The position numbers were made by a program, and so were the translations under genes. From positions 30,501 to 94,500 of the IMG/VR virus record IMGVR_UViG_3300011008_000026: a DNA stretch of 64,000 nt. One strand, given 5' to 3'. The DNA comes from a virus. Its lineage: Duplodnaviria; Caudoviricetes. Below the pieces are notes generated by a model. The model worked only from the letters and a program-made list of their open reading frames with translations, ran no database searches and had not been told where the DNA came from. Of this stretch, positions 1 through 64,000 are shown piece after piece (within the stretch, counting starts at the first letter, position 1; each line of letters starts with the position of its first letter).

Positions 1-3000
1 TTTGCACGGATGGCAAATTCACCTGTTGAAGAAATATCCAACTTTCCCTGAGAGGCGATATTGATAGTGCCGCCTTTCATGTTGATCTCGCCGCCGCTGA
101 TAATATTGATCTGAGCCGGATTTATAATAGGTGTATTTGGATCGCTCGGATCGACAGTTTCTTTTCCTGCTTTAATTTCAATCAGAGCATCTGTTGTTTT
201 AAGAGCTCCGGCAGGGCGGGAACCGTTTACAGTAGCAAATAGATTCAAAGCCTTGTTGCTGCTGATATCAAGCATTTGTCCAATGTTGGCTGACAGTTGT
301 GTGGTGGTAATAGTCCCGGCTTCAATTCGCTCGCCGGCCAAATAGCCTGTCGTAATGGAGTTTGCAACAATACCGTATCCCGTTGCACAGTTTTCCCATT
401 GCCACTGTCCGTCAAGGTTCTTGCTTGAAGCGATGCCGAACCCACGGCCGCCGAGAATCATGGCCGACAATCCGTCTGCTGATTCCAGAATAAAGTTCCC
501 TTTGCTGTCGTTGGACCAGTTTGAAGCGCCACTGTCCAGTTCATTTCTGGCTATCTCTATAGCTCCTGTAAGTTTCGCAGAGGGAAGAGAACCATCAGCA
601 TTGAACACTTCTACTCTGTCATACAGCTGTTGTTTTGACTTGGTTTCCTTTGCTACTTCGGCAATTCTGGAAAGCATGTCCGTAAACTCATGTCTGCTTG
701 AAAGAGTAAGTTTTGTATTTATCTCAAGAGTAGTTTCCCATGGCTTGTCGTAGCATTTGTTAATCTTGTCGATGTATGCCCAGCAGTTGATACCCGCTTC
801 CGGATCGACAAGATGAGCTGCGTCAGTAATGAGAACATCCGGCCAATCAACATCCTCTTCTTCGTAGAACTCAAGATCTTCGTTCGAACCATACGGGTCT
901 AAAAATGTGAATTCATACGTTGTTTCCGGCATGGATATTTCTTTTAGCATATCCATACTGTCCGCATACAGCCGGTCTGCGTCTCCTTCTACGTAGTTAG
1001 AATCCTGCCAGCGTCCATCCCGCAAGAGATCACCCAACACATTTGCCAGCTCAAGGTTGCGATCTTTGATGACATTTTGTGCGTTTTGAAGTGCCTTTAA
1101 CTGCACTCCATAGCAATTATCCGCAAGAGTAGCAAACTTTGAAATGAGATTGTTAATCCCAAGACGTTCTCCGCTTGCGGAAACCGATGCGAAAACAGTA
1201 TACACTTCATCTTTGTAGTAAAACTTGTTTGCGTAATTCGCAACCCGGAGGTAATAATACGAAGTAAAACTGGCAACAGACGAAACTATCCGAATATATT
1301 TTGTTTTTGCAGGAGTTGTAAATGTACCTGTTCTATTTCCGTTGGCTTCTGAAAGCACATAAGTATTTAAATATGTTTGATTGATATCATACGCAATACA
1401 AGAAGTCCCGGGCGGAGCACAATACTCATATATTGTGTTTTCGCGTGCTGTTATCAGTCCGGTTCGGTATTGGCCTGTACTTACTTCTGTGGTTTTGACA
1501 AGAAGGTTTTCACCCTTCGGTTCTGCTCCTTCAGCTTGCTCGGTCTCTTCGTTCATCTTGTAGAAATAAGTGTTGTTGAGACTGACTGTAGGAACATTTA
1601 TCCTGACATATCTGATGTTTTCAGGAATGATAATGCTGTCTTCCTTCCAATTGTCTTCTGTCAAAAATACGCGGTCGGTTGCTGCACCGCCGCTGTTGCA
1701 TAACAGACAATAGCTTTCAGCCGGAAGACGATACTTGTAGGTACTTCCTTCTTCCACAGCGATATTTGGCGTTTCAAAACGTCTGATAGAGTCTTCTTCT
1801 ACGCCCGTAAACAGATTAAGCGTGCCAGAAGTAAGAACCATATTCTGTTCAAACTCATTGCTTGAAGGATAAGTAACCGTATCGTAAGGAACAGCAGACG
1901 CCACCACCAGAGTATCGGGGTCATCCAACTCCTGATAAACATGTCCTTCTTTTGTATCAAGCTTAATAATTCCTGTGTTTTTCTGATCTGTAGTAAATGT
2001 GTAATAGAAAGCATAGTCTGTTTTAAACGCATAATTTCCAACCGGAAGTTCGCTGACTGTCGTCTGATAATATTCATACAGACCTTTATAAAGCATGTCT
2101 CTTCTGCGGCAATAATAATAAACACGAGTGAACATGGATGCCACTCTCAGGTCTGCCGCTGTTTCATACTTAACCCAGGAATTACTTTCACCGTGATATA
2201 ACACTTTTCCTCTGGCGTCAAAGTAATAAGCGCCATTGTAAACACTGGGTTTTATTCCGTTCTCGGTAATATAGACACGCTTCCAGTTTGTATCTCCTTT
2301 GGCCCCCCAGCAGAAATAGAGATCCCCAACTTTGTCAGCTGACTTATACCATTTGTAATACCAGCCATATGTATTAGCTACTGCATCAATATCAGGATCA
2401 AGAGTTCCTTCTATTTGAAAATACACCTGATGCTTCTCAGTTGTATTGAAGAGATTTTCAACAGAAGCTTCATCTTCAGCCGTTTTAGCTCCCAGCATAC
2501 CTGACATGCTGTTTGTAGCAAAGAGATAAAACTTGTCGCTGCTGCTGAAGGAAAGCCCCTTCGCCCAAACTGTGATCGCTCCCGGCCGAGAGTCATAGGA
2601 ATACACAAAATCTCCGGCTTCTCCGTTGCTGTTCAGGTAAATGTCGCCATCGTCGTTGTAGATATACCGAAGATAAGCCTTGTCCCATGTAATAGGGTTT
2701 GTATTGTGAACGATGTATATAAGGCTCCCGATTCCGGAAGTGGGTTCTCCGTCTGCACGAAGCTTCTTGGCGACATGCCATTGGAAGAACTTTCTCTCGG
2801 CTTCATCGTAGTCTGTCCTGTAAATAACGCCATCCGGATAAGTGGTAGACTTTTTAATGATCAGTTTGGAATATCCTTCTGCTTCTTCTTCGAATTCACC
2901 AGGATCTCTGTCGATTTGAAGAACATCCAACTTCAAAAATCCAGTATTGGATTGAGCCGTTTCGCTAAGCTGGTTTTCCAGTTCAATCATTTCAGCCGCA

Positions 3001-4220
3001 GCGTTTTCAGCATTTGTATAATAGCCCGGAAGATCTCTCTGGAATTTCGCCGTGGTCTGAAACATGGTATCCGTTAAAATGCCGGCTTCGTCATAATACT
3101 TTAAACTCAACAGGAACGGAAATTTATTTTCAACAACAGAGACTTCCGGCTCCGGCAAAGGAAGGTAAGACCCTGTTGGAACTTTGGTAAGTTTATAGGC
3201 TTTAGTTCGCCTGTTATTCCAGATGTATGATTTGGATGTAATGTCCAATTGGCTCCAGACGAGTGTATTTCCAACCGCAAGATCGGTAGCCTTAAAGAAA
3301 TAATCCGTACCATATTCGTCTTCAAATGTAAATTCCTGAATGAGCGCTCCGGTTTCTTCGTCTCTTTGGTTTACAATATCTTCAGTAACAGTGAAAGTAT
3401 ATTCAATGTGCTGACATTTCTGAATGGTTACGGTACCATTCTGATCCCCGTATGAACCATAAGCATACAGCCGGGTGGAAATGTTATCCGTATTCTGAAC
3501 CTTGCTGAGATTGTGGACATTCTTGTCATAGTGAAGCTCAAAGACATTCCCACTCTCCAGAATTTCTTCCGGAATCTCCCCGGCGTCAACTTCCTCAAAG
3601 GGATTCATCGGAAGAATGTCCACTGTTCTGGTATAGCCGTGATATATAGGCTTGGCTTCAAACAGATCACATAGTTTCTCAATCAGCCCAAGAACGCCCG
3701 TATTTGCGGAAGCAACAAGAGTTCTTTGCTTGATCTCGTCGCTGTTTTTCTCTTTGAATTCATAGACTTCACCCCTGCTCCAGCTGCTTCCTTCCAGAAT
3801 CGTGTCAAGAAGCATTTCAGCTGTACCGACATTATTCCCTTCTTCCGCAGAGAATTCAAGATCCAGATTCTTGTATTTCAAAATCTGTGAGTTGTGTCCG
3901 GCTCGGACTTCCCACAAATGTTCTTCATCGTTGTGGGTGATCTTCGGTTCAGAGATCAGATAATAGTCCGTTTCATAATCGTCGATTGTTCGGAGAAGAT
4001 AATCTCCTTTTAAATAGTCAATTCGATAATTTCGCTCTTCTTCCATTTCATCCGTATAACATACCGACGGAATGGAAAAGTTCAGTTCTTTCCAGCCGTT
4101 GCGTTCCGTTACTCCAAACACATTAAACGCACCGCCGGAAAGATCATGTTCGCTGTCGTATAAATTGCATAGCAATGCGCCGCTGTAATCGCATACGTCT
4201 ACCTTTAAAATTCGCTTCAC
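1..4220 (-). CDS. Large tail tip / minor tail structural protein (runs off the window, >1400 aa)
   Basis: GTG at 4220 after RBS AAAGGTGGTG; starts MKRILKVDVCDYSGALLCNLYDSEH; the same frame is open at the window edge (IASQGKLDISSTGEFAIRA). Absent from the ORF track, consistent with having no stop in the window. Lies directly after Dit. Confidence 0.8.
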   Translation of the reverse strand, partial: MKRILKVDVCDYSGALLCNLYDSEHDLSGGAFNVFGVTERNGWKELNFSIPSVCYTDEMEEERNYRIDYLKGDYLLRTIDDYETDYYLISEPKITHNDEEHLWEVRAGHNSQILKYKNLDLEFSAEEGNNVGTAEMLLDTILEGSSWSRGEVYEFKEKNSDEIKQRTLVASANTGVLGLIEKLCDLFEAKPIYHGYTRTVDILPMNPFEEVDAGEIPEEILESGNVFELHYDKNVHNLSKVQNTDNISTRLYAYGSYGDQNGTVTIQKCQHIEYTFTVTEDIVNQRDEETGALIQEFTFEDEYGTDYFFKATDLAVGNTLVWSQLDITSKSYIWNNRRTKAYKLTKVPTGSYLPLPEPEVSVVENKFPFLLSLKYYDEAGILTDTMFQTTAKFQRDLPGYYTNAENAAAEMIELENQLSETAQSNTGFLKLDVLQIDRDPGEFEEEAEGYSKLIIKKSTTYPDGVIYRTDYDEAERKFFQWHVAKKLRADGEPTSGIGSLIYIVHNTNPITWDKAYLRYIYNDDGDIYLNSNGEAGDFVYSYDSRPGAITVWAKGLSFSSSDKFYLFATNSMSGMLGAKTAEDEASVENLFNTTEKHQVYFQIEGTLDPDIDAVANTYGWYYKWYKSADKVGDLYFCWGAKGDTNWKRVYITENGIKPSVYNGAYYFDARGKVLYHGESNSWVKYETAADLRVASMFTRVYYYCRRRDMLYKGLYEYYQTTVSELPVGNYAFKTDYAFYYTFTTDQKNTGIIKLDTKEGHVYQELDDPDTLVVASAVPYDTVTYPSSNEFEQNMVLTSGTLNLFTGVEEDSIRRFETPNIAVEEGSTYKYRLPAESYCLLCNSGGAATDRVFLTEDNWKEDSIIIPENIRYVRINVPTVSLNNTYFYKMNEETEQAEGAEPKGENLLVKTTEVSTGQYRTGLITARENTIYEYCAPPGTSCIAYDINQTYLNTYVLSEANGNRTGTFTTPAKTKYIRIVSSVASFTSYYYLRVANYANKFYYKDEVYTVFASVSASGERLGINNLISKFATLADNCYGVQLKALQNAQNVIKDRNLELANVLGDLLRDGRWQDSNYVEGDADRLYADSMDMLKEISMPETTYEFTFLDPYGSNEDLEFYEEEDVDWPDVLITDAAHLVDPEAGINCWAYIDKINKCYDKPWETTLEINTKLTLSSRHEFTDMLSRIAEVAKETKSKQQLYDRVEVFNADGSLPSAKLTGAIEIARNELDSGASNWSNDSKGNFILESADGLSAMILGGRGFGIASSKNLDGQWQWENCATGYGIVANSITTGYLAGERIEAGTITTTQLSANIGQMLDISSNKALNLFATVNGSRPAGALKTTDALIEIKAGKETVDPSDPNTPIINPAQINIISGGEINMKGGTINIASQGKLDISSTGEFAIRA

Positions 4221-4236
4221 CTTTTGATCACCACCT

Positions 4237-5340
4237 TTAAGCGAATGTCGGGCTGTAAATAAACTTCAACGAATATAGATACATGCTTGTATCCGGTATG
4301 ATTTCGAGCTCATTCATTTTCATGATTGTAGTTCTTTCACTGCCGCTCGATGAAAGCGCATATTCTTCAGCGAGAGTCAGCGTATGTTCATCCGTCTGAT
4401 TTTCGATCTTTCGCCATTCGTTGTTGAGAAATATATATTCTCCTGTATAATCCTGATAAAGAATATTAGCAACGTCAACAGTTGTGCCGTTATAAGTGGT
4501 ATATATTTCACGGGTGCTCGGGAAAGCAGGATCAAGCGTAATAAAACCCTGATCGTGAAATAAGGAGGCTAACTGAGAAGATGTGCCGTCGTTGCTTCTG
4601 AGCATTGTTTTCCCGCTGATTCCATCAAGATATACATATTTATTCTGCTGGCGGGTATTGTTGGCTGTAATTGCAACAAATCTGCAGAAGGTGTTGTTTG
4701 TTTTATTTTTTATCGTCACACCGTTGCCAACCGATCCGGAAAGTGAAATGCTTAAAGGAGCTTTTTCTGTTCCGGGGTTTGCTAAGATAATGGTTCTGCC
4801 TGTTCCTATATTGGTATATTCCGATACCGGTTTCATTCCGTCTTTATCAAAGAGCGCAGTATTTTGCATGACTTCAAAATAATGATCCCGTGTATTGGAA
4901 TATGTAAACTTATTTTTATCAACAACATTCCAATCTGCATTGTTCAGCCTTCCGTAAGGGTACATGGCTCTCAGCGTAATCGTAATAAGCCCGCTGAGAT
5001 AAGTAATCCCGCCGGAATCATCTATGTCAACGACAGTAGCATTATAGTAGATCCACGGCCGCCGTTGGAATACCAGCCTGCCGCTTTTGCCAATCTTGAA
5101 CAGCGCATAGAATTTTGCCATTAATCCACGATCAATCTGTTTCTCATAAAAACATCTCAGTTTAAACTCCTTGGGTTCTTTCCATGCACCGTAAAAATAT
5201 CCACCGTTATGCCCGTCGTAAGTTTCTTCATGTGTATTGGATCTCGAAGGTTTATAAACATAAGTATCTTCAATCTCAGGAGCGTACTCAATTCCGAGAT
5301 CTCCAATATCAACACCGCAAAATGTAAAACCGCCTTTCAT
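4237..5340 (-). CDS. Distal tail protein (Dit-like)
   Basis: ATG 5340 after RBS AAGGAGGTG; N-terminus MKGGFTFCGVDIGDLGI...ETYDGHNGGYFYG is typical of Dit; located right after the TMP. Confidence 0.75.
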   Translation of the reverse strand: MKGGFTFCGVDIGDLGIEYAPEIEDTYVYKPSRSNTHEETYDGHNGGYFYGAWKEPKEFKLRCFYEKQIDRGLMAKFYALFKIGKSGRLVFQRRPWIYYNATVVDIDDSGGITYLSGLITITLRAMYPYGRLNNADWNVVDKNKFTYSNTRDHYFEVMQNTALFDKDGMKPVSEYTNIGTGRTIILANPGTEKAPLSISLSGSVGNGVTIKNKTNNTFCRFVAITANNTRQQNKYVYLDGISGKTMLRSNDGTSSQLASLFHDQGFITLDPAFPSTREIYTTYNGTTVDVANILYQDYTGEYIFLNNEWRKIENQTDEHTLTLAEEYALSSSGSERTTIMKMNELEIIPDTSMYLYSLKFIYSPTFA

Positions 5341-5423
5341 CTGAGCACCTCCTTTTGTAAATAGGGTAGAGGAGGAGGGGCCGTCAGGAGCCCCTCCTCC
5401 GAATAAATAACCGGAAAGTAATC

Positions 5424-5458
5424 CTCTCTCCATTATGGTGTTTTTCGAATGGAGAGAA
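5424..5458 (-). promoter_or_regulatory. Phage-specific promoter-like motif copy 1
   Basis: TTCTCTCCATTCGAAAAACACCATAATGGAGAGAG upstream of Dit; one of 7 copies. Confidence 0.65.
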
Positions 5459-5479
5459 AACTAAATCTAATCGAATCGT

Positions 5480-8400
5480 TTAAAAAGCTAATGCACCCAT
5501 ATTGAAACCTCTGGTAGAAATTTCTTTCTGGAACTGCTTTCCAACCTTCTTTGCGACCGCTCTGATATCTTCATCCGTATTCAGATTGGCCTGAGTAACA
5601 TTTATAATCACGTCTCCGATACTCTGGTTGTAAGTTTGCCCAAGGCTTTCCGGATTCTGCAAGGACATCAACTGAATGTTGATCGAGTTAAGGTAGTCGT
5701 TTAAATCAGCGCTATAATCTTTAATCGCAGTAAGATCGATACTCATCTGATCCATATAGAAGCCAAGCATGTCATAGGTGTCTTGAGCAATCATAAACTC
5801 GGGATCGCCAAGCATTGAAAGTTTAGACGATGAAATGGTACTTGTTTCTCCCGCTTCGTCTATCCCATCAAGAAGTGTCCGTATTAATCTTGTGTCTCCG
5901 GAGCTGAGAAACGCTTCCGGATTTGTTTTCGTTCCGTCAACCCAAGCAGGGCCTGTGAAATCAACTAAGCCACCTTTTTTATAAACTGACATACCTTTCT
6001 TTGCAGTGGTAACCATAGGTGTTACACTTGCGGTAGCTTCATCGGATGTATACCCCTGCTTTTTCAGCAATGAAACTGTAGATGACTTCAAACTATCGAG
6101 ACTTGCGTTCGCTGCATTTTGAGCTTCTGTTTTCGTTTTGAAACCCTTGTTACTGTATGTCCGACCATCAAAAGAGAACGAATAACCATGTTCATCATTT
6201 GTGGTGGTGGTATTAGTGCTTTTATTTCCAGAAGAGCCACTATAACTGGACGAACTTCCGTTTACGTTTATGGTAATTACCGGAACGGAAGTTGTCTCAG
6301 CAGACGCGTTAACATTGTTTGCAAAGTCTGCGGCATAGCTGCCGATAACATGGCTGTACTCATCGTACGGATCGTAGTTCTGAAGTTCAGGATCAACCTG
6401 TTTGGTGCGCTCATAATAATACTTGACTTCACTTGTGTAAAGACCAGTGTCGTATCCTGTACCATTGGCAATTTCTACTTTGTAGGTATAATCCTTCAAA
6501 TCTTCCAGTTTCTCTACGATCTCGTGATTATCAGTCCACTCGGCGTCGTTCTTAGTAGAAGCTTCGAAGTCGTCATACAGTTTTTCCCAATAGGAAATAA
6601 GCGCTTTCTGACCGGCTTCAGAGGCAATCTGATATTCCTGACTCTCTTTCATGAACGCAATAAAGGATTCCTGCGAACGCATTTCTTTGTCAACCTGATC
6701 CCAGTAGGTCTGGACATAACCTTTCATATTATCCCAGGTGTCGCTCCAGCCCTGCTCCATTTGTTTCCGGCTTTCTTCCGATGCGTTTTTATAGGCTTCA
6801 TTATATTGCTTCATCCAGTTCAGGTAATCTTCGAATGACCCGCTCATGATCTTGGAAAGCTCTTCAGAGAAGTTGTTGGAATTTTCCAGCATCTCATTCA
6901 GATCTTCCTCGTAGGCTTCTTCATAGTTGCCGATAGCTTCAATCTGATCGTCTATAATCTGAATAGCGGTATCAGCTTCCTGCTGGGCAATATCCCAGGA
7001 TATCTCCTTTTGAAGATCCGCGATCTGCCTGCGAAGCTCTTTAGCATCCTTTGTACGGGTAGAGTCAGCGGAAATTACGGCAAGCTGACGCTGTAACTCA
7101 GCCAGTTCTTCATACTTATCCGCTTCGTCAATAGCCGACTTCCGGGCATTTAATCTTTCGTTAATCAGACTCTTCTCCTGATTTAACGCTTGCTTCTTCT
7201 TCTCCAGATCTTTCTTCAGTAGCAATTTACGTTAGCACTATTAGGTTGTCATCCTCCGTGCTGTTACACAACAAATTTCCAATGATATCCTCCTGCCGAT
7301 TTTCTTCTTCCTTCGGCGACGGCTTGAATATTTAAGTTTCCCGGCATTGCTTTATTGGCTTCCGTACAACTCGAATAAATTACACCTGTTTCAACGCACA
7401 TAACTGGTCTTGAAACTGCTTTCTTTATCTTTTCTATATGTTCTTCAGATATTGTATGGCCCATATGTGATTTGCTGATTTTTTTTCTCTATACTCTTTA
7501 CTGGATCGTAATCTTCGATATTCGGCGTAAAAGACTGGGTCTTGGAACTGCTTTAATGTTTGCTCTCTTCTTGCTTTTCTGGACTCTTCTTTTTGCAATG
7601 CTTCTTTTACATGCTCAAAGCGGATTTTTGCCTTCTCTGGATTTTCACGATAATGTTTCTTTAGAGACTCGCTTTTCATTTTTGAGTACTCTTCATTGCA
7701 AACCAGCGCCCCATCTCCACCGCAAGTCCAATTATACCCTTTGGCTGAATCCGTAGTATTATAAAGCGCAATATAATATATTTCACGATCATTTATAACA
7801 TCCGGAGTACAAAGCTCTACGATCTCAAATCTAAAGCTATCAGGGCCATATTTATCCCATGCGTTTTGTAAATGCATATTATTATGAATACCTTTTTTTA
7901 ATTTCCAAATATGTAATGCCCATCTTGCTTGAATATCAATTGATCTTCCAATATATCGTTTCCCGTTTACCAAGTTTGTAATAGAATAGACACCGCATTG
8001 CTTCATTGCAATTACTCCTTTTCGTTGTGTAACTCTCATACTTTCGCATGAGTTCAGACTATATCTTACGCACATAAAGTGCGCACCAACCGCTTCGGCA
8101 GAGTGACGAGTTCTGCCTACTCCCAAAGGGGATAGTCGTTGAACCTTACTCTCCATTATGCGTATTTTCGAATGCGCGAATAATGAGGGAGTCTTGGCTG
8201 CTGATTGCCCATTCTAATGCTTGTTATTTTTAAGCGTTCACGTTTGCCTTTTCAGACTGCGTTGTAGCTAGCAAGCCTTTAGGGTGTTCCAGCAATTCGA
8301 TTGGTAGGGCCCTACTGTTTGAGCCCACTCATTCTTATATCTGGTTCGAATAACATCAAGCATTGAATCCTGAGCCGAGACCGTCGCTGACAGCATTTCT

Positions 8401-11400
8401 TTCTCCAGCTTAATCCGGTTCTTAATTTCTTTATCGATTGCGTTTTCAACCGAAGTCCTGGCTTTGATAATATTATCCGCGTTTGTTTTGATCGCCTGAT
8501 TGTTCTTCTCAATCGCATTGTTAACAGAAGAATATTCTTCTTCCATACTCATGATCTTTTGATTGATCTCATCGTATATGGCAGAACCCGGCTCGACTGT
8601 TTTAAGCTGTTCTTGCAGCCGTTCGATTGTCTCTTCGATAGCCTTGGCTCTTTTCTCCTGAAGCTCTGTTTCGATGTTCAGCATCGTCCCGTAGTTTGTA
8701 AGTTCTCCGGAATTCTGATACTTTGTCTCTTCATACTGAACAAGTTTGATCTGATGCTTTGTAAGATCATCCTGATCTGTAAAATCATCCAGAATGCTCT
8801 GGAATTCAGCTTCCTGAATTTCCTGAACAAGATCATCGTAGGAATTCTGTGTCTGCAACAGGGTTTCCCGAAGACTCATAATCTCAGACTTCAAGGTCTT
8901 CCATTGCGTACTGCCTTCCGTGACACTGCCATCAGTCAGCTTCTCTTCCATTTCAGCGAGACTATCACTTGTTACACCAATGCTTCTGGCCGTAATATCC
9001 AGCTCTTCGTTAAGCATGTTGATGTAATTCGTGTTGTCATTCTGGTTTTTATATCCGGTCGCAGTCAGTTGCGCCATCTTAAGCTCGTGCTCAACATCAG
9101 CAGACTTCTCGTTGTATTTCGTGGTTAACTCCGAAACGATAGACTCTTCAATGGCTTGATCGTTTTCCTGTATTGCCAGAGTTGCAGAAGCAATTGCTTC
9201 TTCGTATTCATAGATTGCGTCACGAGCAGAATACCACGCAGAAGTACCTTCTTCCAGCGAACTCATCTCTTTTTTCATCTCATTCATAGCGTCGCTATAA
9301 AGAGATATCTGAGCGCTGTAATAATCGTTTTGATCGCTTAGCGTGTCACGGTATAAGCCCCACTGTTCTCCGTTTTGATATATGTTCCCCCATGTAGAGA
9401 GCATATTTTGTTCGTGAGTAAGCGGGTCCATCTGGTTTGTCAGATCTGTAGCAATTTGCGAAACGATCGCAGAATTTAACGCTTCCGTATCTTCCAGAGC
9501 CTGATTTTCAAGCTGAGCGTTTTCTTCTTTCAGAGCCCAGATCTTATCCCGGACATCCATCCAGTTCTTGGTACCTTCTTCGTACGTACCGATCAGGTCT
9601 TCCCATTCTTCGAGCTGAGCATTGTTGGTCGCAATATCATTTTGATAGTTTGAAATCTGAAAGCGTGTTGCGACAACATAGCTTTCAAAGTCATTTTGAT
9701 CAAGATAGTTCTGTGCCTTCAGCTGCAACATGGTAGAAGCATGCTGGATAGGGGCATCTTCGTTTGCCTGTTTTGCGGCTACAACAGAGATTTTCTTTCC
9801 GTTGACTTCATCAATGGTATTGGCAACGTCTGCCATAGACTCGTTTGCGGAGTCAATAGCTTCCTGAAGCTTGTACCATTCTGTGGAACCTTCTTCTGTT
9901 GCGTTTCTTTGTGCTACAAGAGCTTCGATATTTGCGTTATATTGATTCCAGAGATTCTGTTGAGCGTCTATTTCCTTATCAATAGCATTAATGTATCCCT
10001 GATAATCATTGGCGCGCTCGTAGTAAGTCTCTTCAGACTGGGCCATGTTTACAAAATGCTGATAGCGTTTAATGTAATGGCTTTGTCCTTCAATCAAAGA
10101 ATCTGCCGCAGAAGTATTGTTCGAGTTTTTATTAGCTTTGGAAGAATCTCGACGAGGCGTATAATTGCTATTTGTTCCAACAACTCTTGGCTTAACAGAA
10201 GTAATTGTGCCGTCTCCGTTTGAGTAAATGTCCCAAAGAATGTCCAATCCCATCTCTTCGGCCATTTCAATCATCTTCTGTTTGTCTTCAGTCAATCGCT
10301 CCCAGAACAGATCTTTAATCTGCTGAGTATCCATCGTAAAAGTGCCGGACGTTACCGAAACATCAACGCCATCTATAATGAGGGGATTTTCACGAACGTA
10401 ATTGGTTAGTATGTCGTTGATGTTTCCGAATGCGCTCTGGAAATCTTCGGTAAGAGCCTCAAGCTGGGCATCTCTATCCTTCTTTGCGGCGTCAAGCATT
10501 TCATCTTGTTTTGTTTTAACGTCATTCTTATAATCATATCCAAGAGAGTTGAAGTAATTCTTGGTTTCTTCATCTACTCTCTTTCCGCTCTCGAACTGTT
10601 TTCGGGAATATTCATCATTGGAGAAATTCTTCATCGAAGTTCTGAGCTTTTTAATTGCTTCGTTTTGATCTGAAACAGTACGATTTGCATTCTTTGTTCG
10701 ATTGATGATAGCTTCAGTTTGTTCTCCCCATGGTTTATAAATTTCTATAAGACCGTCCCGAATATTCTCGTTTAAGTTTTTGATCGTTTCTCCGGTTCCA
10801 TTTAATGTGCCGTTAAGGTCTTTTGAAAGTTCATCGACTTCTTCAAATTGGCCTATCCAATCTTTAAAAGCAGGATCGTCGCCCATCAGGCTTTGCAGTT
10901 CATCGACATTAAGCCCGCCATTGCTGTTTAAAAGATTATTGTATTTTTGATATTGTAATTCATAATTTTGATCTTGCGTAAGTGCGGCTGCGGACGACAG
11001 TTGTTTGAGCGAATTAACCTGCTCTTTTCCAAACTTGTCGTTGTTTGCTTCGGCTTGCTGGAATATATTGGCAACATCAGTATTGCGGTTCAAGAACTTA
11101 GCCCATTCTTCTTCGGTGAAAATAGCTCCTTTATGAGTTCCAACGTACTGTCTGAGCCAAGCTTCTCGTGACATGTCTTCGGTTACGGTGTTGGCAATTT
11201 GATCTATTGACGCAGCGTCCTTAACTGTTTTTGTCCATGTTCCATATTTGTCAATCGCATCTTCCGGAGTTAAGGTTTCTGACCCGCTCTCTAAGGCGTC
11301 AATTATTCCTTGAATCTTTTCTTTTGCGGCGTCATCAAGACCTTCTGACGCTGTTTTGAGTTCTTCAATGAAAGAAGGCCAGTTTTCTTCTTTTAATTCG

Positions 11401-14400
11401 ATTCCAAACGCACTTGACATTTCCGTTCGAACTGTTTCAAGAAGATCGCTAGACTTTTCACGAATCATATCGGCTAGTTTGTCTTTTCCGTCTTCTGTTT
11501 TCAGAACACTTTTTATGTAATCAGAATTTAAACCAAGCGAGGTAGCAAGAAGTTCAATGTTATCATCATCTGTCAGATCTCCTGACCAGGCATTGTTTGC
11601 CATAGCAAGTTTGGAACGCTCACTGTAAAAGCCAGCTGCAACAGATGCTGCCTCAGCCTTTCCGCCTTCTCTTAGGTCGGTGATGTTCTTAGCAATCTCA
11701 GAAGCATTTTGTGCAATATTTCTATCTTCGCTTAATTGGAGCGACTTCTCTAAATCCGATTGCGCTCCTTCGATAACAGCTTTATCAATTTCCGCCTGCG
11801 CCTTTGCCAGTTGCGCATCCAACTCATCCTGAGAATAGCTTCCGGCTTCCTTCATTCGGATATATTCCGTCGCCTGTTCTCCCATTTTGCCGGCAGCCTG
11901 AGTATATAAAGCGTTTTCTTCTGTGTTTTTACTTGTCAGATCTCCTGTTAAAATGCGCCCCTGTGCTTCGGCAAGTTCAGTGGACGTAAAGAGTTCTGTG
12001 GCATTATAGAAAGGATTGCTACGGTCAACTTCAGTTGAAGATCCCATATAATACGCTTTGCCTTTATATATACGATATCCATTTTCACGAGCTTCAGCCT
12101 TTATACGGCGCCGCTCTTCATCGTTTTCTGCTGCCGCATAACGATCGGCATAAGTTCCGGCTTGCTGATCTGTAAGAATCTTAAACTGCTGATTGGCTTC
12201 TGCCCGTGCTGCTTCGTAGTCATTCTGAATACGGGCATCATCCCAGCCAGTCAGTTCCTTGATCATTTCATACTGCTCGCTCTTGGTCCCGTTGTTTAAC
12301 TTCGCTCCGATCTGAGCATTTGAATGCGCTTTATTGGCAAGCTCAAGCTCGGCTTTAATCTTAAGATTGCCGCCCTTCTTGATATTTTCAATTGCAGAGG
12401 CAGTTCCTTCCAGAACTTCGCCAAGTTCTTCAGCCTGTTTAATTCCATCAATCGTTAATTTAATATCCGCATTTCTCTCGAATATCTCAAGTTGAGCGTT
12501 ATACTGTTCAAGAAGTTCAAGATCTCTCTCGGATAACTTTTCGCCATTTTGCTGTTTTTGCACAAGCGCTGAATACTCGTTCCATCCGGAAAAGTCTGAC
12601 ATGTACTGGGCCGCAACTGTCGAGTCGTAAGAAGAAAGGCCACCGTTGCGAATTTTATCAATAACTTCTTTCTGTCCGTTATATTTGTCTGTAGAAGTTA
12701 AACCTTTAACGCCATATCTGCTGCTGTCGATTAAACGCCTTGCATACTTAACCTGTTCATCAGTCGCGTTCTGAGAAAGGAGAGACGTTAAAAGGTCTTC
12801 GTCTCCGACAATTTCTTTCAGATAGGCACGTTCATTATCATCCAGCACGGTGCTTCCTGCCGCCCATTGCTTAAATGTCTGTGGGCTGTAATACTTCTTA
12901 ACGGCATCTATTGCCTGCTGTGGCGCTCCCTGCTTTGTCAGGAAGTCTATCTGAGTCTGTTTCTCATCAGCGATATACTGATCATATTCCTGCATTCTTG
13001 CAGTTTCAGAGTAGAAAACCCGATTGTCCTTATTAAGTAAACTGTCGAGCGCAGACGTCGCAATGTCTGCTTTTTGACCTTTTGTCAGCGTGCTCTTTCC
13101 GATAGACGATTTGCCTGCAATCCAGTTGAGAAGAGCAAGATAGGTGCCTTCATCTTCAAATTTTACTTCTCCGTTTTCTACAACTGCTCCGCTTAGAATG
13201 TTAGCGAGTTCGCCGTTCTTCTCGTCAGTCCTGAGAAGATTTACAAGAAGCTGCTGACCTTCAGTTCCCGTTTGAGCCAGGAAGTCTTTATATGAAGAAA
13301 TCTCTTTCCCCTGAATAAGATCGTTGAACTGATCGGCATATGTCTTCTGCTGATTGGCAGTAGCATATGTCTGAGATCCAGTAGTGACAAGAGGGGAAAC
13401 AATATCTTGATAGGCGGTAAAAATGATTTTGTTAATCTTATTTTGAATTTCTTCCTGGATTGTCTTTATGTCTTCGACAATGTCATACGAATCGGCAAAC
13501 ACTTCTGGCGAATCAGGAACATTATCTTCTATCTCAGAAATCAAATCGTCTGCGAGCGCAATTGTATAATCATTGACCGCACGAACTGTTCCTTCAGAAA
13601 TCTCTCCATATACAGTTAAAACCGCAGCTTGCCATGTTTCATCGATACCGTTTTCGTTAATTACAGGCTTTCCGTCAGGCTCCATGCTCGAAAGAGTTTG
13701 ATAGACTTCAACGATTTCTTGCATTTTCTCATCGGAAATATTATCGGACTTATACGGAGATATTTCACTAATTTTTGGAGCTTCTACTGGTAAAACCTCT
13801 GCAGAAACGTTGTTGAACGCGCCTTCGTATTCTTTAACAGCTTCTTGCCATGCCAAGTCATTTTCACTTTTATCTACAGCGATTTGTCCGTGTCCTTTGC
13901 TATGTTCTGCGACAAGACTCCAATAAAATCCTTCGCGAGCATCTTCCAGCATTTCCCATTCGTCTTCCAAGGATTCCACAAGAATTTCGTAATCGTCACT
14001 TTCCTGCTTTTCTCCGTTGTGATCGATGTAATAATACATGCCTTTAACAGCATCAATCTCCGCTTGAGCAGCTTTTTTGCCTTCTTCGTTAACACCAAGA
14101 AGGGTTTCGCCCATCCAATACTGAACTTCATTCAGTTTGTCTCGCCATGCCTGAAGTCCTTCTTCGCCAATACCATAACTCATGCCGGTATTGGCATCCC
14201 GATAATCTGTTAAACTGCTGACGTAACTCTCGGCCTGTTCCCGTCCTTCTTCTTCGGAAAAGGTTTTAACGATTTGGCCTTCGCTGTCTAACACAACATA
14301 TTTGTTTTCTGAAATCTCTCTATTTCGTTTTGCGTCCAATAGAGTTTTTGCATACATTGGATCGGTCGGACTGATTTGCCGAAGTTCTTTGCTGGCTTCT

Positions 14401-17400
14401 TTTATCGCTTCATTTTCTTTATTGTGCGCATGCAGTATTCCATCTGAATCTTCATAAAATAAGAAATCAGAAAAACCTAGCACATCTCTTGCAAATCTTG
14501 CTGCTTCGTTCTTGTCTCTGCCAGCCGCATATGTAAATGACCCAGGATGAATATCTTCAGCTCTTTGTGTTTCGTCTCCGAATAATCCATGATAAGTATA
14601 CGAATATTTGTCACGATTCTCATCTTTAAAATCGCTTATCGTCTGATCTCTTAAATGAATGCTTTCAGAATGTAATGCTTCAGCTTCGGCGTTAGCAGCT
14701 TCCCATGTTTCAAATTCATCTTCCAGAACTTCACCTGTTCGTTTATTCTTTAACGTATAAGTCGCCTTAGTAGTTTCGATAATTGTCGGCTTCTCGGCTT
14801 CATTCTGTTTGTCAGCAATGGCCTTTGCTTCTTCGTAGGAATATCTCTTTCCGTCTGACCCGATATAATACGTTCCAGCTCCAAGATATTCTAGGCCAGC
14901 GTCAGCAGCCTGTTGCTCAACGGTTTCCTGCTTTTTTTGTTGACGATAATCTACCAATGTATTGTCAATGTTTTGTTGATAATTACCGTCTGTTCCAAAT
15001 ATGCTATTGTAAGCATCGGTTTTCCCGTTTGTAACATATACTCCAGCGTATTTGCCTGCCAGATAATCTATTTCATCTGAAGTATATCTTCCACCGAGAA
15101 TAGAACTATCACTGGCCCACTCTATAAAAGACGCTTTCGCGCTATCGTAAACCGCCGTAGGAGCAGAATCATATCCCGAACTGTTTAAATAATTAAAAGC
15201 TGCTTCAAGTTCTTGCTGTGTTACAACTCCATCGGATAGCCGCTTCGCCCATGCGTCTTTGGTGATACCGGTTGGATCGCTTTCAAAATCGTCCATTTTG
15301 CCAGCCAAGGCTGCGCTATACAACAAACTACTTAACGGGTCTTTTAAATCATTTGAAAAGCTTATTGTGCTTCCCCCGAGCGCTCCTGAAATAGCTCCGC
15401 CTAAGCCCCAGAATCTGTCGTTAACTTTTCCTGCTTCAATCTGGGAATTCATGGCACGCAAAGCGTTAGAATACATTTTGTATTCTTTAGCATCTTCATC
15501 AAAATACCATAAAATATTATTAAACAGAGGATTGGAAATATCTACTTCTTTACTTGCGGTTTCAACTTTTGAGGAAATACCTTTATCAATTGCATCTATA
15601 GAATCACCTCTGGTACCCGTCATGTGGCTTTCCCATAGTTGATTCTTTTTCTCATCCGCTTCTTTGATGACATTATCAGCCGCTTCGTCTGCTGTTCCAG
15701 ATAGTTCTTTTAACGAATCCGTTAATGTATCAATGCTATAAATTGTATCTTTGGCAGAAGAATCAGTTAAACCAAGCGATACTGCAAATTTATTTATTAA
15801 ATTTGCGTATTCTTTATTTTCTTCCGATGTTCTGTTTTTTGTATTCCTTAATTCGGTCAAACGATCGATTCCGTTGAAGCGTGTTTCGTATGCTTCTTTA
15901 TACTGCGTATTGCTCGTGCTAACTCTTTGCTCGGCTGTAGTTGATTTTCCAACATTATCAAGAGCAAGAGCAGAAACGCCAGCTATTCCGAGTCCTATTA
16001 CAATGCCGGGAAGACTTCCGCTCTTCAAACCCGCCATTATAGCGGCTATGGGAATCAGCGCAGATAAAACTCCCGGTAAAGAACCGGCAGAGGTAACAAT
16101 ATTGTTAATACCTTGAACAATGCGGGTCAAACCATCTACAAAACTTGTCGCAAGTCCTGATTTAATAACATCCTGAACAAGCCCGTCAAATGTGTTTTTC
16201 AGATTGTCTAAGGAAGCCTGAACACTTTCAACATAGACGTCGTATTTCTTATCTGTAATTCCATCCGCCTGATCCAGAAGATCAAGATACTTGTCGATTT
16301 CTCCTTCCTTAATACCAGTCATAATGGCACTAAAGTTAGAGAATTGACGAGTGCCGGCAATAGCCGTTGCAAGCTGTCTCTGCTCGTCATCACTCATCGT
16401 ATCATACTTCTGAGCCAGATCATACAGTAAATCAAAAGAAGATCTTCTTGAACCGTCGGAATTATTTGTTTGTATTCCATGGGAACGGAGCAGTGTCGCT
16501 ACGGCAGAACCACTTATGGTGTTGCCATTCTCATCTGTGATGATCTCTTTGGTTCCGACCTTATTCATCCGGCCGAAAATAGAGTTCAAGGTTGTACCAG
16601 CAACATTACCTGTTACCTGTGTCGTTGCAGTTACAGCAGTAAGCAAGGCGACGAGCTGTCCATAGGTTGTTCCGTCTATTGCGGCGGCCGCACCGGACTT
16701 TTCAATTCCCTTTTCAATCTGGGCGGCATTGGTAGCGGCACTGTCACCTAACATGGTAACAACATCAGCTGCATACTGCGCATCGTCTACCAGTCCAGTA
16801 TTAAGGGCGGTTGTAATCAGCTTGGTTGCGTCAGTTGCTTTTGTACCAGAAACTTTGGAGAACTTGGCAATTGTATCAAGCCGTTCTTCCATCTCTTCGT
16901 CAGAAAGACCCTGACGATAGAGCTCCGTACTCATCTGAGCAATTTCAGAGAAAGAGATCTTGAGTTCCTTGGCCTTGTCAATCAGACCTTGTCCAAGCGT
17001 TTCCATTTCAGAGTTACTCTTCAGAGTAATCATCTGAATATTGGTAAGTGTCTTATCGTATTCCTTGACGAACCGCTTAACTTCTTGAAGTATCTTGTTG
17101 AAGATTTGTCTGCCAAATCTGGTGGCGAGCATACTGATCGTATTGCCAAACTGAACAGAAGCGGCGTTTGCAATGCCGAAAGGCCCTGACAGCTTAGCAA
17201 TCTGAGATCCGGCACGTTCTGATGCAGCTTCCAAATCTCTTAATTCGGCAGCAGTCTTATCGTAATCCTTATCGCCTTCTCCTTTTCCTTTTTCAACCAT
17301 TTCGTTAAGGCGATTCTGTACTGTATATTTTTGAGCATCTACTTTTACTTTATAATTCTGCCAGCCGCTAAGAGCGGAGTCTCTTGATTGTATAGCACGT

Positions 17401-20400
17401 CCAATAAATCCACGATTCATGCCGTAGGTTGACCTTGTCAGCTGGTCCCCCTGCCGCATAAGCTGGTCATGCTGAAAATCTCTGGACTGAGATCGAAGCG
17501 CTATGCTTTCATCTGTATGTGCTTTAAATTCCTTTTGTTCGGCTTTTAACCTTTCCAGGTCAGCACTAAGTCTTTTAGCTCCATCCGCATATTCTTGGCG
17601 GGTTTGTTTGCTATAAGATTGGTCTCTGGCCATATCATTAAGCTTTTGCAGTTCTTTTTCTACTTCAGCGATTTTTTCTCTCCACTTTTCAAGTGCTTCG
17701 ATTTGGGGATCATAGGTTCCTGCAATTTTGTCATTAGCCGTGGAGAGACTTTCAATCATACTCTTGGATCCAGCCAAAGAATAATTCATGAAATCCCGGC
17801 CGGCCATAGAGGAAAGAGTATTATCACCTTTAACGAATCTGAGTAGTTCGGATTGTTGCTCGTCGCTTAATGTATCAAATTGACTTGATTTAACAAATTC
17901 GTTAATTCGTTTTTCGTAACCACGTGCAATACCTGTATTTACTTCCAAACGCCTGATTGCGGCAGGTGTTTCTTTAACCTTTGCAATGGAAGATAAATTA
18001 CCGGAATACAGTTGTTTAGAAAATTCGGTACTTCCTTGAATCAGCTGCGCAAAACGATCTTGGGCTAGTTGCCTGAACTCCGGATCCGCCATCATCCCGC
18101 CAGGTCCGGAAGGTCCACTGGGCGGATTGTTTGGCGGAGAAGGAGAAGAAGGAGGATTGTTACCCGTGTTATTTTGGCCTGTCTGATTACCGAGTACAAC
18201 AGGAACATTGTTTGTTGTTGTGTTGTGATTGGCTGCATTCGGGCATTGAGATAAAGATGCATCATATTCAATGCCACAAATCGGACACTTCTTTTTCGGT
18301 GTTTTACCTGAAGAAGTTCCCCCGCCTTGTCCGGTTTGTCCATTTGTGGTGGTTTGACTTCCGGATGCGGCAGGCGTTGCAGAAGCATTATTCGTTTGTG
18401 TTTTATGATTAGCCGCATTGGGGCATTCTGGAAGATTATGATCATACCAAGTGCCACAAATAGGGCATTTTGTTCTCGGGGGAATAGTCCAAGGTTCACG
18501 AGAGTCATAGAATGGAATATCTTCCATGCCCGGTTCTTCTTCAAATCTGCCTCTAATTCTCAGTATCTGACTTGCCGATTTAACTTGCGATCCTCTTCCC
18601 CTTGCTAACGTATAATGCTTTTTGATTGAGCTATCACTTTCCGTTGTAATATTTGGGATGGCTTCAGTTGCAACCAAAGCTTCTTTCTCTTTTTCTTCCT
18701 GCGTTTTCTGTGCAACTTTCCACCCCAACTCTGGCTTGGATGAAGGTTGATAATTTACATATTGACTGCCTTGTAATAATGCGATTGCCTTTTCTGCGGA
18801 AACTTGTCCAACTCCATTAGTTACTAATTGCTGCCAATTTCCAGAAGAGACAGCTGCGGCGACAGTCTCTCTTGGTAAATTCAGAATTGCATCAATTTGA
18901 GAATCATTTAATTTTCTGCCGGACGCAGGCTTTTGCGACAATAAATCACGAGCTTCATCTTTTGCCGTCTTCTGAACTTGATTTGCTACTTCAGCTTTTG
19001 CTTCAGCCGCCTTCTGTTCTTCTTTCGCCTGTTCCTGTTTTGCATCAGTTGCTTTTTGAGCAGCTTCTTCAGCCTTTGTTTCAAGAGCCGTATCAGGAAC
19101 TTTGTCTGTTGTTGTAACCTGTACGCTTTTTTCGCGTACATCCTTTAATACTTCATCGGCCTTTAACTTTTGCGCTTCAATTTCTGCTTGCGCAGCAGCT
19201 TCTTCTGCTTTGACCTGCTCTTGAGTCTGAACAATCTTTTTTCTTTTCGGTTTCGTTTCCTTTGGTTTTGGCTGTTCTACAATCTGTTCTGCCGCTGGCT
19301 CTTCGACTTGTGGCGCTTTAGATGCTGTAATTCTGGAATACAGCATAGAAGGATCAACGCCTAAAGAAGCGGCAAGCTTTTCAGCGGATGCTTTTCTCTC
19401 CGAATCACTTTCTATTGCACGCTGAGTATATGAATAGTTACTAATTTGCTCAGCTACCATCAGACCGGCAGCTTTACGTCTCTTTGCATATTCATCGTCG
19501 AGATTAAAATATTCACCATTCTTTTGCTTTTGCTTTTGTTCTTTTTTCAAATCAGCCCAGATTTCTTCGTCTGCAAGCCTTTTTTGCGCGAGTATAGCAT
19601 CTTCATCTTCCTGAGAAAGAGCAATAAAATCTCCATTTAATAAGCCTGCTTTCGCCTGACGAAGCATCATAGTAAGTTTGTAGGCTTCAGTTCCTTCTCG
19701 TTCCGATGTTGGCATGTTCTTTGAATCGAGAATTGTATTCCAGTCATAGAGAGAATTGCCGTGTATATCGTGACCATTGATTTCAAGACCCTGCTGTTTA
19801 AGCTTACTTCTTTGACGAAGTGTTCCAAGAACCGCACCGTTGGTTAATGTCGGAAGATTAACTTCGTCGAGTCTTCTTTTGTTAAATTTTTCTTGTGCTG
19901 CCTGATCCCATACATATCCGGATTCGTCATTAGCGCCTTTTGTAGTAACATCTTTAGCGGCCCATTCGAAAATTCTTGCAAAAGAACGACCAAAAGAAGA
20001 TGCACTTGTTTGTTCTTCTGTCTGCGCCCATTTTTCTGCTGTTTTTAAGTGAGTAGAAACAACATCATATTGATCTTCGTGGTCCAACAGAGCCTGAGCA
20101 AATTCAGGATTAATCTCGCCATTTCTATTATAAAGAGCCGCAATAATATCTGTAGCTCTATCTGCTTGACCCATCATGGGACTGGTTACGCCGACACCAA
20201 ACATATAATCAATGAGGTCATCCATGCTGTCCAGTTTCCATGTTTTATCAGGGTTGTCCGGTAGACTTAGTGTGCGATTCTCTTTTCGCGCTTTTTGATT
20301 TTTCCGAACGTATGCTATTTTTTGTTCATCGGTCCATTTTGACGCATCAGGGAATTGTTCTTCAGGGTGTTTCTTTGCCTTTTCCTGCATATTGTCAAAG

Positions 20401-23400
20401 GCTGCCAGAAGAATGCCGTTAACTTGCTTGGTCGCTTCCTCGTTCAACAATCCCATTACCTGTGCGAAATCTTTTTTGTCCGTGCTGGATAAATTATCAA
20501 TGTTGAACATTGTGGACAGATCAAACTGACCTGTTTTATCACCATCGAAATCCATTCCCTGTAGGAATCCAAGAATTGGAGATACGGGATTAAAATAAAT
20601 GCCTTTCTCATCCAGCCCGCGATTTGACATAGATTTACGGATGGCAGCACCAACAGTAGACCGCCCGCCGCCTACCACATCATTGCTGTTCCAAAGGTTT
20701 TTTGCCTTTATGTTACCGCTTAAGGTTGCGGGAAATCGAACAAGGGAAAGAAATTTTGAATTGGATTTAGCAGAGACAACGTCGTTTTCTCCAAGATGCA
20801 GCTTTCTCTGCAAAGGTGTTAACTGTTGTCCGTTACGAACAAACATTTCATTAAGTACATTCTGCGCCCATGGGGCCGCCATGCCATAAGACATGACGCC
20901 TGTTGGCATCAATCTGTCACCTTCAGTATATCGCTGAAGCATATTGTCGATATGATCCTGCTTTTTCTTTCTGGCTTCTTCAGAATTTAAATCAATTGTT
21001 TGATCTCCGCCAAAGATAACATCGCGGGCATATTGTTCGTCGTCAAGATGCGCTATTTCTTTTTGCAGAATATTTGCAAAATAGGCTTCAATATCTTCTC
21101 TTTGAAACGCTCCTGCAAGCTGTCCGTTCACAATTTGTTTGGACAGCCACCGAGAAGAAGTACCAGCACCATCGTATGTTGTTTTAGCATATATATGGTG
21201 TCTGGAATAATCTCTGGAACGCCGATCATTTAACTGTGCCTGAGTCAGATCATTTCCTTGGTCGTCTTTAAATATAGCCTTATTTTTAATATTGTCATCA
21301 ACTTCAAGAAAATCAGTGTCCCAAGGTACAATAAGATCACTGCGCCAAACGACATTGCCCTTTTCGTCTTTTCTGACGTCCATTCCGGCTCCGGGAATAA
21401 CAAAATCGCCATATTGCATCATAATGCTCTGAACCATCTTGTTGCGCTTACGTCCGCGAATAGATGGATCGATTGCGGCAATTTTAGCTCTTGTGATATC
21501 ATTGTCTATGATCTGGTCAGGATTATCGCGTTTCATCCCAATCAAATCTTGCTTAACAAACGTGGCTTTTCCGCCGTAAACACGTCCCTGGAAGCTCTCC
21601 TGAACACCCTTGTTAAATGCCCAGTTTGCGCCGTCCATCAACTTGATTGCATCTTTCCCTTCGCCTGTAGCAAAGTGCCCGACAACAACCTTCATATTAG
21701 GTTTGCCGAGCTGTTCCATGATACGCTTCTCTTGCTGAGGATGAGTGAGTTCACCGCTTGCCTTTTTTTCCGCAATTTTCTTTTCCGCTTCCGGAGTGCT
21801 TTCAAAACCAAAGTTCATTCCCCAATAGGAACTTAGGTCTTCGCCATCTGTAGCTAACAGATTCATATTGTAAGCGGCTTTTGCAAAATCTTTACGGCTG
21901 GAAAATTCATTTCCGGCCCCATTCCGAAGTAATTTTAAACCAGCAGCCCGAATTTCATCAGAATATGGAGCGTCAGGCGCCAAACCAAGCTCATAGCGGC
22001 CTAGATCGTCTACGATTGAAGCCTTCATAAATTCTGTATGAGTTTTGCTTACACGAGTTGCGATATAAGGTGTATTATTAACTTCATAGCCGTTAGTTAG
22101 ACGTTCCTTTAATTCCGCCTTCAGCTTTGCTTTTTCTTTCTCGGGCAAATATTGATTCGCAAGACGCTCGTCGTGTTTTAGATAGATCATGTTGTCGTCA
22201 AAGTCATTATGCCCGGCTTTAGAAGCAGAAGGCATAGAATGAACAAGATCCATCAGCATGCTGCCGTTCATTCCGATAGTATGAAAATCATCGGGTGAAA
22301 TGGAAAGCTGTCCATTTTTTGCAGATGCTCTTTGCGGTCCGTGAATATGTGGAAATGCTGTCCATGTGCCATTAATGTTTTTAACGGGACTTATTCCGGT
22401 TATTTGGACATTTTGCGCCATCATATCCAGCGCATATTCAGCAAAGCCACGGTTTACTTCATGGGGCAAGTGATTTATTTGCCCGACATATCGTTTTTTC
22501 GGAGAAGTATTAGGATCAAACTGGGGAGCCTGATCCATCCTATAGTATCCCGGATTGTACCAGCTAAAACTTTCATCCATAGAACGTGCTGTTCTAAGTT
22601 CGCTATCTAAAGTTTTATTATGTCCAATCTTTCGGGAAATATTCGGCCGGTTGTCCGGATCTTCGACATCATGCGTTCCGTATCTGTAGTGGCCACGTGC
22701 ACCGGTGACAATGCCGCTAAAATTAATACCACCCATGGCATTAACCATATCGCGTGTGGCTTCGTTGTTGTAATACAGTTTGCCCTGACTTCTTCCATAT
22801 ACACCGGCAGCAACAGCAGCATCTGCGGCAAGATGATCTTTTTGAACAATTTTATCCAGCTTGGCCTGTTCTTCTCTTGTCAGTTTCGTGTTTCCGTCTG
22901 GCGTGCTTCCAAATGTACGAAGTTCTTCCTTTTTTGTTGGACGTCGAACGGGGATGGTCCGATAAGACGCGGGTACCATTTCACGGAAGGATTCAGGAGC
23001 CGCCCTAAAAACGACGTTTGAATTGCCTGCTACGTCACTCCGCATGGATTGCGGAAGTAAAATTGGCATCTGGCTTTTAATATAAGCAGACATAACGCTG
23101 GTTTTAGCGGCTTGAGGGTTTACAGATTTAATCTGCGCCTGTAAAGATTTCCCTTCTGAACTGGATATGAAAGCTTTTAGCAGCTCATCGTCAGAAAGCA
23201 TACTGCTTTTTTTGATTCCCTTCGAAGCCTGAGCCGAAGCTTGTGCAGTGGCCCTTGTCGCAACGGTAAGAAGGGATTTTTTTATTTTATCAGCAAAGCT
23301 AACGAGAGTATTTGTAATTGCAGGAGTAATATCTTTGGCAAAGTCCTGTGTATTGGAAACTGATTTTTGAATATCCTGAATTGTCTTGTCTGCCATTTCG

Positions 23401-23687
23401 ACTTTGCGTCTGTAGACTGCTGTCAAATCTGCCCGTTCAATTGAATTTGAGGCATTGTCGATTGCGTTTCTGGCTCGAACAATATCGGTCAGACTTGAAA
23501 TCCAGTGATCATATTTTGTTTTGATTGCTTCACCGTATCCGGAAAGACCCGTTCCCTGAGCCATGGGGACAAGAGAAGAAGCCTTCTCCTGCAGGCTGGT
23601 GATCTTACTTTCGATCTCTTCTGCTTTCTGGTTAAAGGGATCATCGTTAATATCGACACCTAAACTTAAAATTTCATTTTCATCCAT
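5480..23687 (-). CDS. Giant tape measure protein with N-terminal RNA polymerase-like domain; spliced from exon 1 (23687-8322) and exon 2 (7222-5480), ~5702 aa
   Basis: TP901-type TMP core near residue 2200 (KEYDKTLTNIQMIT...STELYRQGLS...LGDSAATNAAQI); long coiled-coil C-terminal half; tail KKGGLVDFTGPAWVDGT typical of TMPs; RNAP motifs at residues ~685-1050; removing the intron joins NEWA|LLKKDL in frame. Confidence 0.85.
7264..8006 (-). pseudogene. GIY-YIG homing endonuclease with NUMOD-like tail, frameshifted at an A8 run (7479-7486)
   Basis: ATG 8006 after AAAAGGAG; MKQCGVYSITNLVNGKRYIGRS; the C-terminal RPVMCVETGVIYSS...GGYHWKF domain is in the -1 frame (7264-7464). Confidence 0.75.
8149..8181 (-). 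promoter_or_regulatory. Phage-specific promoter-like motif copy 2 (inside the intron, upstream of the HEG)
   Basis: TTCGCGCATTCGAAAATACGCATAATGGAGAG. Confidence 0.6.
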
Positions 23688-23717
23688 TGGAAAAGACTCC
23701 TTTCTTTTAGTGGATTA

Positions 23718-23747
23718 TTGACAACTGTATATCAAAAACCATATAAT
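23718..23747 (+). promoter_or_regulatory. Sigma70/sigmaA-type promoter for the helicase
   Basis: TTGACA (23718)-18 nt-TATAAT (23742). Confidence 0.7.
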
Positions 23748-23787
23748 ATGATGGTTGAATTTTCAGATAGGGGAGGGGATTAAAGAG

Positions 23788-25329
23788 TTGTTTAAAAAGA
23801 ATAAAGATATAGGGGATGAATTGTTTTTACTTAAAAGCGAATACGAAAAAATAAAAATACAGCAAAAGAAATCTATGGATAAGATTTCTTCTTTAGAAAG
23901 CGTCGTTTCTGATCTCACAGGAAAAATCAAAGTCCTTGAAAAGAAGCTCGAAGATACAGAGAAGTCCAAACCGGTTGCTGCCTCAAACTCAGATATTAAA
24001 CTAACGCCCGAACAACAACAGGCGCTTACAAAACTCACAACAACAGACGATAATTATTTCGTCACGGGAAAGGCGGGGACAGGGAAGTCCACGCTGTTAA
24101 GAAAACTGGTGGAAATATCCGACCCGAAATCCACAGCAGTTGTTGCGTTTACAGGGGCGGCCGCGTTAAATGTCGGAGGTCAGACAATTCATACTTTCTT
24201 CAGATTGAGCCTTGGCCCTCAGGATGTTTTGAACTCAGACAATATTCAGTCGCCCCCGTATATCGAAGATGTTCTTGCCGTATTGAAAATCCTGATCATT
24301 GACGAAATATCCATGGTCAGATCAGACATTCTGGACATGATGGATCATAAGCTCCGGAAAGTAAAAGACGGCAATCTGCCGTTTGGCGGCTGTCGAATAA
24401 TTGCGTTTGGAGACCCGTATCAGCTTCCTCCGATTGCCAGTTCCCGTGAAGAAGAAAAATTCATCCGGCTCAGATACAATACGCTTCACTTCTTTGGCGC
24501 TCCCGGCTCGAAGACATTCAAAAGGATTGAGCTGCAGAATATTATGCGTCAGACTGATCAGCGGTTTATTGCCGCCCTGAATGAGATTCGCCTTGGGAAC
24601 CCTTCTGCAGAAACCCTTCGATACATTAATGCAAGCGGAAGAAAAGATTTCCCGGACAACTGGACACGTCTGACACTGAAGAAAAGTGTAGCCGCCGAGA
24701 TCAACCGTAAAATGCTTGAGAAAATTCCCGGCGAGGAGTTTATATTTAAAGCACAGTTTGGAGGAGACGATCCCCCTACAAGGAGCGATCTGACCTTCGA
24801 GCCTGTTTTGAACGTGAAGATCGGCGCTCGTGTAATTGCCGTTAAAAACGATCTGCAAAAACGTTATGTAAATGGATCGATTGGAATTGTAGTAGCCGTC
24901 AAAGACGATGAAATAATTGTCAACTTCAACGGAGTGGATATTCCTGTCTCGACAATGCTGGATGAAAAAGCGCAGTATTACTATGACAGAAAGAAAAGAG
25001 AGCTGTCCAAGCAAATCGTTGGGTGGTGCAATCAATACCCTCTGAAGCTGGCCTACGCAATTACCGTACACAAATCACAGGGCCAGACATTTGACAATAT
25101 CATTCTCGATTTCTCAGGATGCACAGCGTTTGCTCCGGGGCAGACCTATGTAGCCTTATCCAGATGCAAATCTCTGCTTGGCTTAAGACTGACAAGACCA
25201 ATTGACAGGCGGGATGTTTATGTTGATCCGGATATTACCGCGTACATGAACAATCAGTTTCAGCCGCGAAACGAAGAAGACATACTTGTCAGCAAATGGA
25301 TGGAAGAAATAGAACTGCCGTTTGAATGA
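23788..25329 (+). CDS. PIF1/RecD-like SF1B helicase
   Basis: GKAGTGKS, DEISMV, GDPYQLPP, YAITVHKSQGQT, YVALSR; likely TTG start at 23788 after GGGGAGGGG (ORF track starts at 23755). Confidence 0.9.
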   Translation: MFKKNKDIGDELFLLKSEYEKIKIQQKKSMDKISSLESVVSDLTGKIKVLEKKLEDTEKSKPVAASNSDIKLTPEQQQALTKLTTTDDNYFVTGKAGTGKSTLLRKLVEISDPKSTAVVAFTGAAALNVGGQTIHTFFRLSLGPQDVLNSDNIQSPPYIEDVLAVLKILIIDEISMVRSDILDMMDHKLRKVKDGNLPFGGCRIIAFGDPYQLPPIASSREEEKFIRLRYNTLHFFGAPGSKTFKRIELQNIMRQTDQRFIAALNEIRLGNPSAETLRYINASGRKDFPDNWTRLTLKKSVAAEINRKMLEKIPGEEFIFKAQFGGDDPPTRSDLTFEPVLNVKIGARVIAVKNDLQKRYVNGSIGIVVAVKDDEIIVNFNGVDIPVSTMLDEKAQYYYDRKKRELSKQIVGWCNQYPLKLAYAITVHKSQGQTFDNIILDFSGCTAFAPGQTYVALSRCKSLLGLRLTRPIDRRDVYVDPDITAYMNNQFQPRNEEDILVSKWMEEIELPFE

Positions 25330-25330
25330 T

Positions 25331-25359
25331 TTGACAAAAAGGAATTTATCTGGCATAAT
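25331..25359 (+). promoter_or_regulatory. SigmaA-type promoter
   Basis: TTGACA-17 nt-CATAAT with an extended TG. Confidence 0.6.
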
Positions 25360-25388
25360 CCTGCATTATGCTACGATTGGAGGATTTC

Positions 25389-25625
25389 ATGAACGGATTG
25401 ATTTGCCCGGAATGCAACGAAGACAAGCACGTACCGAAATACGAAATGGACGGCCTTTATGTTTGCCAGTCCTGCGGCAAGGTGCTGGGTTATCTGTGCC
25501 GTGGATGCGACAAGGTGTATCTGCAAAACAGGCTCGGAAAACACGGCGACGTCTGGGAGTGTAAACTCTGCGGTCAAATCCAGTGGGGATATACGGAATA
25601 CAAGAGAAGCAAGGCGGAAGGATAA
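25389..25625 (+). CDS. Small zinc-ribbon protein (4 CxxC)
   Basis: ATG after GGAGG; CPEC, CQSC, CRGC, CKLC. Confidence 0.75.
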   Translation: MNGLICPECNEDKHVPKYEMDGLYVCQSCGKVLGYLCRGCDKVYLQNRLGKHGDVWECKLCGQIQWGYTEYKRSKAEG

Positions 25626-25642
25626 AACCTTCCGCCTTGCTT
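25607..25642. terminator. Hairpin between convergent genes
   Basis: AGCAAGGCGGAAGG-ataaaa-CCTTCCGCCTTGCT. Confidence 0.55.
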
Positions 25643-25653
25643 CGTCTATGGCG

Positions 25654-26016
25654 TCATTTCATGGGGATAACATTATCTTCTTCATGTGTCGGTCTGAAAA
25701 ATTCAAGGATCTTCTTCATGTAATCTGCTTCTTCTTCAAGCATGGCTGGTTCCACCGTGGTTGAAATCATGTCATAAAGCCAGTTAATAACCGCATTCTT
25801 CTTGGACTCTGTGGCATTTCTTCTTTCAACTTCCAGCTTGAGAATATCTTCTACGTCGTACCATCCGGAAAGATAACTGTCTTCCAGATCTTCCAGATCT
25901 CCAAGTCCTTCCCGATACAGCATGTCCTGCCATTCAGGTTCCAGATACCAAACACCATTGTCGGCCTGTTGTACAGTCAGGTCTTTTGCCTTTAAAATAA
26001 AGTTTGAATATAACAT
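25654..26016 (-). CDS. Hypothetical protein
   Basis: ATG 26016 after AAGGAG; acidic, 120 aa. Confidence 0.65.
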   Translation of the reverse strand: MLYSNFILKAKDLTVQQADNGVWYLEPEWQDMLYREGLGDLEDLEDSYLSGWYDVEDILKLEVERRNATESKKNAVINWLYDMISTTVEPAMLEEEADYMKKILEFFRPTHEEDNVIPMK

Positions 26017-26026
26017 TTTGATCTCC

Positions 26027-26185
26027 TTACATAATCTTAACAATCAGCCCTTCTTGATAACCGTAATCACTTGCATAGTAAAGTTCTTCTCGAATCAGAA
26101 CTTCTTCAGCTTCGCCTGAGTTCACCACAACCGGAAGATCGTAGGGCATTTCTTCCAGTAATTCGATAAGATCTCTTACTGTCAC
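26027..26185 (-). CDS. Small hypothetical protein (52 aa)
   Basis: GTG after AAGGAG; MTVRDLIELLEEMPYDLPVVV...; fills the gap between its neighbours. Confidence 0.65.
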   Translation of the reverse strand: MTVRDLIELLEEMPYDLPVVVNSGEAEEVLIREELYYASDYGYQEGLIVKIM

Positions 26186-26190
26186 AAGGA

Positions 26191-26661
26191 TCACTCCTTG
26201 CGACGTTTAAAGAACTTTGGCTTCTGTTCAGGCACAACACCCAGAACAACTGTCGGCTCTTCAAGCTTCTTCAATGCTTCGTCAATTTCTTTGTTGGTAA
26301 TGGGCGTTCCTTCCAGTACGGAATCAATAACTTTCTCGTCGGCCTTTTCTTCAGCCGCAGGCTCTGCTTCAACTGCCTTCGGCGCATCGTCAGCCGAATA
26401 GGGGTTTGCCGCTTCTAATTGAGCCAGCTCTTTAATAAATCTTTCCATCCGGACTCTGGAAACCCGATAGTCGATTCCGCCCTTATTCCACTTCTGGAGG
26501 GCTCTCTTCGCCTTAAAGAAAAGTCCATGTTCCAGAGTATCGCTCTTAAAGGGATTTGTGTCCTCTTTTCCGAGCCATTCGACCGCAATGCCGACGGCTT
26601 CATTTTCCTTGTTATTCTTATGGTAGTCCATAAAAGAATCATATAATTCTCTGCAATCCAT
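26191..26661 (-). CDS. Hypothetical protein
   Basis: ORF with RBS GAAAGGAG, in the operon. Confidence 0.7.
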   Translation of the reverse strand: MDCRELYDSFMDYHKNNKENEAVGIAVEWLGKEDTNPFKSDTLEHGLFFKAKRALQKWNKGGIDYRVSRVRMERFIKELAQLEAANPYSADDAPKAVEAEPAAEEKADEKVIDSVLEGTPITNKEIDEALKKLEEPTVVLGVVPEQKPKFFKRRKE

Positions 26662-26686
26662 GTTGGTTCTCCTTTCGTGTTATATA

Positions 26687-27075
26687 TCAACCAAGATAGT
26701 CTTCGAACCAGCTCGTGTCTCCAAGCTGATCCTGAACCTTCTTCATTTGCTGTTCCTTTGACCCGGACTTGATAACTGTCATACTGCTTGGCATTGCCAT
26801 CAGTACAGATGCGCTGTTGGAAGTGCTCGGCTTCGTCAGCGGGTTAGCCTGGTCAACCATTCTGTTAATGCTTTCTCCGGCCTTCTTGTCCAAGACAGTC
26901 CGGCCAAGCATATTGATAACAGTTTCATAGTTCAGCTTCTTTCCAAGTGCGTCCAGCACACTCTGGAAAAAGACATATGTCATATGGTTTATTTTCTCTT
27001 CGTCGACTTCGCCCAAGTGAACCGCTACTGCGGCAACCGCTTCATCCAGATTTAACGACTCCCTTGGGCTTGCTG
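26687..27075 (-). CDS. Tail assembly chaperone, frameshift extension (lambda gpT-like)
   Basis: The -1 frame is open from slippery A AAA AAT (27076-27082) through SASPRESLNLDEAVAAVAVHLGEVDEEK to the stop at 26687. Confidence 0.7.
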
Positions 27076-27666
27076 ATTTTTTCTTGCTTGTTCCTCTTTT
27101 TCGTCGATATGATTAATTCGACCGAAGATCTTCACAATCCGGTCAACATCGTCGGCAGTCATTTCATCATAATGATCCCGAACGAACTCCGAACTGTCGA
27201 AGACAGCAACAAGAAAATCGTACAGCATCTCATCAGGACTGCGGTTTCCCAGCACGCCCTTTTGATAAGTGAAAAACGTAGTAAGAGGGATGGCTTTGAT
27301 AAAGTTATACGAAGACACAGCCTGATTTCTGAAATATCTGAGCTGAGTCGGCTTGATCTCGATTGGCTCGTTCTTAATAAAAACAACGTTCTCCATATTC
27401 AGTCCGGACGGTAGCTCTGTCTTCTGAGGAGTTTCTTCCGGAGTATTTTCAACAAATGGAGTCTCTTCCGGAGCTCCCTTCATGACCGGGGATGCTTCCG
27501 GAGTCTTATCAATTGCATCGCTCTGTGTTGGTTTTGTTTCCAGCTGAGAAGTCTCTTTCGGGACTTCTTCATTCAGAGGAAGATTATCAGGCAGAGCAGA
27601 TACAGGTTCGGTTTCCTTCGGAACATCCTTCCTGAGTCTCGTAGGAAACGGGATTTGCTTTGGCAT
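27052..27666 (-). CDS. Tail assembly chaperone (lambda gpG-like)
   Basis: ATG 27666 after GAAGGGAGAAGG; follows the major tail gene; slippery heptamer near its 3' end. Confidence 0.7.
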   Translation of the reverse strand: MPKQIPFPTRLRKDVPKETEPVSALPDNLPLNEEVPKETSQLETKPTQSDAIDKTPEASPVMKGAPEETPFVENTPEETPQKTELPSGLNMENVVFIKNEPIEIKPTQLRYFRNQAVSSYNFIKAIPLTTFFTYQKGVLGNRSPDEMLYDFLVAVFDSSEFVRDHYDEMTADDVDRIVKIFGRINHIDEKEEQARKNQQAQGSR

Positions 27667-27720
27667 TGTTCCTTCTCCCTTCAAATATATAATGCTTTTG
27701 TGTGGGCGCAAAAGCAAATA

Positions 27721-27752
27721 AAAAGGGGATACCGTTATTCGCGGTATCCCCT
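27721..27752 (-). terminator. Intrinsic terminator after the major tail gene
   Basis: AGGGGATACCG-loop-CGGTATCCCC followed by TTTT on the minus strand. Confidence 0.6.
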
Positions 27753-27876
27753 GAATGTGCATTGGAACGTCTTCCCTTACAGGAATCCGTTTATCACACA
27801 TAAAACACGTATGAATACGTGCGTGATAATATCTCCGCTAATAACCTTTTTAAACCTTATATAACCAAGATATTAA

Positions 27877-30800
27877 TCATCCATTCTGCTTTGCTTTTTC
27901 AATGTAAGCAGTGCTGTAGCAGCCGCCGTCGTTCCGCTTCGCATCCCAAAATATGTTCAGCATGAGTCGTTAATTCATGCCCGCTCTGTTTTGAGCAGCT
28001 CTATGTCACCATAGAAGTTCAGACTATATCACGAACTCTCTTAAAGAGTCCCTCTTCATTTCGGGCCACTTGGCCCTACTCTACTCACTCGATTTTAATC
28101 GGCTTTCGATAGTCGTTAGGCTTTTATTCACACACACGTTCAAATTTAAAACCTTTGCAAAGTCTGTTTTCCTTAATTGATGCAAAAATAGCTTCTGAAG
28201 AACATCCCACAGATCGTCCTGCAGCCGCACCACTACGAAACACTTCCCCAGTGTCGATATTACGAACAGCAACATGCATGGAGTTTAGATTACCTTTACG
28301 TGCCTCTGAAAATTTAGCTTTTTGCAATTCTGTTAAAGGCCCCGTTTTTAATCCTTTATTCCACGCTCTCTGTCCCATGTGCCCTTCAGATAGATGTTTT
28401 CGATATTCTTCAGATCTATGTTGTGCATTATATTTCATTTTCTGTTTTGTTTCTTCAGCCATTATTGAGCCGTAATGAGCTGGTTCTGAATCATACAAAT
28501 TATATCCGTATTCTTGTTTATTTGAATGAAATGATTGAATGTAACATTTTTCAAGCTCGATACTTTCCTCGTAAGTCAAGTTATCTGCAAGAATTTCTAA
28601 TGTGAAATTATTCCATCCGTATTTGCAAATAGCATGCCAAAACTTTGTACATTCTTTATAGTTGTTTCCATTTTTACCAGCTCTGTTTTTAATCGTTTGC
28701 ATAGTTCTTCCTATATACACCTTATTGTTTATTACATTGGTGTATTTATAAACCACATTCTTTTTCATCGAATCTCCTTTGTGTAATTTTATGTGTGTGA
28801 AATTTAGCACGGGATTGTCTCTTCTCCTCCCCATTATGGTATTTTTCGAATGCGGAGAATTATATTTTATCAAATACAAATACAGAGAGTTTCCCCGTTT
28901 AGAAGAGTTTTTCAATGCCTCTCGCAAGGCAAAGCCTCAGATAAATATTTAAGGCAGTAAGTGTCAGCTGGAAGCTGGCAGCGCTCTTATCTTAAATGAT
29001 AAAAGTCATTTTGTTTATTCACTATTGTTCGCTACGCAATAGCCGCTTTCGCAGCTGCATGTCACCATGCAGAATAGACTATATCTTCACCCTGTAAAAC
29101 AGGGGCTCTTCTTTTCGGATCGCTTGATCCTACTCTACTCGCTTCTTCAGGCTTTCGCCCTATGCTTTCGATAGTCGTTAGGCATTTACAAGCATTCGCT
29201 TGATTTAGCACGGGATTGTCTGCTTGAGAGTTTCCCCGTTTAGAAGAGTTTGTTCATGCTTATTACTAAGCAGCCTCCCTAAGAGTCGCTAAGGAGGTAT
29301 CGAAGCCGGGAGCGGTTGTAATCCGAGCCCGGAAGACCTTAACCACATAGTAGCCGATAATATCGGACTCTGTGCAGTCATCGCCGTTGCCATACACCGG
29401 CCAAATGCAAGCAGCCTGTCCAATAGCAGAGCTCTTGTTGTCGATGATGGCTTCCATGGCTTCCTGCTCATAATCGTACACGACCTCGATGATCTTCAGA
29501 TTATCCGCAGCGGCAAAGGTGATCACGGTCTTCTGCTCATCACCCGTGCCAGAGGTTGCAACCTTATACTCACCTGCGCTGGGAGTAGTCTCGGTTGTCT
29601 CTTCCATGCCGGAAATGTAGATGGTTCCATCCACGGCCACATGGTCCAGTGTGACGGTGTGGTCATTCTTCACTTCATAGCGCTCGGAAGTCGCCAGTGT
29701 GTACGTCTCTTCTCCGTCGCCACCGCGATGAACATAGTCAACACGGTTCGCCATGGAGAACAGTTCGGCATCAAATTGACCACTCGTAATTGTCATCTCG
29801 AAAGAAGACTGTCCGGGCAGCACAGCCACAGGATACATGCTCCAACCCGCGTTAATAGGGGTTGTTTCAATGTTGGGGGTAACAGTCGCGGCAGTCAGCT
29901 CATCGAACGCGAAACGCTTACCGTCGCAGCGATCGAAGATGACCTTCGGCACGTCGGCGATATCATTATATGTTCAATGCAATTCGCTAGATTGCATCCG
30001 TCTTTCGACAGCTATATGTCTCCATATAGATCAGATCATATCTTCACCCTAAATAATAGGGGCACACCGTTTCAGCCCGCTTGGGCTTACGTCTTTCGAC
30101 TGATCGTTAGGCTTTTAAACATATTTCCAATGAGGGCCACGGTTTCTTGAAGGAGCATTCAAATGATTTCTGCGAGCTGAATTACCAATCTGCCCAACAG
30201 TCCAACCTGTCTTTTCAGAAGCTTCAGCAACAGATGCATAGATAAAGCCTGTTTCAATACACATTACTTTTCTTCCTCTGGCAAGTCTGTTGCCTCTGCT
30301 AATCGCGGCCTTTGTTTCATCGCTTTGTCGTGTTCCTCTGTGAGCAGCAGCAGTCTTTTCTATTGCTTCTCGTGTAATAACCTGCCTTGCTCTTGCTTCT
30401 TTGATTTTTCTTCTTGCTTCATCAGATCTTGGCCCTTGATTTACACCGCCAGGTTCTTGGTTATAACCGTTATCAATTGTGTCGAACAATTTAATAAGCA
30501 AAGATTCTGTATGGCTTGCTTCTTGTTGTGTAAGATTTTTTGCAAAAATAAAATGTTCAAATGAATTCCATCCGTATTTCTGAATAGCGTGATAGAACTT
30601 TACACAACCACGATAATTTATTCCTTTTGAACCCCAGCGATGTTTTGGATACTGTTCAGATGTAACACCAACATACATTTTGCCATTTGCTTTATTAATG
30701 TGCACATAAACAGTCCATTTTCCATTTTCAATTACCATAATATATCTCCTTGTCTTTTTGTTTCTCCATTATGGTATTTTCGAATGCGAAGAAATAGATT

Positions 30801-30959
30801 TTATAATATATGGAAATATGTTATTTAGCACGGTAGGTTGTCGATAAAAGAGTGCCGTTCTTTTACAGACTTTCCCCGTTTAAGTGTGATTTTGACATGC
30901 ATTGCTGCATGAAAGAGCTATTTTGCTAACCCTCTGAATTTTGCAACATACGTAGCCAT
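27877..30959 (-). CDS. Major tail (tube) protein, 270 aa, four exons: 30959-30929, 29963-29292, 28990-28951, 27946-27877
   Basis: Spliced reading MATYVAKFRGYIADVPKVIF...APGFDTSYKSAASFQLTLTALDAKRNDGGCYSTAYIEKAKQNG; exon lengths 31+672+40+70=813 nt; position between head-tail genes and chaperones. Confidence 0.85.
28124..28768 (-). CDS. GIY-YIG homing endonuclease with NUMOD3/NUMOD1-like tail
   Basis: MKKNVVYKYTNVINNKVYIGRT...GYN...WNKG...VRNIDTGEVFRS; RBS AAAGGAG. Confidence 0.85.
   Translation of the reverse strand: MKKNVVYKYTNVINNKVYIGRTMQTIKNRAGKNGNNYKECTKFWHAICKYGWNNFTLEILADNLTYEESIELEKCYIQSFHSNKQEYGYNLYDSEPAHYGSIMAEETKQKMKYNAQHRSEEYRKHLSEGHMGQRAWNKGLKTGPLTELQKAKFSEARKGNLNSMHVAVRNIDTGEVFRSGAAAGRSVGCSSEAIFASIKENRLCKGFKFERVCE
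28824..28860 (-). promoter_or_regulatory. Phage-specific promoter-like motif copy 3
   Basis: TTCTCCGCATTCGAAAAATACCATAATGGGGAG, in intron 3 upstream of the HEG. Confidence 0.65.
28991..29291 (-). mobile_element. Group I intron 2 of the major tail gene (301 nt, no ORF)
   Basis: P1 CCUCCU/GGGAGG; IGS CTCTTA pairs with exon TAAGAG; core AAACGGGGAAA, CCCGTGCTAAAT, CCTAACGACTA, AAGATATAGTCT; terminal G at 28991. Confidence 0.9.
30115..30738 (-). CDS. GIY-YIG homing endonuclease
   Basis: WTVYVHINKANGKMYVGVTS...GYN...KVMCIETGFIYASV. Confidence 0.85.
   Translation of the reverse strand: MVIENGKWTVYVHINKANGKMYVGVTSEQYPKHRWGSKGINYRGCVKFYHAIQKYGWNSFEHFIFAKNLTQQEASHTESLLIKLFDTIDNGYNQEPGGVNQGPRSDEARRKIKEARARQVITREAIEKTAAAHRGTRQSDETKAAISRGNRLARGRKVMCIETGFIYASVAEASEKTGWTVGQIGNSARRNHLNAPSRNRGPHWKYV
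30761..30794 (-). promoter_or_regulatory. Phage-specific promoter-like motif copy 4
   Basis: TTCTTCGCATTCGAAAATACCATAATGGAGAAA just upstream of the HEG RBS. Confidence 0.65.
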
Positions 30960-31124
30960 AATTCATGGCCTCCTTTTATGTTTATTCATATCGAGCCGCT
31001 GTGCTTCTCCCACAAGCAATGCGACCTGATATACCAAAACTGAGGCCTTCAAATACCCTTTGCTGTTCACCCGCAGCTCGGGGAGAAAGTATTTAGAATC
31101 CGCCCTTGTCTCAGGCGGAGAAAG

Positions 31125-31589
31125 TCAATAGACCTTCATGTAATAAAAAGCAATGGTATACCTTGAATACCCTGACGTTCTTGTTCCGAGATCCCAGTCT
31201 CCCGCAATCCAGAACCGATATCCGGTCTCTGCCAGATAGCGTTCCTTTGTCAGAAGATAATTCAGCCGTTCCGCAATCAGGTGCGTTCTCAGCTGAAGTC
31301 CGTCATCTCCGACATTGCGCAGTTCGTCTGTCTTCACATAGATATCGAACGTCATCATATTTCGTTTTACATTGGAAACAGGTGTATCCGTTCCCTGTAT
31401 GTCCGAGTAGACAACACGGCATACTTCATCTGTAAGTAACTTGTTGGTATACCCTGCCCGAATAAAGTAATTATCCGTAAACTGTATAACTCCGGTTTTA
31501 GCTGGAATTTTCATCAGTTGTTTCAGCTCATAATCCTTGAAGATTACAGTACGGATAATTCTATTCCAGTTATTTATCCATCCAAGCAT
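31125..31589 (-). CDS. Putative tail terminator / tail completion protein
   Basis: Position just before the major tail gene; size; MTFDIYV beta-strand pattern. Confidence 0.55.
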   Translation of the reverse strand: MLGWINNWNRIIRTVIFKDYELKQLMKIPAKTGVIQFTDNYFIRAGYTNKLLTDEVCRVVYSDIQGTDTPVSNVKRNMMTFDIYVKTDELRNVGDDGLQLRTHLIAERLNYLLTKERYLAETGYRFWIAGDWDLGTRTSGYSRYTIAFYYMKVY

Positions 31590-32164
31590 TATGAACCTCC
31601 TATGGCATTATGTATTCTTGACTGAAGTTCCTGCTTTGCCAGCTTCTTGATTTCAACCTTTGTCTCTTCAAGCTTTTCCATAAAGAAATCATGAAATAAA
31701 CTCTTCAGCATGGTTTTGATTTCATTGATAACGCCGGTACCTTCTTTGGAAAAGTCCGGTCTTCCATCGCTTCCATCAAGAGGTTTCCCGTATGCGCTGA
31801 GAGGAGCCAGTGATTTATATGTAGAACCGTCCGGCCTATGAGCCGTTCCGTTATCTCCGCCTACGAGAGGAGCAGGCATACCTGCGTCTACGATTTCCAG
31901 AAATCCTCCGGGATCACGTTCATACATATAGAACATTAAAGAGAACTGGCCGTCAGATTGTTTAATTTCACATCGGAAGGACTCCGCAATAGCATCCATT
32001 TCAGCCCATTCAGCTTCGGCTGCCCAGTCACCTTCCCCCGGTGCGGGTACTTCTGACTTGTAGACGAGGAATCTGGCCCTGCCAAGACTTTCGGCAAGGG
32101 AAACAAAATTGTTCAGCTTCCCGGCCAGAATGCTTGTGGCGTCACTTCTTATACTCAATGCCAC
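31589..32164 (-). CDS. Putative neck / tail completion protein
   Basis: Synteny; overlaps both neighbours. Confidence 0.5.
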   Translation of the reverse strand: MALSIRSDATSILAGKLNNFVSLAESLGRARFLVYKSEVPAPGEGDWAAEAEWAEMDAIAESFRCEIKQSDGQFSLMFYMYERDPGGFLEIVDAGMPAPLVGGDNGTAHRPDGSTYKSLAPLSAYGKPLDGSDGRPDFSKEGTGVINEIKTMLKSLFHDFFMEKLEETKVEIKKLAKQELQSRIHNAIGGS

Positions 32165-32885
32165 CAGCCGCCTTCTTAGCCTGAATTTTCAAAGTCCCGA
32201 AGCTCTCTGTAATATCAATTCCCACGCGGCCTATATCCACGATTTCATACCATTCGTCCCCCCATTGGAAACGATCTCCAATGTGGATGTTCTTCGTATG
32301 CTTGTTGTACTGAACTGTGATCAGCGTTAAGGCGTTGGGAATAGAGCCCGGAGTTCCGGACACGGCCACAAATTCAGGACGCCCATCGTAACGATATGCA
32401 TTGCATGGAATAGACGGCACAACCGTTTTCCAGCCTTCTTCCAGCTTGTGGATCAGATAGCCGTCTTCGTCGTATTCCGCTTCCTGATTGCTGAATCGCT
32501 TGATTTCAAGATTCAGATTGCATCGTACAGCCCGGGAAGGAGCATTGTTGGTTTGAAGAGCAACAAACCAGTCCAGAACGAAAATTGTTCCGTCAGGCTG
32601 AATCAGCATGTCTCCTTTGCGAATTCCGCTGTCAACTGCCGCCCGGAAGTTCATGTTATTATCTGTGTTTTCATAGCGGCTCTTGGTAGAGTCCGCATAA
32701 ATTTCTCCACGGATTATACGCTCTTCATAATCTTCTTCAAATTGTGCGTACCAGTCCTGAATAACGACAAAGTCCATTACGGCATTGGGAACATCATGAT
32801 TCAGAAACTTTGTAAAGTCTGCGGCCAGTGTTCGCGGAACCTTGAACCGCATGCTCGATGCCGCAGGAACATAAGGAACAGACAT
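32142..32885 (-). CDS. Putative head closure / head-tail joining protein
   Basis: Synteny; two beta-rich IxxGD repeats (GIRKGDML, NIHIGDRF). Confidence 0.55.
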   Translation of the reverse strand: MSVPYVPAASSMRFKVPRTLAADFTKFLNHDVPNAVMDFVVIQDWYAQFEEDYEERIIRGEIYADSTKSRYENTDNNMNFRAAVDSGIRKGDMLIQPDGTIFVLDWFVALQTNNAPSRAVRCNLNLEIKRFSNQEAEYDEDGYLIHKLEEGWKTVVPSIPCNAYRYDGRPEFVAVSGTPGSIPNALTLITVQYNKHTKNIHIGDRFQWGDEWYEIVDIGRVGIDITESFGTLKIQAKKAAGGIEYKK

Positions 32886-32903
32886 CTGACCGCACCTTCT
32901 TTC

Positions 32904-33242
32904 TTAATTGAATAGGTTTGCAAAATACGTTCCGGCGTTCACTTCGTTAGGGGAGTGTCCGTCGTGCGTAAGAGTCTGGGGCAGACGCTTGATTGCGTTT
33001 GCCTGATCCAGTAACTTGTGACGAATCTTCCTGAACCGTTGTTTCAGGTCTTCGTCCCAGTCATCCTTTTGTTTATTCCCTGAAAACATATAAAAGGCGT
33101 CTTCAATATCCATGATGATGCGCTTCAGTTCCAGTTGAAGCATATCGGTATATTGAATAAAATCATATTCCTTTTCCACGATTGTTTCCAGGTTCTCGTT
33201 CTTAAATTCGATCTTCACTGTCCAATCGCTCATTTCCTTCAC
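32904..33242 (-). CDS. Hypothetical protein
   Basis: ORF in the operon. Confidence 0.6.
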   Translation of the reverse strand: MKEMSDWTVKIEFKNENLETIVEKEYDFIQYTDMLQLELKRIIMDIEDAFYMFSGNKQKDDWDEDLKQRFRKIRHKLLDQANAIKRLPQTLTHDGHSPNEVNAGTYFANLFN

Positions 33243-33245
33243 CCT

Positions 33246-33674
33246 TTACGACTCGCCAAGTGTATAGCGAATCATTTTATTGAAAACGATGCGGCGCTCA
33301 TGCTCAAGCTTTTCAATTTTGTCTTTCAGGTTTGCGTATGGCTTATCAGCGTTGGCAACAGAATATGCGTCTGTCGAGTAGCTGACCATATCGCTGTACT
33401 GAAGACTTACTATCTCGAAGAATTTTAATTGCGCCAGTATTTCAACGTAGCGTTCTTCTGTAACTGTAAAGTCCCGATCGTAGCACAATTCGCCTTCATC
33501 GTTGGTTGTCCAATATTCATAATGATATTCTTCCGGGTAGTTAATGTCGACAAAGAACTGTTTAACAGCCCGGACAACTATTTTGACATAGTCGTTTGCG
33601 GTAAATGTTTCAGGAGTTTCCTGCGCTACTGTTATCTCACTCAGTTCTTCTGCCATATCTGTGATATTCAGCAT
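33246..33674 (-). CDS. Putative head-tail adaptor
   Basis: Synteny; helical ~140-aa protein downstream of the capsid gene. Confidence 0.5.
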   Translation of the reverse strand: MLNITDMAEELSEITVAQETPETFTANDYVKIVVRAVKQFFVDINYPEEYHYEYWTTNDEGELCYDRDFTVTEERYVEILAQLKFFEIVSLQYSDMVSYSTDAYSVANADKPYANLKDKIEKLEHERRIVFNKMIRYTLGES

Positions 33675-33687
33675 AGGCGCTCACTCC

Positions 33688-34161
33688 TTATTCGTCTTCG
33701 TCGTCGTCGAGAATGTCACGGTTGGGAATCTTCGCCTGAATCAGCTTCAGCTTGCTTGCAGGCAGATCGATCTCCCTTTCTTTGATGACAAGCCTGACAG
33801 CATCAATCTCAGCCGGGTCTTCAATTTTCTTGAACCACGACTCAAAAGCCTTGTAGGGCTTCTTCAGATTGGCTTCGATCTCGTCGTCAGAATAATGCTT
33901 CTGATTCTCTGCGGCATAGGAATCGGTAAATCCGCCGATCTCTTCGAGAGTCAGTTCTTTGCCCGATTCATCTTTTGCGATGAACATACCGCTGGAGAAC
34001 ACCTTTTTGTTGTTGCATCTGCTTTCGATGTACAACACATCCCCCGCAGTCATGGGGACGAATTTGCCAGCCGGAATATTAACGCTGGCCCCGTTCATCA
34101 GCGTAGTGCCGATGTCATGCTTGCAGTTGTTGAACACAAGCACCCTCTTGCTACTGTCCAT
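33688..34161 (-). CDS. Hypothetical virion-module protein
   Basis: ORF with RBS, directly after the capsid gene. Confidence 0.65.
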
Positions 34162-34185
34162 TTCCTTCTACCTTTCTTTTAAAAC

Positions 34186-34217
34186 AGGGGAAGCGGTTTT
34201 GAGCCGCTTCCCCTTTT
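34186..34217 (-). terminator. Terminator-like hairpin after the major capsid gene
   Basis: GGGGAAGCGG-loop-CCGCTTCCCC with T runs on both sides. Confidence 0.6.
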
Positions 34218-34257
34218 ATTTACCTCTCTGTTAGTACGAGCTAACACTTGGGCGGAA

Positions 34258-35253
34258 TTACAGGATCTCGTGAGCGCCGCAGGTCGGATGAGAACCAACC
34301 GCGAAGCCGGAGCCGAACCGCTGGGTCAGCTCAGTCTCGAAGGTGTGGTCGTCGATGGTCTGCTGCGTCATGGAGTACACGGGACCCTCGTTCAGAACCT
34401 TCAGGTTCATCTGATCACGGCTTACACCGGAGACCAGAATGTAATACCAGGCAGGATTCAGAATGGGAGTCACGCCGTCGTCATCATACGCATTCTGCAG
34501 CTTCACAAGGTTGTTGCCGTTGTACTTGCCGATGAAACCGTTCTGGTTCATCTCATCCAGCAGAGAACCGCTGTACTGCACAGTACTGGAGTTGATGGGC
34601 TGGCCCTGAATGCCGAAGAAATCTTCGACAGAGTCGCCGATGATGGTCACGTTGCCCAGCCGACGGAAATGCTTCAGCTGAGTATCGATGGCCGTCTTGG
34701 ACAGGGAGCCGGTGCTGGAGCCGTACCACGGAGTGCCGTAGTAGGTGATGCCGTTGTGCAGCACCCTTTCTACATGCTTCATCTTCAGCATGGTGAACTG
34801 ATCGTTCGCCTGCCGGATCAGATCGGGCATATTGATACGATTCATCCGGATATCCCAGATGTTGATCGCGGGCCGGGAGCTGATCTCGAAGGTGTTCAGA
34901 GAGAACTGACGGTCAGTCACATAGCTGCGGGCGGTCGTAGCGCCGGTAGCCTGAATAAAGGCCTTGATGCCCTTGGTGGGGAACCGGTACATCGGCCGAT
35001 CGCCCAGAGACACGTTGCGGACATCCGCAAACAGGTTCATGAAATCAAGAGCCTTCTGCTGGGTCTCATCCACAGTAAAGGAGATGATCTGGCCCAGCTC
35101 GTGCATGTTCTGGGGGCTCATGTCCTCAGCCAGCTTGTGCACGATTTCACTCGCTTCGTCGGTCAGGTTGGAATCAACCCGCTCGTTGCGAACCATGGCA
35201 GCCATCACATTGATGATGGGCATGCCTTTTTCAATCTTGATGCGTTCACTCAT
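34258..35253 (-). CDS. Major capsid protein
   Basis: 331 aa; strongly biased high-expression codon usage; follows protease and decoration genes; followed by a terminator. Confidence 0.75.
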   Translation of the reverse strand: MSERIKIEKGMPIINVMAAMVRNERVDSNLTDEASEIVHKLAEDMSPQNMHELGQIISFTVDETQQKALDFMNLFADVRNVSLGDRPMYRFPTKGIKAFIQATGATTARSYVTDRQFSLNTFEISSRPAINIWDIRMNRINMPDLIRQANDQFTMLKMKHVERVLHNGITYYGTPWYGSSTGSLSKTAIDTQLKHFRRLGNVTIIGDSVEDFFGIQGQPINSSTVQYSGSLLDEMNQNGFIGKYNGNNLVKLQNAYDDDGVTPILNPAWYYILVSGVSRDQMNLKVLNEGPVYSMTQQTIDDHTFETELTQRFGSGFAVGSHPTCGAHEIL

Positions 35254-35266
35254 AACCTACACCCCC

Positions 35267-35704
35267 TTAACCGATGGTGCCATCGGCCTTAATGCCGTAG
35301 GCGGTGCCCACGACAGGAGTGCCGGTCACGCAGTTCGTTACGAACTCTTCACCCAGCAGCAGAGCGTGGGCCCGCATCAGTTCGCCGACAGGCTGGGTGT
35401 AATTCCGCTTGTCATACTCCTGATACTCTTCCACGTTGTACTGGAAGGAGTTTTCAACAAAATAATACCGCTTCGAAATCTCCTGAACTTCGAAACGATA
35501 GGCAACAACGCCACCGTACATATCGGTGACTTCGGTGCAAACAAACTTGGTTGTGTTGTCGGCAGCCGGCAAAACCAGCTTATCGGCATCATTACCAGTG
35601 CCCTGCACCATGATAAGGCCGTTCGGTACGGGATTTGCTGCGCCATTGGCGAAGTTCCCGGCGTAAACATAGCCTTGTAACTTGCTCATGTAACCAGAAG
35701 CCAT
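35267..35704 (-). CDS. Putative capsid decoration/cement protein
   Basis: 145-aa beta-rich protein between scaffold and capsid. Confidence 0.55.
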   Translation of the reverse strand: MASGYMSKLQGYVYAGNFANGAANPVPNGLIMVQGTGNDADKLVLPAADNTTKFVCTEVTDMYGGVVAYRFEVQEISKRYYFVENSFQYNVEEYQEYDKRNYTQPVGELMRAHALLLGEEFVTNCVTGTPVVGTAYGIKADGTIG

Positions 35705-35719
35705 GATTGCTCATTCCTT

Positions 35720-36190
35720 TCATTGTGATTTTCTTTTCTCCGGTCTTGGCTTTCCCGGTATGTATGGATACCACAAAGATTTTGCTAAAGACCATTTATA
35801 ATGGTAATAACGTGCTTCGAATACTTTCTTGGGACAAACTGCGTATTTTACAACAGCGTCACATAAAAGCATTTCCTCTCCGTTAATCTCGACTTTATGG
35901 TTTGACTTTCTATTGCGACAGTTTTCTTTTCTTGTCACAATACGACAGTTATCAGGACTGTATCCTTTATCATTGTCTATTCTGTCAATTTCCAAACCGG
36001 GTTGCCAGCCGTATTCTTTAGCCCAGGAAATGAACGCAGGTGCATTATCCATAGACCACTCATCACACACGGTTATACCACGACCACCATAGTCTTTGTA
36101 TTGTGCATGTTTCTCGTTCTCACAACGATAATGCATACGGCTAAGTACGTTAAACAATGGCTCGTAAGAGAGCCCATGAATATAATACAT
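35720..36190 (-). CDS. Free-standing HNH-type homing endonuclease
   Basis: YKDYGGRGITVCDEW...LEIDRIDNDKGYSPDNCR...N. Confidence 0.8.
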   Translation of the reverse strand: MYYIHGLSYEPLFNVLSRMHYRCENEKHAQYKDYGGRGITVCDEWSMDNAPAFISWAKEYGWQPGLEIDRIDNDKGYSPDNCRIVTRKENCRNRKSNHKVEINGEEMLLCDAVVKYAVCPKKVFEARYYHYKWSLAKSLWYPYIPGKPRPEKRKSQ

Positions 36191-36217
36191 CTGCTATTCC
36201 TTTCCTGTACTTTCTGC

Positions 36218-37651
36218 TTACGCTTTCGTCAGCAGAGAATAGGAAGTGTGCTCCTTGCGCGCGGTCTTCTTCAGAAGGGAATAACCTGTCCCTTCCGTAG
36301 AGATCGAATCGATAAACGGATTTACTTCTGCGGTAACTGTTTTCTTTTCCGCAACAACAGTCTTCTGAGCTTTCAGCTCTTCGACTTCAGCCTTCAGACT
36401 CTCGACAACGCTTGCGAGTTCCGCAATCAGTTGTTCCGCAGTCTTCTTTTCCTTTTCGCCGGGTAGAACCGGATCTTCAGCAGCGGGCTCGGAGTCGTTT
36501 GCGTCGCCATTTTCTGCGACGGGATCTTCCGTGGAAGAGTCTCCGGACTCACCGGAATTGTCCGGGTCTGACGGCGTTGCCCCACCGTCCCCGGCATCGG
36601 GATCTTCGGCTGTTTCAACAGTTGCGATATGAATACCGTCATCCGCTTCCACAAGGGATGCGTCGGGTTCAACGTGAGACACACTGGTTTCAACAGATAC
36701 GATCTGACTTACATCGACACCGGATTCGGTATCGTAAGCATAGGTGCTCTGCTGTTCCCGATGGACTTCGTGAATCACAACGGCGGCGTTTTCTTGAACA
36801 GTTTCTGCTGTTTGTGTTTCAGCCGTTTCAGGCTGTGCTTCAGGCTCTTCTGCGCCTTCAGCATTTTCGGAGTTGCTTTCGGCGGCCTCTTCGACATGTG
36901 CGGTTTCAGTCTCAGCCGTTTCTTCAACGACTTCGACTTCGCCCTGCGCGTTTACCGTAGCAACAGCTTCCGTGGGTTTTTCCGCTTCAGGATTTGCAGC
37001 TTCTGCTGTCGTCTTTACTTCGACAGCTTCTGCAACCTTGGTATCCGCCATTTCCTTTTCACCTCCTTCGGTGTCATCTGCTTTACGCTGTGCGACTAAT
37101 TCAAGCGCAACAGCTTCTTCACAAGCAGGGAAGGTAACAATGGCCGTCCCTTCCAAGTAATTACTATCCGACGCGTCGATCAGGATCGTATCGTCATCCA
37201 GTTCTTCATATTCGCCAACGACGACTTCGAAAGAAAATTTCAGAGCACCGTCCGTAAACAATTCGGAGATAGCCTTGCTCAGCTTCTTGTTTCGCTTTGC
37301 GATACGGGCATAACCGACAAGGTAACAACCCTTCTCTTCGCCTTGTTTAAATTCTTCCTTTTCAAACTGGTAGAAAGATCCGATCTGCGTGGAATGGAAT
37401 TCGCCTGTCTTGCTATCGTACAGATGGCCGAGTCGGCGATAGTTGCCACTTGTAAGAGCTCTTACGTCTGCGTACAACGGCAGGCCCACATAGCGATCAG
37501 GGTTTCCGACGATTTCATCGATGAAAGCTTCGGTAACTCTAGCACCATTCAGATTCGCCGCAGGCGCTTCGCATATGCGTGCTTTTACAGTCATGAAAAT
37601 ATCCGACTGTTGGATTTCGGAGATGACGGAAGCAAACACAAGCTTGTTCAT
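36218..37651 (-). CDS. Prohead protease / scaffold fusion
   Basis: N-terminal ANLNG...LKFSFEV...GTAIVTFPA protease-like motifs, then an acidic low-complexity region and a coiled coil. Confidence 0.7.
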   Translation of the reverse strand: MNKLVFASVISEIQQSDIFMTVKARICEAPAANLNGARVTEAFIDEIVGNPDRYVGLPLYADVRALTSGNYRRLGHLYDSKTGEFHSTQIGSFYQFEKEEFKQGEEKGCYLVGYARIAKRNKKLSKAISELFTDGALKFSFEVVVGEYEELDDDTILIDASDSNYLEGTAIVTFPACEEAVALELVAQRKADDTEGGEKEMADTKVAEAVEVKTTAEAANPEAEKPTEAVATVNAQGEVEVVEETAETETAHVEEAAESNSENAEGAEEPEAQPETAETQTAETVQENAAVVIHEVHREQQSTYAYDTESGVDVSQIVSVETSVSHVEPDASLVEADDGIHIATVETAEDPDAGDGGATPSDPDNSGESGDSSTEDPVAENGDANDSEPAAEDPVLPGEKEKKTAEQLIAELASVVESLKAEVEELKAQKTVVAEKKTVTAEVNPFIDSISTEGTGYSLLKKTARKEHTSYSLLTKA

Positions 37652-37746
37652 AACCTGATCTCCTTCATGCTTTCGATTTCCAATGGTGGGAGCAGAGGAG
37701 ATCGAAGGCGAATCTATATCAACAGTCTTTCGACTGGAGATATTGA

Positions 37747-37773
37747 CCGGGACTTACACACAAAGGACGCCCG
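37747..37773. repeat. Direct repeat / hairpin copy A
   Basis: CCGGGACTTACACACAAAGGACGCCCG, 24/27 identical to 38419-38445. Confidence 0.7.
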
Positions 37774-37779
37774 AACAAT

Positions 37780-38382
37780 TTAAATAACGGCTGTCTTCAG
37801 CCAGTTAAAGGAATAACCGAATGCGGCTGCGTGCTGATTCGCAAGCAAATCCACAACCTTGACAGTCTTCTCCACAGCGTTGACAACAACCAGAACGGCT
37901 TCGTTTGCCGCATTCGGAGAAACCGCTTTAGCAGTAGCCGCAAAAATGTGATTTACACCCTTGGCGGTCTGGCTTCCCAGATAGGCAAAAGGCTTGATCT
38001 CAGAGCCGACAAATCCCTTGAAGGCATCAGCCCAGAGGGTCTTTACTTCTTCGGACAGTTCGGTCTGAACGTCAACAGCTACACCGCCCAGAGTGTCACC
38101 ACCCTCAACAACGCGCTCAACGGCAACGAGGGTCAGGTCGATATCGGAGGGCTTTTCGTTGAAAATCAGAACAACAATGTTCTTGGAATCACGGCCGGTG
38201 AGCACAGTCTGCTCTGCCAGCACGGCATGGTTTGTACCGTTCACGGTCTGAGAGCCGAGATAGGCAATGGGCTGATAATCAGCTCCGACGAGTGTATCGG
38301 CCAGCTTGCCGACAGCAGTCGCAACCTTCTGCGGCATATTGTAGGAAACATAAACATCCCAGGAAGCAATCGCATTAGACAT
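37780..38382 (-). CDS. Protein with two tandem, possibly cystatin-like, repeats
   Basis: Internal duplication PIAYLGSQTVNGTNH / PFAYLGSQTAKGVNH. Confidence 0.7.
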   Translation of the reverse strand: MSNAIASWDVYVSYNMPQKVATAVGKLADTLVGADYQPIAYLGSQTVNGTNHAVLAEQTVLTGRDSKNIVVLIFNEKPSDIDLTLVAVERVVEGGDTLGGVAVDVQTELSEEVKTLWADAFKGFVGSEIKPFAYLGSQTAKGVNHIFAATAKAVSPNAANEAVLVVVNAVEKTVKVVDLLANQHAAAFGYSFNWLKTAVI

Positions 38383-38418
38383 AGTCGTATTCTCCTTTTA
38401 TCCTTTTTTTATGAAAAG

Positions 38419-38446
38419 CCGGGACTTACACGCAGAGGATGCCCGG
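38419..38446. repeat. Direct repeat / hairpin copy B
   Basis: CCGGGACTTACACGCAGAGGATGCCCGG. Confidence 0.7.
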
Positions 38447-38585
38447 CGTAATCCGCTTTAAGACAGCGGCAGCCTAGGTTTATTGTTCACCATGAACATG
38501 AAAAGCTTCTGTTTTCTTTATTTAAACAGGGCGCACAGAGCAACGTCCTGTGTATTAACCGATATTATGCGCATAACAATCTATA

Positions 38586-40163
38586 TTATCCGGTGTCATC
38601 CTGTTTTTCGGACCCTTCCGGATTACTTGGTTTGGGTTGCCGTCCCGTTTCTGACTTGGAAGGATCGCTCTGTCGTTCGCTGTCATCCTTGGTGGGACGT
38701 CCCTTTTGAGAACTGTCAGAAGTGTCGTCTGATACTGCTTGCTTCGAGTTTCTGGGAGCAAACACTTCATCCGTACCGTCTCCGGCTTCCTGTTCTCTTT
38801 GTTTCCTTTCGGCTTCGAAGGAATAGCCTTCCACCGTCATCATGGTTCTGGTGGAAATGACACCTTGTGTCCACAGTTCATTGCACTTCTCACGAAGCGC
38901 TTTCTTGCCTTCCATGCTAAGCGGCTGGAAATGGAACTCAGGAATCTCCTTCAGATTATATGTGTTCGGAATGAACTCTGTCAGCTTTTCGTTGATTTTG
39001 TTCATCATCTCGCAGAATTCATCCCGCATGGCGTTAATACGTGTTTCTGCCGTCTGCATGCTGATCTGCGCAGATGCAAAGGTGGAACCGTCTTCGGAAA
39101 GCCCGGAGACAATAATTCCGCTGACACCTCCGGCAGAGAGAATGTCGTTGTTGACATCTTTGTACTTGTTCCACTGGAACAGGTCATCCAGATCAGCCTG
39201 AATAACTTTCGCTTCTGCCAGATGATTGGTCACGGCGAGAGGGAAGTCGTTCATAGCCTTCTTGAAAATATTGTAAACCTGTTTGAGCTGTTTTTCGTCG
39301 GGCAGAATATCCTGACTCTTGCTGCTCTCTCCATAGGTAACATGTACAAACGATCTCTTACCGATATTCAGAAGGGCGTTCTCGTAGGCCGAAATAAGTT
39401 CCTTCTTGGCAAGAGCCGGAAGCGCGGCGGCGATAAACGGAATGGCGTAACGCATCCAGCCTTCTTTCGGCCCCTGAAGAACAAAAGTATATTCAGGGTT
39501 CAGCTGGGCATACTGCTCGCCGGATTTCACAGCCTGCTGAATTTCTTCGGGATAACCCTGCAAAGCGGTTTCCACAACACTGTCTTTAACAAAGTCTTCC
39601 TTCACGCTGTAACCTTTTGTCTTGAATTCGTTGATAATAGACTGACAGTCGTATTCAACGATAGGCGTTCCGTTAAAGGTCACGTTACCGATCTTCCATT
39701 TGTGGACAGGAAGCGTAATAAGATCTCCGTCTTTCAGGTAGCAGCATACGTTGTTGTACTTCCACGCTTCCTTCATGATGCCGGTCATCTTTTCCCTCAG
39801 CCGCATTCTCTTGTACTGCTCTTCAAACAGCGCGTACGTCTTTTCCTTGGAACCTGTAAGATACCACGGCGAACAGGTAGAGTAGGGGACATATACATGT
39901 TCGATAATTCCCCGTACAATCGGATCTGCGTCGGCGTAATAGTCCGCCAGCTGATAAAAAGAAGTAATGTTATCCTGCTTGTTTTTCAGGATAGTCGTAT
40001 AGTCATATCCGGCAAGTTCACCGGAGTAGGTAATGTTCGAGTTGTCGAAAGCGGCATACATCTCTGCTTCCGCTCCGGCCCCTACAACAATCTTGCTTGG
40101 ATCTACAACAGGTCGTGACGCCTGTTGAGCGTTGCGTCTGAACAACCGATCTAAAAGGCCCAT
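38586..40163 (-). CDS. Portal protein
   Basis: 525 aa after TerL; MGLLDRLFRR start; GVISTRT near the C-terminus; KGRP tail. Confidence 0.8.
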   Translation of the reverse strand: MGLLDRLFRRNAQQASRPVVDPSKIVVGAGAEAEMYAAFDNSNITYSGELAGYDYTTILKNKQDNITSFYQLADYYADADPIVRGIIEHVYVPYSTCSPWYLTGSKEKTYALFEEQYKRMRLREKMTGIMKEAWKYNNVCCYLKDGDLITLPVHKWKIGNVTFNGTPIVEYDCQSIINEFKTKGYSVKEDFVKDSVVETALQGYPEEIQQAVKSGEQYAQLNPEYTFVLQGPKEGWMRYAIPFIAAALPALAKKELISAYENALLNIGKRSFVHVTYGESSKSQDILPDEKQLKQVYNIFKKAMNDFPLAVTNHLAEAKVIQADLDDLFQWNKYKDVNNDILSAGGVSGIIVSGLSEDGSTFASAQISMQTAETRINAMRDEFCEMMNKINEKLTEFIPNTYNLKEIPEFHFQPLSMEGKKALREKCNELWTQGVISTRTMMTVEGYSFEAERKQREQEAGDGTDEVFAPRNSKQAVSDDTSDSSQKGRPTKDDSERQSDPSKSETGRQPKPSNPEGSEKQDDTG

Positions 40164-40182
40164 CTGGCATCACTCCTTTCGT

Positions 40183-41850
40183 TTAGAATCCTGACGCAAA
40201 GCCGATAAATCCGACTCCGCGCCGTTTTGACTCGATATTCTTCTTCTCAAGCTCGGAAATATAATCGTTTCCCATCGCAAGAGAAGAATATCTGTCCTTG
40301 TGCATTCCGGATTTCGGAACGTCGTAAAGGACGTTCCCGCTGATACCTGTCTTGGGAACGATGTTCCCCATTTCGATCTGAAGCGCATCCGCCTGAACAA
40401 AATTGTCCAGCTCTTCTTTTGTCATGCGCTTACCTTCTTCTACTTCAGACTGTCTCTCTTTAGCAGTCCGATAGGAGACGGGAAGTTCGATTGTGTTCTT
40501 TTCAAGAGCAACACGAAGGTTGGAATAAATCCGCTGGTTTAATGTGTTGACAGCCCGGAAAGGATGCAAGACCTGAACGGCATCCGGGTTCGTAAGATCT
40601 TCATCGTCTACAACCAACGGAGGATATTCTCTCCCGGATTCGGGATCGATCCACACCCGGTCGAAGAACCGATCGAAACTGTCTCCCAGTCCACGGGCGT
40701 CGTATACAATCTTTTCCGTGTTTGGAAATTTGACATGATAATACTTGCGGATTTCTTCCGCAAGGAAATCCAGCGGCTTTCCGTTATACGGACGAATGTG
40801 GACAACCTGCCGGCTGAAGGAACCGTCTTTCTTCTCGTTGAACTTGTGCACGATCAGAATACTGTTATCCGATCCTTTCGCCTTGGAAGTCGCAATGTCC
40901 AGAGAGATGATATATCTGGACTTCGATCCTTTGGGCTGTTCCATTTCGATATTGGTAAGCGTCCGGCATTTCTGAACAAGATCGTAAGGAAACGCTGACT
41001 CCGCAGACGAACCGAGAAATCTGGATTCGTACTCCATCTGGAAAATGGCTTCCGGATTGTTTTTCTTTTCATCCAGATAATATTTTTCTGTCGTCAGACC
41101 TTCCCGTATGGGAGTGTGATAGTCCAGAACACATACAAAATAGTCCAGATTGCCGTGAGCCCGTTCCTGAACGATCCGTTCGAATTCTTTGTAGAACGCA
41201 AAGCTCTTCGGGCAGGCAGAAGTAATATAAACGAGCTTGGAAGGGAAATCTTCAAACTCGTATGACCTTGGATTGTAGCGGGTTTCGTTACGGGTCGGAA
41301 GAACGACGCTTCTTAAAACATCCATGTCCACGTCCCGTGCTTCGTCTACGATAACAAGTTTGGCCCGACGGGAACGCGCACTGCCGATTGCAACAGACTC
41401 TATAATACTGCCGTTCTTTAACGTACAGGTTGAACTGTCTTTTGCAATGGAGACATAGGTCTTGGCATTCGTCATCTTGATTTCGTTAGCAAAGTTTTCG
41501 TTCTCGTTTGCCAGATCCCGGATCTTTTCCGCAATACGGGTAGCTTGATCTGCAGTCGGAGCAACAACGAGTATTTTTGTTCCAGGATACAGTGACCCAA
41601 GAGATACGGAAATATTGGCAAGCATCCACGTCTTGCCGTATCCACGGGGAGCGACAATAGCCGAAGTAACAGCATTACCGATTCCTCGGACAATTACATG
41701 CTGAACAGGCGTGAGCTTGGTAGGAGCATATGCGTCTTCAACATACATATCCATATGAGTACGATAATAGATGATTTGCTCTTCGGCCGCATCCAGATTG
41801 TTGAGAGTACCTGAACGGGTATCCGCACGACGAGGTTCAACAGCTGTCAT
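40183..41850 (-). CDS. Terminase large subunit
   Basis: Walker A APRGYGKT, Walker B VIVDEA, ITSA, nuclease SLDIAT, YDARGLG, HKDRYSSL. Confidence 0.9.
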   Translation of the reverse strand: MTAVEPRRADTRSGTLNNLDAAEEQIIYYRTHMDMYVEDAYAPTKLTPVQHVIVRGIGNAVTSAIVAPRGYGKTWMLANISVSLGSLYPGTKILVVAPTADQATRIAEKIRDLANENENFANEIKMTNAKTYVSIAKDSSTCTLKNGSIIESVAIGSARSRRAKLVIVDEARDVDMDVLRSVVLPTRNETRYNPRSYEFEDFPSKLVYITSACPKSFAFYKEFERIVQERAHGNLDYFVCVLDYHTPIREGLTTEKYYLDEKKNNPEAIFQMEYESRFLGSSAESAFPYDLVQKCRTLTNIEMEQPKGSKSRYIISLDIATSKAKGSDNSILIVHKFNEKKDGSFSRQVVHIRPYNGKPLDFLAEEIRKYYHVKFPNTEKIVYDARGLGDSFDRFFDRVWIDPESGREYPPLVVDDEDLTNPDAVQVLHPFRAVNTLNQRIYSNLRVALEKNTIELPVSYRTAKERQSEVEEGKRMTKEELDNFVQADALQIEMGNIVPKTGISGNVLYDVPKSGMHKDRYSSLAMGNDYISELEKKNIESKRRGVGFIGFASGF

Positions 41851-42776
41851 TCAGGATCACCTTCCCTGTCCTCTCTCATGGATGTGATAATATATCCGAG
41901 CCCTTCCAGCGTGGCATCGACAACATCCTTCTCCCATTCGATCTTTTTAATGCATGGATGGCCGTGGGTTTCCAGAAATTGTGTTGTTTCAGCCCAGCTG
42001 CTCAGTCCGTTTTTCTCTCCGGGTTTCCGTTTGTTGGCAGCGAAGTTACTTATCGTCAGAAGGGAGTTGTATGCGTTCATGGCATTTGTAACATCCTGCA
42101 TGGCACATCTCCCTGCAAGATAGTCGTTCTGAACCTTGTCTGCCGTCAAAGCGGACTTCGCAAGTTTCTTTGCGTTGTCCTGCAGCGCTGTATCCGCGTT
42201 CTCCAGATCGAAGTCCTTGTTCAGACCTTCGTAGAAGTTCATCAGATACTCAAGCTCGGAAAGTTTGAAGTCTCCGTTGAAAAACGCATTGTAGGTCTTT
42301 ATGTTGGGATCTTGTTTCCGAACACTGTCCAGTTCAACAATCTTTCCAGCTTCCTTCGCTTCCTGATAGCTATTTGCGTTAATGTCCTGTGAATTGTCGA
42401 TATAAGCATAATGAATCTGCATAATGGAAGGAACCATCTGGCATGTCAGAGCTTCCAGAATAATTCTCCGTCTTTCATCGTTTGACTTCTGATAGACGGT
42501 GTTCTTGGCAGCCTGCATCTCAGCCTTTTTCTGTGCATTGTCCCAGATGCGTTCGTCCCATTTGCGATGGTTTTCGAAGAAGTATTCCCGCATCTCATCT
42601 TTCGTTTGAATCTGAGAGATGCACTTCTTACACCAGATATCTTTGCCTGCCTGATCGATCCAGTCCCTGTTGGAATAAAACTCCGACAGGTTCCGGACGC
42701 AATGGCAGCGAAGGCACATTCTGGTGGCAGGCGGCTTTTTTTGTGTCTTACGGGCTTTGGACAGAACAGTCGCCAT
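41847..42776 (-). CDS. Putative terminase small subunit / Zn-finger protein
   Basis: CLRC...WCKKC; overlaps the TerL start. Confidence 0.55.
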   Translation of the reverse strand: MATVLSKARKTQKKPPATRMCLRCHCVRNLSEFYSNRDWIDQAGKDIWCKKCISQIQTKDEMREYFFENHRKWDERIWDNAQKKAEMQAAKNTVYQKSNDERRRIILEALTCQMVPSIMQIHYAYIDNSQDINANSYQEAKEAGKIVELDSVRKQDPNIKTYNAFFNGDFKLSELEYLMNFYEGLNKDFDLENADTALQDNAKKLAKSALTADKVQNDYLAGRCAMQDVTNAMNAYNSLLTISNFAANKRKPGEKNGLSSWAETTQFLETHGHPCIKKIEWEKDVVDATLEGLGYIITSMREDREGDPE

Positions 42777-42781
42777 GGCTA

Positions 42782-43270
42782 TTACTCCGTGTCGTCCTCG
42801 TCTGTTGTATTGCCGGGAATTTGAACAGCCGCCTGTTCAGGTTCTGCGTTTACAGAAGACACGGGTTTGTCTTCGTCGAGTTTATCCAAGATGTTTAAGG
42901 TATCTCCGTCTGCGTCCGATCCTTTCAGATCTGCAACAAATTGCTCGTCCAGATTACCGTCTTTTGTTAAAAAGGACAGTTGTTGGACAGTACGCTTTTC
43001 ATACGGGGTCTTCTTAAAGCCTTTGAAGGTAGCCTTGGATTTGATATTGCGACGACGCCGCATATAGAAGTCAGCCAGCGCAATAAACAAATCAGCCGTC
43101 TTTGTGTACTTGTAAACAGGGATATTGTATTCACCTTCCAGTTTACGAATGGTGTAATAGATTCCTCTGCTTGCAAGGAAATCAACTTCCTCTCGCCATT
43201 CGGTGCGATATTCGATGTCAAACGCATTGTTCGGAATGTTACTGCGTTTGATGTTTGTTTTTTCAGACAT
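42782..43270 (-). CDS. Conserved phage protein, first gene of the late operon
   Basis: ATG 43270 after AAGGAG; EYRTEWREEVDFLASRGIYYT...YKYTKTADLF. Confidence 0.65.
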   Translation of the reverse strand: MSEKTNIKRSNIPNNAFDIEYRTEWREEVDFLASRGIYYTIRKLEGEYNIPVYKYTKTADLFIALADFYMRRRRNIKSKATFKGFKKTPYEKRTVQQLSFLTKDGNLDEQFVADLKGSDADGDTLNILDKLDEDKPVSSVNAEPEQAAVQIPGNTTDEDDTE

Positions 43271-43390
43271 TTTCCTAATCAACTCCTTAATCGTATTGTC
43301 TAAAATGTTTAACTGCAATAACCGCATGCAATAACTGCTATGCGAAACATGCAATTTAAATCTGATAGTATGGAGAAAGAAAACGGTATT

Positions 43391-43426
43391 CTCTCTCCTT
43401 TATGGTCGTTTTCGAAATCGGAGAAT
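43391..43426 (-). promoter_or_regulatory. Phage-specific promoter-like motif copy 5 (head of the packaging/virion operon)
   Basis: TTCTCCGATTTCGAAAACGACCATAAAGGAGAGAG. Confidence 0.6.
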
Positions 43427-43685
43427 CGGAAAATAATCGAAAAACTGAAAAGCGAACGGATGTTGTTTGAGAAAGAGATGTCTAGATTTGGTTTCTATGG
43501 AGAGAAATTTAATTTGATTGTGAAAACACATGTATGTAAGCATGCTTTTTTATTTCAGTGTAAAGAGACGGGAAAGGCTATTGAAAGATGATATGTATCG
43601 TGTTTTCTATATAACATAGGGTAAAAACGACACATATTGAGAGACGGAAATATGGGATATGGGATGGGGATAAGGAATGGTAGTA

Positions 43686-43800
43686 ATTAAAATTGAAAAA
43701 TGAGTTGGAAGGGATGGGGAATGGGAATAAAAACGTGGAAATGAGTTGGAAAGAATGGGGAATGGGATGATGGTGATTAAAATTTAAAAATGAGTTGGAA
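43686..43800. repeat. Purine-rich direct repeats in the strand-switch region
   Basis: AAATGAGTTGGAA at 43698, 43739 and 43788; ATGGGGAATGGGA twice. Confidence 0.75.
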
Positions 43801-43962
43801 AGAATCAATTTGGTGGTTTGAGGGATATAACGAAATATCCTGACGTAAAAGAGCCAACAAACCGGATTTCGATGTTTCATCGGATTTTTGGGTATTTGGT
43901 CTCTCTTACGATTGCGAGTAAGCCCTGAACCGGCAACGGCAGGCGTCGCTTGGAGGTAAATC

Positions 43963-44193
43963 ATGTCCGTTTCTTATAAGTTTGGTAAATTCACACAGGA
44001 AATCGACTTCGTTTGCGTTGAAGATGCGATCGAAGCAGCGATGGAACTTGCGAAAGTTCCTGGTGTGAAGAACTTGATCGCCTTCGGGGTAAACACAGCC
44101 CCGGTGGCGTACCCGGAAACCTACTCTAGTGTTGAAGAAGCATGTGCAGACATGCAAAATCATCTCTTCGTTATGCCGAAACGACTGTCGTGA
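43963..44193 (+). CDS. Small hypothetical early protein
   Basis: RBS GGAGGT. Confidence 0.65.
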   Translation: MSVSYKFGKFTQEIDFVCVEDAIEAAMELAKVPGVKNLIAFGVNTAPVAYPETYSSVEEACADMQNHLFVMPKRLS

Positions 44194-44274
44194 GACAGGC
44201 GTCGTCGTAGTGGTGGCTCCCTACGGCCTGATGATGGCAAGCCCGTCACGGAATTCGCTTACAGGAGGTACTCC

Positions 44275-44469
44275 ATGTTCCATGCTCCGTATACCCTTTA
44301 TCCTCGTGGACTTCACAGCGATCGAGCAGAGCTCGAGAGCGTGAAGTTTGACTTCATCCTGAACGCAGCGAACGCGTGGATGGACGAGGATAACCCGGAC
44401 GCGGCTGTCTACGACTGCATGGGTGTCCGGATCGCCAACGAGATCCTTCGGGAGCTTCTTGGCGAATGA
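44275..44469 (+). CDS. Small hypothetical protein
   Basis: RBS AGGAGGT. Confidence 0.65.
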   Translation: MFHAPYTLYPRGLHSDRAELESVKFDFILNAANAWMDEDNPDAAVYDCMGVRIANEILRELLGE

Positions 44470-44606
44470 CTTGACAGCGGCTGGATGACCGCTCAAACAA
44501 ACATCCTTTGCATATATCTTGGTTATGCACTTGAAACAAATCCAAGACTTTGGCGTGGACGCGGGTTAACCACGCTTAATCTCATTAAATCTTAGGAGGT
44601 ATTCCC

Positions 44607-45008
44607 ATGACTACTGTATATCAGGAAGTTGTTAAGGCTCGCATCTCCGTTGACACGCTCGATGGAATGTACGGTGTCCAGTTTGACACCGAGTACAGAC
44701 GCGGCCGGACATGGGAGTTTGATCCTATGTCCGATGCAATCGGGCAGAACATGTCCGTCGCTACCGGGAATATGAGAGTGTACTTTCACCCGATAGTGGA
44801 GTCTATGAAGTTTCCGGAGGACGCGAATCTCCAGAAGGAATACATCATGGACATTGAGTCAGCAAGAAAGCTGTATTCCTTCATCAAGAAGGATCAGTCG
44901 CCCTTCTGGTTCGCGCTGGCTTTGGCGCGCGAAGCCCAGACGCACGGACTTGCAGATCTCAATCTTGACGCAGTTGCAGGATGCGCAACTTGCGTCGAAC
45001 CCGTCTGA
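44607..45008 (+). CDS. Hypothetical protein
   Basis: RBS AGGAGGT. Confidence 0.7.
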   Translation: MTTVYQEVVKARISVDTLDGMYGVQFDTEYRRGRTWEFDPMSDAIGQNMSVATGNMRVYFHPIVESMKFPEDANLQKEYIMDIESARKLYSFIKKDQSPFWFALALAREAQTHGLADLNLDAVAGCATCVEPV

Positions 45009-45227
45009 TGATGGCCCGGCGGCACCGGGTCGAAACGAACGTCGTGAGACGTGCGTCACGGGAAGCCATTTGGTTTTCTGAACAAAAAGAGCGGCCGGCT
45101 TGAGCAACCGGCCGCCGAAAGAAGGCACCGCATGACACGGTACTTCAGGGTTCGTCACCCATGAAGTATTGTATCAGAGGTGCCGCGAAAAATCAAGCCC
45201 AAATTTAGGGCAGAAAGGCGGTAACCC

Positions 45228-45578
45228 ATGTACAAGTTTTACAATCAGAACGCGGAGAAACAGCTCCGCAAAGCAGGCTTCGATGTGGATTCCTATGAAA
45301 AGGAATGTGCTCCCTACATCGAAGTAATCTCTGGACGCAGAGATGCAATGGAAAGCAACGACATTGGCATGTATAACTACTACATGTCGTCGTCGCAGGA
45401 CAAAGCGAAACACGCTTCACACGACAAAGCGTGCAACGGTGTCAAAACACTGAACTCGATTTGTCGTGACCATGGGTTCGATCTCCTTTTCTCCGGAGAC
45501 GAGTCCAATCGACAGGAGATCGGCAAGTTCGTTTGCGAGTTTACTGGCAACTCGAACCTGTCCGATTTCGTGGATTAA
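45228..45578 (+). CDS. Hypothetical protein
   Basis: RBS GAAAGGCGG; 116 aa. Confidence 0.65.
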   Translation: MYKFYNQNAEKQLRKAGFDVDSYEKECAPYIEVISGRRDAMESNDIGMYNYYMSSSQDKAKHASHDKACNGVKTLNSICRDHGFDLLFSGDESNRQEIGKFVCEFTGNSNLSDFVD

Positions 45579-45589
45579 GGAGGTACCGT

Positions 45590-45751
45590 ATGTACGACAT
45601 CTTCTTGATCCTTGCCTGCTTCCTTCCTGCGGCGGCTATCGTAGGGGCCGCCGCAGGGATCGTGTATCTCTGCGTGCGACATTGGGAGATCGGAGCTTCA
45701 GTTATTACTGTTGTTCTGTTCTTCCTTGCTTTCATATTTATCCATCCTTAA
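45590..45751 (+). CDS. Small two-TM membrane protein
   Basis: RBS AAGGAGGT; two hydrophobic stretches. Confidence 0.6.
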   Translation: MYDIFLILACFLPAAAIVGAAAGIVYLCVRHWEIGASVITVVLFFLAFIFIHP

Positions 45752-45829
45752 CGAAGTTTGAGGACAGGAGCTCTGCGGGGCTCCTGAGTTCAGGCTTCGG
45801 CTTGATAATTTGAAAGGAGGACTTCGAAG

Positions 45830-46105
45830 ATGAAGAAGTTCGTCGCTGTCACTCTGCTGGTTGTCTCTCTGGTTTTCTGCGCTTTCGCTTCTGCGGAAGT
45901 AAACTTCTACCCCAAAGCAGCCGTGGTTGTCGAGATTAACTTCGACAATCATGGAAATCTCTTCACCGTCGTCGAGGACGGAGAAGGGTACCTTTGGGAG
46001 GTTTACTGGGATCTAGACGAGGAAACAGATATCTCGTTAGGAGATGTCATTGCTCTCGTCATGTGGGGAGGTGAACACCATGCCGGACATTCGGCGGTTC
46101 GGTGA
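45830..46105 (+). CDS. Small exported protein
   Basis: RBS AAAGGAGG; signal peptide MKKFVAVTLLVVSLVFCAFASA. Confidence 0.65.
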   Translation: MKKFVAVTLLVVSLVFCAFASAEVNFYPKAAVVVEINFDNHGNLFTVVEDGEGYLWEVYWDLDEETDISLGDVIALVMWGGEHHAGHSAVR

Positions 46106-46190
46106 CGACTACGCCATCGTCATCGACGGGAAGCTGATCCGGTGTGAATCCTACGACGCCGCCTACGCGCTGTGGGAAGAAGCCGAATAA
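46080..46190 (+). CDS. Very small hypothetical protein (36 aa)
   Basis: RBS GGAGGTG; MPDIRRFGDDYAIVIDGKLIRCESYDAAYALWEEAE. Confidence 0.45.
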   Translation: MPDIRRFGDDYAIVIDGKLIRCESYDAAYALWEEAE

Positions 46191-46421
46191 GCTTCTGTCT
46201 CTAGATTCTACCATAAGCACATGGGATGAATCAAGCGTTTTCTGTTCGCTTAGATAACAGGGCCTTGCCGTGGGAAGCGGCTTTGGTTGAGTCTCCGAGA
46301 AAGACTCCGTTAATGCTCTTCGTAGCAAGGCGTTCGTAAACGCCGCAAGCCCACACTCAGGGCTACAGCCGGGGAGTCCCGGACGAAACAGGCAGTATAA
46401 CTGCCAGAAAGAAGGCTAATC

Positions 46422-49400
46422 ATGACTAGGAATTCTAAAAAGATCGTCTCCCGGGAACCCAGCGTCGGCTTTTCTCTTCGTGCATTCGATTCCAGCGTAG
46501 TTCTGGATGAGTATGCCGGACGGCTCTTCGACCTGAAGGGTCTCGCAGATGATCTTTGGGTAGTAAACCCGAAGACCGGAAAGCGGGAACCCGACCCTGA
46601 GATCGTGAAGCAGGGCCGCAACGCCTTCGCCGCTTTGGTTTCTTTCGCCGAGTCCATTCAGGCGAAACCCTTCCATATGAAGGAGAACCAAAGCAAGATA
46701 TCCCGGATGTCCCGTAGCATCGGCTCCGACATCTTCGGAGTTGACTACGAAGCGAAGACGCCCACGAAGGAGTGGGTCGTTGTTCAGCACGACATCCAGG
46801 AGAAGTTCAACTTCCCTTGGCAGTTCGCCGGTTCCGTCCGGAAGAAAGGCGAAGCCGAGATCGAACGTCTCCAGAAGCTGGTTGAACGCCGCTTTGGTGT
46901 TGCTGGACTCGACGTCATCCGCAAGGATGGCACGACTGACCGTTACTTTGGATTTGCCAGTTCTGCATCTCATCAGAAGAATGAAAAGCTCGTCATGGGC
47001 TTGGCATCGTCTATGGAAAGGCATGAAAAGGCGATCTGGTTCACGTTGACGAAAGAAGAGTTTCTGAAGCTCGACGTCAACGGAGCCGCGATCTGGAAAA
47101 TGCGGGCGAACATCCTTCGTCCCATCCGGTGTGAGATGAAGACCGAATCCGGCCGTCAGCTCAAGTTGTCCGACATCCAGCTCGTACCGGACATCGTGGT
47201 TAATCGGCACATCGAGAATGCCCGCACCGTGGGGAATCTCGATGAAGAAGGAAACGTCTTCCGAGACGGTCCCGTCGACGCCGAGAAAACCATGGCCGAC
47301 GGGGCTATCGTGTACACCGGACGCGATGGCGAAACCGATCTCGGGCCGCTGAAGCAGTGGGGCCAGACCACCAGCTTCGGAGTCAAAGGATGCGGTTGCG
47401 ATGGCCGTTCCTGCATCGAGGTTGCGGCCAAGCTTGAAGGCAAGCCAATTCCGAACAACCTGAAGCCCATCCTGATGGGAGAAGGTTGCTGGAAGTTCGA
47501 CAAGATCGGCCTTACTTGGGAAGAGTTCGTCGCTCGTGTCAACGAGATGGCGAAGGAATATCCCAGCCTGAACAAGCTGTATCTCCTTCGAGAGGCGGAT
47601 GAGCTTGAAGGAGAAACCAAGATTCGCCGGCTGACCCGGAGCCTGATCCAGCAGTGGGTCCATCTTTCGGGCTCTGACATCCGGAAGATGACTGCCCGTA
47701 GCAGGAAAGCACTCCGCCGGATGAAGACAATGAAGGGAGCAATCTCTTCTCTGACTGAAGCCGGCAAGCCCGAAGAAGAGCGGAGCGATGTAGCGAAGCT
47801 CTTCGGCAAGGCTCCGTGGCTGGTCCTGAACAGCTGCATACAGCAATATCTTCAGACTCGCTTCGAGAAGAAGCAGGCTGAAGCGGCTGGAAACAAGCTG
47901 CGTACGGAAGGCTCCTATCCGTATATTCAAGAGGATTTGGTTGCCGTTGCTCAGATTTGGGTATTCGGCGCTGATCCGAACCGGATGGACTTGGGTGTTC
48001 TGGCCGCTGATGAGATCAGTGTTCCGGACACCGAAGAGCGGAAGGTCCTGGCGGTCCGTTTCCCGGCGAACTACCAGACGGCGGCTGTTCGGAAGAACAA
48101 GGCGTGCGTCGAAGAGTTCGCTTCCTGTCCCGGTGTGTGTATGATCAGCTTCTACGATGACATCCTGATTCGGCAGGATGGCGACGTAGACGGTGATGAG
48201 ATTGCGATCATCCTGAATGACATCGCGATCGCCGCCACCGAGAACATGTACACCGAGTTCAATCCTCCTGTTGTAATCTTCGCGCATGGCGACAAGGCAA
48301 AGAAGGAAGTCATCGGTACAGAGGAGCGTTTGATCGCGACGATGTACGACGACCTCTGGAAGGCGAAGAAGTTCGATGGAGTAGGGAAGTATGCCAATCT
48401 GGCGACTCTCTGCTGTCATCTGGCTTCGGTTGCCTATGCCGAAGGACGGATGGCTGATATGCAGGTTCATCTCAATCAGATGAGTCTTGCATCGACGGGC
48501 GCGATCCTTGCGATTGATCAGGTGAAGGGGAACTCTGTGTCTCCTGAGCTAATCGATCGGTTGGAGAACATTTCCAAGCAGGTCTCCAAGATCTGTCGTG
48601 GAGTGTGGTCCAACGCGCATCCCGACCTGACGGAAGTTCCCAGCCGGCCGATGCCCTACACTCAGCAGTTTGTAAAAGGACTGTCTGAGCTGGAGTGCAT
48701 GCCGGAATCCGTGTCCCTGACTGATCAGATCGCTGGTCTGGTTATGCGGGACAGCGGAGAATGGGCGTTGGATACCGGATCCGCTGAATGGAACCGGGTC
48801 GAGGCGAAGCGTGCTCTGCTGAGCTTCGGCAACTATCGTGTCACCAGTGTCCGGAAGGCTCCGCTGGTTGGTACGGTGTTGAATCAGCTTTCCAATAACT
48901 GGTTCAACGACAAGAATCCGTCGGACAAGGCCGTGTTCGATGCGATTCGGAATTGCCAGCCGGTCTCTCAGTCGGATCTTCTGTCTCTTCTCTGGCGCAA
49001 TGCCTGCGCGCTTGAATTCCGCATGGAAGGCGAGAATCTGATCGAGAAGAGGAAGGAGTACCTGAAGGTGTGCAAAGAAATCCTGTATACGCAGGCCTGC
49101 TCTACGAAGTGGGTTGCGTCGGATGACGGACACATCTTCACCGATGCAGAGAAGAAGTTCTCGGTAGTGAATTCTGCCGTGTCTTCTGCTCTGTGTCTGA
49201 ACGGCAAGTCCAACGGTATTGACGCTGACAAGCGTGGCTCCTTTGCCATGTTTGTTCTGAAGGTCTTTGCCAAGGAACTGTGCTGGGCACTGGATCGTAG
49301 CAATCCGGATTCTTCTTTATTCTGCTTCAAGCAGGATGAGCTGGATGATCCGGACGACGAAGAGCTCTACACGGACGAACTCGGTGAGTCGGACGATGAA

Positions 49401-49463
49401 GAGTTTGAGTCGGAGTGGTTCTCTGATGAAGAGTACTACGACTGCAATGACTATTGCGACTAA
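46422..49463 (+). CDS. Single-subunit two-barrel RNA polymerase (SPbeta YonO / cellular RdRP-like)
   Basis: MADG, QTTSFGVKG, LTRSLIQ, VRFPAN, catalytic DGDVDGD (D588/590/592; 48183-48197), GVGKYAN, AIDQVKG; acidic tail. Confidence 0.85.
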   Translation: MTRNSKKIVSREPSVGFSLRAFDSSVVLDEYAGRLFDLKGLADDLWVVNPKTGKREPDPEIVKQGRNAFAALVSFAESIQAKPFHMKENQSKISRMSRSIGSDIFGVDYEAKTPTKEWVVVQHDIQEKFNFPWQFAGSVRKKGEAEIERLQKLVERRFGVAGLDVIRKDGTTDRYFGFASSASHQKNEKLVMGLASSMERHEKAIWFTLTKEEFLKLDVNGAAIWKMRANILRPIRCEMKTESGRQLKLSDIQLVPDIVVNRHIENARTVGNLDEEGNVFRDGPVDAEKTMADGAIVYTGRDGETDLGPLKQWGQTTSFGVKGCGCDGRSCIEVAAKLEGKPIPNNLKPILMGEGCWKFDKIGLTWEEFVARVNEMAKEYPSLNKLYLLREADELEGETKIRRLTRSLIQQWVHLSGSDIRKMTARSRKALRRMKTMKGAISSLTEAGKPEEERSDVAKLFGKAPWLVLNSCIQQYLQTRFEKKQAEAAGNKLRTEGSYPYIQEDLVAVAQIWVFGADPNRMDLGVLAADEISVPDTEERKVLAVRFPANYQTAAVRKNKACVEEFASCPGVCMISFYDDILIRQDGDVDGDEIAIILNDIAIAATENMYTEFNPPVVIFAHGDKAKKEVIGTEERLIATMYDDLWKAKKFDGVGKYANLATLCCHLASVAYAEGRMADMQVHLNQMSLASTGAILAIDQVKGNSVSPELIDRLENISKQVSKICRGVWSNAHPDLTEVPSRPMPYTQQFVKGLSELECMPESVSLTDQIAGLVMRDSGEWALDTGSAEWNRVEAKRALLSFGNYRVTSVRKAPLVGTVLNQLSNNWFNDKNPSDKAVFDAIRNCQPVSQSDLLSLLWRNACALEFRMEGENLIEKRKEYLKVCKEILYTQACSTKWVASDDGHIFTDAEKKFSVVNSAVSSALCLNGKSNGIDADKRGSFAMFVLKVFAKELCWALDRSNPDSSLFCFKQDELDDPDDEELYTDELGESDDEEFESEWFSDEEYYDCNDYCD

Positions 49464-49507
49464 TAACAAAGCTGTGCTATCGGCTAGACGGGCAGAAAGG
49501 GGAAGTT

Positions 49508-49741
49508 ATGTACAGGATTTATGCTCAGCTTGATGACACCCGGGGATACCACACCGCTGTCTTCTATGATCAGGAGATGGCATCCAAGTACTTTAAGAAT
49601 ATCCGTGCGAAGTATCCGGACGGATATATCAAAGTCAGCTGGAACTGCAATATCCGCGTCTCACGCCTATGCAGAGGTTCGACTGATTTCATCTCAGTCA
49701 CAGAGAAAGGATACTCTGTGGCTGATCTGTACCTTCGTTGA
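49508..49741 (+). CDS. Hypothetical protein
   Basis: RBS AAAGGGG; MYRIYAQLDD... Confidence 0.55.
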   Translation: MYRIYAQLDDTRGYHTAVFYDQEMASKYFKNIRAKYPDGYIKVSWNCNIRVSRLCRGSTDFISVTEKGYSVADLYLR

Positions 49742-50382
49742 TCTGCTCGCCCTGGGGTATGGCGTTAAACTGCCCCGAGTTCGGTAGAGCCCCCATGCGT
49801 GGAGGTTCTCCCGAGCCCTTAGGGCGGGGACGGGGGCTACCGCCCCCTTTCGCCCCACCCGGCTATATAATAAGGGTGAGCCATATACTATTTCCCAGCT
49901 TCGTCTCTCAGCCATGTCCGACTGTTCCTTCCATCGCCAGCCCTCCGCAGGCTCCGGGCTACTCCGGCGAGTGGCTCTCCTAAAAGCCGCTCCGGGTCTT
50001 GTCTCGCTTGTGAGTCACCCGTCTCTTGTCGGACCATGCCGCTACGGACACCGCTACGCTCCGGAAAAAATTATCCGGTTGGATAATATTGCTTCCGATA
50101 CCGCTACGCTCAGGTAAAAAATTATCTGGGCGGAATCCCGGCGCTTCGGAATGCGGGGCTCTCCGGATTCTCAGGCGGATTCTTTAAACCGGCGGATTTT
50201 TCCAAGGCCCCGTTCCCGGCGCGATTCCTCCCCAGCGCGATTATCCGGGCGGATTTCATGCGCCACCCTTCCTTCAAAAAAATTTTATTCCCCGCGGCGC
50301 GAGCGCCGCTACATAATACCCCGGCGAAGGATCTTCCTTCAAACAATTTATATTATTATTAATTACGAAAGGTGGCTCTACC

Positions 50383-50637
50383 ATGAAGTACAAGACGATC
50401 GAGGACATTGCCCAGCTGAAGGAGCACGTTTACGCGAAAACCAACGAGATCGAGGCGCTGACCAGGCGGCTGGAATCAATCCACAACCTGATTCCTGTCA
50501 TGAGCGAAAAGGCGAAGGCTGAAGCTCTGGCGGAAGCGTTGCAGATCAAAGCGGACATCGCGAGTCTCAGGGCTTTCATTACGAAGGCCAAGGCTGAGAT
50601 CTCCAAGTTCTACGCTCCGGCCCAGAAAGTTGCGTAA
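50383..50637 (+). CDS. Small coiled-coil protein
   Basis: RBS GAAAGGTGG. Confidence 0.65.
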   Translation: MKYKTIEDIAQLKEHVYAKTNEIEALTRRLESIHNLIPVMSEKAKAEALAEALQIKADIASLRAFITKAKAEISKFYAPAQKVA

Positions 50638-50789
50638 CCTAATCCTGCCCCGGCTGATGATCAGTTCCGGCCGGGGTGGACGTTTCCAGAAAGACTGGCT
50701 TCTAAAGCGTTGAGCCATTAATCAGCGCTATTCCATTCCGGTTTTCGGAAAAATTTTATATGGCCTATGGCCAAGAAAGGGTGCTCTCC

Positions 50790-51113
50790 ATGCAGAGAAT
50801 GAGTGTCAAGGATTTCCAGTTTTTGTTTGATGTTACCATCCCGCCGTTTGAAGCCTGCACAGGCAGAGGTCGTGAGCCCGTTACAGTAAAGCAAAGGGCT
50901 CAGCTTCACGAAGCCGGATTAAATACGACCGGTTTGAAGTGCAAGTCTCAGGCTACAGCAATTATTAAAACGCTGAACAAGCGTCAGGAAATGGGCCTGT
51001 GCGATGTTCATGCTGTTCTTCTGATTCTGGCAACCGGTGCGCGTCCGCGTACTCCTTACCGGATCATGACCCAGAAACACGCTCTGCAGATTATCTCCCG
51101 TAAGCTGTATTGA
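50790..51113 (+). CDS. Hypothetical basic protein
   Basis: RBS GAAAGGGTG. Confidence 0.55.
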   Translation: MQRMSVKDFQFLFDVTIPPFEACTGRGREPVTVKQRAQLHEAGLNTTGLKCKSQATAIIKTLNKRQEMGLCDVHAVLLILATGARPRTPYRIMTQKHALQIISRKLY

Positions 51114-51364
51114 CAGATGTTCGATTCCGGAGACTGATTCAGCCTTCGGACTTGAGCACCTGTACATCCCCGTCCAGCGGGGCATGGGAACCTCCTTTCA
51201 CCCTGTACCTTGAGCAAGTACAGGGTACTTTTTTGATCGTCCAAAAGGGTCGTCGGATTGACGATCGTTTGTTCCAAAGCCTGGCAGACCGGGACAACTG
51301 CTGGGCTTTTCTGTGGTGTAAAGACTTGGTTTCAAGTCTTCACATACATCCTCCTTTTTTCTGA
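51110..51364 (+). CDS. Hypothetical protein
   Basis: TTG start overlapping the upstream stop. Confidence 0.4.
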   Translation: MTDVRFRRLIQPSDLSTCTSPSSGAWEPPFTLYLEQVQGTFLIVQKGRRIDDRLFQSLADRDNCWAFLWCKDLVSSLHIHPPFF

Positions 51365-51511
51365 GCAGAGGGTTAAGGTTGACAGTGAGCAACTACCCTC
51401 TGTCTCGTCTCTCGTTTACTGTCCCCGACTTGACTCTGGAGACGGGCGCAGGCGCCCTCTCTGTTACTCTTTCGGAAATTTTTTTAAATTCTGTTGCTTC
51501 GGAGGTGCAAC

Positions 51512-51952
51512 ATGGAAAGGTCTGCTATCGTCGTCTACACCGACGGCTCATGTAAAGGGAATCCCGGCCCCGGTGGATGGGCCGCGATCCTGACTGTCGG
51601 TGACAAAGAGCTTGTTCTTACGGGAAACTGTAAGGACACAACCAACAATCGTATGGAATTGACAGCAGTGATTAAGGCTGTCGAGTCCTGTAAACGTCCG
51701 CACGACATCACAATCGTAGCGGACAGCACTTACGTCATGATGACGCAGAGTCGGTGGAAGAAACAGAGCAAGCAGAGTTCATGGAAGAATTCTGATCTCT
51801 GGGTCAATCTGCTGACAGCCTGCAAAGCTGGCGATCACAAAATTCGTTTCAGACATGTCGACGGTCATAGCGGCCATGTCTATAACGAGCGTTGTGACAA
51901 GCTTGCCAGACAGCAGGCGGAACTTGCCGCACAGGAGGCTTACAATGGATGA
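51512..51952 (+). CDS. rnhA: Ribonuclease HI
   Basis: YTDGSCKGNPGPGGW, TTNNRMELTAVI, DSTYV, KNSDLW, HVDGHSGHVYNERCDKLA. Confidence 0.95.
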   Translation: MERSAIVVYTDGSCKGNPGPGGWAAILTVGDKELVLTGNCKDTTNNRMELTAVIKAVESCKRPHDITIVADSTYVMMTQSRWKKQSKQSSWKNSDLWVNLLTACKAGDHKIRFRHVDGHSGHVYNERCDKLARQQAELAAQEAYNG

Positions 51953-52085
51953 CGTTCGTGAACTCCCGAATGGGGAGAAGAAAGTCTTCGATTCTGAAAA
52001 TGAATACGAAGACGCATACTGGGACGCCGTGTTCGAAATGAACAACGGTTTCTGCACTGAGATGCCGGAGGATTTCGTATGGTGA
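51945..52085 (+). CDS. Small acidic protein
   Basis: RBS AGGAGG; overlaps both neighbours. Confidence 0.55.
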   Translation: MDDVRELPNGEKKVFDSENEYEDAYWDAVFEMNNGFCTEMPEDFVW

Positions 52086-52363
52086 TCCAGATTGCAGTTA
52101 TAGTCCTTCTTATCGCTGTTGCTTTTGTATCAGGAATGATAACGGCTGACAGGTTCAACCGGAGAGCGGCATATGAAACTCAGGTCGCTCTACAAAAGCA
52201 ATACTTAAGACTCCGGGCTGGAGTAGACGCTGATGATATAGGACAGCCGTATGTCTATGCTCCTAAATATCGTCATCGATACTCCGCTTCCCCCGAGTTT
52301 ATTGACCGGCTCCGAACAAACGGGTCAGCCACGGAATCGGTCAAAAACAAACAAGTCGGTTAA
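52079..52363 (+). CDS. Membrane-anchored hypothetical protein
   Basis: RBS GGAGG; N-terminal TM helix. Confidence 0.6.
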   Translation: MVIQIAVIVLLIAVAFVSGMITADRFNRRAAYETQVALQKQYLRLRAGVDADDIGQPYVYAPKYRHRYSASPEFIDRLRTNGSATESVKNKQVG

Positions 52364-52644
52364 ACTCGCGGCGCGAGCGCCGCTACAAGTAGCCCTGCGA
52401 AGATTGCCGAAATAAAAATTACAATCGGTAATCCTTCAGAAATTCCATGGCGGAGGTTTCTACATGACCACGACAACGCCCAGACTGTCGTAAAACGGTC
52501 TGCCAGAAATGCTTGAAAAAGAACTCCGTAAGGAGAGAGCTGAGGGCAAGACGGGATGCAGAGATGCATTTGATCGAATGGGTAAAGCTTACTCCGGAAC
52601 TAAAACTACACCAAATTTAAACAACGAGAAGGAGAGAAGAAAAA

Positions 52645-53070
52645 ATGAAGAGCGCTATGATTATTGGACGTATCACCAAGGATGCTGTGCTGGAATCCCG
52701 TACCGTCAAGGGAGACGCCACTCCGGTTACCAACTTCAATGTCGCGGTTAACACCCTGACCAACAAGCTGGACGAGCAGGGCCGGCGCATCCAGACCACG
52801 GACTACTACCGCATCACCCTCTGGCGGAACTTTGCCACGGCCATGGCTCCGAACCTGAAGAAGGGTCGGCTGATTGCTGTCAGCGGCAAGGACTTCGCCC
52901 TGGAGACCTGGATGGACCGTCAGAACCAGGTTCACCCCACCCTGCACTTCACCAACCCCGACATTCAGCTCCTGGACAAGAAGCCTGAGTCTGGGGCTGA
53001 TGAACCCGCTGAGGGCAATGCTGTAGTTGCGGCTCCCGTCGATGTTGACGATCTGCCCTTCGAGGTTTAA
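52645..53070 (+). CDS. ssb: Single-stranded DNA-binding protein
   Basis: IIGRITKD, FNVAVN, TDYYRITLW, LKKGRLIAVSG, acidic tail DDLPF. Confidence 0.95.
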   Translation: MKSAMIIGRITKDAVLESRTVKGDATPVTNFNVAVNTLTNKLDEQGRRIQTTDYYRITLWRNFATAMAPNLKKGRLIAVSGKDFALETWMDRQNQVHPTLHFTNPDIQLLDKKPESGADEPAEGNAVVAAPVDVDDLPFEV

Positions 53071-53129
53071 TCCCCAGAACTTTCAAGCGTGACTGGTCAG
53101 TACATGATCCCACGCAACAGACAAATCAC

Positions 53130-53169
53130 AGGAGTCTGAGCCCGATAAGGGTTCAGGCTCCTTTTTTTT
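53130..53169 (+). terminator. Intrinsic terminator after ssb
   Basis: AGGAGTCTGAGCCC-gataa-GGGTTCAGGCTCC followed by T8. Confidence 0.8.
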
Positions 53170-53240
53170 GACGGTTCTAAGTTACTTGTCCATGACTGGC
53201 TTTTGGCTTATGAATTTCTTTGTCTGACTCTCCGGAGATT

Positions 53241-53276
53241 TTTCTCCGCATTCGAAAAATCCCATAATGGAGAGAG
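53241..53276 (+). promoter_or_regulatory. Phage-specific promoter-like motif copy 6
   Basis: TTTCTCCGCATTCGAAAAATCCCATAATGGAGAGAG. Confidence 0.65.
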
Positions 53277-53532
53277 ATGTCTGAGGACCTGCTTTTTGGG
53301 ATCTCTTTTTTTGGCGGATCCGTCGTTGCGTACGGATTCCGTTGATTAACCGCTGAGCATGACTGACTGTTCTCCAATTTCGGATTCGTCAGCCTGCTCA
53401 GGAATCTGGCGGGGCGGATTTCTTACAAGCCCATTATAAGTGGCCGGGCTTTTTTCCAGCGGGCATTTTCTAAATCCCCCTGTCTCCCCCCGTCCTACTA
53501 CCCCCATTACTCTTACAGGGAGGGATTTTCTT

Positions 53533-53802
53533 TTGGAAACTTGTTTCAACTATGTAGACAAGGACATCGCTTACTTCAATTCGGACGAACGCAAGTGGAT
53601 TAACAAAATTTACAAGCTGAAAAGCCAGTATCCGGACGAAATCACAATCCTTGCGGTGCCGGAGACAAACGACGGATGCATCTATTGCAAGCTCCCTTCA
53701 AGCTGTCTCAGGCTTCACTTCAAGCGAGCCGTCTCGGAGGAACAGCGCTCTGCTACTCTGGAACGACTGGCTAAGGCAAGGTCGCTGATTAAGCGTTCCT
53801 GA
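53533..53802 (+). CDS. Conserved phage hypothetical protein
   Basis: TTG after GGGAGGG; ERKWINKIYKLK...NDG...SEEQRSATLERL. Confidence 0.65.
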   Translation: METCFNYVDKDIAYFNSDERKWINKIYKLKSQYPDEITILAVPETNDGCIYCKLPSSCLRLHFKRAVSEEQRSATLERLAKARSLIKRS

Positions 53803-53977
53803 AAACTATTATAACTTACAGTGTTTTTTAAACAAATCAGCTCAGGTGGAATCCGGATGAACAAATTCACATCCGACATCCTGGAAGAGCTGATTGTGTT
53901 AAAAAGCTCTATTTGTTATAGGAGTTTTTGACAAACACGATAGACGAACTGTCTGTAGACAGCAAAGGAGCAACAAG

Positions 53978-54139
53978 ATGACATACGAAGACATGGATAA
54001 AGCAAACTCTGTTCACGATTGTACGCTGGATGATCTGCCCTTTGGAGAACTCTGTGACGAGGACGACTGGCTGATCGATGAGTTTGACAGTCTGTACATG
54101 GACATTACAGACGTTTCAGACTTACTTCCGGTGTGCTGA
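53978..54139 (+). CDS. Small, very acidic protein (53 aa)
   Basis: RBS AAAGGAG; MTYEDMDKANSVHDCTLDDLPFGELCDEDDWLIDEFDSLYMDITDVSDLLPVC. Confidence 0.55.
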   Translation: MTYEDMDKANSVHDCTLDDLPFGELCDEDDWLIDEFDSLYMDITDVSDLLPVC

Positions 54140-54154
54140 TTCCGGACAGAAAAT

Positions 54155-54190
54155 TTTCTCCGCATTCGAAAAATACCATAATGGAGAGAG
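54155..54190 (+). promoter_or_regulatory. Phage-specific promoter-like motif copy 7 (upstream of the tRNA/ncRNA cluster)
   Basis: TTTCTCCGCATTCGAAAAATACCATAATGGAGAGAG. Confidence 0.65.
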
Positions 54191-54453
54191 AGAAGATTGT
54201 CTCTTTCCGGACACACGCTGTACGAGCTTCTTAAACCTGAAAAAGGACATACAGGTTTACGAACTCGTATCTTATGGATTGGCTCGCCGCGAGCGGCTCG
54301 CTCAATCTCACGACGATGATTCTCTCCGAAACGACTTTCGTTATAACCAACGCCGGAGAGAATTGCCATAAGCATGCGGATTACAATATGCCTGAGAAGG
54401 AGTATTGTAATTCAAATGTGATTCACTTCCGGCACAGCCTGTATTGGCTGTGT

Positions 54454-54525
54454 GCTTCTGTGGCGCAACGGCAGCGCAGCGCACTTGTAATGCGCAGGTT
54501 GTGGGTTCAAGTCCCACCGGAAGCT
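54454..54525 (+). tRNA. tRNA-Thr(UGU)
   Basis: Acceptor GCTTCTG/CGGAAGC; anticodon arm GCGCA-CTTGTAA-TGCGC; T arm GTGGG-TTCAAGT-CCCAC; no encoded CCA. Confidence 0.9.
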
Positions 54526-55114
54526 CTTCCCGCAAACAGAAAGCAAGACTTTCAGAATTTGGAATGGTCTTTTTAAGAATATCGAGATCGAAATCCTGTT
54601 TCTGTTGATCGTTCACAACGTGTAAATCGTCCATCATTCAGTGAATTCTGTTTGCGGGTTACAAATTAAACCGAGTGTCTGGTGCTACACCTTCTCATCC
54701 GCCAGCCGAAACGCACAAATACTCCAGAGTTAGAGAAGGAACTTGCCTGTAAATGGAGTAGCCGGGTTTACATCTCTGCGGTTTACCGGCAACCATACGT
54801 TGTTCCGTCCTTGAGCCGCGTATGGTACATGCCCTTGCACATAAGCATTAATGACAGGCTTGTCTCCTGTCGGGGTATAATTGAATACAGGAGTGCAGAT
54901 ACACAGAAAATACAGTACGTGTTTGCTGTGGGGTGACTCAATCTGCTGCAGACAACTCCGGCCAGTAGGAATGATTCCATCACCTACCTCTTCAACCTAG
55001 CATATGGCAGTCGTGTCTGCATTTCCGGAGAAACAGATTGTGTATTCCGGAGATTGAAAGAATAACTGTTGTGTTTTAGTAAAAGATGTCTGTCTGAGAA
55101 AGGAGATGGGACAC

Positions 55115-55285
55115 ATGCAGGACTATACTTTTATCTTATATGAGAAAATGAGCAAGAAACAGAAGAAAGAGTTTGACCGGATGAAGAGAAATACATGGGA
55201 GTTCTCCCCTGTAACCCGTGTGAAGCAGTCTAAGAAGGCTTATAACCGTAAGAGACTGGAGTCGCAGGGGTCTTATTATATATAA
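55115..55285 (+). CDS. Small basic protein (56 aa)
   Basis: RBS GAAAGGAG; MQDYTFILYEKMSKKQKKEFDRMKRNTWEFSPVTRVKQSKKAYNRKRLESQGSYYI. Confidence 0.7.
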   Translation: MQDYTFILYEKMSKKQKKEFDRMKRNTWEFSPVTRVKQSKKAYNRKRLESQGSYYI

Positions 55286-55452
55286 TATATATATGTTATA
55301 GATAGATTATGTACTCTAAACAGTGTATATTACTATATCTCCTATACATTTTTTTGAATAATAATACTTATAGTTAGATTCTTTTCAAACAAATAAGATT
55401 CTTAATAAACAGAGTAGATATACCTGAAATATTATGTTTCTTTTACTCTTCT

Positions 55453-55581
55453 CTCTCTTTCTTTTAGACTCTTCTTTTATTGTATTGTGTTTTTATACGG
55501 TTCTTAACGGAGTATATTACTTGAGGTAATATACTCCTAAACCTAAAACACAATACAATAAAACGTCTAAGAAAGAGAGAG
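55453..55581. repeat. Long interrupted inverted repeat in the AT-rich region
   Basis: Three nested arm pairs: CTCTCTTTCTT..AGAC / TTTTATTGTATTGTGTTTT / GGAGTATATTAC-ttgag and their complements. Confidence 0.8.
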
Positions 55582-55699
55582 TTTATATATATAGAGAACG
55601 CTTTTATATTATTTCTATTCTATCGATAGTAAGCAATAATATATAAAAGCAGAATTAATAACACATGTATAAGACTCTTACTTAGAAAAGAATAATTTA

Positions 55700-55950
55700 A
55701 ATCTTTTTTTATTACCTTTCTCCATTACCATTTTTTACTTATCTTTCTTTTATACTTACTTATCTTTCTTTTTTACTTACTTCTTTTACTTACTTCTTTT
55801 ATTTACTTCAATTACTTAACTTTCTTTTTTTACTTACTTTTCTTTTTCAATTAATTATCTCTTTTACTTATTCAATTCTTTACTTTTACTTTTTTTATCT
55901 ATTTCTTTGTTTTACTTATATTACTTGGCTTTTACATAAATCGTTACTTT
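55700..55950. repeat. T-rich low-complexity tract of TTACTT/TTTCTT units
   Basis: Many TTACTT(A) repeats, almost no G on the plus strand. Confidence 0.75.
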
Positions 55951-56171
55951 AATTCATTGAATAATATATTCCTTTACCTATACTTTTGTTCTATAAGATT
56001 AAAAGAATTCTTTATCTTTTACTATGTATGTTTTTTAAGTATATGTTTCTAAGTAATTGACTTTTACATATTATGTTTTCTTATTATATATTATTATATA
56101 TTATATATAAGATAGGGAAAACTTGGATTCAGCCGGCCGCAAAGAAAAATTCAGCCGGCGGTATAAAACAC

Positions 56172-56244
56172 GGGGCATTAGCGCAGTTGGTAGCGCGTTA
56201 GATTTGCATTCTAAAGACCAAGGGTTCGATTCCCTTATGCTCCA
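56172..56244 (+). tRNA. tRNA-Ala(UGC)
   Basis: Acceptor GGGGCAT/ATGCTCC with G3.U70; anticodon arm TTAGA-TTTGCAT-TCTAA; T arm AAGGG-TTCGATT-CCCTT. Confidence 0.9.
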
Positions 56245-56724
56245 CATTCCCCCTTTTTTAGAGCAACAGAAGTTGTACAGCAAACCGACTCGGTCCGTGC
56301 GGGTTCGTTTTCCGTCTTTCCCGGCTTTACGTATCGGCCGTGACTGGCGCCGCACGTTAAATAGATGTCATGTCGGACAGCATGCATCACCTCCTTTCTC
56401 AACAAGGAACAGCCGGCTGTACAGTGACTGGCGTCCCAATCTCTGTTTTGTACACACGCAGATTCGCTGCTGTTTCTGTCTGCAACTGTATTCTCCGGTG
56501 CGCAGGCCCTTGTAGCCGCCGAATACAGTCTTGCGCCGGCAAAACACTCTTAGGGATTTTTATGCAGGGTGACTGGGGTGCCTTGCAGGGGATACAGATC
56601 GACAACAATTTGGGGTAGTTGTTGGTCTGTGTCCCTTTACAACTCAATTTCACATTCGAACAACTGTCCATGACTGGCTAAGCATCGAGTGTTAACATAA
56701 ATATTAAAATTTTAGGAGGAAATC

Positions 56725-57579
56725 ATGTTCAACTACAAATTTGGTATTACACATTCCGGAGTATTTCATGCGGACGATGTTTTCAGCACGATCCTTTTGA
56801 AAAAGTTGAATCCGGAGATTCAGATCAGCCGCACTCCCCGTGACCCGGTAGATGTTCCCGAAGATACGATTGTGTTCGATCTTGGAAAGGGTAAGTTCGA
56901 TCATCATCAGCTTATCGGTAAAGAATATCGTGAAGAGACTTACGTCAATAAGGACGGAAAGCTCCAGCAGATTCCTTATGCGGCTTTCGGTCTTCTCTGG
57001 AAAGAGTTCGGCCGGGAACTGTGTTACAACGAGTCTGCCTGGACTAAGTTTGACCGTGACTTTGTCCTGCCTGTAGATGCCGCCGATAACGGTGTCCGGC
57101 GCTCTACTTTGTCCGCTGCGGTCGGCGCGTTTAATCCGGTTTGGGATGAAAACGTAAATTCCAACGACCGTTTCTTCGAGACTGTAGAGCTTATGACTCC
57201 TGTGTTTGAAGCTGAGCTCCGCCGGGTGAATTCAGCCGCGAAAGCTGAAGCTCTCGTGAAGGCAGACGCCGATAAGGCAGTGAATGGAATTATGGTCATG
57301 GAAGAATATCGTCCGTGGGAAGATATCATCCTTGAGAACTATCCTGATATTCTGTTTGTTGTGTTTCCGTCTAACAGGAACATTGGAGCGTGGAACATTC
57401 GTACGGTTCCGGATATGCCCGGTTCTTTCTCCGGAAGGAAACTCTTTCCAACAGAGTGGCTGGGAAATCCCGATGCGTCTCTTGGAATGACGTTCTGTCA
57501 TGTCAATAACTTCCTTGCGGAAGCGAAAGACTTCCAGTCGGCACTCAACATTGCAAATATTGCGGTGAACTGTGCCTGA
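56725..57579 (+). CDS. MYG1 (UPF0160) DHH-family exonuclease
   Basis: THSGVFHADDV, FDHHQ, YAAFGLLWKEFG, VDAADNG, TFCH. Confidence 0.9.
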   Translation: MFNYKFGITHSGVFHADDVFSTILLKKLNPEIQISRTPRDPVDVPEDTIVFDLGKGKFDHHQLIGKEYREETYVNKDGKLQQIPYAAFGLLWKEFGRELCYNESAWTKFDRDFVLPVDAADNGVRRSTLSAAVGAFNPVWDENVNSNDRFFETVELMTPVFEAELRRVNSAAKAEALVKADADKAVNGIMVMEEYRPWEDIILENYPDILFVVFPSNRNIGAWNIRTVPDMPGSFSGRKLFPTEWLGNPDASLGMTFCHVNNFLAEAKDFQSALNIANIAVNCA

Positions 57580-58126
57580 TTTACGATTTCAAGATGCTGG
57601 TTTTAACCGGTATCTTTTATGCGGACAAGAGTTCAGTCGGTGCAACTCCAGTAGTCCGTTATGACCCGGCATATTAACCCGACAGATTCCATAGAAGGCT
57701 TTGCCGAAGGAATGGAAGTTGGCTGGCAACAGAAAAACCAGACATCGGTGCAGCAGACCCGGAAGGGAAGGAGCTGCGAGTCGGCGGGCGACAGAAAAAC
57801 CGGGAACATGCCCCGACATCTAAGTCTTAATGACAGGCTGATCTCCTGTCAGGGCACTAATTTAATAAAAGAGAGTGTACAAAAATACACATGCACAGCA
57901 TCTCCACTTTATCGATTTTCCTTCTTTCAACCGAGACGATCTCAGCCGCAATTAATTTTGCGACTGGTCCAGATACTGTTGTTCTCGGACGGACAATAGT
58001 GTTTGGACGAACACAGTTTTATAAATAAAATTAAAAACCGTGTCTGTGAAAAACAACATAAAGAGGTCTCGGATTTCGGTGTCTCTGGCTGTGCTTTTTA
58101 TTACACAAAATGTGTAAGAAAGGATA

Positions 58127-58375
58127 ATGAAAATGAGTGATTGGATACCTATGTCTGAACAGCTCCCCGAAGGATATCGGCTGGCCCTTGTGTCCGTCAA
58201 CGAAAACAAGTATCTACGCGGCGTTAACACCGCAATGTTAATCGACGGGAAATGGTATCTCCGGCTGGGAGAAGAGCCGCTTAAACTGCGGTTGAATGCC
58301 TGGATGCCCCTGCCTGAACCTTGGGACGAAACAGAAGGAAAGACAAATTTTCAAGAGAAAGAAGGACAAGCATGA
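58127..58375 (+). CDS. DUF551-like phage protein
   Basis: WIPMSEQLPE...AWMPLPEP. Confidence 0.75.
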   Translation: MKMSDWIPMSEQLPEGYRLALVSVNENKYLRGVNTAMLIDGKWYLRLGEEPLKLRLNAWMPLPEPWDETEGKTNFQEKEGQA

Positions 58376-58863
58376 TTGCAAATAAACGTATTGTTGCAAG
58401 AGTCCCTGTAGACATCCAGATTGCAGAAGTTACTTTGTTGTCGAAAGAAGAATTCGAAATCGCGGAAAACAATATCTCTGCTATAAGAGGGTGGTGGTGG
58501 CTTCGGTCGCCCGGCTTCACTCTGCACAACGCAGCACTCGTGTACGACTACGACGACGGCTTGCTCTACGACCACGATGTCGACGACGATCGCGGTTGTG
58601 TGCGTCCGGCTTTGCGGATCGTTCAAACGCCATACGGCCTGAAACTGCACGACGTTATCGAACTTGCAGGCTATTCGTGGACGATCGTTTGTGTGCTGGA
58701 AAATTACTGCTACGCCCTGTGCAACTGCGCTGTCGGAGAAACTTATTTCCGTGAAGACTGGAAAGCAGAAAACGCTAACAATTACGAAACGAGCGATGTC
58801 AGAAAGTGGCTGGAAAACTGGGTCAAAGAAGTCGGAATCGAGATTACAGAAAAAGGAACATGA
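58372..58863 (+). CDS. DUF6273-like phage protein
   Basis: VTLLSKEE, WWWLRSPG, CVRPAL, NNYETSDVRKWL. Confidence 0.7.
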   Translation: MIANKRIVARVPVDIQIAEVTLLSKEEFEIAENNISAIRGWWWLRSPGFTLHNAALVYDYDDGLLYDHDVDDDRGCVRPALRIVQTPYGLKLHDVIELAGYSWTIVCVLENYCYALCNCAVGETYFREDWKAENANNYETSDVRKWLENWVKEVGIEITEKGT

Positions 58864-58866
58864 AGA

Positions 58867-59199
58867 ATGAACGGCTGGAAAACAAATAAGCCTCCTGCTA
58901 AAGGTGTCTACCTTGTTACTTACGCAGACAGACATCTCGATCTTAAGAACTGGACAGGCAAAGACTGGGCAGACGTTCCGGAAGGACTGAAAGTAATTGC
59001 GTGGATGCATGCCCCGGCTGTCTATGCTCCGGCGGATATCGAACAGTTGAAAAACAGTATCGAAAACGCAATAGAGCGGCTCCGTAAAATGAGAGATATA
59101 CTTGATACACAGTCTTCAAGGTTTCTTGACGCTGTAGAGAGAACGATCCGGAATCTGAACATAGATCTGGAAACGTTCTTGGAGTATCGGGACAAATAA
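58867..59199 (+). CDS. DUF551-like domain plus coiled coil
   Basis: KPPAKGVYLVT...VIAWM. Confidence 0.65.
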   Translation: MNGWKTNKPPAKGVYLVTYADRHLDLKNWTGKDWADVPEGLKVIAWMHAPAVYAPADIEQLKNSIENAIERLRKMRDILDTQSSRFLDAVERTIRNLNIDLETFLEYRDK

Positions 59200-59346
59200 A
59201 AATATTTGCAGACAAGGAAGTACAACATGATAACAGGTTTGATAAACTTGGTATTGATTGCTGGCCTGATACTGTTCTTTCTGTATTCGGTCGGAGATTT
59301 TTATAACCGGTTTAAGTAAATTGATTGCGAGAAAGGATTGAGCGAT

Positions 59347-59778
59347 ATGCTGTTCAGAGATAAATATGGTTTTCTGTCCAATATGTATTCTTGCAAAGTG
59401 GAATATAACGGCTGTGTTTATCCCTGTGCGGAAACAGCCTTTCAGGTAGCCAAGTGCGCCAATCCAAGCGATGAAGATCTGTTCCTGACAAATTACGGAT
59501 ACGTGAACGGATTTATGGCGCGGAAAATAGGCCGGTCTGTTAAGCTCCGGAATGACTGGGAGAAGCAGAAGCCGTGGATTATGCTGGACATCATCCGGGC
59601 CAAGTTCTCCGAACCTTCTCTTCGGGCCGCGCTGCTGGCAACTGGCAACGAACGGCTCGTTGAAGAAAACACTTGGGGAGACAGGTACTGGGGTGTCTGC
59701 AACGGAGAAGGTCAAAATATGCTTGGCCGGATATTAATGCATGTCCGGAAAGAGTTTCAACAGGAATCTTTGGAATGA
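59347..59778 (+). CDS. NADAR (YbiA-like) family protein
   Basis: FLSNMY, AETAFQVAK, LRNDWE, RAKFS, LLATG, LVEENTWGDRYWG, GQNMLGRILM. Confidence 0.9.
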   Translation: MLFRDKYGFLSNMYSCKVEYNGCVYPCAETAFQVAKCANPSDEDLFLTNYGYVNGFMARKIGRSVKLRNDWEKQKPWIMLDIIRAKFSEPSLRAALLATGNERLVEENTWGDRYWGVCNGEGQNMLGRILMHVRKEFQQESLE

Positions 59779-59804
59779 AAAGATCCCCATAGAAAGGAAA
59801 ACAA

Positions 59805-59996
59805 ATGACATACGAAGTGTCTGTAACTGCTACGATAGATAAAACAATTGTTGTCGAAGCTGAAGATGACGAAGAAGCCCGCGATATTGCGGAAGCAAAG
59901 GTCTGCGCTGAGCTTCACAATATTCCAGACGTAACAGAGATTAATGCATGGGATGTTTACCGTGTTAGAAAGGAGAAAAAGAATGCCCGTTCTTGA
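59805..59996 (+). CDS. Small hypothetical protein
   Basis: VEAEDDEEARDIA motif; RBS. Confidence 0.65.
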   Translation: MTYEVSVTATIDKTIVVEAEDDEEARDIAEAKVCAELHNIPDVTEINAWDVYRVRKEKKNARS

Positions 59997-60195
59997 TCTG
60001 ATTGCAAATTCGGAGTTTAGTTTTAATGTCCGGTACAAGGTGCTGGAGTACCTTCCTACGAACGAAGATCCGGAACATGTAGAGTTGCTGTACGACTCTG
60101 AGAAAAACAATCCGGTAGATCTTCAGAAGCTTTTTGCAATGCATATTATCGCTGTCAACGAGACAGACGATGGACTTGAAATTGAATGTTATTAA
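59983..60195 (+). CDS. Small hypothetical protein
   Basis: RBS AAAGGAG. Confidence 0.6.
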   Translation: MPVLDLIANSEFSFNVRYKVLEYLPTNEDPEHVELLYDSEKNNPVDLQKLFAMHIIAVNETDDGLEIECY

Positions 60196-60207
60196 AGGTG
60201 AAATAGA

Positions 60208-60522
60208 ATGCAAGATTATTCCAACTTCTTTGTAAACAGTAATTGCCGGCTGGATAATCTTGAGCTTGAAGAAAAGAAGATTATAGCCGCGCATAATGCT
60301 TATCTGCACCATCTCAAGAAATACTACGATGATGGTGGCTGGCACAACCTTCGTGCCTACCTGATCAACCGTGTCGAAGAACTGACAAACTACCGGCTGA
60401 TCGTAACATGGGATGACGATAATATATATGCTTTCAGCCCGAATATCAAAATTCAGGACAGAAAGACGTATCTGAAAGAGAAATATGACTTCAACTGGAA
60501 AGAACCGCAGAACATAGATTGA
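60208..60522 (+). CDS. Hypothetical protein
   Basis: RBS AAAGGTG. Confidence 0.65.
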   Translation: MQDYSNFFVNSNCRLDNLELEEKKIIAAHNAYLHHLKKYYDDGGWHNLRAYLINRVEELTNYRLIVTWDDDNIYAFSPNIKIQDRKTYLKEKYDFNWKEPQNID

Positions 60523-60886
60523 TAGATGATTATTATCCTTAACAAACTTAAAGTTTTTATAAGGATTGAAGGGCATGTTGAGCCAATAGGACGCTTACTC
60601 TTGTGAAAACCGTAGTGCGAGGTTGTAAATATCGGACGGCGGTAAGCACGATCTGTTTGTTGGGAGAAGGCTGGAGCAGATCAATTATTGGTGTAAAGGA
60701 GACATTGTAATGAAAAAGGATTGTAACTTTCACAAAGAAAGACTGGAAAAAGACTGGTGCAAGATAGAACCTGATATAGTAAACCATGAACCATGGGATT
60801 TGTCTATTTGCAGAGAGAAATGCCAAGAATGTGAATCAAAAGATGACTGTGTTCATTGGGTAAATCTATAACTTAAAGGAGACTTT

Positions 60887-61111
60887 ATGATAAGAGTCAG
60901 ACTTAATAAACTTAAAAATGATTCAGGAACTCCTGAAGACATTAATACCATCGAAGAATTCTGCGGTTTGACACCAAAGGAAGCTTTGATGAAAATGGTT
61001 AAGTTTACTGAAAAGTATCCTTCGGCTGAAATCATGGACACATCCAGACTTGAGCTGAGAGATGCTGATGGAAATTATTCCTGCCAAGTTGATTGCGTGC
61101 CGGACGCATAA
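60887..61111 (+). CDS. Hypothetical protein
   Basis: RBS AAAGGAG. Confidence 0.65.
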   Translation: MIRVRLNKLKNDSGTPEDINTIEEFCGLTPKEALMKMVKFTEKYPSAEIMDTSRLELRDADGNYSCQVDCVPDA

Positions 61112-61210
61112 CGCTCGGCCGCTAAAGCGGCCGATTATTCCGGGCGAGGCTCGGGGATCAATCCCCGCAATCCGATATCAAAATTTAAAGATAAAAAGGA
61201 GAATTGAAAA

Positions 61211-61861
61211 ATGATCAACGAAAAGATGACTGTGCACAAAGCTCTGGCTGAACTCAAAACCCTGTCTTCCCGTATCAACGACGCGATTGGAGAAGCGTCC
61301 TTCGTAACGACGAACAAGCATGGTAACACCAGGCTGAACGGCAAGCCCATCTCCGACTTCAACAATTCCGCTCTGGACGCTATGAAGTCGATTACGGCCC
61401 TGATTAATCGCCGCAACGCGATTAAGCGAGCCGTCACCAACTCCAATGCTGTCACCAAAGTGACCATCGGAGACACGGAGTACACCGTCGCCGAAGCCAT
61501 CGACATGAAAGCCAACGGAATGGCGTTCAAGCAGGCGTTGATGAACCGGATCTCGGCTCAGCTGGAAGCGGCCCGTCGTACCGTAGACCGTGAGAACGGC
61601 CAGAAGCTGGACGACCGTGCCGATCAGTACATCCGCAATCTTTACGAGAATGCTGAGATGAAGAACCTGTCCGATGAAGTTAAGAAGGTTCGGAATGAGT
61701 TTGTAGACTCTCAGACCGTTGACATTATCGATCCGATTCATGCGGAAAACGAGCTGAAGAAGCTTCGGGATGAGATCGATTCCTTCATGACCGAAGTAGA
61801 TTCCGCGCTGTCTGTCTCGAACGCCCTGACGACGATCGAGATCGAATACGAGACATACTAA
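61211..61861 (+). CDS. Helical coiled-coil protein (possibly DIP1984/DUF6847-like)
   Basis: MTVHKALAELKTL...TVAEAID...EVDSALSVSNALTTIEI; strong RBS; family call tentative. Confidence 0.75.
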   Translation: MINEKMTVHKALAELKTLSSRINDAIGEASFVTTNKHGNTRLNGKPISDFNNSALDAMKSITALINRRNAIKRAVTNSNAVTKVTIGDTEYTVAEAIDMKANGMAFKQALMNRISAQLEAARRTVDRENGQKLDDRADQYIRNLYENAEMKNLSDEVKKVRNEFVDSQTVDIIDPIHAENELKKLRDEIDSFMTEVDSALSVSNALTTIEIEYETY

Positions 61862-61869
61862 GATAAAAC

Positions 61870-62250
61870 ATTGCCTGAATGCGAAAACCGTGAACCATAT
61901 TCACTGTGTGGCCGCAGGGATAACCACCCAGTTTAAACTCTAAAACCCTGCAAATAACAGCTTGCGCTATAAGCTAAATATGAATAAGTGAGAGCAGCCA
62001 GACCGCCTAAGATAACGGCGGAGAATGCTGTTTTCAACCGGCATACATATGTGTGTATAGCCTGCGTGGCAAGGCCACGGTAAAGTTCATATTTCAACGC
62101 TGAAAGAACAAAGCTGAAAGCTTAAACTTTATGTTTGTGTAAAGTTTAACGAGTAACGGTTAAGCAGTAAGATTCGATAAAATCCCGGGTAAAGGGTTAG
62201 CGGTTGAATATGATGCCGCACGGTGAACCCCCGGGCTGCATTCAGGCAAT
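61870..62250 (+). ncRNA. Putative ~380-nt structured non-coding RNA
   Basis: Closed by 13-bp ATTGCCTGAATGC/GCATTCAGGCAAT; many internal helices; no ORF in the track. Confidence 0.6.
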
Positions 62251-62260
62251 TTTTATATAC

Positions 62261-62320
62261 GTAGGTATCGAAGGTTAACATCAAAAATTTGGTGTATGAG
62301 TTCAAATCTCATTACCTGCA
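62261..62320 (+). ncRNA. tRNA-like element (acceptor and T arm, no canonical D or anticodon arm)
   Basis: GTAGGTA...TACCTGC-A acceptor; ATGAG-TTCAAAT-CTCAT T arm; internal ACATCAAA/TTTGGTGT hairpin. Confidence 0.55.
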
Positions 62321-62356
62321 AGAAAAAAGAAAATGATTAAAAAGTAGGAGATTAAT

Positions 62357-63136
62357 ATGGCTGCTAAGAAAAAGCTGGTTGCAACAATTGAAACCGAAAA
62401 TGGGACCGTAGAAGAAACTTTTAATCCCGAAACCGCAAGCACCCGTGTAGAAATTAAGCCGGTTCCGATTGAGAAAGCCAGGATTAAGATTATTGGTGAT
62501 ACACCCCTGCTCGTTCATGCGTGGAGTGAAAAGGCTAAGAAGGAAATGCTTGCAAACCAGCAGATGTCCGCTCGTGAAAAGAAGGTTAAGGAACATGACA
62601 AGAGAGAGCCATTTGCTGACTTTGTAGAAGCGGCTTACTGGATTACTCCGCAGCCTGAGGTTCGCGGATTGCCCGAAGAAAAACAAATCAAACTGTTTGA
62701 AGATGCCATCGAGAATGGTGCACAGTTTGGATTCCCGGTCATCGCATTCAAACAGGCTACGATTCTTGCCTGTAAAGACGCTGGATTCATTCGTGGTACT
62801 ACCATCATGCGCAGGCTGTTCCATGTCAATGCTGTGAATGGCGCTCATGTTCGTTCCTCTCAGGAACTGGCTATTCTGAATATCGAAGAGCCGCCGGAAC
62901 TGTCTGAAGACGTCGTGAAGATTGGTCTGAGCAAGGTTGCCGATCTGCGGTATCGTCCTTCTTTCCGAAAGTGGAGCGTGGAGCTTGAGCTGAGTCTGAT
63001 TAAGACTGGTATGTTCGAAATGAGCGATATCATTACCGCGATCGATATGGCTGGATTTATGAACGGCGTTGGCGAATGGCGTATCGAGAAGAACGGTGAA
63101 TTTGGATGCTTCCATGTAGCAAGGGAAGGTGAGTAA
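62357..63136 (+). CDS. Stand-alone RAMP/Cas7-like protein
   Basis: ARIKIIGDTPLLVH first strand; FGFPVIAFKQA (cf. RAMP IPGSSLKG); C-terminal glycine loop AGFMNGVGEWRIEKNGEFGCFHV. Confidence 0.7.
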   Translation: MAAKKKLVATIETENGTVEETFNPETASTRVEIKPVPIEKARIKIIGDTPLLVHAWSEKAKKEMLANQQMSAREKKVKEHDKREPFADFVEAAYWITPQPEVRGLPEEKQIKLFEDAIENGAQFGFPVIAFKQATILACKDAGFIRGTTIMRRLFHVNAVNGAHVRSSQELAILNIEEPPELSEDVVKIGLSKVADLRYRPSFRKWSVELELSLIKTGMFEMSDIITAIDMAGFMNGVGEWRIEKNGEFGCFHVAREGE

Positions 63137-63661
63137 ATGCAAGCGTTTGAGTACAAATACAGAGTTTCCGGAATCCACAAAACACCAGCGCAGGTAGCCG
63201 GTGAAGTTTGCGAAGAGTTGTCTCATTCCGAGCTTGGCTTAACTCCTCAGACGCTTGTTGATTTCAGCCGTCCTGTCGAGTCTCCGACTCATCAGGAGTT
63301 TGAATGGGACGACAGCCTTGCAGCTGAAGAGTATCGCAAAACACAGGCCGCGAAGTTGATTCGGAATATCGTTGCTGTCAAAATCGAAGAGACGACTTCC
63401 GAGCGTGTTATCAGTATCATTGAAGAGCAAAGATCTTCTGAACGAAGCGCAGACAACCGGGTCACACAAAGGTGCTTCGTATCAACCGGAGAACGGGATC
63501 ACAACTACGTAACAATCGAAGACGCGATGGAGAACAGCGTCTGGAGAGCGAACCTGCTTGAAGCAGCCAAGCGCGACATGAAAGCGTTTGTCAGCAAATA
63601 CCGCATGTTAAAAGAACTCTCAAATATTATCGTCGAAATGGACGAACTCTTATCTGCCTGA
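63137..63661 (+). CDS. Conserved phage protein, partner of the RAMP-like gene
   Basis: Starts immediately after the upstream stop (TAA ATG); LTPQTLVD...HQEFEWDDSLAAEEYRKTQAAKLIR. Confidence 0.75.
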   Translation: MQAFEYKYRVSGIHKTPAQVAGEVCEELSHSELGLTPQTLVDFSRPVESPTHQEFEWDDSLAAEEYRKTQAAKLIRNIVAVKIEETTSERVISIIEEQRSSERSADNRVTQRCFVSTGERDHNYVTIEDAMENSVWRANLLEAAKRDMKAFVSKYRMLKELSNIIVEMDELLSA

Positions 63662-63716
63662 AGCTAGAAGACGCTTAAAGATCTTTCGGAGTGGGTGAAA
63701 GGCCTGAGAATGGTAA

Positions 63717-64000
63717 GGCAGCAGAGGTACGTCGCGTAATGGAAAGTTAGGGTCGGTCACGGTAAGGCAGCCATGGCGGGTTATGTCTAGCCAGGGAATT
63801 GTCAGTTGGGGCAGCCTAGGATGGTAATGGCAAGGCAAGTTGGATTCTGTTGAGTCGGGTTCTGTTAAGGCAGCCGAGGATGGTTTTGTCGGGGTCCGGC
63901 AGTGTCCGTCGAGTATTGGTTTGGCAGCCGAGGTGAGTTGAGGTGAGTCTTGATCTGCATCGGTTGGGCAGCCATGGTTTGTTGAGTCCTGTTCTGACCA
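63717..64000 (+). repeat. Pentamer-periodic repeat array, candidate guide-RNA array (truncated by the window end)
   Basis: GGCAGCNNN anchors at 63717, 63766, 63810, 63869, 63923 and 63967, separated by 8, 7, 10, 9 and 7 pentamers; 43 of 46 pentamers start with G. Confidence 0.85.

Follow-up and report, generated by a model that had tools for sequence, protein, structure and literature searches.

The locus raises the question of whether a short sequence that recurs along the genome of an uncultured gut phage is a promoter and, if so, which RNA polymerase reads it. We analyzed a window of 64,000 nucleotides (positions 30,501 to 94,500 of IMG/VR record IMGVR_UViG_3300011008_000026, a virus of the Caudoviricetes), to which all coordinates refer. 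An earlier note on this DNA had described seven copies of a ca. 33-bp motif and taken them for the recognition site of one of two phage RNA polymerases. A search for inexact matches across the full 94.5-kb contig returned seven near-identical signals of 26-33 bases, all within 1-3 nt of the positions given before, and no copy elsewhere in the contig. The sites are the following:

Copy 1: 5426..5458 (core 5426-5452, GG at 5431/5430), minus strand; junction of tape-measure exon 2 and Dit, 85 nt to the Dit start codon
Copy 2: 8149..8181 (GG at 8154/8153), minus strand; inside the tape-measure group I intron, 142 nt to the endonuclease start codon
Copy 3: 28827..28859 (GG at 28832/28831), minus strand; P5 loop of a group I intron, 58 nt to a GIY-YIG endonuclease gene
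Copy 4: 30762..30793 (GG at 30767/30766), minus strand; peripheral loop of a group I intron, 23 nt to a GIY-YIG endonuclease gene
Copy 5: 43393..43425 (variant GATTTCGAAAACGACCATAAAGG, GG at 43398/43397), minus strand; head of the minus-strand structural arm, 122 nt to the first gene of the terminase operon
Copy 6: 53242..53274 (GG at 53269/53270), plus strand; upstream of the 89-aa phrog_1709 gene
Copy 7: 54156..54188 (exact consensus, GG at 54183/54184), plus strand; upstream of tRNA-Thr
tRNA-Thr: 54454..54526, plus strand; 266 nt 3' of copy 7

All seven copies are intergenic or intronic and all seven are co-oriented with the next gene. The downstream genes include those named previously, i.e. 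Dit (here assigned to phrog_33), the terminase operon, three homing endonuclease genes (GIY-YIG) and the tRNA region (tRNA-Thr); a phrog_1709 gene follows copy 6. The gene behind copy 5, which encodes 162 aa, heads the terminase/portal operon.

The core of the motif spans about 26 bp and reads GCATTCGAAAA-N3-4-(C/T)ATAA-N-GGAGA(G), with an information content of 36.5 bits. In a weight matrix built from 29 copies, six of the sites in the contig score 36-41 bits; copy 4, in which the spacer is one A shorter, has 13 bits in a gapless scan. The top score in shuffled genomes is about 14 bits. Similarly, four copies match the 33-mer with at most three mismatches, while none did so in 100 dinucleotide-preserving shuffles. 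Positions +1 to +10 of the motif are 72-100% purine. The k-mer searches of the intergenic regions of the contig revealed no other motif of high information content; the remaining repeats are Shine-Dalgarno-like strings. The ATG contained in CATAATGG was rejected as a start codon: a ribosome-binding site is lacking, and the ATG is not consistently in frame with the gene that follows, copy 4 being a case in which it is out of frame.

Next we consider the relatives of the phage. The contig itself, about 67% complete according to CheckV, is labeled G000; the two near-complete relatives are G005 (150.8 kb, complete) and G006 (124.6 kb, 92% complete). The motif core occurs 6-7 times per genome in these relatives, and in G000, G005 and G006 the true sites score 26-41 bits, compared with 14 bits or less for the next best site. 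All 20 sites in these three genomes are non-coding and co-oriented with the next gene. The placement is orthologous across relatives even at 65-80% nucleotide identity or less: the motif is found at the tape-measure/Dit junction (G004, G005 and G006), at the terminase operon, where it precedes the ortholog of the copy-5 downstream gene in G005 and G006, at the phrog_1709 gene and the tRNAs, and at endonuclease genes (GIY-YIG and HNH) as well as the second free polymerase gene. Within each genome the copies, including the intronic ones, carry the same lineage-specific bases (C-ATTCG in G000, G-TTTCG in G005 and GAAGCC-TTTCG...TATAARGGAA in G006); furthermore, there are additional upstream blocks, TTTGATAAAAT in G005 and TTCGGTACC in G006. 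Such concerted evolution of the copies is the expected product of a trans-acting reader that co-evolves with its sites.

The three copies that the earlier note had linked to homing endonuclease genes are indeed upstream of these genes; they do not lie in ordinary intergenic DNA, however, but inside group I introns. This location of copies 2-4, within introns and ahead of the GIY-YIG genes, is new here. The features concerned are:

8035..8375, minus strand: core of the tape-measure group I intron (Rfam RF00028, 67.4 bits)
7434..8006, minus strand: GIY-YIG homing endonuclease gene of the tape-measure intron (Pfam PF01541, E 2.4e-9)
28124..28768, minus strand: intron-encoded GIY-YIG endonuclease gene 3' of copy 3 (Pfam GIY-YIG/NUMOD3)
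30115..30738, minus strand: intron-encoded GIY-YIG endonuclease gene 3' of copy 4 (Pfam GIY-YIG, E 7e-6)
29055..29301, minus strand: sister group I intron with neither endonuclease gene nor motif (Rfam, 71.8 bits), a natural control

The tape-measure intron divides an ORF of 5139 aa from one of 581 aa, the latter of which matches the C-termini of the tape measure proteins of relatives in BLAST. According to the Rfam alignment, copy 2 makes up the loop and the 3' arm of the P6 hairpin of this intron. Copy 3 is an insertion in the P5 loop of its intron (3' core 27999-28196; the partial Rfam alignment spans model positions 60-139). Copy 4 was placed by eye after the 5' strand of P6 (3' core of the intron 30012-30197). 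The sister intron without an endonuclease gene has a short P5 loop devoid of the motif, while the two endonuclease-bearing sisters have it. This is the layout of the T4 td/I-TevI type, with the motif in a peripheral intron loop upstream of the intron ORF, and the intronic copies appear to switch on the homing-endonuclease genes of their introns.

The surroundings of the other copies are also informative. Copy 6 follows the end of an operon:

53130..53162, plus strand: strong intrinsic terminator of the SSB operon (14-bp stem and T8), shortly before copy 6

This terminator is 89 nt upstream of the motif, and the succession of terminator, motif and phrog_1709 gene is the same in G000, G005 and G006. 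Altogether, canonical intrinsic terminators are located 36-102 nt upstream of four copies in three genomes (copy 6 of G000, copies c and e of G005, and copy e of G006). In G005 the counterpart of copy 7 (copy d) is separated from the downstream tRNA-Gln by 87 nt that contain no ORF, which indicates that the motif is not a translation signal. In addition, hairpin stems of at least 6 bp start exactly at the GG in 11 of the 29 copies, whereas the corresponding number in 500 shuffles averaged 3.6 and never exceeded 9; the count climbs sharply at positions -1/0 relative to the GG. Copy 1 is followed by two hairpins, the first of which begins at the GG, and a hairpin also begins there in copy 5. These hairpins suggest that the transcript starts at the invariant GG. 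A point against the promoter reading is that with such a start the leaders of copies G005 f and G003 a would be extremely short, since in both cases the GGAG of the motif is 7-8 nt before the start codon and resembles a ribosome-binding site. The promoter-like reading proposed before is well supported by comparative and positional evidence, namely the conserved placement in relatives, the order of terminator and motif, the tRNA directly downstream and the hairpins that begin at the GG.

The same data bear on the idea that the motif works as part of the RNA, in transcripts that read through from promoters located elsewhere. Its role might then be in processing, in antitermination, or in the control of stability or translation by a hairpin in which TCTCC...GGAGA covers a Shine-Dalgarno-like run. 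Strict co-orientation with genes would be expected in this case too, the flanks are complementary in five of the seven copies and also in G001 and G005, and copy 2 forms a real RNA helix, the P6 of the tape-measure intron. Across the 29 copies, however, the helix is paired in 71.6% of cells compared with 68.1% after shuffling. Only one pair exhibits any compensatory change, and it is unpaired in 11 of the 29 copies; pairs changed on both sides number 2, against 2.4 expected. The upstream arm is missing in G003, G004, G006 and several other contigs, and the conservation resides in the "loop", at the level of primary sequence. The four copies behind terminators and the one before a tRNA also speak against such an element, which we regard as improbable. 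As to the TCTCC/GGAGA complementarity stressed in the earlier note, it holds for the five copies mentioned but is not kept across the family and hence is no part of the recognition signal. The hairpin was rejected as a family-wide feature: it is lineage-specific and not required.

An operator for a phage DNA-binding repressor or activator, adjoining but distinct from the real promoters, would account for a long, highly conserved and partly palindromic site (TTCGAA; CCAT-A-ATGG), and the lineage-specific upstream blocks of G005 and G006 suggest more than one contact surface. Nevertheless, the motif taken in full is asymmetric and is directed downstream in every copy, the hairpins from the GG stand in fixed register with it, and its neighborhood yielded no second conserved element that resembles a promoter. 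Of the explanations considered, this one seems to us the most remote.

Which polymerase could read a promoter of this kind? The distance between TTCGAA and CATAAT is 6 nt, or 5 nt in copy 4, as had been stated. At the position of the would-be -7 T the 29 copies have T in 15, A in 10 and G in 4 cases, while the following GG is invariant. No -35 element was found at 16-18 bp, and a Pfam r2 search detected no Sigma70_r2 domain in any frame of G000, G005 and G006. The 5-6 bp block spacing, the variable -7 position and the lack of both a -35 element and a sigma domain argue that the motif is not a sigma-A promoter, in agreement with the earlier view. Bacterial genomes contain seven exact matches to the pattern, with unrelated flanks; as this is about the number expected by chance, the motif is not a widespread host signal.

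The host core polymerase could still be redirected by a phage factor, either a divergent sigma like T4 gp55 or an appropriator or activator like T4 MotA/AsiA and P23-45 gp39. The TTCGAAAA block would then be the site of the factor and (C/T)ATAA a -10-like melting element. In the AT-rich (C/T)ATAA the base that corresponds to the -11 A is an invariant A, the middle and late genes of P23-45 are served by a modified host polymerase, and a divergent phage sigma or appropriator may escape the Pfam r2 search; a different reader would also easily explain the motif ahead of a phage polymerase gene in relatives. This has to be weighed against the unconserved -7 position with the invariant GG next to it, the absence of a -35 element and of a TG extension, and the failure to find a Sigma70_r2 domain in the three genomes. 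Moreover, 36 bits is several times the content of a typical sigma-type promoter and resembles that of the T7 class, and just 6-7 sites per genome of 125-150 kb head very long units, as in the case of SPbeta YonO. We consider a redirected host polymerase unlikely, albeit less so than the RNA-level element.

By homology, the phage encodes RNA polymerases of its own. Two candidates are present in the window:

46422..49463, plus strand: candidate free-standing YonO/QDE-1-like two-barrel RNA polymerase of 1013 aa, with DGDVDGD at aa 586-592
19788..22340, minus strand: RNA-polymerase-like domain at aa 450-1300, toward the N-terminus of the tape measure protein, with DFDGD at aa 1046-1050

The free-standing protein (ORF1013) belongs to phrog_8308, whose members include relatives matching Pfam RdRP PF05183; it has no direct Pfam match itself, and its assignment to the family rests on PHROG, BLAST and ESM-Atlas links to such relatives. 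There was no protein match for ORF1013 in the phage database collection, and a related-locus search with it came back empty. An hhalign profile comparison related the tape-measure domain to the free polymerases with a probability of 84% (E 7e-6). Neither candidate matched a PDB chain, the P23-45 structures included, with single sequences or with profiles. The AlphaFold model of the tape-measure domain, computed from a 4-sequence alignment, has a mean pLDDT of 38.8, which is unusably low. The two phage polymerases of the earlier note correspond to these two candidates, but the near-complete relatives encode three such enzymes, and the motif comes in two flavors there, GGAAA and GGAGAGA. The motif precedes one free polymerase gene in G003, G005 and G006; this enzyme would therefore not be the sole reader of the motif unless it is primed by read-through.

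Together, these results favor the motif as a phage-specific promoter. It is probably, if by no wide measure, read by a single-chain two-barrel polymerase of the phage, most likely in place of the host sigma-A holoenzyme; the reader would be either the free YonO-like enzyme or the polymerase fused to the tape measure protein. Transcription would probably start at or beside the invariant GG, and the RNAs would open with the purine run GGAGAGAG, in many cases with immediate folding of the 5' end into a hairpin. Hairpins at the 5' terminus and Shine-Dalgarno-like runs close to it are known in Firmicutes to shield mRNA from decay that depends on the 5' end. A handful of promoters would drive long units, one from the terminase through the tape measure gene and another from Dit through the tail genes, in addition to a small phrog_1709 unit and a tRNA unit. 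The intron-borne GIY-YIG endonucleases, each with its own copy, would be expressed on the schedule of the phage, as in T4 td/I-TevI.

A bolder proposal, to which we give slightly less than even weight, is that with this 26-bp signal a promoter consensus has for the first time been defined for a single-chain two-barrel polymerase of the YonO/QDE-1 type in gut Firmicutes phages, the signal and its enzyme forming an orthogonal pair. This proposal may extend to a relay of three polymerases and to introns matched to the resident polymerase. In such a relay the injected tape-measure-fused enzyme would be followed by free enzyme A, and then the motif would drive free enzyme B and the structural operons. 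As for the mobile group I introns, the promoters of their endonucleases would be kept in line with the specificity of the resident phage polymerase.

To our knowledge, the enzymes of P23-45 and SPbeta are the only characterized ones of this class, and the P23-45 motifs the only ones that have been mapped. The Thermus phage P23-45 has two two-barrel RNA polymerases, the virion enzyme gp96, which is fused to the tape measure protein, and the non-virion enzyme gp64; the former uses TTATTCYTTTA ending at +1 and the latter CTAGGGGC about 8 nt before +1 (Chaban et al. 2024, PMC10770324). P23-45 resembles the present phage in its siphovirus architecture: the tape measure protein is about 5,000 aa long or longer and has a polymerase at its N-terminus, and one or more free paralogous polymerases are encoded as well. 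Both phages have short conserved private motifs upstream of co-oriented genes. A comparison with the published sequences showed no similarity of our motif to either TTATTCYTTTA or CTAGGGGC. The motif here is longer and bipartite (ca. 26 bp, 36 bits), and its 6-7 copies on both arms head structural operons, whereas P23-45 has at least 14 copies clustered on pre-early genes and leaves its late genes to the host polymerase (PMC10770324).

SPbeta YonO belongs to the same polymerase family (YonO/QDE-1-like, Pfam RdRP) and also serves very long late operons from few promoters. It has a single late promoter, P_YonO, the sequence of which is still undefined (Forrest et al. 2017, PMC5467207). Our weight matrix gave no match above 5 bits in 50 kb of SPbeta, including the primer-extension interval. 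The one TATAATGGG string in the yonN-yonK gap was discarded, as it is outside the published interval.

Some properties of the motif recall promoters of other phage polymerases. In the T7 promoter TATA is directly followed by GGGAGA. Likewise, in our motif an AT-rich block runs straight into a G-rich purine stretch at the putative start, with ATAAT followed by GGAGAG. As in the T7/T3/SP6 class, the site is ca. 23-26 bp long with a very high information content, and a few copies that evolve in concert within a genome head long units. The polymerases here, in contrast, have an unrelated two-barrel fold of the cellular type; no T7-like polymerase was noticed among the proteins examined. The promoters of the N4 virion polymerase are recognized as extruded DNA hairpins with stems of 5-7 bp and loops of 3 nt. 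N4 shares with the present phage an injected virion polymerase, and the motif has the character of an inverted repeat; its arms, however, are variable, and the "loop" of 13-19 nt is itself the conserved part. The loop length and the variable arms do not fit a DNA hairpin promoter of the N4 type.

The intron endonucleases of T4 (I-TevI in td, and others) are reportedly expressed from late or middle promoters inside the intron (Gott et al. 1988; Gibb and Edgell 2010). In both systems phage genes are interrupted by group I introns that have GIY-YIG genes in their peripheral loops. Each of these genes lies behind a promoter, here a putative one, of the type used by the phage, and in RNA that reads through, the GGAG run can be hidden in a hairpin. 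The differences concern the promoter class, the host and the phage; in the present introns the putative promoter takes three different positions (P5 loop, P6 loop and P6 stem-loop).

Very little is known of the promoters that YonO-type polymerases use, and a compact site that carries about 36 bits, has invariant positions and allows the +1 to be predicted makes the question testable at the bench. If confirmed, the motif and its reader would constitute a new orthogonal single-protein transcription system. In outline, very long operons would be run from 6-7 start signals in a phage whose genome measures ca. 125-150 kb and whose tape measure protein exceeds 5,000 aa. Mobile introns would, if the copies are promoters, have adapted the expression signals of their endonucleases to the private transcription machinery of the phage in which they reside.

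A search of the phage database collection gave no near DNA match for the phage. No RNA run was found to contain it, and two DNA gut-metagenome runs contain part of it.

The seven-copy feature is real. The window spans bases 30501-94500 of a single 94.5-kb viral contig (G000; 67% complete according to CheckV). A fuzzy scan over the whole contig returned the same seven copies that the earlier note had listed and none in the first 30.5 kb. Their positions and spacing (TTCGAA, 6 nt, CATAAT) were also as it described, and its complementary flanks occur in 5 of the 7 copies. The 33-mer consensus, allowing ≤3 mismatches, matched four times in the window and never in 100 dinucleotide-preserving shuffles. 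A weight matrix derived from 29 copies, spread over nine contigs, gave the true sites in G000 36-41 bits. The next best scored ≤14 bits, a level that shuffled genomes reach as well; the low score of copy 4 comes only from the gapless scan, since its spacer is 1 nt shorter.

G000 is a siphovirus-like genome. Its minus-strand structural arm encodes the terminase large subunit, portal, major head protein, a tape measure ORF of 5139 aa (PhageMin_Tail domain at aa 2238-2445), Tal (2143 aa) and a fibre (2599 aa); the plus-strand arm, from ~window position 43960, includes RNase H, SSB, two tRNAs and a MYG1-like exonuclease. Gene annotation agrees with the downstream targets claimed for the motif, namely the terminase operon, Dit, three HEGs and the tRNA region.

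Motif copies in G000 (window positions, strand) and the gene downstream
5426-5458, minus: copy 1, Dit (phrog_33)
8149-8181, minus: copy 2, GIY-YIG endonuclease
28827-28859, minus: copy 3, GIY-YIG endonuclease
30762-30793, minus: copy 4, GIY-YIG endonuclease
43393-43425, minus: copy 5, first gene of the terminase operon
53242-53274, plus: copy 6, phrog_1709 gene
54156-54188, plus: copy 7, tRNA-Thr

The motif core also occurs in other uncultured viral contigs (pattern scans of IMG/VR). In one of these, G004, the structural arm is conserved in synteny, with 65-80% nucleotide identity, and most structural proteins are common to G000, G005 (150.8 kb, terminal repeats, complete) and G006 (124.6 kb, 92% complete) at 40-78% identity. 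There are six motif sites in G005 and seven in G006 (26-39 bits, next best ≤14), 100% of which are non-coding and co-oriented with the next gene. Motif placement is orthologous across genomes.

Placement of the motif in G000 and related contigs
Tape-measure/Dit junction: G000, G004, G005, G006
5' of the terminase operon: G000, G005, G006
5' of the phrog_1709 gene: G000, G005, G006
5' of tRNA genes: G000, G005
5' of endonuclease genes: both GIY-YIG and HNH types
5' of the HD phosphohydrolase gene: G003, G005
5' of the second free polymerase gene: G003, G005, G006

In the 29-copy alignment the consensus reads TTCGAAAA, 4-5 variable bases, (C/T)ATAA, 1 variable base and GG(A)(G)(A), with TT, AA, ATAA and GG invariant and C, G, A and A nearly so; it holds 36.5 bits across 26 columns. 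The copies of one genome, including the intronic ones, have lineage-specific bases in common: C-ATTCG in G000, G-TTTCG in G005 and TTCGGTACC...GAAGCC-TTTCG...TATAARGGAA in G006. This is the pattern expected if one co-evolving factor reads the sites. The plus-arm copies of G005 have an additional TTTGATAAAAT block upstream.

Taken as a whole, the motif is very probably a promoter; the full statement, that it is a promoter read by a phage polymerase, we favour with less confidence. The description of the motif as unlike sigmaA promoters stands: the would-be -7 T column contains T 15, A 10 and G 4 times, and the next two G never vary. No -35 element was found at 16-18 bp. A six-frame-type search of G000, G005 and G006 gave no Sigma70_r2 domain in any reading frame, while the same search was positive in 10 of 14 control genomes. 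The TCTCC/GGAGA helix was rejected as a kept RNA element, with 71.6% of cells paired versus 68.1% in shuffled copies; some compensatory change is seen at one pair, but 11 of 29 copies leave that pair open, and several lineages lack the outer arm.

Canonical terminators (long GC stem and T-run) lie 36-102 nt 5' of four copies in three genomes, one copy is 87 nt 5' of a tRNA with no intervening ORF, and several are at or near strand-switch points. Stems of at least 6 bp begin at GG, or 1 base earlier, in 11 of 29 copies (shuffle mean 3.6, maximum 9 in 500), the count rising from 5 at offset -2 to 11 at offset -1. Leaders fold at z < -2 in 14 of 29 copies, and positions +1 to +10 are purine-rich. 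Transcripts would thus start at GG and open with a stem-loop at the 5' terminus, a Shine-Dalgarno-like run of purines, or the two together; each of these features is known to stabilise mRNA in Firmicutes. A hairpin with a T7 run directly 3' of copy 6 (53275-53320, plus) looks like a terminator and may mean that an attenuator, or else a very short RNA, precedes the phrog_1709 gene.

Three of the copies lie in group I introns (Rfam).

Group I introns and cores (window positions, strand)
8035-8375, minus: intron, 67.4 bits, splitting the tape measure gene, with a GIY-YIG endonuclease gene (interrupted region 7225-8375)
27999-28196, minus: weaker 3' or partial core
28751-28898, minus: weaker 3' or partial core
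29055-29301, minus: intron, 71.8 bits
30012-30197, minus: weaker 3' or partial core

The 581-aa ORF 3' of the tape-measure intron matches tape measure proteins of relatives at their C-terminal ends; with the 5139-aa ORF as the other exon, it makes up one ~5,700-aa protein (4930-5658 aa in relatives; 5658 aa in G005, 5172 aa in G006). The P6 hairpin of this intron takes its loop and 3' arm from copy 2, and the endonuclease gene comes after P9. Within ~3 kb of the tail-gene region (27999-30960, minus) are three sister introns, two of them with a GIY-YIG endonuclease gene, separated by small exon fragments that match single genes in relatives. Copy 3 is a P5-loop insertion whose endonuclease ORF begins in the P6 loop; copy 4, placed by eye, follows the P6 5' strand, with the endonuclease gene 23 nt on. 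The sister intron at 29055-29301 has neither endonuclease gene nor motif, and its P5 loop is short. Motif presence therefore tracks endonuclease presence at three intron positions. The arrangement parallels T4 td/I-TevI and would provide an example of introns capturing a promoter.

The free-standing polymerase candidate of G000, ORF1013 (46422-49463, plus; 1013 aa, YonO/QDE-1-like), contains DGDVDGD and belongs to phrog_8308. It matches a 935-aa protein of G006 (BLAST E 2e-10), which in turn matches Pfam RdRP PF05183 above cut-off; PF05183 is also found on 26 of the 30 ESM Atlas clusters nearest ORF1013. In G000, G004, G005 and G006 the tape measure protein has DFDGD in its N-terminal part, and a profile of this part aligned with the free polymerases over the stretch between the first barrel and DxDGD (probability 84%, E 7e-6). 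Both G005 and G006 encode a pair of free paralogues that share ~25% identity; with the tape-measure-fused one this makes three polymerases per phage.

Polymerases of relatives
L041:1302-3635, L042:6536-9364, L047:2453-5260, L057:701-3091: free YonO/RdRP-like paralogues
Polymerase A, 777 aa (G005) and 797 aa (G006): near the strand-switch point
Polymerase B, 942 aa (G005) and 935 aa (G006): motif 5' of the gene

In G005 and G006, where the B gene itself has the motif 5' of it, the simpler candidates for the reader are A and the injected enzyme. An ~80-nt element with hairpin GCCGTGGGAAGCGGC lies 5' of the free polymerase gene (46190-46290, plus; G005 41000-41080), kept in G000 and G005 although the two polymerase proteins no longer match by BLAST. 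GC is 51-55% where the plus-strand arm begins, polymerase gene included (44000-53000), versus 41-44% across most of the genome.

The closest known system is P23-45, whose mapped promoters are unlike this motif and whose late genes are transcribed by host polymerase (PMC10770324). The SPbeta P_YonO promoter was left undefined (PMC5467207), and the P_YonO interval contains no sequence similar to the motif. The motif resembles T7-class promoters in information content, low copy number and the layout of an AT block followed by a G start, but the candidate enzymes here have an unrelated two-barrel fold. No description of promoters of this phage group was found in the literature searched. The motif adds a new instance to phage-private promoters, a class already known, and it offers a consensus, open to testing, for a family of enzymes with barely known promoters.

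Other repeats were seen in the same genomes.

Repeats (positions, strand)
43667-43815, plus: three direct repeats of 41-49 nt (AATTAAAATTGAAAAATGAGTTGGAAGGGATGGGGAATGGG) in the ~530-nt non-coding gap between the divergent arms
55735-55930, plus: ~8 tandem 13-nt T-rich repeats (TTTACTTACTTCT) in the 37% GC gap between both tRNA genes
63702-63988: short direct repeats, from the repeat table
G005 54029-113617, plus: GAGGTGCAAATCC, a second repeated intergenic string, in five plus-arm gaps

GAGGTGCAAATCC, not present in the G000 contig, may be another signal class. The AATTAAAATTGAAAAATGAGTTGGAAGGGATGGGGAATGGG repeats could serve as early promoters, in packaging or as an origin; the TTTACTTACTTCT repeats resemble iterons, and a replication origin may lie there.

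Follow-up and report, generated by a model that had tools for sequence, protein, structure and literature searches.

The stretch of DNA analyzed here (the window) spans 64,000 nucleotides of a metagenomic Caudoviricetes record, IMG/VR IMGVR_UViG_3300011008_000026, whose contig is ~67% complete. Its genes follow the siphovirus tail-module order of terminase, portal, capsid, tail genes, tape measure protein (TMP), Dit and Tal, with the last two downstream of the tape measure gene. This gene begins with a giant ORF on the minus strand (8268-23687), which the ORF list and translation give as 5,139 residues. The frame is open for 15.4 kb, and the ATG at 23687 is preceded, at a distance of 9 nt, by a strong Shine-Dalgarno sequence (AAAGGAG). 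A sequence-only reading of the window had described an RNA polymerase-tape measure fusion in this ORF; the ORF is real, but it is not the entire gene, as an intron splits it and a second exon lies downstream:

8322..23687, minus strand: tape measure exon 1, aa 1-5122 (ORF list, translation, alignment to the relative P0002)
7223..8321, minus strand: group I intron, 1,099 nt (Rfam RF00028; splice sites by homologue alignment)
7434-8156: GIY-YIG homing endonuclease ORF within the intron (PHROG 7168, E 2.5e-33)
5480..7222, minus strand: tape measure exon 2, 580 aa (homology to P0002)

The intron matched Rfam RF00028 with 67.4 bits (gathering score 50; E 6e-15). Alignment with P0002, which is uninterrupted, places the 5′ splice site after GCT (Ala5122), and the last 17 residues of the 5,139-aa ORF are read-through into the intron. 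Exon 2 aligned to P0002 residues 5154-5436 with 43% identity (E 6e-65), and the exon junction gives a residue count equal to that of P0002. The mature tape measure protein after splicing is thus predicted to have 5,702 residues. From its N-terminus, exon 1 encodes the following features:

22701..23687, minus strand: N-terminal region, aa 1-329, mainly helical/coiled, kept in relatives at 20-65% identity (BLASTP)
19758..22460, minus strand: predicted two-barrel single-chain RNA polymerase (RNAP) domain, about aa 410-1310 (fold and motifs)
21567..21635, minus strand: first-barrel motif D685-G686 ... Q700-G-R ... K707, at least 90% conserved in 27 sequences
20730..20738, minus strand: R984-F-P986, the RxP strand, 60 residues ahead of the metal loop (R984 and P986 at least 90% conserved)
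20538..20552, minus strand: predicted catalytic metal-binding loop, D1046-F-D1048-G-D1050 (conserved DxDGD)
17718..19340, minus strand: A/S/K/E/Q/T/P/G-rich tether of low complexity, about aa 1450-1990 (composition)
16353..16976, minus strand: tape measure core, Pfam PF10145 PhageMin_Tail, aa 2238-2445 (E 1.3e-23)
15948..16100, minus strand: two hydrophobic, membrane-helix-like segments, aa 2530-2580 (Kyte-Doolittle 19-residue windows >1.9)

The C-terminal part is a genuine phage tail tape measure protein, as seen in its PF10145 core (84.4 bits; cutoff 33.2), its hydrophobic segments and its gene position, and six PHROG tape-measure families also matched residues ~1990-2570 (best E 1.8e-32). 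The core starts about 1,190 residues beyond DFDGD, close to the ~1,150 residues past the motifs at which it had been placed from the sequence alone. Within the tether, a zinc-ribbon-like CPICG...CPNAANH unit occurs twice, at aa 1741 and at aa 1801, with a weak, sub-threshold match to a rubredoxin-like Pfam family. The core and the membrane-helix-like segments share one reading frame with the RNAP domain, which bears out the earlier claim that an RNAP domain is fused to the TMP N-terminus: a single frame encodes the polymerase at the N-terminal end and the tape measure core on the same chain.

The N-terminal region, the RNAP domain and the TMP core occurred in identical order in all 18 relatives of at least 3,800 residues found by BLASTP, which are independent metagenomic proteins of 22-70% identity; shorter matches among the relatives were of 933-1,818 aa. 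Residues 1-329 had no match in Pfam or PHROG and belong to no known family. The polymerase motifs that the sequence-only reading had listed were all located in the ORF: LMDGANW (aa 683-689), FQGRVYGGK (699-707), WLSKQIV (847-853), LVRFPA (982-987) and GMDFDGD (1044-1050), with DFDGD at the nucleotides it had given. To assess conservation, we aligned the tape measure protein with 26 relatives (27 sequences, identity down to ~26%). At least 90% conserved in this alignment were D685, G686, Q700, G701, R702, K707, K801, K835 and Q851, and likewise R984, P986, N997, D1046, D1048, G1049 and D1050. The three loop aspartates, whose conservation in homologues had been proposed as a check, are among these residues, and of the aligned relatives that cover the site all have DxDGD but one, which has DFDSD. 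Conservation at this level in 27 sequences takes the motifs beyond chance. R984-F-P986 and DFDGD also fit the pattern [RK]xP-x(20-100)-DxDxD, the filter of Chaban et al. We infer that D685/G686/Q700/G701/R702/K707 lie on specific barrel strands.

In the predicted model the region is a two-barrel RNA polymerase of the double-psi superfamily fold with the conserved DxDGD loop, and model confidence falls away beyond aa ~1455. This supports assignment of residues ~410-1310 to the two-barrel single-chain RNAP superfamily. The sequence-only reading had proposed comparison with QDE-1, YonO and phi14:2 gp66. Structure comparison gave Neurospora QDE-1 and plant RDR2, which are RNA-dependent or dual-template enzymes, as the best matches, and in BFVD the best match was to a phage protein whose annotation is RNA-dependent RNA polymerase (E 2.5e-12). 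QDE-1 and RDR2 are eukaryotic RNA-silencing enzymes that use RNA templates and have no tail-like fusion; they share ~10-12% identity with the fused domain, for which there was no Pfam RdRP match. The crAss-like phi14:2 gp66 (PDB 6VR4), a virion-delivered two-barrel RNAP of early transcription inside a very large multidomain protein, was a weak match (Foldseek E 0.023), and it is a podovirus protein outside the tape measure. YonO of SPbeta is, like the fused domain, a phage-encoded single-chain two-barrel RNAP, and the motif order is collinear in a weak alignment; however, the profile comparison was not significant (hhalign probabilities of 8.3% and 0.7%) and does not place the domain in the YonO family. 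YonO is also free-standing and not a virion protein.

Sequence searches with this part of the protein were negative. The N-terminal 1,500 residues had no match in Pfam or PHROG, and phmmer and profile searches of PDB sequences with them returned coiled-coil noise only, with the gp96 structures 8H2M and 8H2N absent. A tblastn search of 50,697 phage records with the RNAP region was negative, and no hhalign comparison of the RNAP-domain profile with gp96, gp64, YonO or the family of P0029 (described below) was significant. Because there is no sequence-level similarity to gp96, gp64, YonO or P0029, the tie to known enzymes consists of predicted structure and short motifs.

The sequence-only reading was wrong in stating that no RNAP-TMP fusion had been characterized, since gp96 of Thermus phage P23-45 is one (Chaban et al. 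2024, PMC10770324; crystal structures 8H2M and 8H2N). Its N-terminal RNAP is active, the full-length TMP is present in virions, and the RNAP transcribes pre-early genes, including the gene of a second RNAP (PMC10770324). TMP-fused RNAPs of this type also occur in P74-26, G20c and TSP4, and our paper searches found no description of a TMP-RNAP fusion beyond the P23-45 work. In gp96, as in the protein described here, a single chain holds both parts, with the polymerase on the N-terminal side of the tape measure. However, BLASTP of the whole tape measure protein against full-length gp96 gave nothing below E 0.8, and the hhalign comparison of the RNAP-domain profile with gp96 gave a probability of <2%. 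With no detectable similarity to gp96, the TMP-fused RNAP described here belongs to a lineage that is either separate or very old. The two also differ in the position of DFDGD (1046 here, 779 in gp96), in the metallopeptidase domain of gp96, which Pfam did not detect in our protein, in the partner RNAP (YonO-type here, gp64-type in P23-45), in setting (animal gut as opposed to hot spring) and in the terminase, here similar to the terminases of Clostridium phage c-st and SPbeta-like phages.

The partner enzyme is encoded elsewhere in the window:

46422..49463, plus strand: P0029, free-standing two-barrel RNA polymerase, YonO-type, 1,013 aa (YonO homology)

P0029 matched YonO with 97.9% probability (hhalign); a tblastn search with P0029 found nothing in the 50,697 phage records. 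Its motif order and spacing, D293-G294, Q315 and K322 (D-G ... Q-x6-K), match those of the TMP-fused domain. The inter-barrel connector is ~340 aa in the fused domain (K707 to D1046) and 266 aa in this free-standing paralogue (K322 to D588), and the alignment of the fused domain to QDE-1 ends near QDE-1 residue ~1180, whereas that of P0029 reaches ~1370. A flat, clamp-less shape has been proposed to allow gp96 to travel down the tail, and the earlier end of the QDE-1 alignment is a slight hint that the fused domain may be shaped likewise. P0029 is likely a non-virion enzyme, and the pair formed by the TMP-fused domain and P0029 parallels the two-polymerase program of P23-45.

By analogy with gp96, we consider it probable that residues ~410-1310 are a catalytically competent polymerase carried on the TMP, delivered with the virion and transcribing the first genes; its enzyme activity, presence in the virion, timing and templates are what we infer. 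A flexible linker of ~500 residues would connect the polymerase with a tape-measure core of conventional type that bears membrane helices. As for gp96, the whole protein would be housed in the virion tail and, on infection, ejected into the cell envelope, where the membrane-helix part may contribute to a DNA conduit. The N-terminal polymerase would be the last part of the protein out, directly preceding the DNA, and for this reason would reach the cytoplasmic side. There it could transcribe the first-entering genes without host RNA polymerase, plausibly including that of P0029 (46422-49463), which would then transcribe later genes, much as the single-chain, DNA-dependent RNAP YonO transcribes the late genes of SPbeta (PMC5467207).

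An active polymerase could instead serve mainly as a motor pulling the genome in, or in primer or RNA-templated synthesis. Genome pulling was suggested in the sequence-only reading, Chaban et al. propose transcription concurrent with DNA translocation (PMC10770324), and RNA-dependent or dual-template enzymes head the structural matches. However, the characterized phage members (YonO, gp96, gp64 and phi14:2 gp66) are DNA-dependent transcriptases, the genome is dsDNA with no RNA template evident, and genome pulling is compatible with transcription; we regard such a main role as unlikely. Less probable still is a polymerase-like domain that is not delivered with the TMP, either cleaved and lost in tail assembly or a catalytically dead part of the tape measure with a structural or chaperone-like role. 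Proteolytic processing is common among TMPs and could detach the polymerase, the two parts are set apart by a long disordered linker, and the lumen of the tail tube leaves little room for a folded domain of ~100 kDa. Against this, gp96 is full-length in virions, the fusion is kept in 18 of 18 full-size relatives, and the catalytic-type residues are all conserved in relatives down to ~26% identity, which argues for selection on chemistry and not on shape. An artefact, whether an assembly chimera or two neighboring genes merged in one ORF, is very improbable: the contig is metagenomic and the ORF finder misread the intron, but the frame is open for 15.4 kb, the same architecture recurs in 18 independent metagenomic proteins of 22-70% identity, and runs from two separate studies contain parts of the stretch.

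Those runs are DNA runs of gut metagenomes, with shares of 0.40 and 0.21 that are only indicative of habitat, and no RNA run is among the sequencing runs listed for the stretch. They point to an uncultured animal-gut phage as the source. Pattern scans of genome and viral contigs for close relatives confirmed none, hence no prophage or host is assigned. It is possible, and we put this forward tentatively, that the fusion arose independently in a gut-phage lineage from a QDE-1/YonO-like ancestor and not from the gp96 lineage.

So far, characterized TMP-fused virion RNAPs have come from one small group of Thermus phages. This protein and about 27 metagenomic relatives share that arrangement but form a sequence family of their own, from animal-gut phages and unrelated to the Thermus proteins, which suggests a strategy wider than one thermophile lineage. 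For annotation, this recommends screening giant TMP ORFs for DxDGD polymerase cores and introns. With this family, the storage of a ~100-kDa enzyme in a tail and its passage through it could be studied in a mesophilic setting, and the YonO-type second polymerase connects the SPbeta/YonO and P23-45 stories and informs the evolution of single-chain two-barrel polymerases. If the fusion did arise independently, tethering of an injected RNAP to the tail ruler would have evolved more than once, as a general route to early transcription independent of the host polymerase, and its pairing with a YonO-type enzyme would give mesophilic phages of Bacillota-like hosts a fully phage-encoded two-polymerase program.

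The polymerase domain lies in a giant ORF on the minus strand, preceded by a strong ribosome-binding site (AAAGGAG) and surrounded by minus-strand genes that form a siphovirus-type structural module in the order terminase, portal, capsid, tail, tape measure protein (TMP), Dit, Tal-like. The window is part of a 94.5 kb viral contig from IMG/VR with an estimated completeness of 67%. The phage is uncultured, and the DNA sequencing runs listed for it, taken as indicative, are animal-gut metagenomes from two studies. Its large terminase most resembles the enzymes of Clostridium phage c-st, large Clostridioides phages and SPbeta-like phages, with which it shares 27-31% identity.

Main features of the structural module and the second polymerase
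3-4220, minus strand, Tal-like protein, downstream of the giant ORF after Dit
4237-5433, minus strand, Dit, downstream of the giant ORF
5480-7222, minus strand, TMP exon 2 (homology to P0002, an uninterrupted relative)
7223-8321, minus strand, 1,099-nt group I intron with GIY-YIG homing endonuclease (Rfam and homologue alignment)
8268-23687, minus strand, giant TMP-RNA polymerase ORF, 5,139 aa (ORF call and translation)
28124-28927 and 30115-30738, minus strand, endonuclease ORFs near a second intron
34258-35253, minus strand, major capsid
38586-40163, minus strand, portal
40183-41850, minus strand, large terminase
46422-49463, plus strand (plus-strand arm), P0029, free-standing two-barrel RNA polymerase, 1,013 aa

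The sequence-only reading had picked out motifs of two-barrel polymerases in this ORF, and each was found at the residues assigned to it, with DFDGD at nt 20538-20552. The first 1,500 residues matched no family in Pfam, PHROG, PDB and phage-record searches. An exhaustive HMMER search with residues 330-1500 returned 28 proteins, most of them very large (3,800-6,000 aa). In an alignment with 26 of these relatives the motif residues, the aspartates included, are at least 90% conserved, as are G686, G701, R702, K801, K835, Q851, P986, N997 and G1049. Because this conservation persists down to 26% identity, the motifs are not chance matches. An AlphaFold2 model of residues 330-1500 built on the alignment of HMMER relatives was confident (pLDDT 85.1, pTM 0.83), and its only significant Foldseek matches in the PDB were two-barrel single-chain RNA polymerases, led by Neurospora QDE-1 (E 1.9e-7), then plant RDR2, with P74-26 gp62 and P23-45 gp64 at about 1e-3 and phi14:2 gp66 at 0.023. 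Next in rank were P23-45 gp96 and beta-prime chains of cellular enzymes. A comparison with predicted viral structures gave as its top match an uncultured-phage protein that carries the annotation RNA-dependent RNA polymerase (E 2.5e-12). The model thus contains the two-barrel fold, supporting the structural interpretation first made from the motifs. Of the refuting observations that the sequence-only reading had named, neither a missing double-psi barrel fold nor unconserved aspartates was seen.

The same ORF carries an unambiguous TMP core, with PF10145 (PhageMin_Tail) at residues 2238-2445 (Pfam E 1.3e-23) and six PHROG tape-measure families covering residues ~1990-2570, which places the core, as had been proposed, ~1,150 residues downstream of the polymerase motifs. 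Two hydrophobic helices follow at residues 2530-2580. Between polymerase and core lies a low-complexity segment of ~500 residues that is consistent with a flexible tether, since model confidence drops there. Two zinc-ribbon-like CPICG...CPNAANH units occur within it (residues 1741-1822; nt 18273-18467, minus strand). In all 18 relatives of at least 3,800 aa, an N-terminal region of ~320 residues is followed by the polymerase and then by the TMP core, with polymerase identities from 70% down to 22%. The fusion is therefore real and conserved.

The TMP gene is itself split. A group I intron (Rfam RF00028, 67.4 bits) lies at the 3′ end of the giant ORF, and the next ORF downstream of its GIY-YIG endonuclease (5480-7225) aligns to residues 5154-5436 of P0002 (43% identity, E 6e-65). 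By alignment, Ala5122 is the last residue before the 5′ splice site (nt 8322; the exon ends in U) and the G at 7223 directly precedes the 3′ splice site, giving a 1,099-nt intron and a mature TMP of 5,702 aa; the called ORF ends in 17 residues that the intron encodes. A second group I intron (29055-29301, minus strand; Rfam, 71.8 bits) adjoins the ORF of a 228-aa virion structural protein (29266-29952), which means that an intron splits a tail gene as well. Near this intron is the third GIY-YIG endonuclease; the three are scattered among structural genes. Also within the module, divergent from the TMP gene start, is a PIF1-like / RecD-like helicase gene (23755-25329, plus strand; Pfam PF05970, E 1.5e-29).

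A 22-nt motif, CATTCG-N8/9-ATAATGG, is a candidate phage-polymerase promoter. Six copies are present where 0.01 would be expected. All point in the direction of transcription and are flanked by TCTCC/GGAGA; they lie upstream of Dit, upstream of each of the three endonucleases and among the tRNA genes.

Copies of the motif
5430-5451, 8153-8174, 28831-28852 and 30766-30786, minus strand
53249-53270 and 54163-54184, plus strand

The motif contains the ATGs called as starts of Dit (5433) and the endonuclease (8156), whose actual starts therefore probably lie downstream. Elsewhere, three tandem repeats of ~41-45 nt (43667-43815, plus strand) lie where the minus-strand structural arm gives way to the plus-strand arm, and might form a promoter or regulatory cluster at this switch region. 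A pyrimidine-rich, low-GC (0.37) block of degenerate 13-17-nt repeats (55430-55930, plus strand) sits between two tRNA genes (54454-54525 and 56172-56244) and might have an origin-like or regulatory role. A MYG1-family exonuclease gene, unusual for a phage, is at 56725-57579 (plus strand; Pfam PF03690, E 1.4e-44).

The second polymerase, P0029, matched no Pfam family. Across 34 homologues RFPAN and DVDGDE are invariant, with a D-G ... Q-x6-K pattern upstream of them, and the family profile matches SPbeta YonO (97.9% probability, E 4.4e-13, 562 columns), with YonO RSP opposite RFP and DNDGD opposite DVDGD. YonO, a DNA-dependent RNA polymerase, transcribes SPbeta late genes (PMC5467207). P0029 is a YonO homologue and likely the non-virion polymerase of a two-polymerase programme. 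Profile comparison detected no similarity between P0029 and the TMP-fused polymerase.

The sequence-only reading knew of no characterised RNA polymerase-TMP fusion, and here it was wrong and overstated the novelty: gp96 of Thermus phage P23-45 is one (Chaban et al., PMC10770324). That protein is an active two-barrel polymerase (DFDGD at 779; minimal active fragment 327-1124) whose structure is unusual in being flat and lacking a clamp; virions contain it as the full-length TMP, and it transcribes pre-early genes, including that of the second, non-virion polymerase gp64 (PMC10770324). Our literature search found no description of such a fusion beyond the gp96 work. The layouts are strikingly alike, each with an N-terminal region of ~330 residues, a polymerase of ~800-900 residues and then the TMP. 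Using gp96, gp64 and YonO sequences from public phage records, neither BLASTP of the whole giant protein against gp96 nor profile comparison of the polymerase-domain alignment with gp96 and gp64 gave anything significant. In structure, the domain matches gp96 less well than QDE-1 or RDR2, though Z depends on size and gp96 crystals are partly disordered. The fusion may be independent of gp96 or share a very old common origin with it.

The analysis establishes the fold, the conservation of catalytic-type residues, the covalent and architecturally conserved TMP fusion and the second, YonO-type polymerase. By analogy with gp96 and general TMP biology, we propose that the fused protein would fill the tail and be expelled at infection, with its hydrophobic segments aiding conduit formation. 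The N-terminal polymerase would be the final part to leave, immediately in front of the DNA, and would transcribe the first-entering genes; P0029 would take over afterwards. With P0029 in addition to the TMP-fused enzyme, the phage has a two-polymerase set-up analogous to that of P23-45, but the families are different ones. The system represents a new sequence lineage, and a variant, within a kind already known, in which a TMP-fused virion RNA polymerase has a second polymerase as its partner.

What the first reader, a model, noticed from the sequence alone, without database searches (positions are those of the whole stretch)
62357..64000. Candidate phage RNA-guided system: lone RAMP/Cas7-like gene, partner gene and a 5-nt-periodic non-CRISPR array
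Seen: two abutting ORFs (259 aa, 174 aa) are followed within ~55 nt by an array of 9-nt anchors separated by whole numbers of pentamers. The 259-aa protein has the RAMP pattern: an N-terminal strand ending in TPLL, an FP..AFK helix, and a C-terminal glycine loop GVGEWR..NGEFG.F. No cas1/2/3/5/6/10 gene is in the window. Established: Cas7/RAMP subunits polymerise along guide RNA with a fixed nucleotide period. Inference: each subunit binds one pentamer, gripping the conserved triplet and displaying the variable dinucleotide, which would make a programmable nucleic-acid-binding filament, plausibly used against competing phages or host genes. This resembles my recollection of recently described VIPR (viral interference programmable repeat) systems with GGY/NN RNAs; I cannot verify that here. 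This array uses a looser G(G/T)Y triplet.
Basis: partly seen in the sequence, partly recalled or inferred. Interest (0 to 1): 0.97.

Follow-up and report, generated by a model that had tools for sequence, protein, structure and literature searches.

The report
Phage VIPR locus with staggered guide array
This is a genuine member of the recently described phage VIPR family: a lone Cas7-like protein, a partner gene and an array of 5-base-repeat guide RNAs, which in this group of phages appear aimed at the DNA-replication genes of rival phages. The kind of system was published in 2026.

Summary

- **Partner gene.** The ORF at 63137-63661 is an accessory gene that lies next to vipr in 28 of the 29 relatives' loci searched (SUSP1, the 30th locus, has none).
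- **Array.** 63717-64000 is a vrRNA array of G-K-H-N-N pentamers, cut by the contig end. Units end in GGCAG, and that last G also starts the next unit. This fits the "staggered, 1-nt overlap" arrays named in the VIPR discovery preprint.
- **Conservation.** The three-part module recurs in 25 of 26 distant bacterial loci. In four related phage genomes the pentamer signal occurs only at this array.
- **Targets.** A sister-array guide read with the published 1-nt-skip rule matches 113 viral contigs perfectly (22/22), in frame in a DUF2800 nuclease gene. Other sister guides, and window unit 5 (15/16), hit the adjacent SSB and helicase genes.

Differences from SUSP1 are a looser scaffold (T at G2, A at Y3), no long 3' tail, and an unrelated accessory protein.

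Verdict: new member of a known kind.

The parts
62357..63136 (+). vipr gene: 259-aa stand-alone RAMP (Cas7-like) protein, the predicted vrRNA-binding filament subunit
63137..63661 (+). vap-type accessory gene, 174 aa; possibly a winged-helix-like N-domain plus a C-terminal helical hairpin
63662..63716 (+). Array leader; a conserved motif at 63679-63707 (AGATCT..CG.AGT.G.TGAAA.G.CTGA) runs into the first GGCAG
   Evidence: The motif is conserved upstream of the array in six related phage or metagenome loci. The consensus fold has only weak hairpins and no compensatory changes. No sigma-70-like promoter was found.
63717..64000 (+). vrRNA array of G-K-H-N-N pentamers, cut by the contig end. Units read as whole pentamers that share one G: U1 63721-63770, U2 63770-63814, U3 63814-63873, U4 63873-63927, U5 63927-63971, U6 63971-64000 (truncated)
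   Evidence: Unit lengths of 50, 45, 60, 55 and 45 nt are whole numbers of pentamers once the G of GGCAG is shared. Sister arrays have 8-14 units of the same grammar. The last unit resembles the terminal unit of L004, so the array probably ends close to the contig end.
63927..63971 (+). Unit 5, guide dinucleotides GA GA GA GA TT CT TC TG: candidate guide against the 3' end of an Enc34-type SSB gene of rival phages
   Evidence: With the 1-nt-skip reading it matches 15/16 in two target contigs, in frame, with the skipped base at the wobble position. At the homologous site (..DD(D/E)DFL(S/N/D)*) it matches at least 13/16 in 65 of 85 loci, against a background maximum of 12 in 443 control windows.

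Best explanation
Proposal: this is a phage-encoded VIPR (Viral Interference Programmable Repeat) system of the staggered-array class.

Shown here:
- The 259-aa protein is a homologue of SUSP1 Vipr with a Cas7-type fold.
- A conserved accessory gene accompanies it.
- A strand-specific array of G-K-H-N-N pentamers follows.

Inferred by homology with the SUSP1 biochemistry and cryo-EM:
- The array is transcribed and resolved into units of 9-12 pentamers.
- One Vipr protomer binds each pentamer, sequestering the G-K-H triplet with the beta-sheet His, the thumb Arg and the G-loop E-W-R. The two variable bases are left exposed.
- The filament pairs those dinucleotides with double-stranded DNA while skipping every third target base, and silences transcription of the bound gene.

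Supported here by natural targets:
- Guides of this phage clade follow the 1-nt-skip rule.
- They converge on the replication module (DUF2800 nuclease, Enc34-type SSB, SNF2 helicase) of a widespread family of gut/rumen phages whose closest named relatives infect Clostridia.
- The system therefore most likely acts in phage-versus-phage competition.

My reading of unit boundaries: each unit ends in the fixed pentamer GGCAG. Its last G is also the first G of the next unit's G(C/T)CNN, which shifts register by -1 at every junction.
For: Protein:
- PDB 36pp SUSP1 Vipr is hit at E 7.5e-6 and at 2.4e-7 with a profile. BLASTP against the SUSP1 gene gives E 8e-10.
- The SUSP1 contact residues are conserved.

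Array:
- Over 346 pentamers of six sister arrays, information content is 1.49, 0.38, 0.59, 0.03 and 0.05 bits at positions 1-5.

Synteny:
- 25 of 26 genome loci with 32-40% identical Vipr have a pentamer block just downstream on the same strand and none on the other strand. SUSP1 is recovered as a positive control.
- A Vap homologue is adjacent in 28 of the 29 relatives' loci searched.
- Junction spacing is 4 mod 5 in 43 of 51 close units and 64 of 79 distant units.

Targets:
- Sister guide L042-273 has 113 exact 22/22 hits in IMG/VR. The first 80, which I parsed, all lie in one DUF2800 motif and carry 41 wobble variants; frame analysis of all 113 puts the skipped base at the wobble position in 111.
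- Independent guides hit the same loci only at skip 1: 20/22, 17/18 and window U5 at 15/16.
- Shuffle control at skip 1: 3 guides with at most one mismatch against 0.33 expected (maximum 2 in 30 shuffles). At skips 0, 2 and 3 the counts are 1, 0 and 0.

Guide conservation: two homologous unit pairs differ at 8 scaffold positions and at no NN position.

Published mechanism.
Against: - Nothing here shows that the array is transcribed, how it is cut, or that the protein binds it.
- The discovery preprint says the ribozyme-type and single-vrRNA architectures were confirmed by sRNA-seq; it reports no such confirmation for staggered arrays.
- Four of the five complete window guides have no detected target. 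Exact IMG/VR scans of U1, U3 and U4 gave nothing, and U2 gave chance-level hits.
- The U5 match is 15/16, not perfect. It lies in an acidic low-complexity tail. On its own it is only about p 0.03.
- No guide gave a significant hit in the four related phage genomes.
- The scaffold admits T at position 2 and A at position 3. SUSP1 recognises G2 specifically and sterically excludes purines at Y3, so recognition details must differ.
- The accessory protein is unrelated in sequence to SUSP1 vap1, and its fold assignment is weak.
Confidence: 0.84

Rival explanations
1. The pentamer array works at the DNA level: iterons or binding sites for the 174-aa protein, or a packaging or replication-origin repeat. 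On this view it is not a guide RNA, and the RAMP-like protein does something unrelated.
For: Transcription is untested. The 174-aa protein has a weakly winged-helix-like domain. The array sits at the end of a linear contig.
Against: The array is strictly strand-specific relative to vipr in about 30 loci across phyla. Positions 4-5 are hypervariable between sister phages while the grammar is kept. Guides read by the RNA-guide rule find perfect in-frame matches in other phages. The protein is homologous to one shown to bind such RNA.
Confidence: 0.04
2. It is a degenerate or orphan CRISPR-Cas remnant: a lone Cas7/Csm3 left over from a type III or type I system, beside an unrelated simple repeat.
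For: The best structural matches are Csm3/Cas7 of type III, VII and IV systems.
Against: Sequence identity to Cas7 proteins is only 10-17%, and there are no Pfam or NCBIfam Cas hits, whereas SUSP1 Vipr is hit by sequence. No CRISPR repeats were seen in the array or its flanks, and no cas genes in the ORFs examined. The family has more than 2000 cluster representatives, and every locus inspected has the same minimal layout.
Confidence: 0.02
3. It is a VIPR system, but it acts mainly on the phage's own or its host's genes (self-regulation or host takeover) rather than on rival phages. On this view the rival-phage matches of the sister arrays do not apply to this array.
For: Four of the five complete window guides have no identified target. 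The host genome is unknown and could not be searched. The U5 match is imperfect.
Against: No guide matches its own genome or the three relatives above noise. The published systems show no self-targeting. U5 aligns to the same two-gene target region as guides from three sister arrays.
Confidence: 0.1

Closest known systems
VIPR systems, type II, exemplified by Escherichia phage SUSP1 (bioRxiv 10.64898/2026.04.26.720920 and .720927; PDB 36pp)
   Same: - Homologous Vipr protein, with the His, thumb Arg and G-loop (D/E)-W-R contacts conserved.
- Same two-gene layout (vipr then an accessory gene) with the array downstream on the same strand.
- Pentamer repeats made of a conserved triplet plus a variable dinucleotide.
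- 1-nt-skip, wobble-aligned matches to genes of competing mobile elements on either strand.
   Different: - SUSP1 Vipr has about 200 aa; this protein has 259, with an N-terminal extension and a larger helical insert.
- SUSP1 vrRNAs are separate units of about 100 nt, each with a conserved tail of about 45 nt and a pseudoknot. Here units of 45-60 nt abut, with only GGCAG kept constant.
- The scaffold is G-K-H, not G-G-Y.
- The accessory protein has no detectable similarity to vap1.
- No upstream vrRNA was found.
- The targets are the replication genes of a phage family, not a satellite recombinase.
Staggered vrRNA arrays mentioned in the VIPR discovery preprint (its fig. S18)
   Same: The legend describes vrRNAs derived from positions that overlap by 1 nt, where the end of one marks the start of the next. 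That is exactly what a unit spacing of 5k-1 with a shared G gives here and in the distant relatives.
   Different: I could read only the legend, not the figure or data tables. I therefore cannot confirm that the published example uses the GGCAG junction, or which of the seven types it belongs to. The preprint does not list this architecture among those it confirmed by sRNA-seq.
Class 1 CRISPR backbone subunits (Cas7/Csm3/Cmr4)
   Same: RRM-based RAMP fold with thumb and glycine-rich loop. Polymerisation along a guide with a fixed nucleotide period and periodic base flipping.
   Different: - The period is 5 nt rather than 6.
- Only 2 of every 5 guide bases pair.
- There is no repeat-spacer array, adaptation genes, large subunit or nuclease.
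- Sequence identity is only 10-17%.

Membership tests
VIPR system | Vipr protein: homologue of the characterised Vipr family | tested here: met
   PDB 36pp_D SUSP1 Vipr is hit at E 7.5e-6 and at 2.4e-7 with a profile. BLASTP against SUSP1 agp039 gives E 8e-10 over 212 residues.
VIPR system | Residues that grip the conserved triplet (SUSP1 H17, R138, D177, W178, R179) | tested here: met
   They align to H54, R200, E240, W241 and R242, all invariant in 19 homologues. D177 is replaced conservatively by Glu. The Y3-pocket residue C173 aligns to N236.
VIPR system | Minimal locus: vipr plus one accessory gene, with no CRISPR array or cas genes | tested here: met
   The two abutting ORFs are followed by the array. 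The same pair occurs in 28 of the 29 relatives' loci searched. The contig ends at the array, so genes beyond it are unseen.
VIPR system | vrRNA: at least 4 tandem pentamers with a conserved triplet and a hypervariable dinucleotide (GGY/NN or a related consensus) | tested here: met
   46 pentamers in the window and 346 in sister arrays. The consensus is G(92%)-K(84%)-H(99%)-N-N. This is a looser consensus than GGY; the preprint allows related consensuses.
VIPR system | Targets recognised by the NN-x-NN (1-nt-skip) code in competing mobile elements | tested here: met
   This holds for the clade. One sister guide matches 22/22 in 113 viral contigs, and independent guides match 20/22 and 17/18 only at skip 1. 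For this window's own array only U5 has a candidate, at 15/16, so for the window itself the test is partial.
VIPR system | vrRNAs are expressed, co-purify with Vipr, and repress targets | not testable with these tools
   This needs sRNA-seq, pull-down and reporter assays.
VIPR type II (SUSP1 / P. fulva clade) | vap1 accessory gene, and vrRNAs with a long invariant 3' tail (a pseudoknot in SUSP1) | tested here: not met
   The 174-aa protein against SUSP1 vap1 gives BLASTP E 0.56, and tblastn finds no hit in the SUSP1 locus. Units are separated only by GGCAG, with no tail. The system therefore belongs to another of the seven types. The type could not be assigned, because the type tables and figures are not held.
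CRISPR-Cas class 1 | Repeat-spacer array and cas operon (cas1/2, large subunit, Cas5/Cas6) | tested here: not met
   The array has no repeats of 20-40 nt, only a 7-nt constant element. The two proteins have no Cas families in Pfam or NCBIfam.

The most novel reading that the evidence does not exclude
The staggered GGCAG/G(Y)CNN junction may be a self-delimiting signal. The one-base overlap shifts the pentamer register by -1 at every unit, so Vipr filaments, or an unknown processing activity, are bounded without the long structured tail or ribozyme used by other VIPR types. This clade's Vipr may also read a relaxed scaffold (U tolerated at G2, A at Y3), which would be a variant protein-RNA recognition code. 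A single compact array would then aim many short guides at the replication module of a rival phage family.
Probability: 0.35. Interest if true: 0.55.

Novelty: new member of a known kind. Interest (0 to 1): 0.4.

Why it matters
- **Independent confirmation.** VIPR is months old as a concept. This case comes from an uncultivated phage of about 95+ kb, with relatives in several metagenome samples, and shows that the grammar, the gene pair and the 1-nt-skip code hold far from the E. coli and Pseudomonas model systems.
- **Evidence for staggered arrays.** The natural-target data found here bear on the staggered-array class, which the preprint describes but does not report as confirmed by sRNA-seq. 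They comprise 113 perfect in-frame hits with free wobble variation, and several arrays converging on a DUF2800 nuclease, an Enc34-type SSB and an SNF2 helicase.
- **Possible practical value.** The relaxed G-K-H scaffold and the tail-less 45-60-nt units could help in designing compact multiplexed guides. They also define what a Vipr protein must and need not recognise.
- **Host clue.** The target family suggests this phage infects gut or rumen Clostridia. That is an inference.

Tried and rejected
- **The look-up of encoding contigs:** I used the search for related loci and leader-motif scans instead.
- **Exact 1-nt-skip scans of IMG/VR with window guides:** U3 (20 bases), U4 (20) and U1 (18) gave zero hits. 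U2 (16 bases) gave 14 hits, and a guide conserved between sister arrays (16 bases) gave 5. These looked like chance: most were unrelated to one another, and many of the U2 sites had in-frame stops.
- **All 42 in-frame guides against the four related phage genomes (478 kb), skips 0-3:** nothing rose above shuffles. The single 19/22 hit, in a 203-aa gene of G003, is probably coincidental, because the same guide has 113 perfect hits elsewhere.
- **Scaffold versus NN substitutions between homologous units:** there were too few pairs for statistics (12 scaffold against 6 NN changes).
- **Leader structure:** no covariation was found.
- **Promoter and terminator scan:** uninformative.
- **Host genomes:** relatives cannot be drawn for a virus record.
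- **VIPR type I-VII assignment:** the supplementary tables are not held.
- **Minus-strand ORF across the array (63650-64000):** rejected as coding, because a 5-nt period is incompatible with codons.

Full report
**What is in the sequence.**

Window 62357-64000 holds two abutting plus-strand ORFs, of 259 aa (62357-63136) and 174 aa (63137-63661). After a 55-nt leader comes a repeat region that runs to base 64000. Base 64000 is also the end of the 94.5-kb IMG/VR viral contig in which the window lies, so the array is cut.

GGCAGC(C/A) occurs at 63717, 63766, 63810, 63869, 63923 and 63967. The spacings are 49, 44, 59, 54 and 44, all 4 mod 5.

The 46 pentamers between these anchors have:
- G at position 1 in 43;
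- G or T at position 2 in 42;
- C or T at position 3 in 38, and never G;
- free positions 4-5.

Windows with at least 7 of 8 pentamers in register occur at 11 positions in the array. Shuffles of the array's own composition give 0.006, and shuffles of the whole contig give 0.04. Across 478 kb of four related phage genomes the signal is found only at this array and only on the vipr strand.

**The protein.**

Pfam and NCBIfam find nothing; PHROGs gives phrog_4652, of unknown function.

A plain phmmer search of PDB sequences returns one significant hit, 36pp_D "SUSP1 Vipr protein", at E 7.5e-6. The G-loop GVGEWR aligns with GVGDWR, and the thumb motif YRP with YRP. A 19-sequence profile improves this to 2.4e-7. 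I located the SUSP1 gene in NC_028808.2; BLASTP against it gives E 8e-10 over residues 43-254.

The cryo-EM paper names the residues that hold the triplet: H17 and D177 for G1, R138 and W178 for G2, R179 for Y3. These align to H54, E240, R200, W241 and R242, all invariant in homologues.

The family is large. There are 1199 close proteins and 2153 50%-identity cluster representatives at E<=0.001.

**The published system.**

VIPR is described in three 2026 preprints.
- The loci are minimal, vipr plus vap, and mostly viral.
- vrRNAs are 9-16 YNNGG repeats.
- One protomer binds one repeat.
- The NN bases pair with double-stranded DNA while every third target base is skipped.
- Natural targets are competing mobile elements.
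- Seven types exist, with related repeat consensuses.
- Variant array layouts include "staggered arrays with overlapping vrRNAs", in which neighbours overlap by 1 nt.
- The preprint says the ribozyme-interspersed and single-vrRNA layouts were confirmed by sRNA-seq. It reports no such confirmation for staggered arrays.

**Array grammar.**

Three IMG/VR relatives (70-73% identical Vipr) and two further metagenome loci carry arrays of 8-14 units with the same grammar. I found the metagenome loci through the conserved leader motif. In these arrays the anchors are GGCAG(C/T)C, and 43 of 51 units are whole numbers of pentamers. Exceptions show a one-base internal slip.

The tidiest reading is that every unit is made only of pentamers. 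It starts with G(C/T)CNN and ends with GGCAG, and the final G of one unit is the first G of the next. This gives the 5k-1 spacing and matches the "1-nt overlap" wording of the preprint.

Over 346 internal pentamers the information content is 1.49, 0.38, 0.59, 0.03 and 0.05 bits at positions 1-5. Position 2 is G 41% and T 43%. Position 3 is T 59%, A 25% and C 16%. AG is the rarest internal dinucleotide, consistent with GGCAG being reserved for the unit end.

In L002 and L003 the array is followed by a conserved hairpin with a T-run. The window's last unit resembles the terminal unit of L004, so little of the array is probably missing.

**Conservation of the module.**

A scan of one genome per species found 26 loci with 32-40% identical Vipr proteins, in Clostridia, Selenomonadales, Collinsella, Treponemataceae and many Alphaproteobacteria.
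- 25 of them have a pentamer block immediately downstream, or after one gene, on the same strand. None has one on the opposite strand. The exception is cut by its contig end. SUSP1 is recovered as a positive control.
- Their junctions are GGCAGGC, and the spacing is again 4 mod 5 in 64 of 79 cases.
- tblastn with the 174-aa protein finds a homologue next to vipr in 28 of the 29 relatives' loci searched. It lies either before the array, as here, or after it, as in the Firmicutes loci. There is none in SUSP1.

**Targets.**

Exact 1-nt-skip patterns from window units U1, U3 and U4 found nothing in IMG/VR, and U2 gave chance-level hits. No guide matched the four related phage genomes above shuffles.

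A 22-base pattern from a sister array (L042 unit 273) returned 113 viral contigs, where essentially none is expected by chance.
- In the 80 loci I parsed, the site is the same in-frame motif, YALGALELFDD.
- In two representative loci the gene scores 1e-155 and 5.5e-164 for DUF2800, a PD-(D/E)XK nuclease family.
- There are 41 different wobble variants at the site.
- Over all 113, the skipped base falls at codon position 3 in 111.

I then scanned those 113 loci (946 kb) with the other guides, which had played no part in retrieving them. Matches appeared only at skip 1:
- L004 unit 213 at 20/22, in the adjacent Enc34-type SSB gene;
- L002 unit 627 at 17/18, antisense in an SNF2 helicase gene, with the skipped base at the wobble position in 17 of 17 sites;
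- L039 unit 268 at 16/18;
- window unit 5 at 15/16, at the very 3' end of the SSB gene.

Window unit 5 matches at least 13/16 at the homologous site in 65 of 85 loci, against a maximum of 12 in 443 control windows.

In a shuffle control at skip 1, three guides had at most one mismatch, against 0.33 expected (maximum 2 in 30 shuffles). Skips 0, 2 and 3 gave 1, 0 and 0.

The nearest named relatives of the target phages infect gut Clostridia: Oscillospiraceae, Ruminococcus and Lachnospiraceae, at about 60% identity.

The published code and the inter-phage role therefore hold for this clade. For the window's own array the evidence rests on one imperfect guide.

**Mechanism and its status.**

Shown:
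- homology and fold of the protein;
- the array grammar and its conservation;
- the conserved gene pair;
- skip-1 matches to a rival phage family.

Inferred from SUSP1:
- transcription of the array;
- one protomer per pentamer;
- display of the NN bases;
- gapped pairing with double-stranded DNA;
- transcriptional silencing.

Open:
- how units are separated;
- how T at position 2 and A at position 3 are read, given that SUSP1 excludes purines at Y3;
- what the accessory protein does;
- what units 1-4 target.

**Verdict.**

The locus is a new member of a known, very recently described kind, in the staggered-array class. Three modest variations are worth recording: the G-K-H scaffold, the tail-less overlapping units, and a distinct conserved accessory protein.

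Noticed in passing
window 61862-62356: The 495-nt intergenic stretch upstream of vipr has no pentamer array, unlike SUSP1, which has an upstream vrRNA. Rfam finds only a sub-threshold tRNA-like match at 62261-62320 (23.6 bits against a gathering score of 29). A piece of it (62164-62258) is 79% identical to L003:10509-10602. There it again lies downstream of the homologue of the 216-aa gene at 61211-61861, so it belongs with that gene rather than with VIPR.
   Followed up: partly
window 61211-61861: This 216-aa ORF matches phrog_1491 ('tail fiber protein', E 9e-53). In relative L003 its homologue lies about 2 kb downstream of the VIPR module instead of upstream, so the module's position relative to its neighbours differs between related phages.
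   Followed up: partly
window 63650-64000, minus strand: An open frame of 116 aa runs across the whole array on the opposite strand. It is a by-product of the G/T-rich pentamer composition, not a gene.
   Followed up: yes
phage records MN234179 (Gordonia phage Pipp), NC_031249, MW534375, NC_028751 (Mycobacterium phage Quico) and about 30 others: Cultured actinobacteriophages encode 29-33% identical Vipr homologues that are annotated only as hypothetical proteins. I did not inspect their arrays.
   Followed up: no
L008, L010, L011, L012, L019 (Clostridia, Selenomonadales and Collinsella MAG loci): In these loci the order is vipr, array, vap. In the window and in the alphaproteobacterial loci it is vipr, vap, array. 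The same three parts are permuted.
   Followed up: partly
L002:8051-8095 vs L004:7690-7734, and L002:8001-8051 vs L004:7640-7690: Homologous guide units in two sister phages differ at 8 scaffold (G-K-H) positions and at none of the NN positions, as expected if the dinucleotides are the selected information. There are too few pairs for a statistical test.
   Followed up: partly
L056:6241-6852 (G003:86241-86852): A 203-aa gene conserved about 3-6 kb downstream of the VIPR module in four relatives carries a 19/22 skip-1 match to the L042-273 guide. That guide's own phage copy matches 15/22. The match is probably coincidental, because the same guide has 113 perfect hits in DUF2800 genes.
   Followed up: yes

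What the first reader, a model, noticed from the sequence alone, without database searches (positions are those of the whole stretch)
63717..64000. The array grammar: 9-nt anchor + n x (GNN + variable NN), unit lengths always 9+5n
Parsed by hand. U1 ggcagcaga|ggtac gtcgc gtaat ggaaa gttag ggtcg gtcac ggtaa. U2 ggcagccat|ggcgg gttat gtcta gccag ggaat tgtca gttgg. U3 ggcagccta|ggatg gtaat ggcaa ggcaa gttgg attct gttga gtcgg gttct gttaa. U4 ggcagccga|ggatg gtttt gtcgg ggtcc ggcag tgtcc gtcga gtatt ggttt. U5 ggcagccga|ggtga gttga ggtga gtctt gatct gcatc ggttg. U6 ggcagccat|ggttt gttga gtcct gttct gacca (cut off). Spacings are 49, 44, 59, 54 and 44. Position 1 is G in 43 of 46, position 2 is mostly G/T, position 3 mostly pyrimidine, and positions 4-5 vary freely. 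Period 5 is not explained by protein coding or by a simple satellite. Inference: the dinucleotide strings (U3: TG AT AA AA GG CT GA GG CT AA; U5: GA GA GA TT CT TC TG) encode a non-contiguous target, and the anchors are processing sites.
Basis: partly seen in the sequence, partly recalled or inferred. Interest (0 to 1): 0.92.

Follow-up and report, generated by a model that had tools for sequence, protein, structure and literature searches.

The report
Phage VIPR guide-RNA array (staggered)
The 5-base-periodic array is the guide-RNA array of a phage VIPR system, a CRISPR-like RNA-guided DNA-silencing system first described in 2026 preprints, and one of its guides matches the single-strand-binding-protein gene of rival gut phages.

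Summary
Six GGCAGC anchors are spaced 49, 44, 59, 54 and 44 nt apart, and G opens 43 of 46 pentamers. The array is cut by the contig end.

It is a vrRNA array of a VIPR system (bioRxiv 10.64898/2026.04.26.720920), the "staggered" form. Read as YNNGG, each unit is a whole number of pentamers. It ends in CAGCC, and the last C starts the next unit.

- **Proteins.** The 259-aa gene upstream is a Vipr. Its model has a RAMP fold, and it aligns to phage SUSP1 Vipr (98.6% probability) with the GGY-contact residues kept. A 174-aa accessory gene follows.
- **Linkage.** All 80 viral and 25 of 26 bacterial loci with a Vipr homologue carry such an array just downstream.
- **Targets.** Under the published one-base-skip rule, unit 5 matches the last seven codons plus stop of a Gp2.5/Enc34-type SSB gene in at least 97 contigs of gut Clostridia phages. 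Guides from sister arrays hit the same phages, at one-base skip only. Units 1-4 have no target found.

No RNA data were available, so cutting at the anchors is untested. This is a new member of a known kind.

The parts
62357..63136 (+). vipr gene (259 aa), a RAMP-fold protein that should polymerise on the guide RNA, one protomer per pentamer
   Evidence: AF2 model has pLDDT 79. All top PDB matches are CRISPR RAMPs such as Csm3, Cmr4/6, type VII Cas7 and gRAMP, with Foldseek E 8e-6 and VIA Z 9.3 over 152 residues. hhalign of its family against SUSP1 Vipr gives 98.6% probability and E 1.4e-15. H54, R200 and E240-W241-R242 align to SUSP1 H17, R138 and D177-W178-R179.
63137..63661 (+). accessory (vap-like) gene, 174 aa, phrog_15946
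   Evidence: It abuts vipr here and in 11 close relatives. In L097 it lies after the array instead. AF2 pLDDT is 84. Only weak winged-helix-like matches were found, Z up to 5.6. It shows no similarity to SUSP1 vap1.
63662..63722 (+). conserved leader ending in the first GGCAGC
   Evidence: It is alignable with the leaders of L121-L124, sharing AAGATCT..CG.AGT.G.TGAAA.G.CTGA..ATGGT..GGCAGC. No sigma-70-like promoter was found.
63723..63772 (+). vrRNA unit 1: 10 pentamers; guide dinucleotides GA AC GC AT AA AG CG AC AA
   Evidence: Parsed. There were no exact one-skip matches in viral contigs.
63772..63816 (+). vrRNA unit 2: 9 pentamers; guide AT GG AT TA AG AT CA GG
   Evidence: Parsed. It gave 14 scattered exact hits in viral contigs, with no common gene, so this is chance level.
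63816..63875 (+). vrRNA unit 3: 12 pentamers; guide TA TG AT AA AA GG CT GA GG CT AA
   Evidence: Parsed. There were no exact hits in viral contigs or metagenome contigs.
63875..63929 (+). vrRNA unit 4: 11 pentamers; guide GA TG TT GG CC AG CC GA TT TT
   Evidence: Parsed. There were no exact hits in viral contigs or metagenome contigs.
63929..63973 (+). vrRNA unit 5: 9 pentamers; guide GA GA GA GA TT CT TC TG, targeting the 3' end of a Gp2.5/Enc34-type SSB gene of gut Clostridia phages
   Evidence: That family is PF10991 (E 2e-75) and phrog_112.
63973..64000 (+). vrRNA unit 6, cut by the contig end
   Evidence: It resembles the degenerate last unit of L124 (shared CATGG start and TGTTCTGAC), so the array may be nearly complete. 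That is an inference.

Best explanation
Window 62357-64000 is a VIPR locus of an uncultivated large phage: vipr, an accessory gene, and a staggered array of at least six vrRNAs. By analogy with SUSP1, the array would be transcribed on the + strand. Vipr protomers would bind it one per pentamer, burying G-G/T-(not G) and exposing the two variable bases. Each unit would then read double-stranded DNA as NN-x-NN-x..., skipping every third base, and silence the bound gene. The invariant last pentamer CAGCC lacks the GG. It most likely ends the filament and marks the boundary with the next guide, which shares its final C. Unit 5 is aimed at the last seven codons plus stop of the SSB gene of rival phages of gut Clostridia, so the system would serve inter-phage competition. 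Shown here: the grammar, the RAMP fold and homology to SUSP1 Vipr, the strict gene-array linkage, and the one-skip matches to rival phages. Inferred: transcription, processing, filament assembly and silencing.
For: (1) Grammar. Unit lengths are exact multiples of 5 in the window (5 of 5) and in 124 of 150 units from 17 related arrays. In the logo, positions 2-3 carry 0.02-0.06 bits, position 4 is G in 0.89-0.93, position 5 is G/T, and position 1 is never G. Units have 9-13 pentamers.
(2) Protein. The model has a RAMP fold. hhalign to the experimentally characterised SUSP1 Vipr gives 98.6% probability, with the GGY-contact residues conserved.
(3) Linkage. 80 of 80 viral loci and 25 of 26 bacterial loci with a Vipr homologue carry a period-5 G array just downstream on the same strand.
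(4) Targets. Unit 5 gave at least 114 exact hits against 14 for a 16-base control guide, and 97 of them fall at one site of one gene family. The same pattern gave 0 hits in 401 Clostridia genomes, so there is no low-complexity background.
(5) Independent guides. In the loci fetched through unit 5, best hits of 124 guides at skip 1 were 5 perfect (one of them unit 5 itself, by construction) and 12 with one mismatch. Skip 0 gave 0 and 2, skip 2 gave 0 and 2, and shuffled order gave 0 and 1-2. The result was the same in five whole target genomes. One sister guide matched 22 of 22 bases.
(6) Codon register. The skipped base is codon position 3 in 112 of 126 distinct sites, on both strands, as published.
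Against: No RNA evidence exists for this locus, so transcription, unit boundaries and Vipr binding are not shown. Units 1-4 have no target; only exact matches could be searched in the large collections, so imperfect targets would have been missed. Unit 5 specifies only 16 bases, four of them pairs of GA, so its match alone would be weaker without the sister-array hits. The array lacks the ~40-nt structured 3' tail of the characterised type II vrRNAs. The accessory protein is unrelated to SUSP1 vap1. The one-skip rule and silencing were demonstrated only for type II systems.
Confidence: 0.92

Rival explanations
1. The array is a decoy rather than a set of guides. It would be an RNA or DNA sponge that soaks up a Vipr, its own or a rival's, or solo vrRNAs that redirect another phage's VIPR, as reported for E. 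coli satellites.
For: The third VIPR preprint reports orphan and decoy vrRNAs. Units 1-4 have no target found.
Against: The array sits directly behind its own vipr and accessory gene, as in all 105 loci that carry one. Unit 5 and the sister guides hit essential genes of rival phages, not host decoy sites.
Confidence: 0.04
2. It is a binding platform for a different periodic RNA-binding protein, in the manner of TRAP, which binds (G/U)AG triplets spaced by 2-3 nt, with a regulatory role and no guide role.
For: The 5-nt period with a conserved triplet resembles TRAP sites. This was my first thought, from knowledge of the Bacillus trp attenuation system.
Against: The conserved triplet is G-G/T-(not G), with A at the second position in only 2-4% of pentamers. 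The adjacent, strictly linked protein is a RAMP homologous to Vipr. The variable bases match foreign genes in codon register, which a pure protein-binding platform would not explain.
Confidence: 0.01
3. It is a DNA-level element such as a packaging site, origin iterons or a telomere-like end, or part of the 116-aa open frame on the minus strand.
For: The array lies at the contig end and is G+T rich on one strand. A minus-strand frame is open across it.
Against: In relatives the array is internal to contigs of 105-150 kb and is followed by a hairpin plus T-run on the + strand in L121 and L124. A period of 5 with unit lengths of 5n-1 cannot encode a repeated peptide. The minus-strand frame has no PHROG match.
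Confidence: 0.02

Closest known systems
VIPR type II system of Escherichia phage SUSP1 (bioRxiv 10.64898/2026.04.26.720920, .720927 and 2026.10.15.759431)
   Same: The Vipr protein is homologous, with the G-, G- and Y-contact residues conserved. Guides are built from GGY/NN pentamers. Targets are read with a one-base skip that falls on the codon wobble position, on either strand. The targets are competing mobile elements. The locus is a minimal two-gene locus in a phage.
   Different: SUSP1 vrRNAs are separate ~100-nt RNAs, each with a ~40-nt pseudoknotted 3' tail and spacer sequence between them. Here the guides abut, share one base, and end in a single CAGCC pentamer. The consensus is looser (HNNGK). 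The accessory gene is unrelated to vap1. The Vipr has an extra ~35-residue N-terminal extension and an insertion (259 vs 195 aa).
'Staggered vrRNA arrays' of the VIPR discovery preprint (fig. S18)
   Same: The legend describes vrRNAs derived from positions overlapping by 1 nt, where the end of one marks the start of the next. This is exactly the 5n-1 spacing seen here.
   Different: I could not see the figure or the supplementary tables. I therefore cannot say which of the seven types this clade belongs to, or whether this clade was in their set. The text names only the ribozyme and single-guide forms as confirmed by sRNA-seq.
Class 1 CRISPR-Cas effector backbones (Cas7/Csm3/Cmr4 on crRNA)
   Same: The protein has a RAMP fold with a G-loop and thumb, would form a helical filament on a guide RNA, and disrupts pairing periodically.
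   Different: There are no repeat-spacer units, no cas1/cas2 and no other cas genes. The period is 5 with three guide bases hidden per repeat, rather than 6 with one flipped. The guide is non-contiguous.
TIGR-Tas tandem interspaced guide RNA arrays (from my own knowledge, not tested here)
   Same: These are phage-associated, non-CRISPR arrays of short guides next to a small RNA-binding effector.
   Different: TIGR arrays use ~36-nt units with two contiguous spacers and a Nop-domain Tas protein. They have no pentamer periodicity and no RAMP.

Membership tests
VIPR system | Vipr protein with RAMP architecture (RRM core, glycine-rich loop, thumb) | tested here: met
   AF2 model has pLDDT 79. The top 40 Foldseek hits are all CRISPR RAMPs, best E 8e-6. 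VIA-align gives Z 9.3, rmsd 4.6 and 152 aligned residues to Csm3. The C-terminal loop G-V-G-E-W-R...G-x-F-G is invariant in 20 homologues.
VIPR system | Homology to an experimentally characterised Vipr, with the residues that hold G1, G2 and Y3 | tested here: met
   SUSP1 Vipr was identified at NC_028808.2 28474-29061(-) by its published residue numbers. hhalign gives 98.6% probability and E 1.4e-15 over 184 columns. H17, R138 and D177-W178-R179 align to H54, R200 and E240-W241-R242.
VIPR system | Guide RNA made of tandem YNNGG (GGY/NN) pentamers, 9-16 per guide, with NN uninformative | tested here: met
   Units have 9-12 pentamers in the window and 9-13 typically in the clade. G at position 4 is 0.89-0.93, position 5 is G/T, position 1 is never G, and positions 2-3 carry 0.02-0.06 bits. 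The consensus is relaxed to HNNGK; the preprint allows 'a related consensus'.
VIPR system | Array adjacent to vipr and on the same strand, without CRISPR repeats or other cas genes | tested here: met
   In the window the array starts 55 nt after the accessory gene. 80 of 80 viral loci and 25 of 26 bacterial loci show the same linkage. Neither protein matches PADLOC.
VIPR system | NN dinucleotides match natural targets with a one-base skip, mostly at codon wobble positions, in competing mobile elements | tested here: met
   The feature is met for unit 5 and for sister arrays of the clade, with skip-0, skip-2 and shuffled controls. It is not met for units 1-4, where only exact matches could be sought at scale.
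VIPR system | Accessory vap gene next to vipr | tested here: inconclusive
   A conserved 174-aa neighbour is present. It is unrelated to SUSP1 vap1 and gives only weak winged-helix-like matches, Z up to 5.6. Which vap family it is cannot be told without the preprint's supplement.
VIPR system | vrRNAs expressed, processed and co-purifying with Vipr; target silencing | not testable with these tools
   No sequencing run was listed for this DNA. There is no cultured phage or host.
VIPR type II (SUSP1-like) | Each vrRNA ends in an invariant ~40-nt structured tail (pseudoknot); vap1 accessory | tested here: not met
   Units abut with only the CAGCC pentamer between guides. The SUSP1 intergenic regions show the tails for comparison. 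vap1 similarity is absent. This is therefore a VIPR system but not type II.
CRISPR-Cas | Direct repeats of 20-40 nt separating contiguous spacers; cas1/cas2 adaptation genes | tested here: not met
   The only repeated element is 6-7 nt long. The neighbouring ORFs are vipr, the accessory gene and a phage structural gene.
TRAP-type RNA target | (G/U)AG triplets separated by 2-3 nt | tested here: not met
   The middle base of the conserved triplet is G or T, and A in only 2-4% of pentamers.

The most novel reading that the evidence does not exclude
Staggered arrays may be a tail-less class of vrRNA. In this reading a single non-GG pentamer (CAG-Y-Y) both stops the Vipr filament and defines the cut between guides, perhaps cut by Vipr itself or a host RNase. 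Arrays would evolve by gain and loss of whole units, an adaptation-like turnover: L122 and L124 share three units in the same order amid unrelated ones. If so, this clade would show how multiplexed guides can be packed with no handle at all, and might hint at how new guides arise.
Probability: 0.3. Interest if true: 0.65.

Novelty: new member of a known kind. Interest (0 to 1): 0.42.

Why it matters
The locus extends the newly described VIPR systems to a large uncultivated phage. By the sample series of its relatives, that phage probably comes from a rumen or gut community, though I did not verify the samples. It gives a concrete natural target, the SSB gene of Heliusvirales-like phages of gut Clostridia. 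It also provides independent computational support that the one-base-skip code, demonstrated experimentally only for type II systems in E. coli, holds in a distant, tail-less, staggered-array clade. The target family hints that the phage's host is a gut Clostridium-type bacterium. For the scan, it shows that a careful reader can recover this code from raw sequence alone.

Tried and rejected
- **Rfam.** Nothing relevant in the array; the only match there, to a vertebrate lncRNA family (SOX2OT_exon3), scored 15.9 bits against a gathering score of 70.
- **Single-protein locus search with the accessory protein.** No relatives found.
- **Three-anchor DNA pattern scan.** Most hits were coding repeats with spacings divisible by 3. 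Only a handful shared the grammar.
- **Fourier detector.** It failed because each anchor shifts the phase.
- **Exact one-skip target patterns.** Units 1, 3 and 4 gave 0 hits in viral contigs. Units 3 and 4 gave 0 hits in metagenome contigs. Unit 2 gave 14 scattered hits, which is chance level. Mismatched targets could not be searched at scale.
- **First local database (2.4 Mb).** No excess of skip-1 matches.
- **Unit 3 with up to 3 mismatches.** No hit in five whole target genomes.
- **Unit 5 in named or bacterial genomes.** It has 3 mismatches in the named Ruminococcus phage NatCom_28274, whose SSB ends FLA instead of FLS. It gave 0 hits in 401 Clostridia genomes.
- **RNA evidence.** The look-up of sequencing runs listed no run, so there is no RNA holder listed.
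- **Terminator scan on L123.** No + strand terminator was called by the strict consensus.
- **Accessory protein.** Foldseek found nothing at E 0.001 or below.
- **Preprint supplement.** The supplementary tables are not held, so the VIPR type (I-VII) could not be assigned.
- **Not used.** Complex prediction and the protein-atlas search were not needed.

Full report
**1. The observation.**
The sequence at 63717-64000 is as described. GGCAGC occurs at 63717, 63766, 63810, 63869, 63923 and 63967, with spacings of 49, 44, 59, 54 and 44 nt. The lag-5 autocorrelation of G is 0.30. The maximum was 0.23 in 2000 shuffles and 0.175 in 449 other stretches of the window. Tandem Repeats Finder finds no satellite. 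The window ends where the 94.5-kb viral contig ends, so the array is truncated. The contig start is coding sequence and does not continue the array.

**2. The same grammar elsewhere.**
A three-anchor pattern scan of viral contigs returned mostly coding repeats. A few loci had the same 5n-1 spacing and period-5 G. These included GC-rich versions (GGCNN pentamers) and a 150-kb relative of this phage that holds a complete array (L082 plus L058, equal to L123). In one of these loci (L097) the array lay between homologues of the window's 259-aa and 174-aa ORFs. That pointed to the two genes upstream.

**3. What is already published.**
[quoted passage not shown] It describes:
- a small RAMP-like Vipr protein and an accessory vap gene;
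- vrRNAs made of 9-16 YNNGG repeats whose NN bases pair with double-stranded DNA under a one-nucleotide-skip rule;
- targets in competing phages and satellites;
- seven types and several array forms, including 'staggered arrays' in which vrRNAs overlap by 1 nt.

Two companion preprints give the filament and triplex structure and the biology in E. coli.

**4. The array fits the staggered form.**
Re-read in the YNNGG frame, every complete unit of the window runs from the last C of GGCAGCC to the next CAGCC. The units are exactly 50, 45, 60, 55 and 45 nt long and share one C with the next unit. In 17 related arrays, 124 of 150 units are exact multiples of 5. Most exceptions are single indels or a variant terminal pentamer.

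The logo is as follows:

| Pentamer position | Content |
|---|---|
| 1 | never G |
| 2-3 | 0.02-0.06 bits |
| 4 | G in 0.89-0.93 |
| 5 | G or T |

**5. The protein.**
- The 259-aa ORF has no Pfam, NCBIfam or PADLOC match.
- Its AlphaFold model (pLDDT 79) matches only CRISPR RAMPs at the top of both structure searches, with Foldseek E 8e-6 and VIA Z 9.3.
- I located SUSP1 Vipr at NC_028808.2 28474-29061 on the minus strand. It is flanked by intergenic GGT-NN repeats. Its residues 17, 33, 138 and 177-179 are the H, K, R and D-W-R named in the structure preprint.
- The profile of the window's family aligns to it with 98.6% probability and E 1.4e-15. H54, R200 and E240-W241-R242 fall on those contact residues.

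**6. The accessory gene.**
The 174-aa neighbour is conserved beside vipr in close relatives. It is unrelated to SUSP1 vap1. Its model gives only weak winged-helix-like matches.

**7. Linkage between gene and array.**
Using the Vipr alignment, all 80 viral loci fetched carry a period-5 G array just downstream of the gene on the same strand. The same is true of 25 of 26 bacterial loci; the exception is cut by a contig end. These bacterial loci come from Clostridia, Selenomonadales, Alphaproteobacteria, Treponemataceae and Collinsella.

**8. Targets of the window's guides.**
- Exact one-skip patterns for units 1, 3 and 4 found nothing in viral or metagenome collections.
- Unit 2 gave 14 scattered hits. 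This calibrates chance for 16 specified bases.
Of these, 97 lie on the last seven codons plus the TGA stop of one ~200-aa protein ending ...DDDDFLS, with the skipped base on the wobble position.
- That protein is a Gp2.5/Enc34-type ssDNA-binding protein (PF10991, E 2e-75; phrog_112).
- Its closest named homologues, 72-77% identical, are in phages of Ruminococcus, Oscillospiraceae and Lachnospiraceae (Ca. Heliusvirales) and in Streptococcus prophages. Unit 5 was checked against only one named phage, Ruminococcus phage NatCom_28274, and does not match it (3 mismatches).
- The pattern does not occur in 401 Clostridia genomes, so low complexity does not explain the excess.
- The window's own genome has no such gene.

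**9. Independent support from sister arrays.**
The loci fetched through unit 5 served as a test set for guides of the other 16 arrays, which played no part in choosing them.

| Condition | Perfect best hits | One-mismatch best hits |
|---|---|---|
| Skip 1 | 5 (one is unit 5, by construction) | 12 |
| Skip 0 | 0 | 2 |
| Skip 2 | 0 | 2 |
| Shuffled order, skip 1 | 0 | 1-2 |

These counts are for 124 guides. One sister guide matched 22 of 22 bases. Five whole target genomes gave the same picture. The hits fell in the terminase large subunit, a ParB/methyltransferase, an amidoligase, the DNA polymerase, the SSB and an exonuclease.

Among 126 distinct sites, the skipped base is codon position 3 in 112, on either strand. 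The invariant AG of the last pentamer is matched in only 5. So CAGCC is a boundary and not part of the guide, while the first pentamer's NN is part of the guide.

**10. How the arrays evolve.**
None of the window's five units has a homologue in the relatives; the best identity is 64% against a background median of 51%. Where units are shared (L127/L129 and L122/L124), substitutions fall mainly on pentamer positions 1 and 5. They are rare at the first guide base and at the G (small sample).

**11. What is not shown.**
No RNA data could be found. Transcription, cutting at the anchors, Vipr binding and silencing are all inferred from the SUSP1 work. The preprint's text does not list staggered arrays among the forms it confirmed experimentally. 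The VIPR type could not be assigned because the supplement is not held.

**12. Verdict.**
This is a genuine, non-chance feature. It is a truncated staggered vrRNA array of a VIPR system, a new member of a kind described in 2026.

Noticed in passing
window 62261-62320 (+): A tRNA-like stretch lies just upstream of vipr. Its Rfam tRNA score is 23.6 bits, below the gathering score of 29, and ARAGORN does not call it. It may be a decayed tRNA or an attachment-site remnant.
   Followed up: no
L122:11806-12101 and L124:11445-11740: Two related arrays share three units in the same order (80%, 96% and 87% identity) among otherwise unrelated units. Arrays therefore seem to change by whole-unit gain and loss, somewhat like CRISPR spacer turnover.
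   Followed up: partly
L123:11830-11875 and L125, about 50 nt after the last anchor: The complete arrays of two relatives end in a conserved element, ATCGCG..GGGGAGA CGCGAT ..AAATA TCTCCC(C) followed by T-rich sequence. It could fold as a pseudoknot-like cap or terminator. L121, L124 and L131 instead end in a plain hairpin, followed by a T-run in L121 and L124.
   Followed up: no
L113:7800-8443, L048/L095, L097, L025: GC-rich phage contigs carry the same grammar with GGCNN pentamers and the same GGCAG-C/T-C boundary. In L097 the gene order is vipr, array, accessory gene, unlike the window.
   Followed up: partly
phage records H1-H34: Vipr homologues annotated 'hypothetical protein' occur in cultured Gordonia and Mycobacterium phages (for example Pipp, UmaThurman, Quico), cyanophage Cy-LDV1 and Pseudomonas phage LESphi2. 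I did not check whether they carry arrays.
   Followed up: no
window 63662-63716: The 55-nt leader between the accessory gene and the first anchor is conserved in the four closest relatives. No sigma-70-like promoter was found in 62100-64000, so the array is probably co-transcribed with the two genes or read from a phage-specific promoter.
   Followed up: partly
G002 (contig behind L252): One of the targeted phage genomes is classed as a provirus by IMG/VR. Some targets of this VIPR clade are therefore resident prophages rather than co-infecting lytic phages.
   Followed up: no
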